Notes under the pieces: model-generated
Told to the model about the DNA's origin: nothing
Database searches by the model: none
What the model saw: the letters and a program-made list of their open reading frames with translations, nothing else
Translations under genes and position numbers: made by a program
Source: Chiloscyllium plagiosum
Taxonomy: Eukaryota
Reading direction: 5' to 3'
Length of the DNA: 64,000 nt
Assembly (NCBI RefSeq): GCF_004010195.1
Contig: NC_057718.1
Location: 60,382,137-60,446,136, forward strand
Shown: in pieces, positions 1 to 64,000 of the stretch
Numbering within the stretch: position 1 is the first letter of the stretch
How the letters are laid out: every line of letters begins with the position of its first letter

Positions 1-113
1 ATATGGGTCGGGTGCTGGCAGTTGGGACTAGATTGGGTTGGGATATCTGGTCGGCCTGGACGGGTTGGACCGAAGGGTTTGTTTCCATGCTGTACATCTC
101 TATGACTCTATGA
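1..113 (+). mobile_element. CR1 (HER1-like) LINE 3' end
   Basis: 3' UTR GGGACTAGATTGGGTTGGGATATCTGGTCGG...GGACCGAAGGG..TGTTTCCATGCTGTACATCTCTATGACTCTATGA; same as the 3' end of the CR1 at 8660-8754. Confidence 0.9.
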
Positions 114-575
114 TTAATTTGAAGAACAAAAATGGCAAACAAAGGTTTGGACAGAGGGAAGCCTTCTTAGTACAGACATTGATAATAATTGCAAATCATT
201 ATTTACTTTAGTGAGGGATACTTTTAGGACTGCCATTTTTGTTTGCAGACTCTCAGGTTTGTTAAAAGTGAGTGAGAGAGAAGAGTATAATATTTACTGC
301 CTCAGTATAGGTGTGTAATTAATTAGCATTTCTTGGATTTGCAACTTTAGCTCTTTTCTTTTAAATTTTAGAGCACTGTTAGAAATTTCTCTTAACTTGA
401 AATAAATAAAACTTTAAGCAGGAAAAAAAAAAGCTCTTTCTACTGGCTGGTCAATGACTATCTCCAGATGTCTACACTTATAGAAGCTGACAATTCTTTT
501 TGTCCTAATATACAGATGTCAAATTGATCTTCAACTAGTTTTCCAAGTATCTACCACCAAGACCTTGGAACCTTT

Positions 576-628
576 TAGTCATAGAATTATCGAGCATGGA
601 AACAGACCCTTCAGTCCAACCCATCCAT
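576..628 (-). mobile_element. CR1 LINE 3' tail fragment
   Basis: GTCATAGA..AGCATGGAAACAGACCCTTCAGTCCAACCCATCCAT is the reverse complement of the CR1 3' end. Confidence 0.75.
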
Positions 629-1039
629 TTTCTTTGTAGATTGCTGGTGCTGCAACTATGATGTGGATTTGCCTCCAGCTTATGTATCTTTATCTATTGT
701 GGCAATGCTTATGTTATTCCTCGTAATATCAGAAATTGGGCATGGATAAAATGGTATTGAAAAATCCAACAGACAGTTGTTATAGTTCATTATATATACA
801 AATATTACATTCTTAAGAATATCAGAGACTAGGCTATTCAGTTAAAAGAACAGCTTGCTTTCAATACTGCCTCATGCTTGAAACAATCCAAGTAAGATGG
901 GATCTGAGGCATATATACCCTCAGGTCACATACTGTGATATAATGATCATATCATTAGATCTCTGAAGCTGTACCAGTACACTGTGTCTTTCAAAGCTAT
1001 AATGGCATATTGACTATGAGACAGACCCAATTAACCTAC

Positions 1040-1515
1040 AGTAATGGATAAATTTTATCATTTTCATCCTTCTCTCCATGGCTTTACCCTTCCCTATTTC
1101 TATAAACCCTTCTAGTCCTATATTTCTGCACTTCTGTCCTCTTGAGCATCCCTTGCTTCCTTTACTCCTAATTTCTGATGGTGCATCATTAATCTAAAGT
1201 ATTAACTCTGTTTCACCCTTCAGATACTGCTGACTTTTTCCAAAAGATTTCCTTTCAATTTCTTCACTCCTGCATTGACAGCGGTGCTTTCCAATGTGTA
1301 GATTTTAAATTCTGGAATGATGTTCTTTAACCTCCCTGTCTGTTTACCTATCTCTATTCCTCAAGAGGTTGCAATAAGACTAAGATTATCTTGATTAAGA
1401 TTGGTCACCCATCCCAAAACTTTATTACATAGCTCGGTGTTAAAATGTATCTTAAGATCCACTTTACACTATTTCATTCTGTTAACCCTTCCCTATAAAT
1501 GCACGTTGCTGCTGT
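1040..1515 (+). mobile_element. Old L2 LINE 3' fragment (with a decayed Penelope pLTR piece at ~1175-1255)
   Basis: CCATGGC..CCCTTCCCTAT.TCT, TTCTGGAAT and the terminal TATAAATGCACGTTGCTGCTG resemble fish/shark L2 3' ends. Confidence 0.55.
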
Positions 1516-1782
1516 TTTCTGTGTGGTAAAATGCTACTACAGTTGACATTTTTGCTTATAACTCATGCAAGACTTCAAAAGTAATCTTAAAATAAAATTT
1601 TCTGTCTTCCAGCTGTACAATTAGGAGTGTGGTGGCATGTATGTGGATACACCAACAGCAGTGTGACTTCTAATTTACTGGTTTAATCAAAAGAGTGCAC
1701 GGGTACAGCTGGTGGCTACTTTTGACAAACCAGACACTTTTTCCTTTTGTAGTTCTGAGTTAGAACTGCACTTTTGTGGCTG

Positions 1783-2332
1783 TGCGAAACATTGGTTAGG
1801 CCACTTTTGGAATACTGTGCAATTCTAGTCTCCCTGCTATAGGGAGGATTTTGTGAAACTTGAAAGAGTTCAGAAAAGATTTACAAGGATGTTGCAATGG
1901 TTGGAGAGTTTCAGCTATAAGGAGGGGCTGACTAGTCTGGGGTTATTTTCCCTGAAATGTCTGAGGCTGAAGGGTGACTTTATTGAGATTTATGAAATCA
2001 TGAGGATAAATAGACAAGATCTTTTCTCCAAGGTAAGAGAGTCAAAAACTACAGGGCATAGTTTTAAGGTGAGAGGGGAAAGATTTAAAAGTGACCTAAG
2101 GGGCAACTTTTTCCATGCAGAGAGAGGTGGCTATATAGAATGAGCTGCCAGAGGAAGTGGTGGAGGCTCATATAACTGCAACATTTAAATGGGTATATGA
2201 ATAGGAAGGGTTTAGATGGATATGGACCAAATGCTGGCAAATGGGACTTGATTTATTTAGGATATCTGATCAGCATGGATGAGTTGGACCAATGGGTCAG
2301 TTTCTGTGCTGTGTAACTCTATGACCTTATGA
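1783..2332 (+). mobile_element. CR1 LINE 3' fragment (ORF2 C-terminus + 3' UTR)
   Basis: ORF 1853-2143 KLERVQKRFTRML...LGLFSL..RL.GD..E.Y.IM; ends CTCTATGACCTTATGA. Confidence 0.92.
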
Positions 2333-2339
2333 TTGTTGG

Positions 2340-2886
2340 TTATTGTCGGTGGTGGCAGCGGCAGTAGCATTGGCATCAAAGGCGGCTCTGATGTCAGCAC
2401 TATTTCAAGGGGTTACACACTTGTATTTGTTCAGGAAGGTTGTGGGCTTTGAGACTTCAATTGATTCCAAGATGGCTGCGACAGCAGTGAGGTGGGCTTA
2501 GCAGCAAGTGATGGTGCCAGAGCATGATTATTTCAACATTGTTGGTTCCGGTGATGGCGGCGATGGGGAAAAGGACTTGAAGCAATGACACGGTCGGTAG
2601 TTGCAGAAGTGGTAGTACCATGCCATTGATGAGTCCACCGCAGTTAGAGCTGGTGAGCCTGTGTCAAGACCCATGGTGGAGGCAGTGGCAAAGGTGACTG
2701 GGCCATTTTCTTTCTCTTTTGTTTCTGTTTCTTTAGTTTCAGCTCTTGTTTTTAACTCTGACTACTGTATTCTAAGATGGCGCCAGAGAAAGATTACTTT
2801 CTACACTTTTTATGGTACTCCTGTAGTCTTGTCCTCAGGTACTTGTGTCAATACAATAATCTAAAATCTAATATGATCTAATCTAT
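2340..2886 (+). mobile_element. Non-autonomous retroelement with L2/Rex-like 3' end and (ATCTA)n tail
   Basis: GGC/GCA-rich body, CTAAGATGGCGCC, ACACTTTT...GGTACTTGTGTCAATA, ATCTAAAATCTA tail; related copy at 49950-50730. Confidence 0.5.
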
Positions 2887-3409
2887 CTTTGAAAAAGACA
2901 ACGTTCTATATAAATGCCCAGTCAAATGCATTAAATGGTCCAAAGTTTAGTCCACTTACATGATTGAAAGTAAGCTAACACAGAAAGCTAAATCACTTTA
3001 AGTCCAAGTACAGCTTTAATTGCAATCAATCTTTGTCTCACTGAAACTTGATTATTGCGAATGCAAGCCTCAGGCTTTTACAACTTTAATTGATGATTAA
3101 ATCTCTCACAAATTTAAAACTCATTTAATTTTTCTTTTTCTTTATTAATTTTTCCCTCATTTTATTAATCTATTATTTTGTTCTCTCCCTTGATTTCTCT
3201 GCCTGACCATGATTTGGAATTGGATTCATGATTCCAACATACTCTTCCTTTTGCAGCTTTCATAAACCTGATTTGTCAAAGAGGAACCATCTCAGCCACT
3301 GAATGATGTGGGCCATGGATTATTGAATTCAAAAAGTAAACTCTGTGTTGTCTTCACAGATGCCGCAGTATTTGCATTTATTCATCAATTTCGGTTTTTG
3401 TGTGTTTGT

Positions 3410-4335
3410 GAACTTTAATGCAATTGACACCTTTCGCTGAAGATCTGAGTGAGATAGTTAACAGTCCATCCAAAAATGTGTCAAGGCTGTTACCATTTGT
3501 CACTTCCCTATCTTGTTTCCCCAGTCACCTTGTAGGAGAGGGTCAGTGCTGCAACCCAACAGTAGGCCTTGGCAATACAGCAAACTTCCCCTCAGTTTCG
3601 GGTCCAATAGGCTGTGCATAATTTGAATTTAGAGGGCCTTAACAGAATGCTGCTGAGTTCATTAATGAAAACAATTTTCAAATGATCTGTAATTATTGGT
3701 CACACATCTTAGAAGTCTGTGCCAGTTTCCCTGAGAGTTGTCATGATGCTTATGATTAGATTACTTACAGTGTGGAAACAGGCCCTTCGGCCCAACAAGT
3801 CCACACACCGACCCGCCGAAGCGCAACCCACCCAGACCCATTCCCCTACATTTATCCCTTCACCTAACACTACGGGCAATTTAGCATGGCCAATTCACCT
3901 AACCTGCATATATTTGGACTGTGGGAGGAAACCGGAGCACCCGGAGGAAACCCATGCAGATACGGGGAGAATGTGCAAACTCCACACGGTCAGTCGCCTG
4001 TGGTGGGAACTGAGCCCAGGTCTCTGGTGCTGTGAGGTAGCAGTGTTAACCACTGTGCCACTGTGCCGCCCACACACATTCCTGAGAACGCTCATGTATC
4101 TGCTGCACTTAAGGGACCAGTTTCCTTACAACGTGGCTATTTGGAGGACAAGAGCTACTCTCTGCAACTTTGGCTGATAACGTCATGACAGAACCTCCAT
4201 GACTAAAACAAAGCATAGCCACAATGCAGCCCATTCTACAGCAAGGCCACCACAGAAGAGATGTTAGCCCTGCTGAAAATGAGGTTGTGATGCTTGGATC
4301 ATTCTGAGGGTGTGGCCTTACAAAGCAGTCCAAAC
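3410..4335 (+). pseudogene. PIF/Harbinger (HARBI1-like, DDE_Tnp_4) transposase relic A, split by an HE1 SINE
   Basis: Collinear motifs across frames: NFNAIDTF / SIQKCVKAVT / GLGNTANFPSVSGPIGCA / AAEFIN / QMICNYWSHILEVCASFPESCHDAY / WLFG.DKSYSLQLWLIT / NAAHSTAR..TTEEMLALLKMRL*CLDHSEGVALQSSP. These match the HARBI1-type GFPxVxGAIDCTH, ARFPGSCHDAY, GDKGYPL, YNxAH and LLKMRFRCLDxSGGALQYSP. Confidence 0.85.
3754..4071 (-). mobile_element. HE1-type tRNA-derived SINE, full length
   Basis: Reverse complement begins GGGCGGCACAGTGGCACAGTGGTT (A box); has the TGTGTGGAGTTTGCAC..TCTCCCCG body and a CR1-like tail ending AATCTAATC. Confidence 0.95.
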
Positions 4336-4538
4336 ACTGGGACTTTAATCACACAGTTTTTATAACCTGTCATGCAAAATATGTTGAGTAAAATTGCTAG
4401 GGGCAAGTGTAACTCACGGTGCATGTCATTTTTGTTCTGCTGCAACAATATTTAGTTCATCATCGCCTTATATCGCGGCAAGGTAAAAACAGGAAAAAAA
4501 AGTACACCCAATATTATTGTGTTAAATATAACACAGTG

Positions 4539-4715
4539 TAGAGGAACCTCAATTATCTGGCATTTGATTGTCTGAATTCTGGATTATCCGAACAAGATCG
4601 CAAGTCCCAATGCTTGGCTAAACTGTATTATCTGGCATTTGATTATCCAAACATGCAATTAACAGAACAAAATGCTCCCTGCCCGCGTCATTCGGGTAAT
4701 CGAGGTTCCTTTGTA
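4539..4715. mobile_element. Tc1-mariner/pogo (Tigger-like) MITE
   Basis: Terminal inverted repeats TAGAGGAACCTCAATTATC ... GTAATCGAGGTTCCTTTGTA, TA at both ends, internal repeated ATTATCTGGCATTTGATT motif. Confidence 0.75.
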
Positions 4716-5357
4716 AATGTTTAGAATAAAAATGGTGTTTGTTTCAGTATGATTGCTTGACACCATTTGGTGTCGTTGTGTTATTGATCAAATAATTGTT
4801 ATGAAACACCTCTGGAGCAGGTGGGGCTACAAAATGGGCCTACAACTGCAACCAGATTATATGCAGTGACCAACTATGTGGGATACAAATCCTGGGCAAA
4901 GCAATCTTTACCAATTCATTGGCCATGACAAAGTAATTGTATTTACCTCTGTGGAGCAGAAGTAATCACGGATGACCTTAGAAGTGTCAATTGTGCACTA
5001 CAATGCACAAAGGCATTTCAAGGTCTCATAGACTGCATAGGTTCATGGGGTTGATTTCCTCTCACATTGAATTGTAAGCATTTGCTAACATGCTCTTAGA
5101 TGCATTGTTGACAGAAGTATCACGAATCTTTAAGTTCTGACCAAAGAAACGGGGGCCAAAGCACAAAATAGAAAAGCAAGGAAGGGATGATGTGAATATC
5201 AAAATAGGTACAAAAGGAGTGAGCACTACAAGAGTAAGCGAGGAGCCCTGAGATGCAACCTGGCCTAATCCATGAGCTGGGTACCTATCCTGTAGCAGTG
5301 TCCTTGCAGCAGCATTGCAATGAAAGTTGTCAGGGCATATCAGAGTCTTTTTATAAA

Positions 5358-5668
5358 TTCATTCATGGAACATGAGCATAAATGTGGAGGCCAACATTTA
5401 TTGCTTATCCCTAAATGCTAAGGGGATAGTTAAGAGTCAACCTCCTTCGTTGTTGGGATCACATGTCAATCAGACCAGATAAGGGCATTAGTCAAGCTGA
5501 CAGGTTTTTCCTGACAATTGGCAATGGTTTCATGGTCATCATTAGACTCCTAATTCCAGTGAGTTCAAATTTTTCCACATGCCATAGCAGGATTCAAACA
5601 TGAGTTGCTGAATATCCTTGAGTCTTTAGATTACTCATCCAATGATAATACCTCCAGACTATCATTCC
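5358..5668 (-). mobile_element. SacSINE1/DeuSINE-like SINE (degraded)
   Basis: Reverse complement matches the copy at 14833-15183, including the AGGGAT..GCAATAAATG.TGGCC tail. Confidence 0.7.
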
Positions 5669-6209
5669 CTTGATGTGCAGTGTTTAAGTGTTAACGGTAT
5701 GGTAAGCGAATCATAGATGTGCCAGAATGTCTGGGTGGGGCTGGCACATGCCAGATGCCAAGGTCTGCAGGGATGAAGTGCTGGCATTCATTACCTATGG
5801 AGTGTGCCCTGAGATGTTGATGCCTGGTGTCCAATGACAAGGTAAGCATACATTGAGCGGGCATCACAATGTAACCAATATAACTTTCAAGATGTGAACT
5901 TTTGGTGTCTTTTTTTATATGGTGTTTGGGAGAATGGAAAACTACATTTTAATGAGATGAGATTAGGTAATAATGAGATGTTATTATACGCAAATATGCT
6001 TCTCATTAAGCACTAGTGAGTACTTTTTCTTGGTTCAAAAATGGGATGTTTTGCTCCCAGAACTCCTTGTTGGATATCTCATTTGACTTTCCCAACATTC
6101 CCACTATGGCCTATGTAATTGAAGGGCTGGGCAGATTCTGCATGTCACCTTACTGCTTAAGATCAATTGCAATATTACAATTTAAGAATAATAGGGTGGT
6201 TATGGTAGG

Positions 6210-6335
6210 AGAAAGTGAGGTCTGCAGATGCTGGAGATCAGAGCTGGAAATGTGTTGCTGGAAAAGCGCAGCAGGTCAGGCAGCATCCAGGGAACTGGAG
6301 AATCGACGTTTCGGGCATAAGCCCTTCTTCAGGAA
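6210..6335 (-). mobile_element. Penelope-derived mini-element (pLTR) inserted in CR1
   Basis: TSD TATGGTAGG at 6201-6209 and 6336-6344; body GAAAGTGAGGTCTGCAGATGCTGGAGATCAGAG..GGAAAAGCGCAGCAGGTCAGGCAGCATC shared with other copies. Confidence 0.85.
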
Positions 6336-6336
6336 T
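6301..6336 (-). ncRNA. Minimal type-I hammerhead ribozyme motif (intact core)
   Basis: Minus strand reads attc-CUGAAGA-a-GGGC-uuau-GCCC-GAAA-C-GUC-gauu: both core boxes, a perfect 4-bp stem II, loopless stem III and a GUC cleavage triplet. Confidence 0.75.
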
Positions 6337-8767
6337 ATGGTAGGGTATTTTAACTTTTCAAACATAGACTGGGACTGCCATAGTATTAAGGGTTTAGATG
6401 GAGAGGAATTTGTTAAGCATGTACAAGACAATATTCTGATTCAGTATGTGGATGTACCTACTAGAGAAGGTGCAAAACTTGACCTACTCTTGGGAAATAA
6501 GGCAGGCAGGTGACTGAGGTGTCTGTGGGGGAGCACTTTAGGGCCAGCGACCATTAAACAATTAGTTTTTAAATAGTGATGAAAAGGATGGACCAGATCT
6601 AAAAGTTAAACTTCTAAACTGGACAAAGGCCAATTTTGATGGTATTAGGCAAGAACTTTCAAAAGTTGATTGGGAGCAGATGTTCACAGGTAAAGGGATG
6701 TCTGGAAAATGGGAAGCCTTCAAAAATTAGATAACAGGAGTCCAGAAATAGTATATTCCTGTTAGGTAAAAGGAAAGGCTGATAGGTGTACGGAATGCTG
6801 GACAACAAAAGAAATTGAAGGTTCGGTTAAGAAAAAGAACGAAACATATGTCAGGTATAGACAGGAAAGACCGAGTGAATCCTTAGAAGAGTATGAAGGC
6901 ATAGAAGTATAGGGAAATCAGGAAGGCAAAAAGGGGCCATGAGATAGCTTTGGCAAATAGAGTTAAGGAAAATCCAAAGGGATTTTGCAAATACATTAAG
7001 GACAGAATGGTAACCAGGAAGAGAATAGGGCCCCTCAAAGATCAGCAAGGCGGCCTTTGTGTGGAGTCATGCAAAATACTACATGAGTATTTTGCATCAG
7101 TATTTACTGTGGAAAAGGATATGGAAGATATAGAAATTGGGGTAATAGATGGTGACATCTTGAAAAATGTTCATATTAGAGAGGAGGAAGTGCTGGATGT
7201 CTTGAAATGCATAAAAATGGATAAATTCCCAAGACTTGATCAGGTGTACCCTGGAACTCCATGGGAAGCTAGGGAAGTGATTGCGGGGTCTTTTGCTAAG
7301 ATGTTTGTATCGTCGATGGTCACAAGTGAGGTGCCGGAAGACTGGAGGTTGGCTAATGTGGAGCCACTATTTAAGAAAGGTGGTAAGGACAAGCCAGGAA
7401 ACTATAGAGCAGTGAGCCTGATTTTGGTGATGGGCATGTTGTTGGAGGGAAGCCTGAGGGACAGGGTGCACATGTATTTGGAAATCAAGGACTAATTAGA
7501 GATAATCAACATGATTTTGTGCCTGGGAAATCATGTGTCACATGATTGAGTCTTTTGAAGAAGTAACAAAGAGGATTGATGAGGGCAGAGTGGTAGACCT
7601 GCTCTATATGGAATACCTCTGTAAGGTGTTTGAAAAGCTTCCCCAAAGGAGACTGGTTAGCAAGGTTAGATCTCATGAAATACAGGGAGAACTAGCCATT
7701 TGGATATGGAACTGGCTCAAATGTAGAAGACAGAGAGTGATAGTGGAGGGTTGTTTTTCAGACTGGAGGCCTGTGACCAGTGGAGTGCCACAAGGATCGG
7801 TGCTGGGTCCTCTACTTTTTGTCATTTACATAAATGATTTGGATGCAAGCATAAGAGATACAGTTAGTAGGTTTGCAGATGACACCAAAATTGGAGGTGT
7901 AGTGGACAGCGAAGGGGGTTACCTCAGATTACATCAGGATCTTGACCAGATGGGCCAATGGGTTGAGGAGTGGCAGATGGAGTTTAATTCAGACAAATGC
8001 GAGGTGCTGCATTTTGGGAAAGCAAATCAGAGCAGGACTTAAACACTTAATAGTAAGGTCCTAGGGAGTGTTGCTGAACAAAGAGACCTGGGAGTGCAGG
8101 TTCATAGCTCCTTGAAAGTGGAATCACAGGTAGATAGAATAATGAAGAAGGCATTTGGTATGCTTTCCATTATTGGTCAGAGCATTGAGTACAGGAGTTG
8201 GGAGGTCATGTTGCGGCTGTACAGGACATTAGTTAGGCCACTGTTGGAATATTGCGTGCAGTTTTGGTCTCCTTCCTATTGGAAAGATGTTGTGAAACTT
8301 GAAAGGGTTCAAAAAAGATTTACAAGGATGTTGCCAGGGTTGGAGGATTTGAGCTATAGGGAGAGGCTGAACAAGCTGGGGCTGTTTTCCTGGGAGCATG
8401 GGAGGTTTACAAAATTATGAGGGGCATGGATAAGGTAAATAAGCAAAGTCTTTTCCCTTAGGGTCAGGGAGTCCAGAATTAAGGGCAGAGGTTTAGGGTG
8501 AGAGGGGAAAGATATAAAAGACACCTAAGGGGCAACCTTTTCACACAGAGGGTGGTGCGTGTGTGGAATGGGCTGCCAGAGGAAGTGGTGGAGGCTAATA
8601 CAATGGCAACATTTAAAAGGCATCTGGATGGGCATATGAATAGGAAGGGTTTGGAGGGATATGGGCCGGGTACTGGTAGGTGGGACTAGATTGGGTTGGG
8701 ATATCTGGTCGGCATGGATGGGTTGGACCGAAGGGTCTGTTTCTGTGCTGTACAGTCAAATGCCTGT

Positions 8768-9665
8768 TATAGATTCTGAGTGTCAATAGAAATAGACCCT
8801 TTGATTCAACTCATCCATGCTGAATTGATGTCCTAAATTAACTTTGTTTCATTTTCCAGCAAATAGCCCATATCCCTCTAAACCCTTCAAATTCGTATAA
8901 CCATCCAGAAGCCTTTTAAATGTTGCAATTGCACAGTCTCCACCACTTCCTCTGGCAGCTCATTCCATACACACACCACCCTCTGCATGAAGAAATTACC
9001 CCTTAGGTCACTTTTAAATCTTTTCCCTTTTACCTTAAACCTATGACCTCTAGTTTTGGACTCCTATCCAAGACCTCAACTATTCAGCCTACCTAAGTCC
9101 CTCATGCTTTTATAAATCTCTTTAAGCTCACCCCTCAGTCTCTGGCAGTCCAGGGAAAACAGCCCCAACCTAGTCAGCCTCTCTGCCGATAGCTCAAACC
9201 ATCCAACCCTGGCAACATCCTTGTAAATCCTTTCTACACCCTTTCAAGTTTAACGACATCCTTCCTATAGAAGCGAGATCAGATTTAAACACAGGATTCC
9301 AAAAGTGGCCTAACTAATGTCCTGTACAGCCACAACATGATATCCCAACTGACTAATCACAGCAAACATACCACCAAAAACCTCCTTCACTATCCTGTCT
9401 ACCTGCAAACCCACCTTCAAGGAACTATGAACCTGCACTCCAAGGTCTCTTTGTTCGGCAACACTCCCTGGGACCCTACTATGATTTGCCTTACCAAAGT
9501 GCAACATCTCACATTTATCTAAATTAAATTCCATCTGCCACTCCTTAGCCCATCAGCCCATCAGATCAAGGCCCCGTTGTACTCTGAAATAACCTCTTCA
9601 CTGTCCACTACACCATCAATTTTGGTGTCACCTACAAGTTAACTAAACATCCCTCCTATACATTC
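8768..9665 (-). mobile_element. CR1 LINE 3' fragment, tail-to-tail with the preceding copy
   Basis: ORF 9310-9534 MEFNLDKCEMLHFGKAN..EQRDLGVQVHSSLKV; CR1 3' UTR at the left end. Confidence 0.92.
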
Positions 9666-12384
9666 AGGATGTGGAGGTGTTGGTATGCTTTCTTGTAATG
9701 TGTAAAGTATATTTTGTTGCATAAGTTGATTTGGGGATAAATGAATAAAGCTTTCAATGACATTTTTCCCAAGTTGAGCACAAGTGTTGTATTTGATCAG
9801 ACTTTAGTGTACTGTAAAGCATGTGACGACACACTCACTATCCATGTATAAGGAACAAAAGTCAGCCTTGATATATAACAGCAAGGCCTTGCTAACACTG
9901 CTTCATGAAAGCAGGAGTGGATTTAACTACTTTTGCCAGTTTAATTTCAGAAAAAGGAAAATTCAAATATTTTATCACTTATTTTACAATCAGTGAAATA
10001 ATATAGGTACAGGATCTTTTGTAAGCTTATTCATATTAAGTATCACAAGGCAGACAATTCAGTCATTGCTCTGAAACCTAATAAACAATGCAAGTAGATA
10101 TCATTTATTTTCTAAACATTCATCCATTGCACTCGTATTTTAAATAATATTTACAATTAATATAAAATTTGACTGGTTATTCTATTCGTCCAAGGGCCTG
10201 ATCACATAAAGGATAAAACAAAAAAAGATATTTTGACAGTGATTTCCCACCTCTGGTTTCCTGTACGAAAATCATTCAAACATCTGCTCTTTCTGACAAA
10301 AATATTCATTAAAAACATTTCACTGCACTGCCTTTTAATATACTGCAACCATTCAACCTGTGCAGGGAGCTTCCTGAAATTGCACAAATACTGCGTAATT
10401 ATCTCTCAGCTCCCTGCTGGCTGCTGCTGATTCCTTGTAAAGAGAACAGCACATTTACAGATCTCGACTTCTGTGTTCATTGTCCCTGCTAGGAATATGA
10501 TGCAGTACTTCATTATCCTAGGCCTGATCAAACTTAATAGATTTGGCCATTATTCTTGTACATGTCAAAAGCCTTCTGCACTCGCATCTACCACCCCTCC
10601 TCTCCCGATGTCCACACACATACAGATACACACTTCTTAGTTATTTTTTTGTCACCTGGGGAACGTATCTTATCTCTAGACTGTTTTCTTTAAACTGAAC
10701 AGCTTTCACGAACAAGTGCAGCTGACGAATGTTGATGATTTGTCATGTGATAAGAGTAGAATAAGGCGAGCAATTTTTCTGAATTGTTGGCCTGTTCCTT
10801 ATTGACCACTTTTGCTCTTTTTAAATTTTAAATTGCTGAGAATTACTGCACTAAAAAAAATGAAGGACGATTTTGAAGGCAATCACTGTGATCACTTAAT
10901 TCAGTCTGCGCGTATCTACTTGGCATAAGGTAATTACAGTGCCACATCACTGTAAAGACAGAAAGCTTAGGGTGCTGTACTGACTTACCCAGACGATAGC
11001 ACATGATTAGAAGTCAGTGACAGATCACAACTGCTGAATGACCCGTCAAGGTCATTATCAAGGACAAATAATATAATTAGTATGCACTTCACTACCAGAA
11101 AAGTTCAGTGCCATTGTTCTGGCACAATCAAATTAGCCTGGCCAATAAGGACAGTGCTCTGTGATCTTAATCATACAGCAGAAAACCATGAAACCACCTT
11201 ACAAACAGGATTAAAATTTACTTCTTTCAACTGTCTGGGCTGTTAATTCCTTCCTTCGGAGAAGCTACATTTGTCTGATTTAACGAGATAAGATTTGAGC
11301 ATTGATGCAGTGCATTGTTAATACAGCAGGCACATACACAATACAGCAGAGTCCAAGCATCAGATGGGTACATAAATCAGGTATTCAAAAAAATTAGATA
11401 TGCAGCACACCAATTTTATAGTCCCAGCCTTAGAAATTGAAATAGCCCAGATTAATGTATCATATCTTACATACTGTCCGACTGAATCAACTTTAATATA
11501 TTGAACAGATTCACCGAACAAGACTCTGTTATCTGCTAGGGAGATTGACCTATGGATTTGATTTGGTTCAGGTAGTTCATGTTATACAGAACCACTTGAG
11601 CAGCTTTCCTAAGAAATAAAATTTGTAATAGAAATATGTCATATCTCTTTGACTTCATTTTCCATTCCTCATTGGGGGCTTATTTTGACCAGTGGTGAAA
11701 TCTTAACTTTTGTTTTAAAATTGTTTTGCTTTATTACTGCAGAATGTGTTTTCTTTCCAAACGGAATGCAAAGATTTTTGGCATTGTACAATCTGGCAGC
11801 GAATAGAGTTGGGTTTTAGATGGAGTCTCAACCTTTCTTCAATAATGAACAATGCATATGCATGAACTTGGAATAATTTAATTTTCAATATATGACTAAT
11901 AATATATTCTGTTCTCACATTGTGTGTGATATGCAGTGTCTCATTTTGTGGTTTGACATATTGCAAAAAGTATAGTCAATGTGACTTGAGTGAATTTTAT
12001 TGATGAATAGCTGAATTTTATTGGTGAATACATTTTATTATGAATCAGGGCAAACCCTAATAATCTCCAATATGGTTGATAACTATTTGCAAGAATTCAC
12101 AATATCAACCGATATATCTTTGCTTTATTTCTTAGTGGCTGTTTATTTATGCTTCAGGTAGCAACAAGGCTTATGTGATTTAAGGTCAATGGAACTATCA
12201 AGTCCAACTACATTCCTACTCCTCTAGCCTCCACATTCAGGTAAGTGACTTGTTGTAATGGCATCCAGTTAGGCCAGTTCACATTGGTAGGAGCTGTCTC
12301 AGGACAAACCAATGTTGAAGTATTGACCTCCAGCCCTCATTTTTCCCATTTGCACGTGCAAAGGGTCTATTGCTTGCTTAAAGT

Positions 12385-12560
12385 ATAGGAACATAGGCAC
12401 AAGCCATTCAGTCCTCTACTCCTGCTTGCCATTCAATTAGATCATGGCTGATCTGTACCTCAGCCTCATTTACACAACCTCCTCCACCTAACAAAACTGT
12501 ACCAATCTCAATTGACTGCACCAACTGATCCAACATCCACAACCCTTCTCTCTATATCTA
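12385..12560 (-). mobile_element. Old CR1 3' tail fragment
   Basis: AGGAACATAGG..GCCATTCAG.CC..CCTGC..GCCATTCAATTAGATCATGGCTGATCTG, same tail type as 53625. Confidence 0.6.
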
Positions 12561-12788
12561 CCCTAGCAAATTGATTTGACATTGCAGTTTCCCAGATAGG
12601 GTTTGACCCACATTCTGTAGAATTGAAACATCACTTTAATAGCATTGTATTCCAGCCCTTTTAAGATAGAAGCCAATATTGCATTAGCCATCTGGTTGCT
12701 TTTGCTTGTGTAGATAAAGAATTGTCACTGACTGCTATGAAGAATGAGGGGTGTTTTGATTAACAGAAAGAAGATTGTCACAGGGGAA

Positions 12789-13000
12789 TCATGATTCGGA
12801 GATGCCGGTGTTGGACTGGGGTGTACAAAATTAAAAATCACACAACACCAGGTTATAGTCCAACAGGTTTAATTGGAAGCACTAGCTTTCGGAGTGCTGC
12901 TCCTTTGTCAGGTGACAGCTACCTGATGAAAGATCAGCGTCCGAAAGCTAGTGCTTCCAATTACTGTTGGACTATAACCTGCTGTTGTGGGATTTTTAAC
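12789..13000. mobile_element. Penelope-derived inverted mini-element with two opposed hammerhead motifs
   Basis: TSD TGTCACAGGGGAA at 12776-12788 and 13001-13013; ~85-bp inverted arms; + strand CTGATGA...CCGAAAGCTAGTG. Confidence 0.85.
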
Positions 13001-13184
13001 TGTCACAGGGGAAGGGGAACCTGTCCCCACTGGGAAGACATTGTGGGCAAGGACATAGCAGGGCCTTAAGACAAGTTCCTTGTTATTTTATACCATCTTT
13101 CTCTTATTCCTTCTCACCTAAATCTCACCCTCAAATACAATATGTGAAAAATTATTGCTGCTTTCAGAAGCCTCAAGTGAGTGA

Positions 13185-13312
13185 AACACAATGGGAGTGA
13201 GTACGAATGTGGAGTTGTGGTTACAATCAGATTACTGATGATTTATTGAAAGGTGACACAGACTCAAAGACTTGAATGGCCTCCTTCTGAATCTAATTCA
13301 TATGTTCATATG
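13185..13312 (+). mobile_element. Old CR1 3' tail fragment
   Basis: GTGGAGTTG.GGTTACAATCAGAT..ATGAT.TATTGAA.GG...ACAGACTC.AAG...TGAATGGCCT. Confidence 0.5.
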
Positions 13313-13394
13313 TTGTAAGCCACTCGCCTGTCTCTGCTTATCCATGCCGTCAAACATTTAAGACAAATGCAACATTTAAAATGAACAGCAACAG

Positions 13395-13492
13395 TTTGAG
13401 AAGACAACTCACCACCACCTTTTCAAGGGCAACTAGGGATGTTTAATAAATGCTGGCCAGCCAATGATGCCCACATCCCATGAGTGAATAAA
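13395..13492 (+). mobile_element. 3' end of SacSINE1-partner LINE
   Basis: GAAGACAACTCACCACCACCTTTTCAAGGGCAACTAGGGATG..AATAAATGCTGGCCAGCCAATGATGCCCACATCCCATGAGTGAATAAA. Confidence 0.75.
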
Positions 13493-13720
13493 CAAATAAT
13501 CTCAGAGAAGCAGGCGACTCAGCAATCTGAAGGCCATTCTCCAGTTGTCCTCTCCCTCCTGATATTATTTACCTTGAGGCTACACTTGGCAGGAAATGTG
13601 AAAGAGATCCATCATCATAGAAATAGACAAGCTACTTTAGGATGCATGAGAGACATCAACAGATCATTCAAATGATTGAAATGCAATTAGGTCCTTATAT
13701 TGGATGAGCTTCAGGTCTAC

Positions 13721-13920
13721 TACAAGTCATTCATGTTTCAGGAATATGAATTTGCTATTATCGATTGACAAATTGGGGACTCTGTTTCTAAAGCGTGCAT
13801 TTTTAAAACGTGTGCTAGCTGTAACATGATCACATTGGCGACACTTGAAGTGCTGTTTCGAAAGCACAATCTTTCTATAATGCGGGACGCAACCATCGCA
13901 TTATAAAGGAACTACCTGTA
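13721..13920. mobile_element. Tc1-mariner/Tigger-like MITE (degraded)
   Basis: Right end CGCATTATAAAGGAACTACCTGTA; left end TACAAGTCATTC is an imperfect inverted match; TA at both ends. Confidence 0.5.
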
Positions 13921-14832
13921 CTTAGAATGCACAAGTCAAAGGATTTCCAATTTGTTTTGTCAAGCTGTCTCGCATATTCAAGTCTTTGTTCTGGCCGCTA
14001 AGGCAAACCAAAAGTATTATTCAGATTATGAAATTCTAAACTCTCAAAGTCCAAGACAAGGTTGTTGAACTAATTTAATATGAGTATACTTTTGAACAAA
14101 AACTGCAAAATTAAATGAAGTAGAAGATAATATGCACAGACTGGTATACTTAAGGTATGCTGAAGAATCTAAAGAAGAAGCTGTAAGAATTTGACAGACA
14201 CCAAGGAAAGATAAAAAGGCAGAAGTCAATAGAGAAGCAGACTAAGTGATAATCTACTAACAGGCAGTTACAAATCATAACATGGCCCTGAAGGGAACAG
14301 TGCACAGAAAATTAAGCCTCACTCTTCATGAAATGTGAAATGAGATTAATTTAATCTTTTGGACAGTTAATGTCTGACTGATAATTTTGTAATATAAATA
14401 AACTTACAACAGGTTTCATCAGTAAACAAGAGAACAAAAAAAAATGCATTCATTATCTTTTGGTTTTTGGTCATAATGTTACATTGTTTCGACTGCAGCA
14501 AACTTTAATTCAGTAGCTGGTCATTTGGACCTAGGTCTTGCCTTGAATTAGAGGTTTTCTTTCTTTTTGCAAAGTCGTGTGTTGTTTCTTTTCCAATTAA
14601 ACAAGCAGAGTATTTTTTTTCTTGCTGTAGGATGTTTTGATCTACTTTCCCACAGTTTCAGTTCAGTGAAAAACTGCAACCAATGCAAACTCTGTTGTTG
14701 GATAGTTGCTTCTTTTTTCCAAAGACACTTGGTGCTGGTGATCAAAAATTATGGTTCCAGGACCATTATGTGCTCTTATCTAACCATAAGTGTCTATACA
14801 GTTGCCCTTTTCCTTTAAGCTTAGTCATTTGA

Positions 14833-15183
14833 TAGCATGGTGGCAAAGTCACTGGACTAATAATCCAGAAACACAGGCTAAGGTTCTAGGGATATGAGTT
14901 CAAACCACACCATGGAAGATGGTGAAATCTGAATTCAATGTTTTAAAAAATCTGGAATTAAGCACCCAATCATGCCAGTATAACAACTGTCAATTACTGT
15001 AAAATCTATCTGGTTCACTAATGTCCTTTAGGGAAGGGAATCTGCCATCCTTACCTGGTCTGGTCCACGTTTGACTCCAGACCCGTAGCAATGTGGTTGA
15101 CGTTTAACTGCCCTCTGGGTAATTAAGGGATAGACAATAAATACTGGCCTAGCCAGAAGTACCTATATCCCATAAACAAATAA
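14833..15183 (+). mobile_element. SacSINE1/DeuSINE-like SINE, near full length
   Basis: tRNA-like head (GTCACTGGACTA.TAATCCAGA, GAGTTCAAA), central ATCTGGTTCACTAATGTCCTTTAGGGAAGGGAATCTGCCATCCTTACCTGGTCTGG, tail AATTAAGGGAT..CAATAAAT.CTGGCC. Confidence 0.85.
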
Positions 15184-16719
15184 GCAAACAATTCAACAAA
15201 AGAAATACTGGTCATCCAAACTGCCATTTGCTGGTTTATATTCCCAAAAACAATATGTGCGGTCCTTACAATGATTATATGAATTGAGGATAAAAGATTG
15301 CAATATGGCCTGGTCAACAAATTTCCAGTGAATTATGTTATATAATTTGTTACTGAATCATTTCCTGGCTGCAAAAACAAAGCCATCAGTCTTCTATAAA
15401 TTCCTCACTAGTTGAAGAAATAATTGACAAAAGATCAAGACTGATCACTGTTGAGGTTGAGGGGTCTGTAAAATAGACTAAAGGAAGGAGAAGCAAAAGT
15501 GGAACTGAAATCAAGAATGCAAAAGACACATTGAACCAACCGCATTGTGTCTATATTGGCCCGTCTGATAATACTCAGGCAAGACAGCCTGAATCACGAA
15601 GCACAGCTGAAACAGGGCAAGAGGCAAACTTGGGTGCATACAATGCTGAAGTGTTTGCAATGACATGCTGACAAATATGATTAAAAAGTTACATGGAATG
15701 ACACATTGTGAATTCTGAAAGATTCCGACAAGAATGTTTCAAAGAGATTTGACACTGACAAGGGATACAAAATGTAAGCATAAGATCCTTAAGACTGTCA
15801 AATGCAATATCTCAGTCAAAGATGGTTTCTTCAGGTTCAATCGTATTTGACAGGACTTTCAACATGGCCACACCACAGATGATCTTAATACCTTCGATTC
15901 ACAACTTTTGAAATATCTTACAGAATAATTTGCTGTCAAATGACTATTTAATTCCCCTTCAAATTAATCTGTATATTCTACATTTCATGGTCTAACACTT
16001 TTTTCCCAAATTCATGCATTCTGCAGACCTCTGTCTAATTTTCCACACTTTTCTTTCTTCAAGTCAATCTTCTTCACCTTTTCATTTTGCCTTAAACTGC
16101 TCCAAACCTTTCAATCTGCCAATGGGTTTAGATTTACTTTTATTTCGTCCTTTAAAATTCTCTCAAGTGCCAAGTAACAGCTACCATCTCATAAATGTAA
16201 TATTTCAGATCATCTTTCCTTCATCTTTGATTATTTGTGTTTCCAATATTTTGTCATCAAATGAAACCCCATATCGCCTCCATGTTGAAACTTCATTCAA
16301 TAAATTTGGTTTCCTTTTCATGCAAATACCTTTGTCTTCCCATAACTCTTGTTTCCATATAAACCTCAATTTACCAAGATTTAATTACTCCTGTAATTTG
16401 CTGCCAAACAAAAGTGGTATTTGCTAAATGGATCCATTTTCATCCCTTGCCTCCAAGCTTTGTTCCTCTTTGCGTGCAACTTTCTTGTCTTTCTTAGTTT
16501 GCTCAATGGTTGTCCTCAGTTTTGTGACAGCATTCTACATCTTTTTCCTTTACCTGGAATCCTTTTTGCATTGACCTTCAGGCCCAAAATGTTGCCTGCT
16601 TTCAGGACTCATAACTTTAGCTAATAATTCTCCAGTTGATGTGGCCTGGTCAACAAAATCCCAATGGATTGCATTCTGATGTCATACTCTTGATGGACAT
16701 TTCTTATTCAATCTTCAAT

Positions 16720-17480
16720 AGAGGAGGAGAGAAAGTAACAGAAAATGTATCCATCAAACATGATCTGCTGGAATTATTCAGGGAAGAAGTTCAGGACAAT
16801 ATCACAGATCTTCAGGCAAATTGTCACATGCTTCTGGAATATACCATGCCACAGTCCACAAAGTCATCAAAACCTTAAACTTTCATGCAACTTGCTTTGC
16901 ACAGGATGCCAAAACAGACAATTTTCCAGGCCTCAACTATCAGTTGCATCTAATGGCCAATGCCATCTTAGACATTATTAAGGAGAACATTACTTTGGCC
17001 ATTTACCTCAGTAGGCAACAAGAGTGATCCTGTGGCTTTAGGGCAATGGCTGGTCTCTGTCATGCAGAGTAGGTAGCCAACAGAACACAACAGTTCAACA
17101 GGGAACCACAATGTGGGACAACTACATTTGTCAGCATGTATATCAATGCTCAGGTTGTAACCGATGATTGGAACAACATCATGCCAATACTATGCAAGTA
17201 TTTCTATTCTCAAATGCACCACCACCTCACTTTCCATCTGATCCTGGGAAGAATTCAGATGCTTGCTAAGGAAATGAGGAAATCCTTGCAAACTTGGCTG
17301 TTAACACCGGCGTACAACTTAAAGATGTACAACAGCGTACACCAGTGAAACAAACAAGGCCATAGCACAACTAAGACCTTTACAGATCAGATGACTTGCA
17401 GATTCAAATTTCTGGACTGATTGGGAGTCCTTGTATTCAGTACCTGATTTTCACATGCAGTTGTGGTCTGCTATAAATCA
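16720..17480 (+). pseudogene. PIF/Harbinger transposase relic B
   Basis: Collinear motifs: KVIKTLNFHATCFAQ (VKVTAALNFYATGSFQ), SMYINAQVVTD (HSINVQxVCD), LQTWLLTP, QGHSTTKTF..CRFKFLD..FSHAVVVCY. Confidence 0.7.
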
Positions 17481-19112
17481 AAAAACATCAGATTACAGGG
17501 AAGCCTGCATTTGGATGAGAAAGGGGCAGCAACAATAGTCAAGAGGTATGCAAGTCCTTGAAAAAGCAACAAAATTAGAAGGGGAAGGAAGGCCTTTTGA
17601 AGATCTCCTCACCTAACTGTCAGAGATCAGTTTTCCATTCCAACTTTGAGGACATACAAAGAACAATTCTGCATATTTCTGTAATGTTCTTTGCCATTTT
17701 CTTCATTCTCCATTGAAAGATATTCAAAGCACTCAGCCTAAATGGCATTATTATTCTGACAAAACCATTTCACAAGTTACTATAAATCCACACAGTACTC
17801 CCAAGTGCCAAATCAGAGCAAGGTGATTAATATAATGCCTAACATAATCCAGTCAATTAACTAATACTGGCTTAAGAAAATATCCTAACTCTACCACTCC
17901 AAGGAAGCTCTCTCCTGCAGGTTTGAGGAAAGCTGGTGGAAAGGTTACTTTTACTCACATGTAGCCCCTCGAGATGCTTGTTGTTGGAGATTCCTGATTG
18001 CTTGAAGCATTGGAGGTACTGGTTGCAGCAATTTAGCTGCAATTTGAGATTTGTCCAGCTGATTTGCAGACTCCATGGCAGGTATCTTTTGGGCAAAAGT
18101 GGAGGTGAGGATACAGACTTCATCATGGAGTCTACCAACTGCTGCTATGATGCCACTGCCACATGCTTGGAATTTGATCTCATCTCTTCCATTAAACACA
18201 ACACTGGAGATGGCAGGCTCTTTCACATGCTTCCTGTCCTCACATGCGCACAGTACCTGCCCAAAGTTAAAATCAGCTTTAAGATCCTCAGAATTTTGAC
18301 TTTTGACAAAGTTTGGTGAAAGTTTGATGCAAATCAAATATGAATGGCAGGCAAATACGATAGCCTGAAGTATACTTTGAATCATGTTTCCTTGGTCAAT
18401 ATGAAAACCAACATGTGGATAAAGCCCATCAGGCAAAGAATTTCTTTGAACACAAGAATGGTAGATGTTCCCTGTCAAACAGATATCACAGACAAACAGC
18501 ACTGGTCATGAACAGGTAAGTCTGTAATTGATTAATATTCCCATGAATAGAGAAAAAAAAAGCCATTAATTGCTTTAACTAGAGGGAGAGTTCTGCTCAG
18601 CAACTGAATTGGAAGTTCTAATGTCATTGGATTATTATTCCAGAGGCTGTGGCTAATGTTCTGGGGGCATAGGTTAAAATCCCACTATTGCAGTTGGTGG
18701 GATTTGAATTCAATTGATAAACCTGGAGTTTAAAAAAAACTAATCTCAGTAATGGAGAGGACTGAATGACTGTAGATCATGGCATATAAAAAGTATCAAA
18801 GGTCAAGCTTTTCACATGCTCAGCATATAAATTAACTCTCCTTTTCAGCCATGGCATATGATACTCATACAAGTATCCACCCTCAATTTTACACTCCACA
18901 AATGGATGTTTCACTTATTGATGCTTTATAACTGGTGTTATGGGTTGTGTTGTGAAGTTATTCAGTATTTCAAGGCACAGTCACATTGAGTAGACCACAA
19001 GTGGTGAAAAATAAAATGATGACAACCACACCAATGTGCATGATTCACTTTTCTATTTGGTGTAAATTCAAACCTGACTTTTGCACAGGGTTTATAAGAC
19101 ATCAAAGGTCAA

Positions 19113-19245
19113 TAACACAAAACAAAGAACTACTGATGAACTGTTCTGATGAAGGGTCACTGGACTCAAAACATTAACTCTCTTTTCTTTTTCTTTCTCC
19201 ACAGATACTGTCAGATCTACTGAGTTTCTCCAGCACTTTCTGTTT
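19113..19245 (+). mobile_element. Penelope-derived mini-element with decayed hammerhead motif
   Basis: TSD ACATCAAAGGTCAA at 19099-19112 and 19246-19259; TTCTGATGAAGGGTCACTGGACTCAAAACATTAACTCT..CTCCACAGAT.CTG. Confidence 0.8.
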
Positions 19246-20029
19246 ACATCAAAGGTCAACTTACACTGTCCCAACATCTACATTACCTGATTGCTGTAAA
19301 AGCTCATCTGGGTCACTTTGGCAATGAAATCTGCCATCTTTACTTTGTAACTCAAGATCCAGACAATATGATTGACTCTTAACTGCCTTCTGAACTGTTC
19401 TAACATGCCATTTAGTTGCAGAAAGCCTCCATGGATATGTTGGAAAAGGAATAAAATTGGTGGGCCCACTAGACGTCAACCTGGGCACCAAAAACATCAG
19501 CAACATGGTCAATCCAGTCCTTTTTAGCAGTAACAGCTTATGCCAAAGCTTGAGCAGTAATCCCATTGACAACATACATTACAGCCAATGTCCCAGATAT
19601 CTCCTTCACCATCCATTGGTTCTCCCATTGTATGACAGAACCAGCAGAAGTAACAGCACATCAGAATATATGCAGCTGGGAAAGAGTGTTCCTTGAAGTC
19701 CTCAGGCCAATAAGTTTCAAGGTATCAAATCAAGCAAGGGCATGGGCGTGTTCTGCTGCTTACCACTTAAACCCTCCTTTAGCTGATGTGTCACCAACAA
19801 TCACAATTAGATTTCTGTTATACTCCTACTTCCACGTGTCCTGATGGAGCTCAAGATTTCTCACTGGATCCTTCAATCTTCATTTCTTCAGAAATGCAGA
19901 GCACAGAGTACTGTGACGAATTCCAGTGAAGTGAATTGCACTTGTGGGAGTGAGGAAGTAAGTGTAGCCCTTTTTACAGCATTTGTGTTGTAAGGTGAGC
20001 TCATATGTCCATTTTGAATGTTACCAAAT

Positions 20030-20345
20030 AAGTGTATGGATGAATGTTAGTGAATGGGTGAATGAGTAAGGTGGTTGGGTGAATAGATGGATGAGGTAGT
20101 GGCTATATTGGCCACTGGGTGAGGTGAGTGGGATAGAAGGGTGATATATAGATAAAGTGGTGAGTGGGTAGGTGGCAGCTGGATGGACTAGCAGGGAAAT
20201 AGGGTGGCAGAGGGTAGTGTGGAAGGTGGGGATAGTAGCAAGTGTTTAGGGAGTGAGGTGAATAGGATGGCAGGCAGAAATGGTGGCAGGTCAGTAAGGT
20301 GGCGCCTGCATAAGATAGAAAGTAGGTAAACTGGATGAATGGTCT
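20030..20345. repeat. G-rich low-complexity tract
   Basis: Recurrent GGGTGAGTG/GGGTAG/GGATAG motifs, with G-rich + strand. Confidence 0.6.
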
Positions 20346-21168
20346 CTGGGTTAACATCAGATTGGGTTGGGAGGGCTTTTTAGGTCAGGGGTTAGACAAT
20401 TTAGGGTCAAAGCAAATTTGGGTGTCAATATTGAGGGGGTCAGCTGTACAACTAACTGCATGTTTGTAACATTTGCTGAACAACTATCCAGAAAATTAAT
20501 CAGAACTGTCCAAAGTCTCAGAATCTAGCTCAGCAAGATACATTTTTGGAGGCATCCAGGATAGCGGGGACAGGACAATTGTGTCTGTCAGGAAATCAAA
20601 CATCCTGGGAATTCTGGGGAGTTGGACCTTTGTGAAAGTATCCCAATGTCTCAAAAAGCAATTTTGGGCTAGTACATCTCATCTCTTACAATCCAGAGAT
20701 GGGAAAATTATATTCTATTATAATCCATAATGTTATGATCCAGTATCTCCTTCACTTTGCCATTATCACTAACATTTATTGAGAGGGCAGGAGAGCATTT
20801 CAGGAGGCACACCACGCATACTAAAAAATGAGGCACCAATCTTTTGCCACTATAACACAGGACCATGTATACCAAACAGTAGGAACAAGATGTGATTGAC
20901 ATAACTAAGCAATATTGGCAACAAATGATCAAATCAAAGTTTTGCAGTCCTGCCACATGTAGCTGTGACTAAGAGAGAACAGTTAAACAATGAGCTCCAC
21001 AAAAACCTCCATCCTCAATGATGGAACGGCCATCTGTATAAAAGATAAGGATGAAGCATTTGCAACAGTCTTCAGCCAGAAGAGCCAAATGGATGATCTA
21101 TGTCAGCCTCCTCCCATCATCATCAGTATCACAGATGCAAATATTCAGCCAATTCAGTTCACTCCACG

Positions 21169-22012
21169 TCATAGAGTCAAAGCGATGTACAGCATGGAAA
21201 CAGACCCTTCGGTCCAACTAACTGTACCTCTTGTGCTCGCATCCAAATCATTTATGTAAATGACAAAAAGTAGAGGACCCAGCACCGATCCTTGTGGCAC
21301 TCCACTGGTCACAGGCCTCCAGTTTGAAAAACAACCCTCCACCACCACCTTTGAGCTAGTTCTGTATCCAAATGGCTAGTTTTCCCTGTATTCCACCTTG
21401 CTAATCAGTCTCCCATGGGGAATCTTGTCGAATGCCTTACTGAAGTCCACATAGATCACATCTACCACTCTTCCCTCATCAATCCTCTTTGTTACTTCTT
21501 CAAAAAACTCAAACAAGTTTGTGAAACATGATCTCCCATGCACAAAGACATGTTGACTATCCCTAATCAATCCTTGCCTTTCCAAATGCATGTACATCCT
21601 GTCCCTCAGGATTCCCTCCAACAACTTGCCCACACCGATGTCAGGCTCACTGGTCTATAGTTCCCTGGTTTGTCCTTACTACCCTTCTTAAACAGTGGCA
21701 CCACGCTAGTCAACCTCCAATCTTCCGGCACCTCACCTGTGACTATCGATGATACAAATATCTCAGCAAGAGGCCCAGCAATCACTTCCCTAGCATCCCA
21801 CAGAGTTCTAGGGTACACCTGATCAGGTCCTGGGGATTTATCCACCTTTATGCATTTCAAGACATCCAGCACTTCCTCCTCTGTAATATGGACATTTTGC
21901 AAGGTGTCGCCATCTATTTCCCTACAGTCTATATCTTCCATGTCCTTTTCTACAGTAAATACTGATGCAATATTCTCGGTTAGTATCTCCCCCATTTTCT
22001 GCGGCACAAAGG
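21169..22012 (-). mobile_element. Younger CR1 copy, internally deleted, inserted in the older LINE
   Basis: ORFs 21376-21633 and 21606-22109 (KSPGPDQVYPR, PEDWR, PGNYRPVSLTS, DFSKAFDK); the 3' tail at 21169-21219 is joined directly to RT sequence. Confidence 0.93.
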
Positions 22013-23694
22013 CCGTGATATGAAGACATTGGATACCGCAAAGGCCTTGGTCTGAAAAACATCTTGGCAGTAATGCTAAAGACTTGATCTCCAGTTTGAG
22101 ACACATCATTTATTTGCTGTTCCTATACATTTACTGGCATTTACCTTACAACATGGAAAATTGCCCAGTTCACAAACAACAGGATAAATCTAACCCTAGA
22201 CAATTACCATCCTACCAGTCTATTCTTGATAATTAACAGTGATGGAAGGTGCCAATGTCAGTATGATCAAACAGAACTTATATAGTAACAATCTGCTCAC
22301 TGATGCTGTGTTTGTCTTCCACCAGAGCCACTTGATCCAGATCTCTTGGTTACACCTTTGCTTTAAACAGCGAAAAAGCTGACCTTAAGAAGTGAGATGA
22401 GAGTGACTGACCTTGACCTTACAACAACATTTGATGAACTGTTTCAAATTGCAGTCAATGGAGATCAGCAACAAAACTACCTACTCTCTCCAGTCACTCC
22501 CAATGTAAAGGAAGATGGTAGTTGTTGAATGCTGGCCATGTCAGATGCCATCTCTGCAGGCATTTCTCAGTTTTCCATGCTCAACATTTCCACAGTTTCT
22601 TCAATTTTTTTTTCATCATCTAAGATCAGAAGTGCTGATGAAACATTCACAAGTCCTCAGATATTGAAGCAACCTTATCCTATTTGAAACAGCTCCCAGG
22701 AAACATCTAAGGTTTGTCTGACAAGTGACAAATTTGAGATTCATCAATATCTTAGAGATTATCCTTAACCAGAAGGTGAATTGGACCAGCCAAATAAATT
22801 CTGGTACAAAAGGCATGACAGAGGACATAAAACTTGCAAACAGTAACTTGTTTCCTGAATCCTTAAAGCCTATTCACCTTTTCTACAAGGCACTGGTCAC
22901 TATTGATGCAATAGCAGAAGTCTGTATCACCTGCAAGGTGCCCTGCAGAAATTTATCAATGTTCCTTAGTCAGTAATTTCCAAAGCCATGACCATTCCAA
23001 ATCAGAAGGACAAGGCTAGCAAATACATAGGAATAACACCAATATTTCCTCTCTGAGTCACTCATTTCCTTGACTTTGAAATATATGTCACTGGGTCAAA
23101 TTCCTGGAGTCTCTGATTCAAGGGGATTCATAGAAGATGCCCCTACACAAAATGGACTGGAACAGTTTGATAAGACAGCACCAATTTGTCAAGAACAACT
23201 GAAGATGAGAAATAAATGCTGGCCTCGTTAACAAAGACCAAATCCTCTCAATGACTGATATAACTCAGACACTCTTCAAAGTAATATTTTGCTTGCTGGG
23301 AACCATTTCCATGTGTTTACTCCCACAAACCCTACTTGCTAAGTTGGGATTCAGCTTTGGGGCAGATAGGGGTGCTAGTCTGTAATGGGAAAAATATGCT
23401 GATATTTGAGCCCCACCTATTCACTCATCATGCCATTAGTGTAACTATGTTGATTCAATTTCCAGAATGGTCAATTGTTTCTCTTTTGTACTCCATCCAG
23501 AATGAAAGAAACATTCAGAAGGCTCCTTTAATGAACTCAAAATAATCCATTTATTATCAATAAAACCTTCTCTTCAAACACGTAGCAAATGCTGGTTTAT
23601 ATCTAAGCCACCATCTGGAATCGAAACAATATTCCCGAGAGAGCAGGACTTACAAAATGAGGAGATTTTGAATCAGTGAGGATTATATTTGCTG

Positions 23695-24082
23695 GAGCTC
23701 AGAAGATTGGAAGGGAGGGGAGTGGTACTTTATAGAAACCTATAAATTTTAACAGGACTAGTCAGGGTAGATGCAGAAAGAATACCATTGGAAAACCAGA
23801 ACCAAGGGTCACTGTCTAAGAATTGTCTAAGTAAACCATTTAGGACATAGTTGAAGACAAATTTCTTCACCCAGAGAATGCTGAGCCCATGGAATTTGTT
23901 ACAACTGAAAGCAATTGTGGCCAGAACATTGTGTGATTTCAAGAATGAGTTGGATATAGCACTTGTGGCTGAAAGGATCAAAGGATACAGAGAAAAGTGA
24001 GAACAGCCTATTGAGTTGAATAATCAGCCAAATGACAGACCAGGCTTCTAAGCAGGCCTACTCCTGCTTTCTATATTTCTAT
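23695..24082 (+). mobile_element. CR1 LINE 3' fragment
   Basis: ATAGAAACCTATAAA.T..AACAGGACTAG.CAGGGTAGATGCAG, TTCTTCACCCAGAGA, 3' UTR GGCCTACTCCTGCT. Confidence 0.8.
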
Positions 24083-27081
24083 ATCCCCTTAATCCCAAAC
24101 AGAGAGACACTCATATAACACAAGTCTTTGCAGATATGATTACTTATCAAGCAAATGGGAAAAAAAAGGAAAAGACTCTCTGTCAGCTAGAAATCTGGCA
24201 AGAAAATGATGACTTCTGATTTCCTGTTTTTGAAGTTGAGTTGCAAATACCAGTAACGTAGAATTTCAGTTCTGATTGCAATCAATTGATATTAGAGTCT
24301 TTAAAACATGATCCCAGTTTAGATTTTCAGGTTTCACAAGGTAGTCAGAAGTACTTCTACTGAGAAAAGAATTTCAGGAGAGATTTGTAGCTTGCAAGGT
24401 ATATTGTATGGGCTTGTAGAATAGATATCTAAGTCCAAAAAGGGTTAGTAGACAATTATTTGTATAGAAGCTTTCTTGACTTTTAAAAGCCAGGTTTTCC
24501 AGAAGTAAGGCAATAAACTATCTTATCTCATCGAAAGTTTTGCTTGGCTGTTTTCTCCGAAGTCATTTGAATTTTTTATAGCTTACATCAAAATTTTGAT
24601 CTCACTCCTTGACAAAAGCATGTTTAACCCATGAAATATCCAAACTGCTTCATATCTTCCAAGTGTTCCTCACAGTCCATAGATATTATATATATTCCCA
24701 ACAATAGTAACTATACTTCCCTGACTGTTGATTAAGGTCAAATCAACTCTTAGCACACCTACAGCTAACTTCATGCAGATTCATACTCAAGGCATCAATG
24801 CTTCTCAGCTATACCATTGGGGTATTTTATCCCCATTGGAGGATAGAGATAGAACAATTATTAAATTAATTCCCTCCAATTTAGAATAGAAGTTTTGTCA
24901 CATCTAGTAATATTTTATCTACTGTTCTATTCTGATTTTTACCAAACAAATACATTGTTACCGGAGTAACCTTTGTAATTGATCGATGTTACTGATAAAA
25001 AGATTTCTCTCACATTTTAAAGAGCCAATTTAGTTTAACTTGTTTTTGTATAAATTTCTATTCTTATTGTCTAAAGTACGGAATATTTGCTTTCCTTTCC
25101 TTTGCTGCATTTTTCACATCTTTGAACCCATTTTTTCCAACATATTGTTCATGCCATCTGCCAAGATTATACAACATAAACTTACATGAATTCCTTTTGA
25201 CTTTTATGGAACACATTTATCAGTTTTCTGGCAAATTGCTCAGTATGTATTGGTATCAATTTGTTTTAGAGGTATTTTATTGAAAAATATCAATCTGGAT
25301 CAAAATTATTTTTTAAAATAAATGGCCTTTGTGATAAATTTGCACCATTAGCATTTTGGTTTTAGAAAAAAATGCTGTACAAATTAAAGAGACAAATTAC
25401 TAGTTATGAAGAGGTAAAGACCTGTTTAAGAGATGCAGGTCACTTAATTATCAAAACTCTAAAATTTTTAATAATGTCATCTGTTGACCCTCTAAGCCCT
25501 TTAATTACAGTTTAAAATGTGAATTAAATTCAGCATGCAATTTATAAGTGGAAAACAAGGTCTTTGTCATATTTCATTAATGCTTTACCTATCTGAGTAT
25601 TTAATTAAGATCGCAGAATTAATACCAAATGATTGTCATGGAAGAGCTCAAAAGAAAATCAAATGTGCACAATTAGCCCTGAAACTTTTTTTGCTTATTC
25701 TTCTCCAGCTTGAAGTTAAGTCATATGTGGTAAAGAATAGCTGATTTCCATTTTATGTTATGAGACATTTACATTATGTTCATACATTTGTAAATAAATT
25801 GGCCTCCCACCTGTTCTGTCATTTTATTGCACTATAGATTTTATTTCTTAAAGTGCGCTGTCACATTTTGCACGGTAATGATGAGACGGTAATGATGTTG
25901 TCCTCCTGCTGAAATCAAACTTCTGCACCGAATGTTCAAATAGCAAAGGAACTCACTTGGAAAAAAATAAAGAAAAATCACAGAATGTGTCGAAAAATTA
26001 TAGAACTTGAGAAAATTCATTTGGCTATCACGCTTTCAGCAGTTTAACAATACAGCTACTGAAGCATCTAACTAGCTTACTTTGCATTTTATGTGTGCCT
26101 TAGAAAGCAAGGTATATTATTTTCTTCTCTTGCCATAAGACAGATGTAAGGGAGGCAATGTATTCAGTTAGTTTTGAGAGGCAAGTACTTTGGGCTGGGG
26201 TGTAAAGTGTTACCTTTTTTCGTTGCCAGCCATTTAAGCTCAAGTTGATGAAGGCAGTGGCATGCAATGAGTAAACATAAACACCTGCTTCATACTGAGC
26301 TCGTAGCTTCCAGTAGATTTTTTGAATTAAACTTCCTAGTACAGGAAGGAAACGAGAGCTGCCTCAAAGGTTCATGTTCAGTTAAACTCTTGGTTATTTT
26401 TAAATGTGTTATCTGACACAATTATCTTTAGACTCGGCCAATGCATACACACATGGTTTACAATTATCTATTGACCAGCATCCAAGTGCAACAAAGAAAC
26501 TGTAAAATAAATAAGAACTTGGAAGGATTGCTTATCTCCATTGATTTTTTTTTAATGCAGATAAATAACAAAACATTTTAAATTGGACTGATGGGGAGTG
26601 ATGTCGAACACGATATTTAGGCAGAGATCCAAGCCCTTTGTTTCTTCCCTGACCCTTCCCTAAAGGCTTGTGATACTCTTTCCTGATTTGGCCCACGATC
26701 AATATCTTTTTCTATCCATCCTTCCACATGCTCCTTCTCCTTCACAGAAGTTCCTAGGTCTTATCTTACCATGAAATAGCTCACAAGTCATTAAAATAGT
26801 CTGTCATAATCCTTCTAAGACATCACTTTATTACTTTTAGTAGATTGAAAATCCAAGTATCCTTTTTACTCAGTACAGATGCCATATTGAAACATTGGTA
26901 ACATTATCCCTCAAAGTTCTAATTCTTCTTTTATCTACAAAAATTAAAAAAAAGTATTTTTGATGCTAAGATTTCCAAATATTGAACTTTGGACCTTAAA
27001 TGACTTAAATAATGTAGTTTCCATGTAGTTTTCTCCTTGCAGTTTTTATTTACTGATTTTATTCTTTGGAACTTAACTAGT

Positions 27082-27402
27082 GGGCGGCACGGTGGCACAG
27101 TGGTTTGCACTGCTGCCTCACAGCGCCAGAGACACGGGTTCAATTCCCGCCTCAGGCAACTGACTGTGTGGAGTTTGCACGTTCTCCCCGTGTCTGCGTG
27201 GGTTTCCTTCGGGTGCTCCGGTTTCCTCCCACAGTCACAAAGATGTGCAGGGTCAGGTGAATTGGCCATACTAAATTGCCTGTAGTGTTAAGTAAGGGGT
27301 AAATGTAGGGGTATGGGTGGGTTTCGCTTCGGCGGGTCGGTGTGGACTTGTTGGGCCGAAGGGCCTGTTTCCACACTGTAATCTAATCTAATCTAAATCT
27401 AA
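27082..27402 (+). mobile_element. HE1-type SINE, young full-length copy
   Basis: GGGCGGCACGGTGGCACAGTGG (A box), GGGTTCAATTCCC (B box), CpGs retained, (AATCT)n tail. Confidence 0.97.
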
Positions 27403-28750
27403 TAGCATGATAGCCAAATGGATTTTCTCAAGTTCACATCCAATGAAAGAATGTGAATCTGGAATGGGCCAGTCTAGACTCCATGCCAAATTATGGGCTA
27501 TAGTTTAAAATATAATCTGTTGGTAATTGCAGTGCGAGATACAGTACAAAATTATGAGGGGATCCTCATGATTCATTTGCATACACCTGAGCAAAGACCC
27601 AGACTTTGGAATTTGTTTGATATCGAAGATTGAAACTGTTTCCTGTAATTTTCTTCCTGTAATATTATTTAGCTTGTTTCTTTTTAAAACCTTTCTGTTT
27701 TCTCTATCTATGTTATACAGCAATTAAAAAAAATAAATTCTCAAATACCTATAACTGTGTTCAGTTATTAGGGCAAATTTTTACTTTGTTATTTTTGTCT
27801 TTGTCCATAATTATCAGGGATCCAGAGTTGTGGTCTCATCAATTGAAGTGTTGCACACATTACTTTGTCACAATTGTACTATTTTCAAGCTTAGTTTTTG
27901 TATCAATTGAATGTTACCCTATTGTCACACATGGTATTTCAAAATTTTATAAGCAACATCATAGCTGCAGATTATAATACTGGTTCATTCATAGACCAAT
28001 TAAACATGTAATTACATCATGTATCTACACAGGCAAATAGGAACCAGCAGATGTAAATTCAGTTGCTGTGTGGAGAAAGACCCTGAAATGGCACACCTGA
28101 CCGGCTGTCAAGAAAACTTCAAATGGGTGAACTTAAAAAGGCAGAAGTATGTTACAAACTAAACTGTAATCTCCTTGGAGTTATTTTTGACTTGAAAATG
28201 ATGAGAGAAAAAAATCAGGTCTGGTAAGAGATAGGTTTTCTTTTCTCTTTCCCTTTCAAAAATATGCAAGAACAGAGGTTGGAATCCAATTGAAATCTGG
28301 TCTCTGTGTCCTAGTTCAATAAGGTGTGTTTGTGGAAAAAGGTTTGCTGCTCAGTTGAGGTACTTGTGTGTCCTACCCTGAGTTAGAATGCCAGTGTGCT
28401 GCAAAGATCCCAGGAAAAGATCTGTCCATTGTCCTGCATTGTTGGGAATTTTCTCATTTTAAGTGCTAGAAGATATTTAACCAGACAGCCAGTCGAAAGA
28501 AAACAGAACAAAATAATTTCAATTAATTAGCAAAGCCAACAATCTTGAAATTGAGTGCATGCCTCCACTAGCTATTCTTATTGAATGACCCAGACACTGA
28601 ACCATTTATCTTGTTCATTTTTGGACTCACTTCTCATTCCTAATCTGTGTTTACATATACTGCCTTATTATGTGCTCCCCAGCTTAGTAATGTGTTTTTA
28701 ACTCAAGAAAAGCTGATTAAGTTTGCTCTTTTTGGTCTTGAGGAAACATA

Positions 28751-28960
28751 TTCTGGATTAGTGGTGCTGGAAAAGCATAGCAGTAAAATTGATGTTTCGG
28801 GAAAAAGCCCTTCATCAGGAATACAGTCCTGTATTCCTAATGAAGGGCTTTTGCCCAAAACGTCGATTTTCCTGCTCCTCTGATGCCACCTGAACTGCTA
28901 TGCTTTTCCAGCACCACTAATCCAGAATCTGGTTTCCAGCATCTGCAGTCATTATTTTTA
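28751..28960. mobile_element. Penelope-derived inverted mini-element with two opposed (decayed) hammerhead motifs
   Basis: TSD TCTTGAGGAAA(C/T)ATA at 28736-28750 and 28961-28975; palindrome centred on 28827-28828. Confidence 0.87.
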
Positions 28961-30767
28961 TCTTGAGGAAATATATTCAGAAGGAGGACATCATTTTTAA
29001 ATTAAAATTGTTGTGACCACACAGGTGGGCAGGTTAATAAAGAAGGGGAGCAACTTCATCCCTCTACACCTCGGAGCCTGTTAACTTGAAATATTACATC
29101 TGAAACTGCAATGATTTTGGGAAACTTCACCTGGGATCTAGTCATGAGAGTATTTTTTTCTAATAATGCAGTAATTGAATAGTTTCTGTTGTGAGGACAC
29201 ATCCTGAACCATCAGCAACTCTAATTATAATTTTTTATTTAATTGCCTTGAAACGATTTAGTGCAATATACATTCCAAACAACCAGAAATCTTATTTTGA
29301 AACAAATTCATACCATCATTATTATAACTTTTCTGTTTCAGGTAAACTTGGAGGCAAAGTGAAAAGTGTACAAGTTTGGATTGACATCAGCTAATCAAAA
29401 TGGGCAGGTTTCACTCATATTCTACAACTGAATTCAGTAGCAACAATGACTGGAAATCATGGTCCATCATCAATATCCATTGTTTTACACATTTGAAAAG
29501 CATAATGAGTCACTTAACCGGTACAAGTGATAAAATATCGTTCCCACCAGCTATAGATTGCACAAGTGTGAGAAAAAAAGGCTTTATGTTATTGGCTACT
29601 CATTCAATTTGTAAAGCCCACTTAACTGACCAGTGCGTGGAGCTTGATAGTTAATGTGATCACCCAAAGAGATAAACATTATGGTGCTTTATAGTGATGA
29701 GCGAAGCTCGATCAAAGCATTAGTTGCTCATATAGTAGCAACTACAATGTAAGTTCAGGGCCAATAATCAAGGCAGAGTATATAACAGGCTAAGGGAGTT
29801 TGGTGAGATTAATACAGTGGTAGTCTGGAGAGAGGATAAAAATATGCCATGAATAAAATCATCATAGAGAATTTACAATAAAGTGAAGCATCATCAAAGA
29901 ATAATTTTGTATTTTTTGCTTTGGGAAAGTGAACCAGAAGGTGCTATTACCATGATTGTAAACTGAATAACAAAGAAATTTAGAACATTAAAGAAAAATG
30001 GGTGGACAATGGTCTAAGTTATTGATTAATGATAATCATAGTATGACAATGAATGATAGAAAATAAAACATAAAAATGGTACCAGCAAATAGGATTAGTG
30101 TAAGAGAAAGGCTGCTGCTGCTGTCTGTAGCTACTTCCACCGGGAGATTTACTGTCATGGTATATAGCTTTCTTGTCTGTTATATGTCATCATCACTTTA
30201 GGTCTTCTGCAATCACTCTGTAACAACTTCACTCAAGTCAACCTCACTTTCTGCTGCCCTCCATTTTTCCCTCAAGAAGATACATTTTTAGCTTTTCAGC
30301 TTTGATCAAATGGTCAAAATACTGATATTTTCTTTTAGGATGCTTCTTTTTAGAGTTCTCTTTGTTTTTGCAATTTTACATAGATTTTATATGTGGACTT
30401 TGAGCATATGTTTTAACAGAACAAAAGCCTCTATTTTCTTCCACAGATCTTTATTCCTTGTCCAGGATTCTGAGGCACAGGAGATTGCATAGAATTAGCA
30501 GTATATGAGTTTTTGTTCCTTGTCACAGTCTTGAATTTGTTTATTGCTAATACATCCTTCACCTTCACAAAATTACTTCTTGCTATCTCCAGCCTTCTTT
30601 TGGATCATGTCTGCCATCTTCTGTTACTATTTGTCTTAGGGAGACAAGCTTCTTTCAGTTTGACACCATCCATTTTAATCATTCTCCTCAGGCATTCCTT
30701 CCAAGTATGATTGCTGCCAGTCTATGAGTAACTTGGTAGCATCCATTGCAGATTCCTAGTGACTATT

Positions 30768-31096
30768 CAAAGAATTTACAGTGTGGAAACAGGTCATTTG
30801 GCCCATTGAGTCCACAACAACCTCTGACAAGTATCCCACACTGATCCACCCCATATCTGTAACTCTGCATCTCCCATGGATAATCCACCCAGCCTGCACA
30901 TCTGTGGACACCATGGGCAATTTAGCATCGCCAATACACTTAACCTGCACATCTTTGGAGTGTGGGAGGAAACTGGAGGAAATCTATGCAGACATGGAGA
31001 GAATGTGCAAACTCTGTGCAACTACTGTGGCTGGAATCAAACCAAGATATCTGGCGCTGTGAGGCAGCAGTGCTAATGACTCAGTGACTATGCCAC
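30768..31096 (-). mobile_element. HE1-type SINE, older copy
   Basis: ACAGTGTGGAAACAGG..TTTGGCCC, GGGCAATTTAGCAT, GGAGAGAATGTGCAAACTC, CTGGCGCTGTGAGGCAGCAGTGCTAA. Confidence 0.88.
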
Positions 31097-31464
31097 TCTT
31101 TAGAAATGGAAGGCCAATTGTTGCATTTTCACTGAGCAAATTGACTATTTCTTGAAGATGACTATTAATTCTTTGTTCTAAACCTAGATGTTTCCAAGTG
31201 AGAGGAAATCTCAATGTTGAGTTAAAATTTGGGTCATGGAGCAGCATGCTAGGCTGGTACAGTATTATTGGTGATCTTTCCATCTGCAGCTAATTGACAT
31301 CAGGTTAACCTATGGAATAGGAAAGACAGAGTGGTGGACAACAAGGATTTCTTGTAGGTTAAGTATCAATTCCATATCTAAAGTGCAGTATGTTATCTTC
31401 ATACAGACTGTACACATTGAGGGCATTGAAAGAGTTGCTGAACAAGAAAGACTGGAGGAATGAC

Positions 31465-31825
31465 CTGGTTAAAGGAAGGACAGCTCATTAGTTCAGTGAC
31501 ATCTCTCTGGATGTACTCCTGCAAGTGTTAAAAACAATTTTAAAAATTGACTCTCCCAGTCAATGGGAAGAGTAAGTCAGCTTTATTCATGACAAACAGA
31601 GTGCTTGGGAACAGTGGTAGCCACTCTCCCACTGAGCCAGAAAGTCCCAATTCAAGTCCCATCTGCTCTGAGATGTGCCATAATATGTCTTAGCAGAGTG
31701 ATTAAAAATATTTATTACCTGATGGCTTGAGATGACAAGGAAGTTAGCAGTGACTAGATGGTTGCAATCACTGTTGAATGCATGTGAGGAATGTCAAATG
31801 ATTTAAACCAAGGCATGAAGGACGT
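31465..31825 (+). pseudogene. Harbinger Myb/SANT-like DNA-binding gene relic (element C), split by a short SINE
   Basis: KGRTAH*FSDISLDVLLQV (cf. RAPRFSDASLEVLL); after the SINE, WLEM..KLAV and TGTGAGGAATGTCAAATGATTTA (cf. CRKRxNDL). Confidence 0.55.
31600..31712 (+). mobile_element. Short tRNA-derived SINE
   Basis: CAGTGGTAG...CCCACTGAGCCAGAAAG.CC.A.TTCAAGTCCCA.CTGCTC.GAG.TGTG.CATAA; related copy at 53155-53260. Confidence 0.55.
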
Positions 31826-31901
31826 CTCTAAATCAATGCAACCTTCCGTCCACTCCTTGGATGCAATACACAAATTTACAGTGCATAAAATAGATTAAAA
31901 T

Positions 31902-32110
31902 ATTACCATAGTCTTACGAGATCATAGGGCTGCTCTTTCATTACAGAGATGTCTTGTAGTTGTTTAACCTGAGGGTCACTGCACCTCAAGTGAGGGGAAA
32001 GGTTGAGAGAAGAGTCCTTCATTGTAACCTTAACCAGTGCAGGATCTGAGCACAAAATGTTGGTGTCTCTCTGTATTACTAACTAGCCATGCAGCCAACT
32101 CAGTTAACCA
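31902..32110 (-). mobile_element. Ancient tRNA-derived SINE (possibly UCON3-like)
   Basis: Reverse complement has GGTTAACTGAGTTGGCT head, AAGGACTCTTCTCTCAACCT.TCCCC, GTGACCCTCAGGTTAAAC and GAGCAGCCCTATG; exact family uncertain. Confidence 0.55.
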
Positions 32111-33294
32111 CTTCCCATGAGGTAGATTGCATTCTTGTTATGAATTGCTTCTCTAAATTTCCCATTGTTCAATTACTTGGTGACACAACAAGCATTAACT
32201 GGCATTGACATGATAAGCACTATTTTCCATTTATGTGGTATCCCAGATCAAATAGTGTCTGATAACAGACCACAATACACAGGCAACTAGTCCAAGACAT
32301 ATGTACTAAGTGATGAGTAATGCAGATCACATTTTGACCCTATTAATTACAGTCGAGCAGAATGCATGGTATATCTAGCAAATTGATGATCACCAATTGT
32401 CAAGCAACAAAGCAACATCTTAACATTACACTGCTGCATTTTCATGAAACTTCAATGGAGAAAGGATTACCCATCCCAGCTCAACTTACACTGGGAAGGC
32501 AAGAGTGAACAATCTTGTCCAGCAAGAAATTGTCAAAACATTCCTAAACAGGGGTGTTCTTCTTCATTGACAGAGGTAAATTAAGGATATACACAATGTA
32601 GAGCAAGTAGAGGACTACCTGGACTGCATAAAGAGTTAGATATCCAAATCCAAATTAGTAGGTTCCAAGAAAAAATTTAAAAATGTAACCAACCCAGATC
32701 AAAATCATTACAGATTATGGTGCTACGTTGTAAAGAAACAGAAATCAGCCCAGGCCAATCTGTATGGCACACTAATCATGCACAAAGAGATTAATGAAGA
32801 ACACTCCAATTATGATGATTGTATAATGATGTTGAGTGACAGCAACTAGCAGCAGAACAACCAAGTTATCAAACAAGTGGAATAGAGAACATTACATACT
32901 TTTCCAGATAGATAAATTATCATCAAATTATAACATTTTGTCAAACCTCCAAATAATTAGATTGGATTATGAAATGTTAGTCTTGCAAACTCTTTTAACT
33001 GTCTGTTTAATTATCAGATTGACAACTTATACCAATGCAGAACCATGAATATCTGTTTGAGATAAGTTTTTGTCAATAGATAAAAAAGAGATGTCATGTT
33101 ATGTCTCACAGTCAGTATTCTGCCTTACCTTGGATCACTTGAATCATGACACAACACAACACAGGTACTCCTCTGTTGTAATGCAGTACCTTAATACTAG
33201 CTAAGACAGGTTTCCTCCTGAGGAATGTAATATTTACGTAGTTAGTATTAATAAACACTTGTTCAATTCTTCACTACCATCATATCCATGTCCA

Positions 33295-33930
33295 GTTTCT
33301 AATGTTATGGGCAATGACATAGGCATTGCTGCATCAGGTAAAACACCCTATTGGACGAAAATCCATTGATCACTTTGATCTCTAACCTGATAGTTATATT
33401 TAAAACATTTGAATTATGAACTAGATTTTCTCAACAATAACCATCCATACACAGTGGTGGAATCTATCTGTGCTGACTTCACTCTGGTATTTGGGTGCAT
33501 GGCTTCTTCCATTCAGACAGTGTTAACTCTACGGAGACCCAAATGCAGCAAACCACCTAATGGATGTAGGAGGTGTGCCTGGCTTCGAAAGGATTGCCTT
33601 GTGTATGAGCTGTGTTGAGTAATGGGTAGGTGAGCTGGCCCAAGATGTATGAATCCAATGCCAAGTATCCATTATTCCAGATAAGCAGTGAAGAATGGGT
33701 GAACCTTGACAGGCTTGAGGAGCAGTTGCCTAAAACAAATGGTATGTCTTCTCAAAGCACAATGAAACATTGCTGACTTTGATGATGGCATGAGACCTTC
33801 ATGAAAGCCCAACTGGTTCAAGCACAGATGTAGGTGGTTTTCAAGATGCCAAATTCCTCTAGGGCTCAGGCAGTTAGAGATTGTCATGGCCACAGGAATA
33901 GAAAAGGATTGTCCAGATCAATTTCAACTG
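33295..33930 (-). pseudogene. PIF/Harbinger transposase relic C (convergent with Myb at 31465)
   Basis: Minus-strand remnants in the expected order: PVAMTISNCL (PVAVKVTxAL), HAIIKVSNV, KYQS, YGWLL, AHNI; highly decayed. Confidence 0.4.
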
Positions 33931-35619
33931 AAGGCACCAGAGCATGATATAAAAACCATATCACTCACGCAAACTAATCTCAAATCTCAACCGATAATAG
34001 CTTTTCACTGAGCATGACAGCTCCCCCAGTACTCCATACCTCGACAGACCCAGGACAGACTCAGTGTATGTGGACACTGGTGGTTTAACATGTCCATGAA
34101 GTGAAGCCTTTCTGCAAATCTTTCACAGCAATTTCTGTGAACATTCATCTGCATTTTTCCCCTACATATCATCCTCCTAAATGCACCTTTGCAGCCTCAT
34201 AAGGCTGGTGCTCCTCTGGTTCATATGGCTACTTTAAAACATTCCCACACAGCATTAGCAGCATGCACAATGCTTTAGAAACTCTGGCTAGCTCCTCCAA
34301 GGGACTGTTCTCTATATCCTGAAGGAAGAAGCCCATTTCATGATGTCAGTTATCTCTTTCAGGTACTACCTGACTTTGACAACAGTTTCTGCTCTCCCCC
34401 TCATGCAGCACATACTTGGAAAATTAAAGCTTTCACAGGTATTTATCAATGAAATGACACAGCAAGAAATTCTAAATGCATCCCTCACTATCAAAAATTA
34501 TTTGTATGATTGTCAACCCCCATAATTCTGTCTCCACTTGTTGCATTGAATCTGGAAGACACTTTTCCAGTAAATACCATCTGATATTGTCTTAGATGCT
34601 GCAATCCTTCCAAATATTTAATCCTTCATTTAATATGCCTGCCTGTTTGAAAACATAGCTGCACTCAATAATTCCAGTCAACATACACCCACCTGCTTTG
34701 AGGAACCGAGTCACTGATTCACCATGGAACCCAGACACCCCAGGGAAGATTTAATATCTATTTCAAAATCCCCCTCAGTTGTTTGCTAAAAGCCTTAACT
34801 GCCTACGCAACATTAGCCAGCACAGATCAAAGACTCTAATGCATCCCTCCCTATTTTACCTACTCCTCTGGCTCCAAGTCCATCACATGGAGATGGTAAA
34901 ATGCAACTATTATCACATAAGAAATAGTTTGCGAAAAGAAAGAAAGAAATTTGGATAGGGCTGTTGGATATCCTGCCAATACCCTTGCCTCAAGGTCTGA
35001 ATTCAGATTGACTCAAGGCGGAAGTTTACTCTCAACGCTACTTTGTTTATTTCTGACAATGTTCTTAAGGTAATATCCAATATCTAACTTAAGTTTAATT
35101 CTGAAAACATCTTTTGAGTTTGAGCAGAGAAAATCTTATTTCATTTGATGAAATATTTTTAAGATCTTTTATTGTATGGTTAAAATACAAAACTTTTGTC
35201 CATAATGTATAAATTCAATTGAAAGAAATCGCAATATTGTTAATGTCAGAGAATAAAGTAAATATTATTTGTCTAACTTCATCAAAGTTTTGATGTGACA
35301 CGTGATGTATGATATTTGCATATTAAGTAAATAATTGTTTGACAATTAGAACTGCATTTAGAGTTCCTTAATATGACATTTCAGTAATAAATACCAAGAC
35401 TACAGCAAACGTTGTCTCATTTAAACACTCAACAACTGGTTTATGATACCAAATGAAATACAACTGAATGTTGTAGATTGGACCATTCATCATGAAATAA
35501 TTTTGAAAATATGACAACCTTTTCATCTTTTACAATGAGAGCATTGAAGACATCTATGTTTATAATTGTGTTGCTTTGACTTAGTTCATCAAATATATGA
35601 CAATAATGTGAAGCCACAG

Positions 35620-35982
35620 AGGAAGTAATGGAAGAAAGAAAGGGGGGAAAAAGGGAAGTAGGGGAATTAAGATTAGGAAGGAAAGAAAGGAAAGAGAAGG
35701 AAGAGCGAGAATGGCATGAAGAAAAGGGAATGGGAAGGAAAGGAAAGAACAGAACAAAAGGGAACAAAGGAGGGGAAGGGAAGGAAGAGAATAAAGGACT
35801 TGAAGGAAACAGAAGGAGAGAGGGAGAAAGGCTATGTTAGTGGGAGGGAATAAGGGAGTGATGGAGAAAGGAATGTTGAGAAGGGATGGGAAGGAAAGGA
35901 AGGAATGAAGGAATAAATGGAAAATGAGGGAGGGAGTAGAGAGACAGAGGCTGATGGAAGGAATAGAAGAAAGAAGGAATAT
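35620..35982. repeat. GA-rich polypurine low-complexity tract
   Basis: ~360 bp of almost only A and G on the + strand. Confidence 0.9.
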
Positions 35983-37250
35983 CTTTCATCATGTGGTTTG
36001 ATGTTACACTTCACATTTAAGTTCAAAACAGTCTGGTCAAGGAGAAGGCAAAGTCAAGAACTATCTTAAGGCTTAGACTTAAAAGTATTTATTCTTTCAT
36101 ACTAAGTACTACAACACATAGCAATCTTAAATATTCACGACTCTGAATCTATCATTACATTGATCTATCTTCTTTGTATGTCCATGTGCTCTCAGTGTCT
36201 TTAAAATTCTACTCCCATGTAATGTCCTAATGTAGAATGTAGAATAGTTTAACTCCACCTACACTACTTATCCTGATTGATGTTCAGCTCCATGAGTTCA
36301 CCACAAGCTTACCCCAGGGCCCTGTTGCCTTCACAGAACATCATTCCCCAAGTTTTTTTTATTTTCCATTTGTTATAAACACTGTTTAACAGTTTTACAT
36401 ATGTATATGAAATACCTAGCTAACAACAGTTACTATGCATTTTGTTCTTATCTCTCAATTCCCCTAAATGATTAATCTGTTGTGCTCAGTTGTATTACCA
36501 ATGCCTATGAACAGGTATAAAAACACTTGGGATAAATTTGGAGATTTTGTTTGTGCCCAGCTGGCTTCTGTTAGATTAGAGATGCAATCAGTCTAGTTGA
36601 AAGAACTTGCAAATTATGTAACTGCAAGAGTTTATGAGCATTGCAAGGTCCATTATTTTTGAATACTGTTGTTGTTTCCCTCAGGAAGAAATAAAGTGTT
36701 CTGTTCTTCATAGAAAGCAGTATTGATCTTTTCTTCAAAGTTCTGTTCCAAGGAATGAAGATACATGCTGGGTTGGGAATGATTTGTTTTGTCACTTGGC
36801 ATGTTCTTCAGATTGTAGCATTTTTTTTGTGGAGTGACCTCTTTTGCTACAACGTTGGTGGAAAGCTGGACAATGTTTTATCTTTATTAAGTCAGATTTA
36901 GCTTTGGCTTTCATGTTAATATTGTCGCATGCATATATAGTTTAGATGAAAGATCTGGTTAGATGGCATAATGTGCTTTAAATATTCAACACTCTTTGTA
37001 GAATGTTCTGCATTAACTGGAAACATTTTATATAATGCTACATGAATAAATATCTAGACCCTATCCATAGCTATGTGGACAGCTCATTCTAGAGTTAGAT
37101 CTTCTTTTGATTGAAATATTCTATGTCAGATCGATCTAAGAGCACAACACAATTTTGTCACAATTATGCTCTGGTAAATGGCTATATGGTTCATACCGGG
37201 TACATAAATCATTACTGAAACTATGCACAGACCTTTCTGGGAGTTGATAT

Positions 37251-38323
37251 TGTTATGGATCAGGCCAAACCCCTCAAAATATATTAAGAAGATGGCCTAG
37301 ACCCTAGCATTTTCTTATTTTAAAGGGAAGTGTAAGGCATTGCATTTCTGATGTAATTTGACTGGTCAAACTACTCAATTTCAAGCAAAACACACTTTAT
37401 TTTTACATTGCAGTTAAAATACAGACAAAATTAAAACAATATTGAAGCAGTCTAAATGCAACAAGATCTGGATAGTATCCAGGCTCAGGGTGACAAGGGG
37501 TAAGCAATATTCATGCCATGCAAATGTCAGGCAATGACCATCTTCAAGTGACAGTCTAACCATCGCTACTTGACATTCAATTATGTTACTGTCACTGAAT
37601 CCCCCATTATTGACATCCTTGGGGTTACCATTGACCAAAAACTGAATTTATCCAAAATGGTAGACTGAGAGTAGCCTATATCTTGCTGTTGGTCCTGAGA
37701 TTCAGACTTGTTTCTAGACTTCTAGATTACTTAAAACACATTTAGATAAGTAAATGAATGAGAAATGTTTGGATAATATGGGCCAATTGCAGCCGGGTGG
37801 GACTAGTTTAGTTTGGGATTATAGTCTGCATGGACTAGTTGGACCGAAGAGTCTGTTTCCGTGTTGTAAGACTCTATGCCTCTATAAAAGAAAAGAATTG
37901 GCTTAACTGTAACCATCGAAATGCTTAACAAAATAATATATATTCACTAATTAACTGTAAAAGTATGGTAACATCCCATAAACACATCCTGGGCAAAGGC
38001 AAATTCGGTAAAATGGATTGTCTCACAAGCAATTCTAGCCACAGGTAAAGAAGCCCAGTTTTTAGCTGTAACAAGAGAATAATAAAAGCTTGCACATCCA
38101 CCTTCAAGATCCCAGCAACAGCAGAAAGCTAAAACTAAAAATCCTGATTCTGTAGGAGCTTGACTCTCCCCATTCAGGCTGCTTTTACAGTTCCAACTTT
38201 AAAAAAAAAGACCAAGGCCTCACAAGCTGTTTATTTGCTGGCTTTGAGCAGACTGCCTTTCTTCCTTTCTTCATAAAAAACCCCAAGATAAAATAAACCT
38301 CTTAAAGCCATAGTATTGTTACA
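37251..38323 (-). mobile_element. LTR (Gypsy-like), with nested LINE fragments at ~37440-37680 and 37725-37885
   Basis: TGTTA...TTACA termini; minus-strand AATAAA near 37396; the nested pieces match the SacSINE-partner LINE and the CR1 3' UTR. Confidence 0.6.
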
Positions 38324-38599
38324 TTGTCTGCAGTGTAACCTTTCTTTTTTCACAAAAACCCTTCATGTCTCCCATCTATCTTATTCACCTCCCCTTCATT
38401 CACAGCCATTTTTACCTTCAGTTTCCTGATTATAGTCGAACCTACAATTTATCCAGGGTGTTTTTCTTCAGAGTTCCCTTTTCAGATCTACTCTTACAAA
38501 TCCCAAACAATCTCTGGGCTTTCCACACAGCTTCCAGTATTTTGAACAAAGGTGCCCCACTTCATTAAAACTGAAATGTGTAAGTTTTTTTTTGATTTT

Positions 38600-39560
38600 T
38601 CACCTTTCTTCCTGATCTAAGAAGAAAATCTTGAACATACCCAGCTGTCCTTTCTTTAGCCTGGCTACTTGTCTTCTTTTCACTCTCCAACCTTCTATCC
38701 AAGTTTATCAGAGTGAGAGGAAAAAAAACATTGTAGTGTTACTAATCAGCTCATTATCATCATCCATTTCTGCTGATGGATGAAATCCTTTAGTTTTCAA
38801 TGAGTTCTAATTACGAGTTTTTAAAGGAATTCTTCAAAGACAATTATTTCTCTGAAAACTTAACATATAGTATTTACTGTTAATGCTGCTTTCTATTTGT
38901 CAAGATTACTTTGCTTTACCCTTTTAATTTCCGTGTAGGTTTGCCCAGGCTGTTTCCTCAGGTTTCATATCTTTTGCTTTTGTGCTTCAGGAACTAATTC
39001 AAACGCACCCAAAAAATCCTTAATTTGCAGCATCACAATCCTCAATAATCTTTTCTCACAATGAAGCATAATTTTCATATGCTTTACCTATCAGCATGTT
39101 CTGGATGGCAATATGCAGTTTTCCAGCCTCCATTTTGTGTGTTTTGCTATTATTTGCAAATGATGTGAAGAATGACTCCTCATCCCCAAGTTTTTATTGA
39201 GTCTATACAAATTATTTATTGGACTTTAGATCCTAACTATAATTTTCCTCATCAGGGTCTTCCTTGGCATCAAAAGTCTTTTTTTTTCAGCTGCATCATT
39301 TAAAGTTGGAATTCCCTATCTCTCTTTTTGTCCATCTCTTCCTGCTGAATCTACATTTCTCTTTCTTTTCTGTCTTCTTCAAGCTGTTATTTCAAGTTAG
39401 TTCAGTTTCTCATATTCAACCTAGTTTAACTGTACTTAGATACTCACTAACTCAAATGACTCACCATTCAAGGTACTTAGATCCCCCTGCATTGCCACAA
39501 ATACCAGATGGCTTGCCAATATTTAAATTACCTCTAATTTCTTGGCTCTGGCAGGCAATT
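38600..39560 (-). pseudogene. Gypsy (Gmr1-like) gag / SCAN-related capsid relic
   Basis: Minus strand GAFELVPEAQKQK..NLRKQPGQTYTEIKRVKQSNLDK, matching AYELVPEAYRQKFRxLRKxPGQTYxEF; downstream E.FKNS and DDNEL remnants; upstream K/E-rich coiled-coil-like stretch. Confidence 0.7.
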
Positions 39561-40119
39561 CTACCTCTAATTTATTTGCCAGTTCTATCAGTTTGTCTTT
39601 TGTTAATTCTAGCAAATCCAGCAGAGATATCTTTTAAATGACAAGATAGCTTTTAGATGGTTCCAATGCCATCTTGTTTTATTGTATGGGAAACCTGGTA
39701 TCTATCCTTTCCTAATTACTTTCATTTTGCATCCAATCTTTTATTGTTTTCATTCACAAATACCCGATCCTAAGCCTCCATTTACTCAATTGGAGAGAGT
39801 GCACTGATAGTCAATTCCTACTATGCCATAAGGCATCACAAATATGCAACTTTCCAATTAAATCATTAAAATGTTCAATTTGCCTGACTGACCACTATTT
39901 AGGACAAATCTAATTTACACCAGGTTTCAACATTGATAGGAAAATAACTTTAGTATTAACAAAATTATTATTTCACAAATGACAAAAGACTATTAATTTA
40001 CTAACATTTGTCAAACCCTCTTAAACTCCACACACAGCTTTTTGTATCTTGTGTCCAATGGAAGAGGGTGACTAGAGTCAGAGGGGTCTTTGATTATGTT
40101 GGCTGCTATCTTGATGTGA

Positions 40120-40370
40120 AACGTGTGGTGCTGGAAAAGCACTGCAGGTAAGTCAACATTCAAGGAGCCCTTCATCAGCTCCTTGTGGGGAAGGGGGCTA
40201 AGAGGTAAATAGGAGAGGGAGGTGGGACTGGGGGGAAGGTAGCTGGGAAGGCTGAAGAACTTCAGGGCAGAGGAGATGACCTGTGGGGTGCAGTGAAAGA
40301 GAGACTCACTGAGATCCTTGTGGAGGGAAAAGGAGAACTTCTTTAAGATGGGCATCCTCGGAAGAGGCTA
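40120..40370 (-). mobile_element. Penelope pLTR fragment
   Basis: GTGTGGTGCTGGAAAAGCAC.GCAGGT, GCCCTTCATCAG and GAAGAACTTCAGGGCAGAGGAGATGACCTG; same family motifs as the other mini-elements. Confidence 0.65.
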
Positions 40371-40726
40371 CCCCGAGACAGCATGAAATACAGATCAAGT
40401 CAATGGAAGGAAGGCTGGTTGTTGTGATGGACTGGGCTTCATTCACAACTCTCTGTAATTTCTTATGGTGGGCAGAGCACTTGCCATACCAAACTTTGAT
40501 CCATCAGCTATGATACTTTCTATGGTACATCGATAAAACTTCGTAAGAGTCAATGTCGACATGCTAAATTTCCTTAGCCTTCTGAGGAAGTAAAGGCACT
40601 GGTGTGCTTTCTTAACTGTAGCATCAATGGTGATGGACCAGGACAGATTGTTGGTGAGATTTACTCCTAGGAACTTGAAGCTCTTGACCATCTCCACCTC
40701 AGCACCATTGATACAGACAGGGACAT

Positions 40727-41251
40727 AGGAGAAAGTGAGGACCGCAGATGCTGGAGATCAGAATCTAGAGTGTGGTGCTGGAAAAGCACAGCAGGTTGGC
40801 ATGGTGGCACAGTGGTTAGCACTGCTGCCTCACAGCGCCAGAGACCCGGGTTCAATTCCCGCCTCAGGCGACTGATTGTGTGGAGTTTGCACGTTCTCCC
40901 CGTGTCTGCGTGGGTTTTCTCCGGGTGCTCCGGTTTCCTCCCAGAGTCCAAAGATGTGCAAGTCAGGTGAATTGGCCATACTAAATTGCCCGTAGTGTTA
41001 GATAAGGGGTAAAAGTAGGGGTATGGGTGGGTTGCGCTTCGGCGGGTCGGTGTGGACTTGTTGGGCCGAAGGGCCTGTTTCCACACTGTGGAAATCTAAT
41101 CTAAAAAAAGGTCAGGCAGCATCCAAGGTGCAGGGGAATCGACGTTTCAGGTGAAAACCCATTCCTGATGAAGGGCTTTTGCCGAAACATCGATTCCCCA
41201 GCTCCTCGGATGCTGCTTGACCTGCTGTGCTTTTCCAGCACCACACTCTTA
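40727..41251. mobile_element. Penelope-derived inverted mini-element (contains an HE1 SINE)
   Basis: Imperfect 16-bp TSD ATACAGACAGGGACAT (40711-40726) / ACACAGACGTGGACAT (41252-41267); inverted arms; ATTCCTGATGAAGGGCTTTTGCCGAAACATCG at 41161. Confidence 0.82.
40797..41108 (+). mobile_element. HE1-type SINE, young copy
   Basis: Near-identical to 27082-27402; flanked by AGGT on both sides. Confidence 0.96.
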
Positions 41252-41439
41252 ACACAGACGTGGACATGTCCTCCACTCCACTTCCTGAAGTTGATGACCA
41301 ACTCCTTCCTTTTGCTGACATTGAGGGAAAAATCCTTGTCTTTACACCAGGGTACTAAGCACTTTATCTCTTTCTTGTACTCTGTCTCATTGTTGTTTGA
41401 GAACCAACCAGTACGGTGACATCAGGAAATTTGTAAATA

Positions 41440-43225
41440 GTAAAGGTAGAGAAGGCAGAGATGCTAAGTGACTATTACCTGTCTATTTCACCAAGGAAGA
41501 CACAATAAATCTTCCATAATTAGAGATCCAAGTGACTAAAGAATGAGAAGTTAAAGGAAATAAGCATTAGTAAAAACTTGAACTGGGGAAATAAGTAGGG
41601 CTGTAAGTTAATGAATCTCTGGGACTGCATATTCTACATTTCAGATTCTTGAAGGAGGTGACTGTAGAATAGTTGCTATACTGCTCATCATCTTCCAACA
41701 CTTCATGGATTTTGGAATGATTCCCATAGATTGGAAACAAATTTAAAAGTAAGCATACCCAGTATTTAAGAAAAGAGCAAGGGAAAAAAGAGGCCTTACA
41801 TCAGTAGTCACGAAAATGCTACACTTATAAAGGATGTGATAAATGGACAATTGATTAAAAATGATCTGATTGAGTATAGTCAGCATGGATTTGCAAATGG
41901 AAAATTGTGTTTGACATACTGGATGCAGTTTTTGAGGATGTAATATACAAGATTGATAAATGTCAGACCACGGATGTAATACATTTGGATTTTCAGAAGA
42001 CTTTTGACACGGTCCTTCACAGGAGGTTGGTAATCAAAATTATAGGCAAAAGTGATTCCTGATGAATGGCTTTTGCCCAAAACATCGATTCTCCTGGTCT
42101 CAGATGGTGCCTGACCTGTTGTGCTTTTCCAGCACCACACTCTTGACCTGGAACCAAAATTATAGTCCATGGGATAACATGTAATTTATTGGGATATATT
42201 AAGAATTAGTTAACAGGCATAAAACAGAGAGTAGGAGTAAATGGGTCATTTTCATATTAGCAAACTGTGATTTCTGAGATACTGCAAGGATCAGTACTTG
42301 GACCTCAGCTGTTCATCACAACATACAGCAATGATTTACCTATGGTGACCAAATCTAATATTTTCAAGTTTGCAATGATGTAAAGCAGGAATGATAGTTA
42401 AGAGGAAGATGTAAAATGATTGCAGAAGGCTTTGTCCAGGTTTAGTGACTGGGCAGGAATGTGGCAGATGGAATATGTGTGAGGTTATCCAATTTAGTCA
42501 GAAGAACAAATGTGTAGAGTATTTCTTAAAGTATGGATATATAAGCAGACTTGGGTGTCCTTGTCAATAGGTCACTGAAGGCTAAAATACTGGTTCAGCA
42601 AAGTATTAGGAAGGCTAATGGAATGTTATCCTTTAACACAAGGCAATTTGAATAGAAGAGCATTGATATCATGCATCAAGTGTGCAACAGCTTGGTTAGC
42701 CTGCAGCTGGAGGACTACGTGCATTTCTGGTCAGCTTAACACAAGAAAGGCATTATTATCATCAACAGAGTGCAACAAATGGTCACTGGGTTGGTCCAGG
42801 GATGGCAGGTGTATCCTATGAAGAGGGATAGGGCAAATAGGGCCCGTATTCCCTGCAGTTTTGAAGAATGAGAGGTGATCTCATTGAAGTCTACAGAATA
42901 CTTTAAGTGATAGACAGTGTAGATGCAGGTTAAGGTATTTCCCTATTTGGGAAGCCTATGAACCAATGGGCAAAGCTTAAAAATAATGGGCCTGCCATTT
43001 TGGGCTGAGAAGAGATGGCTTTTTGTTCAGAGGAATTTGAATCTTTGATACCTCTACCCCAGAGAGCTGGGGAAGCCCAGTCTTCGAGTATGTTTGAAGT
43101 CGAGGTTGATACATTTTTGATTAGCAATGGCATAAACTGCTATGGAGATAGCTTAGTTACAAGGTATTGAAGTGTTCAATCAACCATGATCATGTCAAGT
43201 GGGCTTGAGGGGCTGATCGGCCTAT
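41440..43225 (+). mobile_element. Old CR1 LINE ORF2 fragment + 3' UTR
   Basis: CAGCATGGATTT, TTGGATTTTCAGAAG (LDFQK), CAAGGATCAGTACTTGGACC (QGSVLGP), TGGCAGATGGAAT (WQME), 3' UTR GGCCTATTCCTGTTCCTATGTT. Confidence 0.82.
42046..42154 (+). mobile_element. Penelope-derived mini-element in old CR1, decayed hammerhead
   Basis: TSD CAAAATTATAG at 42035-42045 and 42155-42165; ATTCCTGATGAATGGCTTTTGCCCAAAACATCGATT. Confidence 0.8.
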
Positions 43226-43449
43226 TCCTGTTCCTATGTTATATGTTCCAACAGCAGACAAAACAGATGCTTTTGATACCAATTTGTGGTTGGGAAAATG
43301 TAGACAAGGAAATCAATTTCTCTGGATCCAAATCAGGTGGAGTGTTATTTCACACAATTCTCTTATTTTTAGCAATGATGACATAACGCTGACTGCACAG
43401 TAATTGTCAACCTTCAACTAAACAATTGATCAGGTGGACTCAGCAGTTT

Positions 43450-43720
43450 CATAGAATCCCTACAGTGCAGTTAGAGGCCACTTGGCCCATTGATTCGGCA
43501 CTGTCCCTGCAAACAGCATCCCACCCTATCCCTGTAACCTCATATTTCCCATTGCTAATCCACCCAGCCTCCATATCCCTGGACACTGCGAGACAATTTA
43601 TCATGGCCAATTCACCCAATCTGTACATCTTTGGACTGTGAAAACCCCCCCCAGGAGAAACCCATGCAGACATGCCAGTCCCTGCCAGTGTGAGACAAAA
43701 ATGCTACCACTGTACCGTCC
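43450..43720 (-). mobile_element. HE1-type SINE, old, internally deleted
   Basis: CATAGAATCCCTACAGTG, CAATTTATCATGGCCAATTCACC.AA.CTG.ACATCTTTGGACTGTG, GAAACCCATGCAGACA. Confidence 0.85.
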
Positions 43721-43724
43721 CCAA

Positions 43725-44725
43725 GAGAGAATGCTTTCTTTTGAATCTCTAGGGTTTTGTTTGTCTTTTCACTTACACAGAGAGATGTTTCTTGTTTGCA
43801 GGCACCGGAAGAGTTTGGCTGCATTGCAATCACAGATCTGTAACAAACTGCAACAAACTGCAACCAGACCACTTCATCAGTCATTTTTGCACAGTTTCTC
43901 TTTCAATTTGGATCCTTTCCATCTCATAATGTAACTCCCTCACTATTTGAAAAGTAATATAATCTTGCAAAGCTAAAATGTACACCATACAATTACACGT
44001 GATTTTGAAGTTGCAAAATTATTTTACAAGATAATACATGGCTTGGAAAGGGTGGACGCTAGGAAATTGTTTCCGTTAGGTGAGGAGACTATGCCCCGTG
44101 GACACAGCCTTAGAATTAGAGGGGGTAAATTCAGAACAGAAATGCGGAGACATTTCTTCACCCAGAGAGTGGAATTCATTGCCGCAGAGTGCAGTGGAGG
44201 CCGGGACGCTAAATGTCTTCAAGGCAGAGATTGATAAATTCTTGATGTCACAGGGAATTAAGGGCTACGGGGAGAATGCGGGTAAGTGGAGTTGAAATGC
44301 CCGTCAGCCATGATTGAATGGCGGAGTGGACTCGATGGGCCGAATGGCCTTACTTCCACTCCTATGTCTTATGGTCTTATGGTCTTATGGTATTTCATCC
44401 ATTTAGCAGTGTCCAAGTTGCACTTTCAAGTTCCTCATCCAAAAGGAAATATATCTGGCCCCTTACTTAGTACAGGGGCCATCTTGCAAACTAATGTTTG
44501 TTTGTAGGATGCCCTGTCAATTTATGACCTACGCGATCCAAACTAAGTACACTGTCATGGTATAAATTGACAAGCTGTGTGTTTCAGCTTAGCATTCCAT
44601 CACAGTCTTCCACTGCCCCATCAGGGCATTGGTACAGGTGACCCTGCTCAAGAGGGCAGATTGCACCAGAGGCAACTATTGGTACAGCCCCTCTAGCAAA
44701 ATCACACTATATTACTGTCGGAGCC
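43725..44725 (+). pseudogene. PIF/Harbinger transposase relic D, split by CR1
   Basis: CLSFHLHREMF (CLRRFRLxRE), FGSF, HLAV, HCPIRALVQVTLLKRADCTRGNYWYSPSSKI (HxxTRAxIEQTIGLLKxRFRCLDCSGGxLxYSP). Confidence 0.45.
44023..44391 (+). mobile_element. Young CR1 3' fragment with (TTATGGTC)n tail
   Basis: LERVDARKLFPLGE..RGHSL.IRGGKFRTEMRRHFFTQRV; CpG-rich; tail TCTTATGGTCTTATGGTCTTATGGT. Confidence 0.92.
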
Positions 44726-46085
44726 AAGGAGGTGAAATTCCTGCCCAAAGGCTTCTCATTTTTCCGATTAAAAGCAATAATTCTGTCATGGCATCCCTTA
44801 GTAAAACAGTTATATGTTCACATTGCTCTTCCAAGTTAAATATTTTGAATGAAATAAGACAACTAAAATTTTATGAAGTATGCACATCCATTCTAATACA
44901 GAAATATTTAGCTTTACATCCCTTATGATAGTCTTTATTCAACAACTTAAAAGTATATTTCATAAATTCAGTCCTTTTCTCCTGATTAGTTAATAAACTT
45001 AAGTTTAACTTGACCTCTGATCTCTATCTTCTATAATTCAATCTTTCCATTCTGTTTGGAATTTTCTGTATATCCGCTAAAGTCTGTTCTCTTCAGCCTT
45101 GTTGACCTGTTAGAAGGAATGTTCTTCAATTTATTTGGACTTTTGTAAAAGGCAAACTTGATTGCACAAATTCTGAATTTTCAAAACAAAAACTGTAGTG
45201 ATTTGTTTTATCAAATTGGAAATCCTTTTTGCAAATAGAACAGCATACCAAATCCATCCATGATGTTTTCATCTGCTTCTGATTCATATCTCTAATATAG
45301 TACATGCTGTTGTGATGCTTATCACTTCACATTTTAGACTTTTCTTTAAATGGTTTCCTCTCCTGCTGTGGAAAGAAAGGGCAGGTACGAACCAACTATA
45401 GTGCTGTCAAATCATCTTTATCATCCATCACTACACTGCTTTCTAGTTATATCACAGACAGGCATGTGGGATTAAGTACAGGAAATTTATAATTACAGAT
45501 ATTAACATTTAAATGTTTTCTGCCTTACTTATGAAAAGTGGTTAGTGTATGATATGCATGCCATCATTTCCATTGTTGTTATGACCCAGCAGCTTGTTGA
45601 CCTTAAAAGGTTATCTTTCAACACAACACCACAGTTTGTTTTAATGGGCTCTTGGGTAAATTAGACTGCCAATTTTTTGCAACTCTCTGATTAGGGAGAG
45701 AGTGGCAAATATATCAGATTTTGGCTCATTAACCCATAAGTAGGTTATTATCTGTATAAAACTTCACCATGGGTTTAAATGGGATCATGATGAACTCATA
45801 ATCAAAGCAAGCCTAAATATTGAAGATGATCCTGTTCCATTGCATTGTGTGCTGCAATATTTCATAATTATTGACATCAAACCATGTTCCATGTTAAGGA
45901 CTCAATTTTACTCTTGATCATAAGATGTTGGTGTGGATATGCATTTATATTTCATTGTGTGTGATCCTTGCACAAATACATACATGTGGGTGCCTCTAGG
46001 AAGTTAAATAACAGTAGCATTATTATCTGTTATACCCTATTTAGCTTGGAGGGCTATGTGTCTTAAGTCATAGCATCTTTTAATC

Positions 46086-46530
46086 TGAAGTCAGATTTAG
46101 GATTTAAAAGGTTACCAGATCTAAAATCTAAAATAAGTCACCATATTATTTCAACAAAGTGGTGTTTGGATGGGTGGGATGCAGAAACAGAGATCAAGTG
46201 ATTCAAACAATAGTATCCAGGTGTCTCAAAGAGGCCCTCAAATAAAATTAACCATCTGTAAAAACTGCTTTTCTTAACTTCTGCGGTCAATAAAAACCAC
46301 ATTGTCACTTCTAGCAAAGTATTCACTTCTCAGATGTTGGGAAACACTGCATATGCTTCAACAGATGCTTAATTTTATTTGAGGAACCCCTTGGAGACAC
46401 CTGGGTACTTTTCAAATCACTTGAGCCCTGCTCATGCACCCCACCCCTTAACACCACATTGCTAAAATAATATTGAAAATTATTTTAAATGTTAAACCTT
46501 TAAACCTTTGAAAACCTGAATCTGTCTTCA
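46086..46530. repeat. Fold-back element / long imperfect inverted repeat (probable old MITE)
   Basis: Arms 46086-46259 and 46361-46530 align as reverse complements, e.g. GTATCCAGGTGTCTC / GAGACACCTGGGTAC and CCTCAAATAAAATTAA / TTAATTTTATTTGAGG. Confidence 0.85.
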
Positions 46531-46951
46531 TACAAAAATAGGTCACTACTTCAAACCCTCATCCTTCCGAGAGATTTCTGGACACATATCATGAAGTTAT
46601 TGGGGGAAGCACTGATTGTAAAGTATACAGGCTTGCTTAAGGGAGTGATTATTGCCATTGAAGTTCAAAAATATTGTGAATAGATCAAAGATCTCTAAGA
46701 ATATCAGACTGGAAGGCTTGCTTCTTTTGATAATGAAAGTGATTTAAACAATTAAATTTTTAATGTAAATTTCAATGGTTCATTAAGTCTGTCATTCTCA
46801 AACTTACGAAGTTTCCTCGAAAAGTAGAACCTGTGCTGCTATTGATCAGAAAGAGATTGAATGGGATCCATTGTAATTCCAGCTCAGACAACTCCAACTC
46901 AATGGCTTTGAGCATTCCAGCAGATGAGCTGTATTTATAATAGAAACATAG

Positions 46952-47237
46952 AAGTTCAAAGTTTGTACGAAGATTTGTAGCTCGGGTGCTCGTTGTTGTG
47001 GTTCTGTTCACCGAGCTGGAAGTTTTTGTTGCAAACGTTTCGTCCCCTGGCTAGGCGACATCATCAGTGCTTGGGAGCCTCCTGCGAAGCGCTTCTTTGA
47101 TGTTTCCTCCGGTGTTTATAGTGGTCTGTCCCTGCCGCTTCCGGTTGTCAGTTTCAGCTGTCCGCTGTAGTGGTTGGTATATTGGGTCCAGGTCGATGTG
47201 TTTGTTGATGGAGTTTGTGGATGAATGCCATGCCTCC
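46952..47237 (-). mobile_element. Penelope-like element 3' end (GIY-YIG endonuclease C-terminus + pLTR)
   Basis: ORF 47051-47242 LEAWHSSTNSINKHIDLDPIYQPL (cf. the PLE RExLEAWHx..IN motif); CpGs retained. Confidence 0.85.
47031..47070 (-). ncRNA. Minimal type-I hammerhead ribozyme motif (intact core)
   Basis: Minus strand GCA-CUGAUGA-u-GUCgCCU-agcc-AGGgGAC-GAAA-C-GUU-UGC: stem I GCA/UGC, 7-bp stem II with one mismatch, palindromic AACGUU stem III. Confidence 0.8.
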
Positions 47238-47434
47238 AACATGGTATAATCTGCAATGGGACTGCTGGCCTGGATAATCCTGATGTGGAACCTGAATTGA
47301 AAGATTGGAGGATGCAGGATGCAATGGGAATGAATAGGTTAGTGTGAGGAGAGGGTGACTCTGATATGCAGGTAGTGCCTGAAAAATAAAGAACCACTCC
47401 CACCCTCCCCTCTGCCTGGCCAAGATGCTGCTAG

Positions 47435-47690
47435 GTTTCACCTGGCTGCGTGGATACTTGGCACTAGCCTCCGCCTCTGGATAAATCCTCGTGTGAGGGA
47501 TAGTCCTTAAATGGTCAGTAATTGGCCACATGATGACCTCAATGGTGTAGAATTGAGCAAAAAAGCCCATCATCCACAATACTGGACCAAGACCCTGGAA
47601 TTTCCTAACATCTAAAATATTGGACAAAAGCCTGAGCTCAGGCTGCAACAAGTACACACATAGCCAGAATGATTTCGGTCTGGGATCATT
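47435..47690 (-). pseudogene. Possible Harbinger Myb/SANT-like gene relic (element D)
   Basis: PELRLLSNILDVRK, MWPITDHL, FIQRRR..IHAAR followed by a GTGA donor-like site; weak similarity to LExLLxxVxxRR, WxxIAxxV and QCRKRxNDLIRAAR. Confidence 0.3.
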
Positions 47691-48028
47691 GTTCAGTTCA
47701 AAAATGCAATTTAAACCTTCACGCTAAGAGAACAATCAATCGGACCTGATACTCTAGACTAACTTGTACACCTCAGGGCTACCCCAACCCAGACATTATG
47801 GAACCTATACAAATACCAGACATTCAACTTTAATCAATATTCATTCAGAGAGATACTGGGCATTCAATCTCAATCAAAATAAATTTACACATAATCTTAA
47901 CTATCAGGAAGCCCAACTGACCTCAAAGGGAACACCAGTAACACAAAACAAGCGCAGATTTGGCACAAAGATAAGAGGACCCCAACTAGTATCACTGCAG
48001 GCCCCAAACTCACTGAAGGGGCTTTCCG

Positions 48029-48235
48029 CATAGTTATCTCCAAAAGTGGAATCCCAAACAGCTATCTCCCCAAGTTCTATCCCCATAGCTATCTCCAGAA
48101 GAGGTATCCCAAACAGCTATCTTCCTGAGAGCGATCTCCTGTCAGCTATTCCCTAGGAGATGTTCCAAACAGAGGTCCCCAGAAGGAGGTTTCCAACAGC
48201 TAATTCCAGTAGCTATTTCCAAGAGCTATCTCCAG
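48029..48235. repeat. Degenerate tandem array of AGCTATCTCC (~9 copies)
   Basis: Copies at about 48032, 48060, 48087, 48115, 48130, 48144, 48198, 48211 and 48224; 41-bp duplication 48029-48069 / 48084-48124. Confidence 0.8.
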
Positions 48236-49244
48236 AAGGGGAGGGGATCTCGACAACAATTCTGAAAACTACCAACATGGGCCTATTCCGTACGAAGGGA
48301 ACCAACCACGACCAGCAAGCCTGAAAACTGATGACTTCCAAAAACCTCCAACCTGACCAAAACCAGAAGGCATCAGACACATGCTGAGGTGAAAACCAGC
48401 CCACAACAATACCAGAAAGTAAGGAAAACCATGTACTCACCTGATAAAATCCAATGCACATCCTACCTCATCAGCCAATTCAACCCAGGCTGAAGGCTTA
48501 CATCATCCAAAGTCTTCATCAAAGCACCAGGTTCAGCAAGTGGGAATGGTCAGCTATACTTCAAATCGTGTGTTTTCCCGAGTAGTAATCTTAAACTCCC
48601 GAAACCCCAAAGTTTCCAAGCTAGCGAGCAGGGAGGGGAAAGTGGGTGGTGACAGTGCAGGGACACCAAGGGTAGGAAGCCTGACAAAAGATTTTGTGAT
48701 TTAAGACTGCTATTTAGCTTCTAATAGTGTTTAACCTGTGCTTAATTTAATAGTGTATTTAGTTGCCGTACTCTGTGTAGCTGTTTGTGGCAAATGCACT
48801 GTTTATTACATTTTCCTTTATTTATTATAATACACTTATCTTTTGTATTTAAATAAACCCAGAGATTCTTCTGCCCTGAAACACTTCTCTATTGCCTTCT
48901 TCTTTTCACATTTCTAAATAAGTCATTTATCTAGAACCAGGGATCAGCAGGTGATTACAACCACCTAAAAATCAACAAATTACTAATCGCAAAGCAGAAC
49001 CCTACAATGGACACATGCACAAGTGGACCACCCAAAGCCAACCACTCAGCTGGTAAAATAGCCATAACGGTGAGGGGTTGTGGGTAGGAGGCACTGCAAC
49101 CATTGTGGACAAAAAACCCATCCATTGCCCGTACCTGCCAATATGTTCCTGGTGATGCATCAATTGCCAGACAGCATGAGGGAAGACGGTTACCAATAAA
49201 TTTGATTGACAATATGACATTGATATGCAAGTCCATGACTGCAG

Positions 49245-49935
49245 ACTGTATTAAAGTATAATTGTGCTGCTGCCGCTGACTGTCCTCAGTGCCTTGTGAT
49301 GCCCAGCCTTTAGTTGCTCGATCTGTTCAAACTCTAGCCCATTTAGCAGGGGACAGTGATACATGGCACACTAGAGGATTATCTTCAATGTGAAGTGGGA
49401 CTTGCCTCCACAATGACTGTCTGGTTGTTGCTTTCATTGATACTGTCATGGACGGATACATCTGCAGCCAGCAAGTTAGCAAGGATGAGATCAGTATCTT
49501 TTGCTGTCTTGTTGGTTACCTCGCCACTAACTGGCAGCTATCTCCTTCAAGACTTGACCGGCTCAGTCAGGAGTGGTGCTGCCGTCATGGGATTGGTGAC
49601 GGACAGTGACATTACCCCAACCAGAGTACTTCCTCAAAGTGGTGTTAAGTATGGAGGAGTGCTGATTTATCAGCTGAAGGAGGATGATACATGGTAATCA
49701 CCAGGATGTTTAATCTGATGCAATGAGACTTGATGGGGTCGAGAATTAATGATAAGGACTCCAGATCAGCTTCCATCCAATTGTACACCTCTCAGCTGCC
49801 AACACTGCTGGGTCTGTTCTGCCGATGGAATAGGACATAACTTGGCGTATTGGTAATGATTCTGTGAGTATGACTGTATTAGGCTGTTGCTTGACTACCT
49901 GTGAGACAGCTCACCCAATTTTGGCAGGAGATCCC
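49245..49935 (-). mobile_element. SacSINE1-partner LINE, APE-domain fragment
   Basis: Reverse complement CCAAAATTGGGTGAGCTGTCTCACAG.TAGTCAAGCAACAGCC..CATACTCACAGAATCA (KLGELSHR..KQQP.....TES), CCTCCTTCAGCTGAT; related to 19500-19800. Confidence 0.7.
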
Positions 49936-49949
49936 AGGTCAATATAAAG

Positions 49950-50730
49950 TTTAAGATGGTGGTGAAGTAGGGCTCCTCACCAGAGCCCATCCGGTGAAAC
50001 CACTTCTCTTTCTTTTCTTTCTTCTTCTTTCTTCTTACTTTCCTCTTTCTTTCTTTTGTTGTTTGGTCTTTGGAGCTGGATTGTGGAAATGGTGACAGCA
50101 GCAGCTGGGGGACTTTGATGGTTAGCCATGAGGTGGCTGGTCATGTTTGGAAGCATTGTGACCAAAGTGGTGCAGAAGTAGGACTCTGCAGCAAGGCAGC
50201 TGACGCAGTAATGAAGCATGGCAGGGCTGTTGCCCAGTGCAGACCTGAATGGCGGCTGTGGCAGTCAGCAGCAAAACATGGTGGCAGTGGTGGTTGGTCG
50301 TAAAGGATGGTGGTAGCAACGGCGAGGCCTGGTGTGCTCGGCAGTGACAGTTGGTGATGAGGGCAGTTGACAAACACAGGCAAGTCTTAGCCCAGCGTGA
50401 GGAGCATGCAGGACAGAGCGAGCTCTCTTGGGGAAAGCCCAGCCTGGAGTGGCTGTAGGCCAGTGGCTTGAGAAAAGACTGTAATGTTTGACTTTTTAAC
50501 TTCATTTCTTTATTTTCCACTTTAATACTAAGAAAACTGTAGGGCTGAACATTTTGGTTATTTCTTTATTTTACCTACTTTTGAAACTAAGATTTTGTAG
50601 CTAGGTATTTTGTATCTAAGATGATTCTGTATTTGGTGATATTGTACACTTTTCACTGTACTTTTCTACCCCATACTTCAGTACACATTACAAAAATATT
50701 TAACTCTAAATCTAAACTTAAATCTAAATC
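49950..50730 (+). mobile_element. Non-autonomous retroelement with AAGATGG 5' end, L2/Rex-like 3' end and (ATCTAA)n tail
   Basis: Starts TTAAGATGGTGG..AGTAGG; CT-rich tract; GGC-rich body; ends TACACTTTTCACTGTAC...TACACATTACAAAA..TCTAAATCTAAA; related to 2340-2886. Confidence 0.55.
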
Positions 50731-52129
50731 AGATGTTGGGAAAGAGGACTTTGCAGGGTCAATAGGACTGAGTTTACCATAATCAATTCTGGGTGTAGGT
50801 CAATGCTAAGTGATGTATTCACTCCTCACTCTCAGTTCCCTTGTGATATGCAAAGCCACCTCTCTGCGATATCATCATTGCACATGGCCTTCTGCTACCT
50901 ACGCTACTTGTTCTTTTTATCGTTCCTTGCAGTATCATCTTTTCTGGACTGTTTCTTCATGGTACATGCCCAAATTATTTCAACTTCCCCCCTGTCCACC
51001 AAGGATTTGTCAACTCACACCTGTTACAAAAAGTACTCCTATGCATATCTATCAGTCCATTTAATGCTGAGTATTCCTGAGAAATTCAGAAGAATTGATT
51101 GTTTTCTTCCTATCTGTGATCTAATGCAAAATAGAATGAAAATTAAAGTTATTGGGGAATTATTTACGTCACTCATTGTGAAGAGTTGGCTATTAAATTT
51201 AAAGACGGGCTATAAGACCAATTTCTCAATTCGAAAATGATCATGGAGAAATGCAGAGAGCAAAATCAAAATGTTTATCTTTGGCTTATTGACTGTGTAA
51301 TCAGCGTTTGATACTGTTAGTATATGGAACCTTGGTCAATTATGATTGAAATAAGGCTTCCAGAGAACGTTGCATGCTTGATCCAATCATGGTACAAAAA
51401 TCAAAAGACTGAGAGAATGGAATAAATGAATGTTTTGATATAGCACAACGCACACTGCAGGGATGCATTCTAGCACCTACAGGTTTTTTTTTTATTTTAA
51501 ACACTGAAAGTGCATGCAAGAGGTAAGAGATGAGCATGCTGAAATAATAAAGTGTGTAGGTTAACCAACTTAATGTATGCAGATAACACAGGTTTAATTG
51601 CTGGAAGTCTGAAAGAACTAGATGAAATTTGTAACTAAATAACCAATTTGGTAAAACTATCATAATTTGAGGTTAATTTCTTTAAAGACCAAAATAATGA
51701 GAGTTTAAAAAGGAAGAGGCATAGAATAGTGCAAAGTGTAAATGTTGACAGTAAGGATGTAGAAGTAGCCACTTACGTGACCTGTTTAGGCAATAAAGGG
51801 AATGATCAATTGAATAATAGTAAGGACATTTCACACAGAAATTGAGTAGCTGATCAAGCAATGACTTCTTAAGTAACATTATAATATTATTGATTTCATC
51901 TTACAAAATGTCACTGAAACCAGGTGGGTCTGTAAAAGGGCAACTAAATTAAATCTTCAGATTATATGGGTGAGTATTCTCATGAGCTTCAGGACTTTGA
52001 CAGTAGGGAACCATTACATGGCATGCGTCTTTTCTAAGCTCAGCCATTTTCATGAACTGCAAACGTTGTCATTCACACAATGTACAACGGTAAACAATTT
52101 CCGGCAGTTGCAGGAGAATGGGCTTGTTT

Positions 52130-52542
52130 CAACTAGAGTTTAGAACAACAACAAAGGATTTGATTGAAGTATATAAGATCCTGAACTGTCTTAACAAATA
52201 GAACTTGGAAATGGTGTTTCCTCTTGTGGGTGAGTTCAGAACAAGGGGACAATGTTTAAAATTGTAATTTGCCCTCAAGGACAGCAATGAGGAAACATTT
52301 CTTCACAGAGGATTGTCTGACTTTGGAACTCAGAAAGCAGTGATAAGGTGGATATCAAATATGTTTAAGAGAGTGATGGATAGATTCATGTTAGACAGGA
52401 GAATCAAGTGTTATCAATGATACATGGATATGTGGAATTTGGAACATAAACTGATAAGTCATGACCTTATTGAATGGTGGAGCAAGTTAAGGGACCTAAA
52501 TGGTCTACTTCTACTGCTATTCATGTATTTCAATGTTCATAT
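52130..52542 (+). mobile_element. Old CR1 3' fragment
   Basis: GATTTGATTGAAGTATATAAGATCCTGA, TGTTTCCTCTTGTGGG, ATGAGGA..ATTTCTTC, CATGACCTTATTGAATGGTGGAGCA. Confidence 0.78.
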
Positions 52543-52559
52543 GGGAACAGCTCTGACTG

Positions 52560-52800
52560 ATTTATTCCTGGCAGTCCTCTGTGTTACATGTGCTTGACTG
52601 ACCATGACAAGTCAAAGGCTGACTGCTAGGTGTCACCCTCAGTACAGCTTATGAGTCCAGCCCAAACACGCATATGTACACATCACGCCTACAGTTTAAA
52701 CCCTATTGCCACAAGGAACAGCAGTCAAGCAGTGATTCAACGAGCTGCATTGCTCTGGAAGAGTTCTGTAATACTGCTCAGAGAAGCTATGCAGATTTGT
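52560..52800 (+). pseudogene. PIF/Harbinger transposase relic E (C-terminal part)
   Basis: IPGS, G*LLG, QLMSP, IATRN, CSGRVL*YCSE (cf. YPGS, GWLLGD, WLMTP, HxATRN, CLDxSGGALQYSPE), followed by an acidic EEEVEEE tract. Confidence 0.55.
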
Positions 52801-53154
52801 TTTGGATGGCAAAGGAAGGTCATGAAATAAAAAGAATTCCTTGCTACCCCTCCAACCCCTCCCCCCTCCCCCCTCCACCCCTCAACAGGGAAGAAGGTCA
52901 GGAGCAGGAGGAGGTGGAGGAGGAGAAAGTTATACAGTGAGTGGATGAATAGGAGAGGGTGACAAATGTAAACAGCCCTTTCTGTCCACCATGGAAATGA
53001 CCTTTTCATCAGTAATACCCAACAACCTGAAAAACAGCTCCTCATTCTGCAATAGCCCTCCCAAAACACTACAAAACCCAGAAAATGTACAATCCAATCC
53101 ACTTACATAAATTCCATTCTGATATAATATACAAAAATTAATGATGGTTCTTTT

Positions 53155-53260
53155 GACATAGTGGTAGTGTTCGGCTTCTAAGCCAGGAGATCTGGGTTCA
53201 AGTCCCAAGTACTTTAGAGTTGTGAGGTCATAACATATAAGAACAGATATCTTAAATATC
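53155..53260 (+). mobile_element. Short tRNA-derived SINE
   Basis: TAGTGGTAGTG (A box), GGGTTCAAGTCCC (B box); related to 31600-31712. Confidence 0.6.
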
Positions 53261-53624
53261 CCTACGAAAATTAACTAATCAACTTTATGCATTCTCAAAG
53301 TAGATGTTTCTCTGTACTCATGGATTCCCGTTAACTGAATGGTGAAAGTCCTCTGATTGTCACGCAAGAAGAATGCAGATAGCCTCCTAGAGTGCATTCT
53401 CACAGCTCTGGGTCTAAAGGATTTAGGTACAATGGCACCATCTCAGTCGGGCTACAGCAGGCTGGGTTCCTGGCTGATGGAGAAGCAACAACAAAGGGGC
53501 TGGTAAGGTCTTTCTGAGAGAGGACAACGGCTCATGTTCCATGAATCCACTGCCTTTCTACTAGGATTGTGCCTCAGCAATCCTAACGATCTGTTAAAAA
53601 ACAGATAGCTGGATTGCTTTGCCG

Positions 53625-54150
53625 ATAAGACTATAAGAACATAAGATGTAGGAGCAGAAGTAGGCCATTCGGCCCATTGAGTCCACTCCACCATTCTGAT
53701 CTTGTAACCCTCAATTCCACTTTCTTGCCTTCTTCTTATAACCCTCAATTTCCGTACTGATTATAAATCTGTCTCCCTTAGCCTTGAATATAGTCAACGA
53801 CCAAACCTCAAAAGCCCTCTGCGGTAAAGAATTCCACAAATTCACTACCATCTGAGAGAAAGAATGTTTCATCATCTTTGTTTTAAATAGATGACTCCTT
53901 GCTCTGAGATGATACCCTCTGGTCCTAGACTCTTCCACAGCAGGAAACAACTCTCTATAGCGATCTGGTAAGGCTCCCTTAAAAACATATGTTTCAATAA
54001 TGGTTTCCTCCCATTCTTTGAAATGTCATTGCATATAAACCCAACCTACTCAACCTCTCCTCAGAGGAAAATCCCTCCATACCTGGAATGAGAGAACCAA
54101 AGCAGTTCACAATATTTCATCTGTGATCTGACTACTCCCTTCTGTAGTTT
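53625..54150 (-). mobile_element. CR1 LINE 3' fragment
   Basis: ORF 53711-53950 MFP.VEESRTRG..L..R...FKT.M..H.FSQ.VVNLWNSLPQRA; (ATAAGA)n tail. Confidence 0.88.
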
Positions 54151-54869
54151 TGTTCGTGACGCCATCAACTGTTTTGAGCAGCATTATTCAGCCTCATAAT
54201 GGTAACAATATAAGCTCCCACTGCAGCACTCAAATCTTTGATGTAAGCTGTTTGTTATGAATTGTTACATTGATCACCACACACTGTATTACAGTGGATT
54301 TCACTGATATATTATTGGAGGTAACTACCTGTTTGAAAGATGGGACACAAGATCTGCAGAAAACCCTGTGCCAGGTTAGCACAGGACCCATCCTTAATAT
54401 GCAACTTAAATTGTGCACAAGCAATCTGGTAGGATTTCTAGTTTAATGTTCCATTAACATTTAGTTATGTACTTCCAGCAGAATTCTTCTGCTATCTCAC
54501 TCATAAAAGCCCAAATTGTCTGCAGTAGAAATGAGTGTGTGTCCTCCCACTTCAGAAATTACATTATCCTAACTATTATTCGACCAACTTGTATAGTTGT
54601 GTCTGGTGTCTCATAAGCAGATGCCTTTTTTCCTTCTGTCATCATTATTATGTGCATGGTCAATCTCTGAGCTGGGGCTGCAAGTATGTCACTTCATTTT
54701 CATTATCTTCTTCATTCTCCTTGGCTGGAAAGACAATAACTAATGGATATTGTGTGATCGTGAATGAAGGAGAAGTGGGGCAACAGAACTCAGGTGCGAT
54801 CTGTATATACGCTCACCATTCTTCCCTCTGATACTGTAATCTCAACAACGTCCCCTCCTGTCATGATGC

Positions 54870-55420
54870 GTAAGTTAACATGTCCAGTTCTTCACTGATG
54901 CTTCCCTATTGTGTCTCACATTTTTATGCAATAACAAGCTAATTGTGTCTGTCAGTGTTGTGCAATGTGTTTGGGTGATATGGCTGTTATAGTTACCGGT
55001 ATGTGTGACCCGGGAGTTATTGGCATAAGGTTTGCGACAGGGTGAGATGGAGCTTGGGAACTTTAGATGGCTGATGAATATAAATTATTGATTGGTAGCT
55101 GTTGGGAGTGTACATGAGTGTACTGAAGTTATGTTTTGAATTGTACAGTGAATGAGGCTAATGATGCAACTGGTAAGCTCTGCTATTTGAAGATGAATTC
55201 ACTCATCCTATATATCAGATTTTTAATCTTCTTGCAATGCATCCACACTCCATGATGTGACACCTCTGCAAGTGATCTCCCCTGCAGCTTCTTCCAAGTA
55301 CCTCTGAAGCATTTCTCTGACATGCTTCCTTCACCCCCAACCCCATTCCACACCCTCCCAGCTGTGGACACAGGACATCTCTCCTTCTCTCCAGATCTTG
55401 TATCAAGATGGCCAATGTTG
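54870..55420 (-). pseudogene. Harbinger Myb/SANT-like gene relic (element E), two exons
   Basis: AILIQDLERRRDVLCP..TWKKL..WMHCKKIKNLIYR (cf. LEVLLxEVERRRDVLFP..W..RTWxQCRKKFNDL.R); second exon VRHNRE...RTG (cf. AHNRRERxxTGGG). Confidence 0.65.
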
Positions 55421-56664
55421 TATTGCAAAAATCCCTGGAGATTGTTCCCTTGTATGTTCAGCCATTTCCAAAAATAAAGCAGGCTGATTAACTTTTTAAA
55501 AACCTCCCATCATAGTTTTCAGTCACTATTATATGAAGATAATGGATATTTTCTGGGATTTTATTTGAATATTTCTAATATACATTCATTTAAACTGTGA
55601 CTTGTTTGAGATGGGATGTCATAGAGTCATAGAGTTATAGAGATGTATCAGGTCTCTTTCTGATAGTTTCATTCAATGGACAGCTTCAGCATTGACTGAA
55701 ATATACAAGAAACATAAAGGTAACATGCTCTCTGCAACATAATGTGTGGCTGTGGGTTAATTTTTGGTTATAATTATAATTACTAATAATTAACTGAAGC
55801 TCCATTCCTATTTATGGGGGATAGTCAATTTTCAACCTCAAGATGTTTCATATTCTAAGTAGGTCCATGCATTACATTACAATTTGTTTACGGCAAGGTG
55901 ATATATTTTGAAAAATTAAAGTTTTTTTTTCAAAAAGGGGTTAGGCTGCAGCAAATGGAGTGTTATCATAGCTTTAGTATTAATAGTAAAAATTAAAAAT
56001 TGCTCTGTTCATTAATTGCCCAAAGTGATGCTGTTTGATTCAGTTTCAATCTCTGAAGTGTATTTGCCTTCATAAATTCTAAGACATATCTTGCTGTAGC
56101 AGTACAATTTGACAATACAAAGCACACAGTTGTAACTTCCAGCAATCAACTTTATGGTTCTGTTGCCCAAACAATTTGTTGTTAGATTTAAGTGACCTGT
56201 TTATTTGTAAGGAATAAAGGTACTGTCTTATTTATAGCCCCTCGCAGATTTTCAGTTAACTGCAAGCACTAGCTGTCCTCCTGGTTGTAATTCTGCCCAA
56301 TTAAAATGTCATTGCCTTGCTCATCTTATTATCTCTTATGATAGAAAATTAATTGACTTAATCTAAAGGTTTACACTGGCAGTATGTCACAGCTAAAGTT
56401 TACACAGTGACTGAGTATGCCTCAGGATGTTTGCTCTTTATAAATATTCTAGTCAAGATTCTAATGAAAAATCTCAAAATATCTGAGAAGATTTTATACA
56501 TATTTGAACATAAGCATATTAAATTCCTTGTGGACAGTTTTTATCAACTATTTAGGAAATATTTCTGAGCCAGTAGTTTAGACTTCGCAGGTAGAAATCA
56601 AATGTGAAAACTCCGATTTTAGCCTAACATTCCAATTGGGAAGATGGTGTGCTTAGGTCCAATT

Positions 56665-56740
56665 CCCAATTAACACCCTGTCCATTTTCATGCTCTATTG
56701 AAGTCAATGAAGCATAAAATTCAGCAGGGTGTAAATTGAG
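56665..56740. repeat. Imperfect palindrome centred on ATTGAAGTCAAT (core of an old MITE)
   Basis: CCCAATTAACACCCTG..ATTTTCATGCT.TATTGA / TCAATGAAGCATAAAATT..CAGGGTGTAAATTGAG. Confidence 0.7.
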
Positions 56741-58514
56741 AGTCTGTCTCAGACCTGTTCTTCTCATTAGGTAGCTTGGTTAGTTGGGGCGGTTTGAATA
56801 TCATCTTTTGTAGCTGAGGAGCACTTTTTTAGAATGGTTGTTTGTAGCATTTTCCTCCAGATAGCTGAACTTACTCTAAACTGCTTAAGATAAGGTCGGA
56901 TTTTCTGTTCCCCACATGCACACGTGACATTTCAGAAACAGCTCATGCTTTCCCTATCAGCAGATCTTTGTACCATGGAGGAGCAGCACAGGATGCAAGG
57001 AAAGGAGACTTGGACAGCATTTTCCAAGTATGCAGTCCACCACATATTACCATCTCTGTAGAGCATTTGGGAGAAAATGAACAAAATAAAACATAACTGG
57101 AAAAAAAACTTAAGAGAACCTGGCTGACCAGTTATAGAGTGTTTTTCCTGTTGCTTGAGATTATTAAGCAAAGGTTCAGTTGGGTGGCAGAATTAAGGTA
57201 CAACATAATTAAAATGTATCTCAGTCACTGCGCATGGATGCAAAGTTCCAACTTAGCTTTGGCATTAGCAAATCAAGTTCATGATGAGTACTATTTTTGT
57301 CATTGCAGTATACATCAGAAATAATTATGATTCAAGGAATCTGATGAAGAAAGTTGTCCCATTTTATGTGTAAGCTGATGCAGATACACATTGTCTCAAA
57401 GCTAGCATTTCATTGCTCCTTAAAAATGACGATTGTGATTTTATGCTAGTTTCTGTAAATAAATATCACAAGTTTTCACTAGTTCTTAATTGATTGTAAC
57501 ATGAAATACAAAAATCTCATCAAAGGACCATTATTAGTTTTGCATCAGAAGCAATAATAAAATGCTGATGAACATTTAAGTGTTTGATTATTTTCATTTG
57601 CTGCAAAATCGCTTCTCTAGCATAATTGTACCTTTTACAATGAATTGATTTAATAATTTTTAGCTGATCTCTATTCCATCTGTATAGCGTTTACCACAAA
57701 TTCAGGCAAATTTAGAGGATGTATTGTGTCAGCTTCTCCATTGCTGTGTCACCACCAATGGCTAAGGGGTATGCTGCTTGCGAGACAGCTCTTCATCCAA
57801 GATATTGTATAAATATCAAATTTGAACTGAGGGAATGTGTGTGCATCAATGTAAGTAATGTTCCTGGAGGACATGAACAAAGACTTTTGAGAAGTAGCCA
57901 GAACTATGACCAATGGCATTGAACAATTGGATTGACAATGTCATTTATATTGTTATATCAACTTTATTAGGAGTTGTTTATAACGTGGAAAGACCATAAT
58001 TTTATTTTAGTGTTATTTAAAATTGTGCTATAAAACCAGCTTTTAAAAGATTGCTGCATGTTTTGAAAACCAAGTAGCCTGACACATAAACAGGTCTTTG
58101 AATATATATTCATTGAAGTGGTTGCTGATGGAATAAAGCCAAGGTTTTCTGTGTACAGATGGGGCTGGGTCGCAACAAGAAATTGATTGGTCCATATACT
58201 AATGACCAGTTATTGATTTTTGCCTGCCAACAATTATGAGGTTAGTTCTCAGTTATCAGGACTGCTTGGGAATGGGAGAAAGAGTGGGAGAGGTATTTTA
58301 ATCACTATCGGCTTGGGAGTTCTCTACATTCACTTCAGTCAAAACCCATTGTAAACCTGAAAGAAGCCAATTCAGCTTTCCTTCAACAGTTTTTGTAAGC
58401 AATGACTTTTAACTGATCAGTCAAAGATCTTTTCTTTGTGAACCAGCCACAACGTATTTCTTGCAAAACATTAGAAGCATCTGAAGAGAGAAGACTGACA
58501 AGCAGCATTTTGAA

Positions 58515-58820
58515 ATATAGCATCCCTGCAGTATGGAAGCAGGCCATTCAAACCATTTAGTCCACACAAACCCTCCAAAGTGCATTCCGCCCCAATCCCT
58601 ATATTTCCCATGATTAATCCACCTAGCCTGTACACTACAGGCAATTTAGCAAAATCAGTCCACTTAAACTGCACATCTTTGGACTGTGGAAGGAAACCCA
58701 TATAGGTTCAAAAGGAATGTGCAAGCTCTACACATATAGTTGCCCAAGGACGGAATGAAACCCAGGAGCCTAGCACTGTGAGGCAGCAGTGCTCACCACT
58801 GAGCAACATGTCACCCAAGC
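58515..58820 (-). mobile_element. HE1-type SINE, old
   Basis: CCCTGCAGTATGGAAGCAGGCCATTC, GGCAATTTAGCA, TGCACATCTTTGGACTGTGG.AGGAAACC, CACTGTGAGGCAGCAGTGCT. Confidence 0.85.
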
Positions 58821-60334
58821 CACCATAATCATAGTGAGGTATCTCAGCAACCCAGGCACAAGAACCACTGAACTTCCTCCCAGCTTCCTCTGCCCATACC
58901 TATACTCACCTGCATTTTGTCTGAGTGTGTGCAACAGAGAATTTTATACGGAAATTACAGTTTTAGTTTGTTGCGTTATGTGTCAATAGTTTATAACTGT
59001 TACTTGTAGCCAGAGTCTAATTATTTGCAATCAAAATAATTCTTATTATGTATAGAAACCTGGTCTACACTTCCTGTCAAAATTGATCTGAAAATCTGTC
59101 AAATTGAGAAATTTTGGGCACATATTTCTAAAATTTTAAGTTTTTGTGACAACTTATGCAGTCGTGAGGCTTGATTTCCTGTGTGTTACCCCAATGGACC
59201 ATGAAAACAGAAGAAAATTTGAGTAAGCACTTTGAAGATTTCTTGTGCAAGTTTCAAGTTCTAATTCATTAGTTCCTTTTTGTTCATATAGTTAGCAAGT
59301 TGGTGCATTGCCAGAATTAGTGCTTCTGGTTTAAAATTGGGCTATCCAATATCTATATCAAAAGCATTTGTAGAATATTAAATTGTCTACTATCATAATG
59401 AAGTTAGTAAAATTCCTTTGTTTGGTTGTAAAAACAATATTGTCAGAACCAATCTTGTTCTGTGCCAGATTGTTTTCTCAGAAGTGTATAGTTGGAAGCT
59501 GACGACTTCTAGATGTGCAGAGTTCCCACCTGAACCAAGTGTTATGAGCTTTGCAATTGCAAATCATTGTACTGATGATAGAACAGCAGTCAGACTTGGC
59601 ATGTTCCCACAATTCTCCTGGGCCTTTTGCACTTAACTAGTAATCTTCAGAGCAACAATGAGATGCTGTGCAATAAAAGGGAAGAAAGCTTTTGATTAGG
59701 TTAGTTTCTGGCAAACCTGGAGAATAGAAGTGCACTTCCTGGCTCTCCAACTTGCTGTGGCCTTTCTCATGTCCTGAGGCCACCCCTCAGACACATTCTC
59801 CCCTCACAGGATCCACCTACAAGCTGCTCAGCATTGAAGATGTTGGAATTGATCAAGTACTGACTGGTGGCTCCATAGCTCCAATGCATAATTTCAAACT
59901 AACCTTAGTTCAGCATCTTCAGCCACATGTGTTGATCATGCCTTATATTTCGTGTCTAAAACTGACATGATTTGAATTTATCCCCTCCATGTCCTTAAAC
60001 CATTCTACAGAAAACGTTTCTTCAAATTTAACGTTTACTTTTTCTTTTGCTGATTTCAAATGCGTAATGTCTAGAACTGAATTGTGAACACAATTTTTCT
60101 GTGCTAAAATAACCTCAATCCATCATGGGTTTTAACATCTATAACAGATATCTCCTTAATCTTCTCTACTCTTTTCATTAACACCATCTTATTGAATCTC
60201 TCCATCTTCTTTGCTCCTTTCCTTGAGTCCATATCCACGGCCTTAATATTCTTCTAAACATATGCACTTAAAGCTGGACAGCTTCTTTAATTATGTAAAT
60301 AATGATTTGCATGGGAGTAACAGTCTAGGGAAAC

Positions 60335-60470
60335 AAAAGACTGGCATTTGTGTAGGACCTTTAAGATCTCAAATCATCTCAAGGTCATTGGAGTACTTTT
60401 GAAGAATAGTCACTAACATACTATAACAAATGCATTAAAAAATCTGCACAGAACAAGAGCACTCATAAAT
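60335..60470 (-). mobile_element. Old DeuSINE/AmnSINE-like SINE 3' part (L2-type tail)
   Basis: GCATTTG.TAG.ACCTTT..ATCTCAA, AGTACTTTTGAAG..TAGTCACT, AATCTGCACA. Confidence 0.45.
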
Positions 60471-60986
60471 ATATGATAATTGTTTTACTGTGTATTTACC
60501 TGCTCATATCAGATCAGGAAAGACATCAAGGTAAGTAATAAATATTAAGATATTATATGTGATTGTGCAGCAAAGCTCTTGTTTCAAGTTTCTACAAGTC
60601 TGTCTCACATGATGAGTGAGCTCACAGTCTCAGCATATGTCAGAAACCCATTTGCATATTCATTAAAACCTATCGCTACAATCCCACCAAATACATCCTT
60701 AGTTTCCAACGTTGTTAACTTTAAGTATTTACCACTATCAATTCACTGAAAACATTTACTGAAGATATTCACATTTAACTGGAAGTATTTTCGACTCCCA
60801 TTGTTTCACCCCGAAGTCTGTTATTTACAGAGTCAGTCACTATGGGGACATCACAATTCTTCCTGATTTTGTCATTCTAAATGTTACAGGAGGGTGATGA
60901 TTTGTAGACTAACTTTGAAATGCTCTCAATAGCTGAAGTGAGAAGAGCAAGATTAGCAAGCTCATTCCAAACAATATGGTATTTAA

Positions 60987-62120
60987 TTTGACAAGGTCCA
61001 TCATAGTAACCTGGTCCAGAAGATAAAGTCACACGGGATCCATGGTGAGTTAGCAAGTTGGATACAAAATTGGCTTGGTCATTGAAGACGGAGGGTAGTT
61101 GTGACGGGTAGTTTTTTTCTGACTGGAGGCTCTGACCAGTGGTGTTTCACAAAGATCAGTGCTGAGAACTCTGTTGTTTGCAATATATATAAATGATTTG
61201 AATGAAATGTAGGTGATTTGATTAGTAAATTTGCAGATGACACAAAAATTGTGTGTAGTGAGGAAGGTTATCAAAAGATACAGCAGGATATAGATCAGTT
61301 GGAAAGTTGAGTGCAGAAATGGCAGATAATGTTTAATCTGGAAAAATGTGAGATGATGCATTTTGGGAGGTCAAATGAAAGAGGAACGTAGATAGTAAAT
61401 ACCCAGGATCTTTGGAGCATTGATATACAGAGAGATCTTGGGGTGCAAGTCCATTGCTGTCTGAAAGTTGTAACCCAAATGGTAAAAGTGGTAATGAAGA
61501 TGTGCAGCATGCTTGCCTTCATCGATCAGGGCATTGAGTATAAAAGTTGGCTTGGCACATTGCAGCTGTGTAAGACTTTAGTTATGTCACATTTGGAGTC
61601 TTGTGTGCAGTTCTGGTCACCACACTATAGGAATGATGTGGAGGCCTTGGAGAGGGTGCAAAATAGTTTTACCTAAATATTGCCTGAGTTGGAGCACATT
61701 CTCTATAAGGAGAGTTTGGATAAACTTGGATTGGTTTCCCTGGAGGATTGGAGGCTGAGGGACGACCTGACAGAGGTACATAAAATTTATAAGGAGCATG
61801 GATAGGCTGTACAGTCAGAGTCATGCTCCCAGGATGAAAGTGTCAAATACTAGAGGGCATTGATTCAAGGTGAGAGGAGAAAAGTTTAAAGGAGATCTGC
61901 GAGACAAGTTTTTTAAACAGAGGATGGTAGGTGCCTAGAATGCGATGCTAGGGGTGGTGGTAGAAACAGTAATATTTAAGAGGCATTTAGACAGACATAT
62001 GAACAGGCAGGGAATGGAAGGATACAGGCTGTGTGATTAGTTTAGAATAGCATCGTGGTTGGCACAGACAGATTGGGCCGAAGGTCCTATTCCTGTGATG
62101 TATTGTTCTAGATTCTATGA
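60987..62120 (+). mobile_element. CR1 LINE RT C-terminal fragment + 3' UTR
   Basis: FDKV, YINDL, SKFADDTK, HLESCVQFWSPHYR.DV.ALERVQ; 3' UTR GGGCCGAAGG.CCT.TTCCTGTG..GTATTGTTCTA. Confidence 0.93.
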
Positions 62121-62369
62121 AAGGACCGGTTGCCTCTGAGCACTTGCATTAGTATGAAGACCAATGGATCTTTCTTTCATATCTGTGGACAAAAAGATCA
62201 TTTGACAATGAAATACCACAGAATAGTGAAGTTGTATTATTGATTAAGAGCTGGTAAGTCTCACTGTTCTTCTACCTTAGTAATACAATGACATTTTGAG
62301 TTTCTTGCCATGGTATTCGTAGATTTAGGACAAAGAGATGAATGAATTTGAGAGAAGAATGCAGAGTAC

Positions 62370-62870
62370 CAATTCAGTTCTTCAAGAGACTCATACAAGA
62401 ACAGTGAATCATTGATGAATATCTTTGCAGACAATCGTCCCTGCACTGAAAGATTTGCTGTTAAGACTGTTGAGACTCTGTATAAAAGGATAACATAAGA
62501 TGAACTTTATCATTGAATGCTGTCATTTCTGACAGGCTAGGCAAGGTCGAACAATGTTCTTGATAAAAAGCGGAATGCATTCTCATGTTTCGGTATTGCT
62601 GAAAGACTTTCTGGTATGTGCAGAGTTTATTGTACTCTGTGATCGTGTATGATATGCAAGAAGATCCCATCAGGCTTGCTCTCATTGTGGATGGTTGAAC
62701 GATCATTGTGACTACCTTGTACAATTGAGGATATTGGCACTTCCAATGCATTTTTAGTAGCCACATGCAGTGAATCCTCATTAGCAATTTTTTGTAACAT
62801 AATCTTATATTTCTAGGAGTACATAAAGAGTTTTGCTCATCCTGACCTGGAAGAATTTCAGAGGCATCTT
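62370..62870 (-). pseudogene. Possible PIF/Harbinger transposase relic F
   Basis: Minus strand KFFQVRMSKT (FxxxFRMSKxTF), AFNDK (YFNYK), QGRLSAKIFINDSLFLYESLE (GRxxDxxxFxNSxLYxxL), in the expected order. Confidence 0.35.
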
Positions 62871-63160
62871 TTTTTGCTGCATTAATGGATGAATGCCAGG
62901 TACTGTAGAATTTTCATCTTGCAATGTCAAACTGCATCTGTTGGAGTTATCTTCTCTGGTTCATTCGCTGGGTGTGCCTCCTGTCAGTGGCTACTGTCTG
63001 ACTTATTATGCCAGGATCCCCCGATGGATAGATGCCTCCAAGGACTTCAGTGAAAACTGTATAGGCTGACAGTGCATAATGCAGGCATGAGATTGATTTT
63101 GCACGCTGCTGAATAGCAAGATGCCTTGTCTGAGGACTGCTAAGCAGCAAGACAAGCTTC

Positions 63161-63253
63161 TGGATCAGTGGTGCTGGAAGAGCACAGCAATTCAGGCAGC
63201 ATCCGACGAGCAGCAAAATCGACGTTTCGGGCAAAGGTCCTTCATCAGGAATA
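63161..63253 (-). mobile_element. Penelope-derived mini-element with near-intact hammerhead motif
   Basis: TSD AAGCTTC at 63154-63160 and 63254-63260; minus strand uuc-CUGAUGA-a-GGAC-cuuu-GCCC-GAAA-C-GUC-gauu. Confidence 0.82.
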
Positions 63254-63434
63254 AAGCTTCCTGTTCATGTGTCTGTGCTAATTGGCATGGCAAGGCAAAA
63301 CCAGGCAAAGCAGGGATGCAGTGAGCAAGCAGGCAGACATTAGGTAAACAAGAACAAAGAGAAAATGTGAGCAGCTCTGATATACAACCTGGTCTAATTC
63401 TTCAGTTGAGTCCTTGTCTCTGAGTGCAACGAGA

Positions 63435-63915
63435 CATAGAGTCATTCAGCATAGAAACCTTGCGTCTATCCAGTCCATATCAATCATGATCCACTAATCC
63501 CACCTGCCTGCGCTCTGTCCATATCCCTCTAAACGTTTCTTATTCATGAATTTATTCAAATGTATTTCAAACGTTGTAACCGTACCTGCATCCACCATTT
63601 TCTCTGGCATGCACAAACCACTCCATGTAAAAACAAAGTCGCCCTTCATGTCTTTTTTAAATCTTTCGCTTCTCACCTTTAAAATATGCTCTCTCGGATT
63701 GAAGTCCCTGGCCATAAGGAAAAGACCCTTGTCATTCACTTTATCCATGTCCCTCATGATTTCATAAACCTCCCAAATGTCACCCTTCAACCTTCTGTGT
63801 TCTGGTTAAAAATGTCCCAGTCTCTCCAGTCCACGTTTGTATTTCAAATCCTCCAGTCCTGGTAACATCCTGGTTTTCTGAACCCTCTCCAGTTTAATAA
63901 TCTCCTTCCCATAAC
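63435..63915 (-). mobile_element. CR1 LINE 3' fragment
   Basis: ORF 63494-63790 KGD.WEVYEIMRDMDKVN..LF...LKVR.ERFK.D.KG; CATAGAGTCAT tail. Confidence 0.9.
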
Positions 63916-64000
63916 AGAATCCTTGCAGCAACCCTTCAATGCTAATTGCCAGTGTGACCTCCTATGCAAATCTGTGCTTCCAGAGTACCCTACCCATGTA

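What the first reader, a model, noticed from the sequence alone, without database searches (positions are those of the whole stretch)
6210..63253. Dispersed population of tiny hammerhead-ribozyme-bearing Penelope-derived mobile elements with long TSDs
Seen: seven short inserts (6210, 12789, 19113, 28751, 40727, 42046, 63161) each have a direct duplication of 7-16 bp and a CUGAnGA-stemII-GAAA-NUH motif or a decayed version of it. An eighth (46952) links the same motif to a GIY-YIG C-terminus. They fall into at least four sequence subfamilies, about one per 8 kb. Established: Penelope-like elements carry minimal hammerheads in their pseudo-LTRs, with short palindromic stem III thought to act as dimers. 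Inference: this genome holds a large class of non-coding, ~100-200 nt ribozyme-defined elements, similar to SINEs or retrozymes, mobilised in trans by Penelope RT/endonuclease. This is the best candidate for an under-described system in the window.
Basis: partly seen in the sequence, partly recalled or inferred. Interest (0 to 1): 0.72.

Follow-up and report, generated by a model that had tools for sequence, protein, structure and literature searches.

The report
Penelope run-off stubs in shark DNA
These 90-230-base insertions with hammerhead-ribozyme motifs are real and very common in this shark genome, but they are the short ends of known Penelope-type jumping genes, likely dead copies of the first ~100 bases of the element's RNA rather than a new self-spreading class.

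Summary
All seven short inserts have flanking duplications of 7-16 bp. Ten minimal type I hammerhead motifs from four unrelated families covary across families, and the 46952 copy carries a Poseidon-type GIY-YIG C-terminus. The host is a carpet shark.

Family A is very abundant: 78,270 contigs of one same-species run align to one copy. It has two 3' ends about 45 nt apart and a 5' pile-up 4 nt before the hammerhead core at an initiator-like site, not at the cleavage site. Three inserts are head-to-head pairs with a tail on one arm. A missed ninth locus (40122) joins family A to a longer upstream repeat and an ORF start.

pLTR hammerheads, solo copies, tails, inverted arms and variable TSDs are published Penelope-like element (PLE) features. 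The best reading is dead-on-arrival by-products: RT primes internally near the mRNA 5' end and runs off it. Only 2 of 10 motifs are intact, and the catalytic G12 decays like other CpG sites. A separate retrozyme or SINE class is not supported but not excluded. The scan reported this on other shark DNA many times.

The parts
6210..6335 (-). Family A stub with tail; intact minimal hammerhead (C3 at 6332, predicted cleavage between 6305 and 6304); inserted in a LINE
   Evidence: TSD 6201-6209 / 6336-6344; ends pile up at 6206/6207, 6251 and 6336 in four runs
12789..13000 (.). Family C head-to-head pair: arm a 12789-12916 (-, with ~43-nt tail, G8 mutated), arm b ~12919-13000 (+, no tail); 11 nt between the two C3 positions
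   Evidence: TSD 12776-12788 / 13001-13013; arms 91% alike
19113..19245 (+). Family B stub (distant from A); C3 at 19146, G12 mutated; about 28 unexplained bases between TSD and helix I
   Evidence: TSD 19099-19112 / 19246-19259
28751..28960 (.). Family A (second subfamily) head-to-head pair: arm a 28751-28822 (-, no tail, internal deletion), 10-nt palindromic spacer, arm b 28833-28960 (+, tail; G5 and G12 mutated)
   Evidence: TSD from 28736 / from 28961
40122..40369 (-). Missed locus: start of a shark ORF (40355 onward) joined by an internal deletion to the upstream C-rich part of the family A repeat and a body with the hammerhead deleted; no clear TSD
40727..41253 (.). Family A head-to-head pair: arm a (-, tail at 40727, 5'-truncated in stem II at ~41160) interrupted by a SINE-like repeat (40797-41108); arm b 41161-41253 (+, no tail)
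   Evidence: TSD 40713-40726 / 41254-41267 with 2 mismatches
42046..42154 (+). Family A stub, no tail; +1 at 42055 preceded by 9 extra bases that include an inverted piece of stem II and a G at -1; G12 mutated
   Evidence: TSD 42035-42045 / 42155-42165
46952..47237 (-). Family D: 5'-truncated Poseidon/Penelope-type PLE; GIY-YIG C-terminus, intact minimal hammerhead (C3 at 47067), tail region with a predicted stem-loop
   Evidence: (77-83% identity to shark PLE proteins)
63161..63253 (-). Family A (second subfamily) stub, no tail; core intact, one mismatch in stem II
   Evidence: TSD 63154-63160 / 63254-63260

Best explanation
The inserts are hammerhead-plus-tail ends of the terminal repeats of three or four shark Penelope-like retroelements, likely made as dead-on-arrival by-products when the element's own RT primes at an internal site 90-130 nt from the predicted start of its mRNA and runs off the 5' end. 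Shown: TSD-flanked insertions, two discrete 3' ends, a 5' pile-up 4 nt before C3, head-to-head pairs, neutral-looking decay of the core. From the literature: an internal promoter in the pLTR (D. virilis), internal RT starts at the two tail ends, cleavage and extension of both DNA strands, and ribozyme cleavage not needed for insertion (anole PAc). Inferred: that the 5' pile-up is the transcription start; that each mRNA carries a priming site at its front, so stubs outnumber long copies; that staggered nicks give the 7-16-bp TSD; and that head-to-head pairs arise when both nicked strands prime and the two cDNAs join.
For: (four runs laid on the 6210 copy). The best-supported loose ends were at 6206/6207 (905+944 contigs in X1, flanks unlike each other, agreement 0.33-0.34), 6251 (883) and 6336 (747, agreement 0.33), with the same places in two related organisms. 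The plurality letters behind 6336 continue for about 12 nt into a shared upstream sequence that makes +1 the A of a YYANWYY initiator-like word (1.3% per position by chance). In 3 of the 5 listed opposite-strand joints, one arm is fixed at 6335/6336 or both forms of it (6267, 6287, 6288 partners), while the other arm varies.

within the 40122 copy, summed depth over the upstream repeat is about 20-300-fold below that over the body in three runs.

Window: 8 of 12 arms start within about 3-9 nt before C3 in families A and C; 0 of 12 start at the cleavage site; 3 of 3 inverted inserts have the tail on one arm only. G12 is mutated in 8-14% of depth, like other CpG sites (5-17%).

Literature: PMC11167929, PMC2377424, PMC3846280, PMC8557442, PMC4209133.
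Against: No transcription start was measured; the RNA run is poly(A) single-cell data and showed no pile-up of read ends (table 6), which is no test. The 6210 reference itself ends at 6336, so copies that run a little further also clip there, and 936 loose-end rows were not shown. Summed contig depth is not a copy number, and the 40122 copy is diverged, so the ratios are rough. Depth over the ORF start (50,000-109,000 in X1) exceeds that over the upstream repeat (900-12,000), which this model does not explain. No RT was linked to families A, B or C: P0006 and P0008 have no Pfam match and no longer relatives were found. The second A subfamily and family B do not show the initiator word clearly. 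The RT start sites were mapped in a Poseidon element, whereas the clade of A is not established here.
Confidence: 0.65

Rival explanations
1. The stubs are a self-propagating non-autonomous family (Pol II SINE-like). Each begins at the RNA start and would carry an internal promoter and the RT-binding tail, so stubs could be transcribed and copied again by PLE protein in trans.
For: Discrete ends and very high abundance. D. virilis Penelope has an internal promoter. pLTR sequences sufficed for mobilisation in trans in Adineta. Non-autonomous pLTR elements exist in Chlamydomonas.
Against: A stub that starts at +1 loses the bases upstream of the initiator A, and tail-less stubs lose one priming site. 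Copies are 74-89% alike and decay at CpG even in the core. Family A continues into a longer repeat and an ORF start. RNA reads on the motif run on into unlike sequence in 96% of cases and lie in both directions, as expected for passengers in host transcripts.
Confidence: 0.15
2. The 5' pile-up is an RT stall or joining hotspot on full-length RNA: the RT stops after copying the hammerhead, or the endonuclease or repair resolves the cDNA at the ATT word there.
For: The pile-up coincides with the 5' edge of helix I in families A and C. PAc endonuclease prefers ATT. The inverted partner arms end at varied places inside the motif (joints).
Against: The hammerhead region folds no better than shuffles (z -0.66), so it is a weak barrier. 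Family C lacks ATT there. A G directly before +1, which would fit a cap, is seen at 42054 and in 3 of 4 listed joint rows from 6336 (table 5c; weak).
Confidence: 0.12
3. The inserts are monomers of non-LTR retrozymes, copied from self-cleaved circular RNAs.
For: Type I hammerhead in every family. A head-to-tail joint (6335 back to 6206) exists in 5, 3 and 3 contigs of the three DNA runs. Vertebrate retrozymes derive from PLE pLTRs and include monomers (bioRxiv 2026.07.22.740005).
Against: 0 of 9 loci are tandem. Ends are not at the cleavage site. Tail-less copies are not circularly permuted: they still start at +1. The motifs are minimal, not canonical (no Rfam hit). Eight of nine Xenopus dimers tested did not cleave.
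Confidence: 0.05
4. Head-to-head forms come from self-priming on an antisense template, as proposed for Adineta PLEs, not from priming on both DNA strands.
For: Palindromes at inverted junctions were so interpreted in PMC3846280; 28751 has a palindromic 10-nt spacer.
Against: It does not explain single-arm stubs with the same 5' end. PAc extends both strands on a sense template in vitro.
Confidence: 0.05

Closest known systems
[quoted passage not shown]
   Same: Core boxes, extra base between positions 9 and 10.1, G10.1-C11.1 pair, palindromic 15.2-16.2, short helix I, several consensus families per genome, mostly single dispersed motifs ascribed to truncated PLEs.
   Different: Sharks are not mentioned in the parts read; counts there are thousands per genome, while here tens of thousands of contigs match one family; element ends were not mapped there.
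EN+ PLE insertion units: pLTR, adjacent inverted copy, optional 30-40-bp tail, variable TSD, solo pLTRs (PMC3846280 and PMC8557442; passages read)
   Same: Head-to-head arms with the tail on one arm, TSDs of variable length, ORF-less solo copies.
   Different: Here most units lack any ORF, the tail is about 40-45 nt, and 5' ends pile up just before the hammerhead instead of including the whole pLTR.
PAc Poseidon element of Anolis carolinensis (Frangieh et al. 2024, PMC11167929; parts 1-2 of 4 read, Fig. S2 not seen)
   Same: Two RT start sites bracketing the tail a short way downstream of the hammerhead; product length set by the RNA 5' end; cleavage not needed for insertion.
   Different: Only family D is shown to be of this type; for family A the ORF start found lies in a separate, deleted copy and no RT was linked.
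Non-LTR retrozymes (PMC7229834, passages; bioRxiv 10.64898/2026.07.22.740005, parts 1-3 of 5)
   Same: Non-coding, type I hammerhead, related to PLE pLTRs, long TSDs, monomers dispersed.
   Different: Retrozymes are defined by tandem units and circular RNAs; these inserts are single or head-to-head, minimal, mostly decayed, with ends unrelated to the cleavage site.

Membership tests
EN+ Penelope-like element | ORF with RT and GIY-YIG endonuclease (family D) | tested here: met
   47057-47242 is 77-83% identical to the C-terminus of shark proteins that carry an RT match and a GIY-YIG-type motif read by eye
EN+ Penelope-like element | ORF with RT and GIY-YIG endonuclease (families A, B, C) | tested here: inconclusive
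   A is joined to an ORF start matching P0006/P0008, but these have no Pfam match and no longer relatives; B and C have no coding link in the window
EN+ Penelope-like element | Terminal repeat carrying a minimal hammerhead | tested here: met
   upstream continuation of family A
EN+ Penelope-like element | Optional tail at one end and adjacent inverted copy | tested here: met
   3 of 9 loci are head-to-head, each with the tail on one arm; two 3' pile-ups
EN+ Penelope-like element | Variable-length target-site duplication | tested here: met
   7 of 7 short inserts, 7-16 bp; not clear for 40122 and 46952
Minimal type I hammerhead | Core boxes, extra base 9/10.1, stem II, palindromic helix III, covariation | tested here: met
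   6 of 8 pairs change on both sides across 9 arms; 0 of 500 shuffles reach the covariation score, and slid controls are far lower. The signal is between families, the rows are related, and 41161 was left out
Minimal type I hammerhead | Self-cleavage | not testable with these tools
   needs in vitro assay; only 2 of 10 arms are intact
Non-LTR retrozyme | Head-to-tail tandem units each with a hammerhead | tested here: not met
   0 of 9 loci; such a joint in only 5, 3 and 3 contigs among 59,000-95,000 laid per run
Non-LTR retrozyme | Canonical type I hammerhead | tested here: not met
   no Rfam hammerhead match at E<=10
Non-LTR retrozyme | Circular and linear monomer RNAs | not testable with these tools
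   poly(A) single-cell reads cannot show them
SINE | tRNA-derived head and A-rich or simple-repeat 3' end | tested here: not met
   no such end in the alignment; ARAGORN found no tRNA in the window (a weak test for decayed heads)
SINE | Own source copies, independent of the autonomous element | not testable with these tools
   no genome held

The most novel reading that the evidence does not exclude
The stubs are a Pol II-transcribed, hammerhead-headed SINE-like class: run-off products that keep an internal promoter and the RT-binding tail and so re-seed themselves with PLE protein, reaching an inferred 10^5 or so copies in carpet sharks with no ORF and no need for cleavage.
Probability: 0.15. 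Interest if true: 0.6.

Novelty: new member of a known kind. Interest (0 to 1): 0.3.

Why it matters
PLE replication is still poorly resolved. If the 5' pile-up is the RNA start, the many shark junctions form a natural record of it: where transcription starts, where RT primes, whether both DNA strands prime, and that the hammerhead is not cut before insertion. It also warns that descriptor counts of hammerheads in such genomes mostly count dead copies. As a new class of mobile element the finding does not stand on present evidence.

Tried and rejected
Rfam scan at E<=10: no hammerhead family, only chance-level hits. No whole genome is held, so no genome-wide alignment was possible. A family A pattern found 0 matches in viral contigs and 0 in metagenome contigs.

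The word-indexed protein search with the 46-aa ORF start found nothing; the exhaustive search gave 4 hits, of which 2 are repetitive and were set aside. A search with P0008 residues 1-160 for longer proteins found only P0008 and P0006 among 189 candidates. The ESM Atlas gave unnamed or HEAT-like clusters and named no family.

Monomer folds of 7 stretches were no better than shuffles (z from -1.23 to 1.76). No RNA holder was listed for the stretch searched. Run X22 laid no reads on 40090-40400 (no test). No orthologous empty site was seen; the skip joints probably come from other copies of the host LINE.

Three C3 coordinates were off by one and were corrected. A candidate remnant at 3306 was not supported. 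A D. virilis-type downstream promoter element (RGACGTGY) does not match family A well.

Paper searches showed no report on shark PLE hammerheads or on 5' pile-ups at the pLTR start. The library lacks most subscription journals and Repbase entries, and the bioRxiv supplements and Fig. S2 of PMC11167929 were not seen (3 text files, no term found).
Full report
Observation. All named inserts exist at the stated places. Flanking duplications were found for 7 of 7 short inserts: 9, 13, 14, 11 (about 16-18 with one mismatch), 14 with two mismatches, 11 and 7 bp. In 200 random position pairs, 11 bp or more arose once, 9 bp or more 7 times and 7 bp or more 63 times. The 46952 copy has only a weak candidate.

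Motifs. Ten arms carry a minimal type I hammerhead with an extra base before stem II. A strict descriptor gave 4 hits against 0.75 in shuffles, a relaxed one 11 against 6.4. Rfam has no matching family. On 9 arms, 6 of 8 named pairs change on both sides; no shuffle of 500 reached the covariation score and slid controls were far lower. This signal is between families, and the rows are related. A model from those 9 arms recovered the held-out arm at 41161 and nothing else below E 0.09. Only 6210 and 46952 keep core, stem II and helix III palindrome intact.

Families and host. Blastn and nhmmer split the inserts into A (6210, 28751, 40727, 42046, 63161 and a missed copy at 40122), a distant B (19113), C (12789) and D (46952); C and D match nothing else. 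D encodes a C-terminus 77-83% identical to Chiloscyllium and Hemiscyllium proteins with RT and a GIY-YIG-type motif, so the host is a carpet shark and D a 5'-truncated Poseidon/Penelope-type element. D does not by itself tie the short families to a coding element. For A, the 40122 copy does so in part: it joins the family A body and an upstream C-rich repeat to the first 35 codons of an ORF found in the same sharks (69-77% identity), and loose ends show the ORF continuing in other copies. No RT was linked to that ORF. Earlier AI notes call family A Neptune-like; I did not confirm it.

Ends. No genome was held, so public runs were laid on two copies. On the 6210 copy, 78,270, 94,736 and 59,480 contigs aligned in the same species and two relatives. 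The best-supported loose ends were the same in all runs: 6206/6207 (tail end), about 6251 (tail-less end, partly blurred by this copy's own divergence) and 6336 (5' end); two further rows, 6243 and 6297, reflect sequence variants. Flanks beyond 6336 agree only 0.33-0.35, like the flanks at the tail end, yet their plurality letters continue about 12 nt into a shared upstream sequence. So most copies stop at or near +1 and a minority run on. That upstream sequence makes +1 the A of a YYANWYY word (chance 1.3% per position). Caveats: the reference ends there, and 936 rows were not shown. In the 40122 copy, depth over the upstream repeat is about 20-300-fold lower than over the body; depth is not a copy number and the copy is diverged. 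In the window, 8 of 12 arms start within about 3-9 nt before C3, one is cut in stem II, two are long, one (B) is ambiguous, and none starts at the cleavage site. Three of three head-to-head inserts have the tail on one arm only. Head-to-tail joints are rare (5, 3 and 3 contigs).

Decay. G12 is changed in 8-14% of depth, within the 5-17% of the other CpG positions, while non-CpG variation listed in the motif falls at N7 and loop II (47 rows not shown). This fits a ribozyme conserved in source elements and neutral in inserted copies.

Mechanism. In the anole element PAc, RT starts at two internal sites that match the genomic tail ends, both DNA strands are cut and extended, product length follows the RNA 5' end, and hammerhead mutants insert normally (PMC11167929). 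D. virilis Penelope starts transcription inside its pLTR from an internal promoter (PMC2377424). I infer that a shark PLE mRNA starts 4 nt before the hammerhead core and carries a priming site 90-130 nt downstream. Priming there and running off the 5' end gives a stub fixed at both ends; priming on both nicked strands gives head-to-head pairs; long copies need priming at the downstream repeat. Confidence 0.65. The start site, the cap and two-strand priming are inferred. A G before +1 at 42054 and in 3 of 4 listed joint rows fits a cap; that lead came from earlier notes and the numbers are small. Against this reading, the higher depth over the ORF start than over the upstream repeat is unexplained.

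Rivals. Self-propagating SINE-like stubs (0.15) cannot be excluded without a tree of copies. A stall or joining hotspot (0.12) would give the same pile-up. Retrozyme circles (0.05) fail on tandem layout, end positions and permutation. Antisense self-priming (0.05) addresses only the inverted forms.

Known context. Dispersed solo minimal hammerheads ascribed to truncated PLEs were reported in 2014 (PMC4209133). Tails, inverted pLTRs, solo pLTRs and variable TSDs are described in PMC3846280 and PMC8557442 (passages). Retrozymes are covered in PMC7229834 (passages) and a 2026 preprint. My six answered paper searches showed nothing on shark families or on the 5' pile-up, within a library that lacks most subscription journals; unseen supplements may bear on this. 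The scan's own index holds 171 findings with these words in at least 23 genomes, several with the same reading; I had formed mine before looking, and they are not independent support.

Verdict. A real and abundant feature; new shark members of a known kind; not shown to be a separate class. Interest 0.3, resting on the end map as a testable clue to PLE replication.

Noticed in passing
window 40253-40369 (-): Summed contig depth over this ORF start is higher than over the adjoining upstream repeat, the reverse of what simple 5' truncation predicts; unexplained, possibly a divergence effect.
   Followed up: partly
window 6176-6207 (loose ends): The plurality letters outside the tail junction show TTGG or TTGA-like letters 15-18 nt out in all three DNA runs, a possible target-site preference near the second nick.
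   Followed up: no
window 6201-6209, 28750-28753: The TSD overlaps the element's 3' end by 3-4 matching bases, suggesting microhomology at priming.
   Followed up: partly
window 6331: A U4-to-A change in the hammerhead core appears in 96 of 434 RNA reads of one direction but about 0.2% of DNA depth; probably one abundant host transcript carrying a mutated copy.
   Followed up: no
window 40797-41108 and 27086-27379: A young SINE-like repeat (95-96% between the two copies) has inserted into the 40727 stub; the name HE1 SINE is recalled, not tested.
   Followed up: no
window 46078-46538: A 460-bp imperfect inverted repeat (70%), like a decayed MITE.
   Followed up: no
window 6010-8750, 21200-22100, 40374-40757: LINE remnants: an RT domain at 7515-8039 and PF09004 at 40446-40757; several stubs sit inside such LINEs.
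   Followed up: partly
window 15996-16424 (+): A weak 7TM GPCR Pfam match below the curated cut-off (E 2.8e-4); possibly part of a host receptor gene or pseudogene.
   Followed up: no
window 19113-19140: About 28 bases between the TSD and helix I of the family B stub, including a repeat of the first hammerhead box; may be an inverted 3' piece plus template slippage.
   Followed up: no
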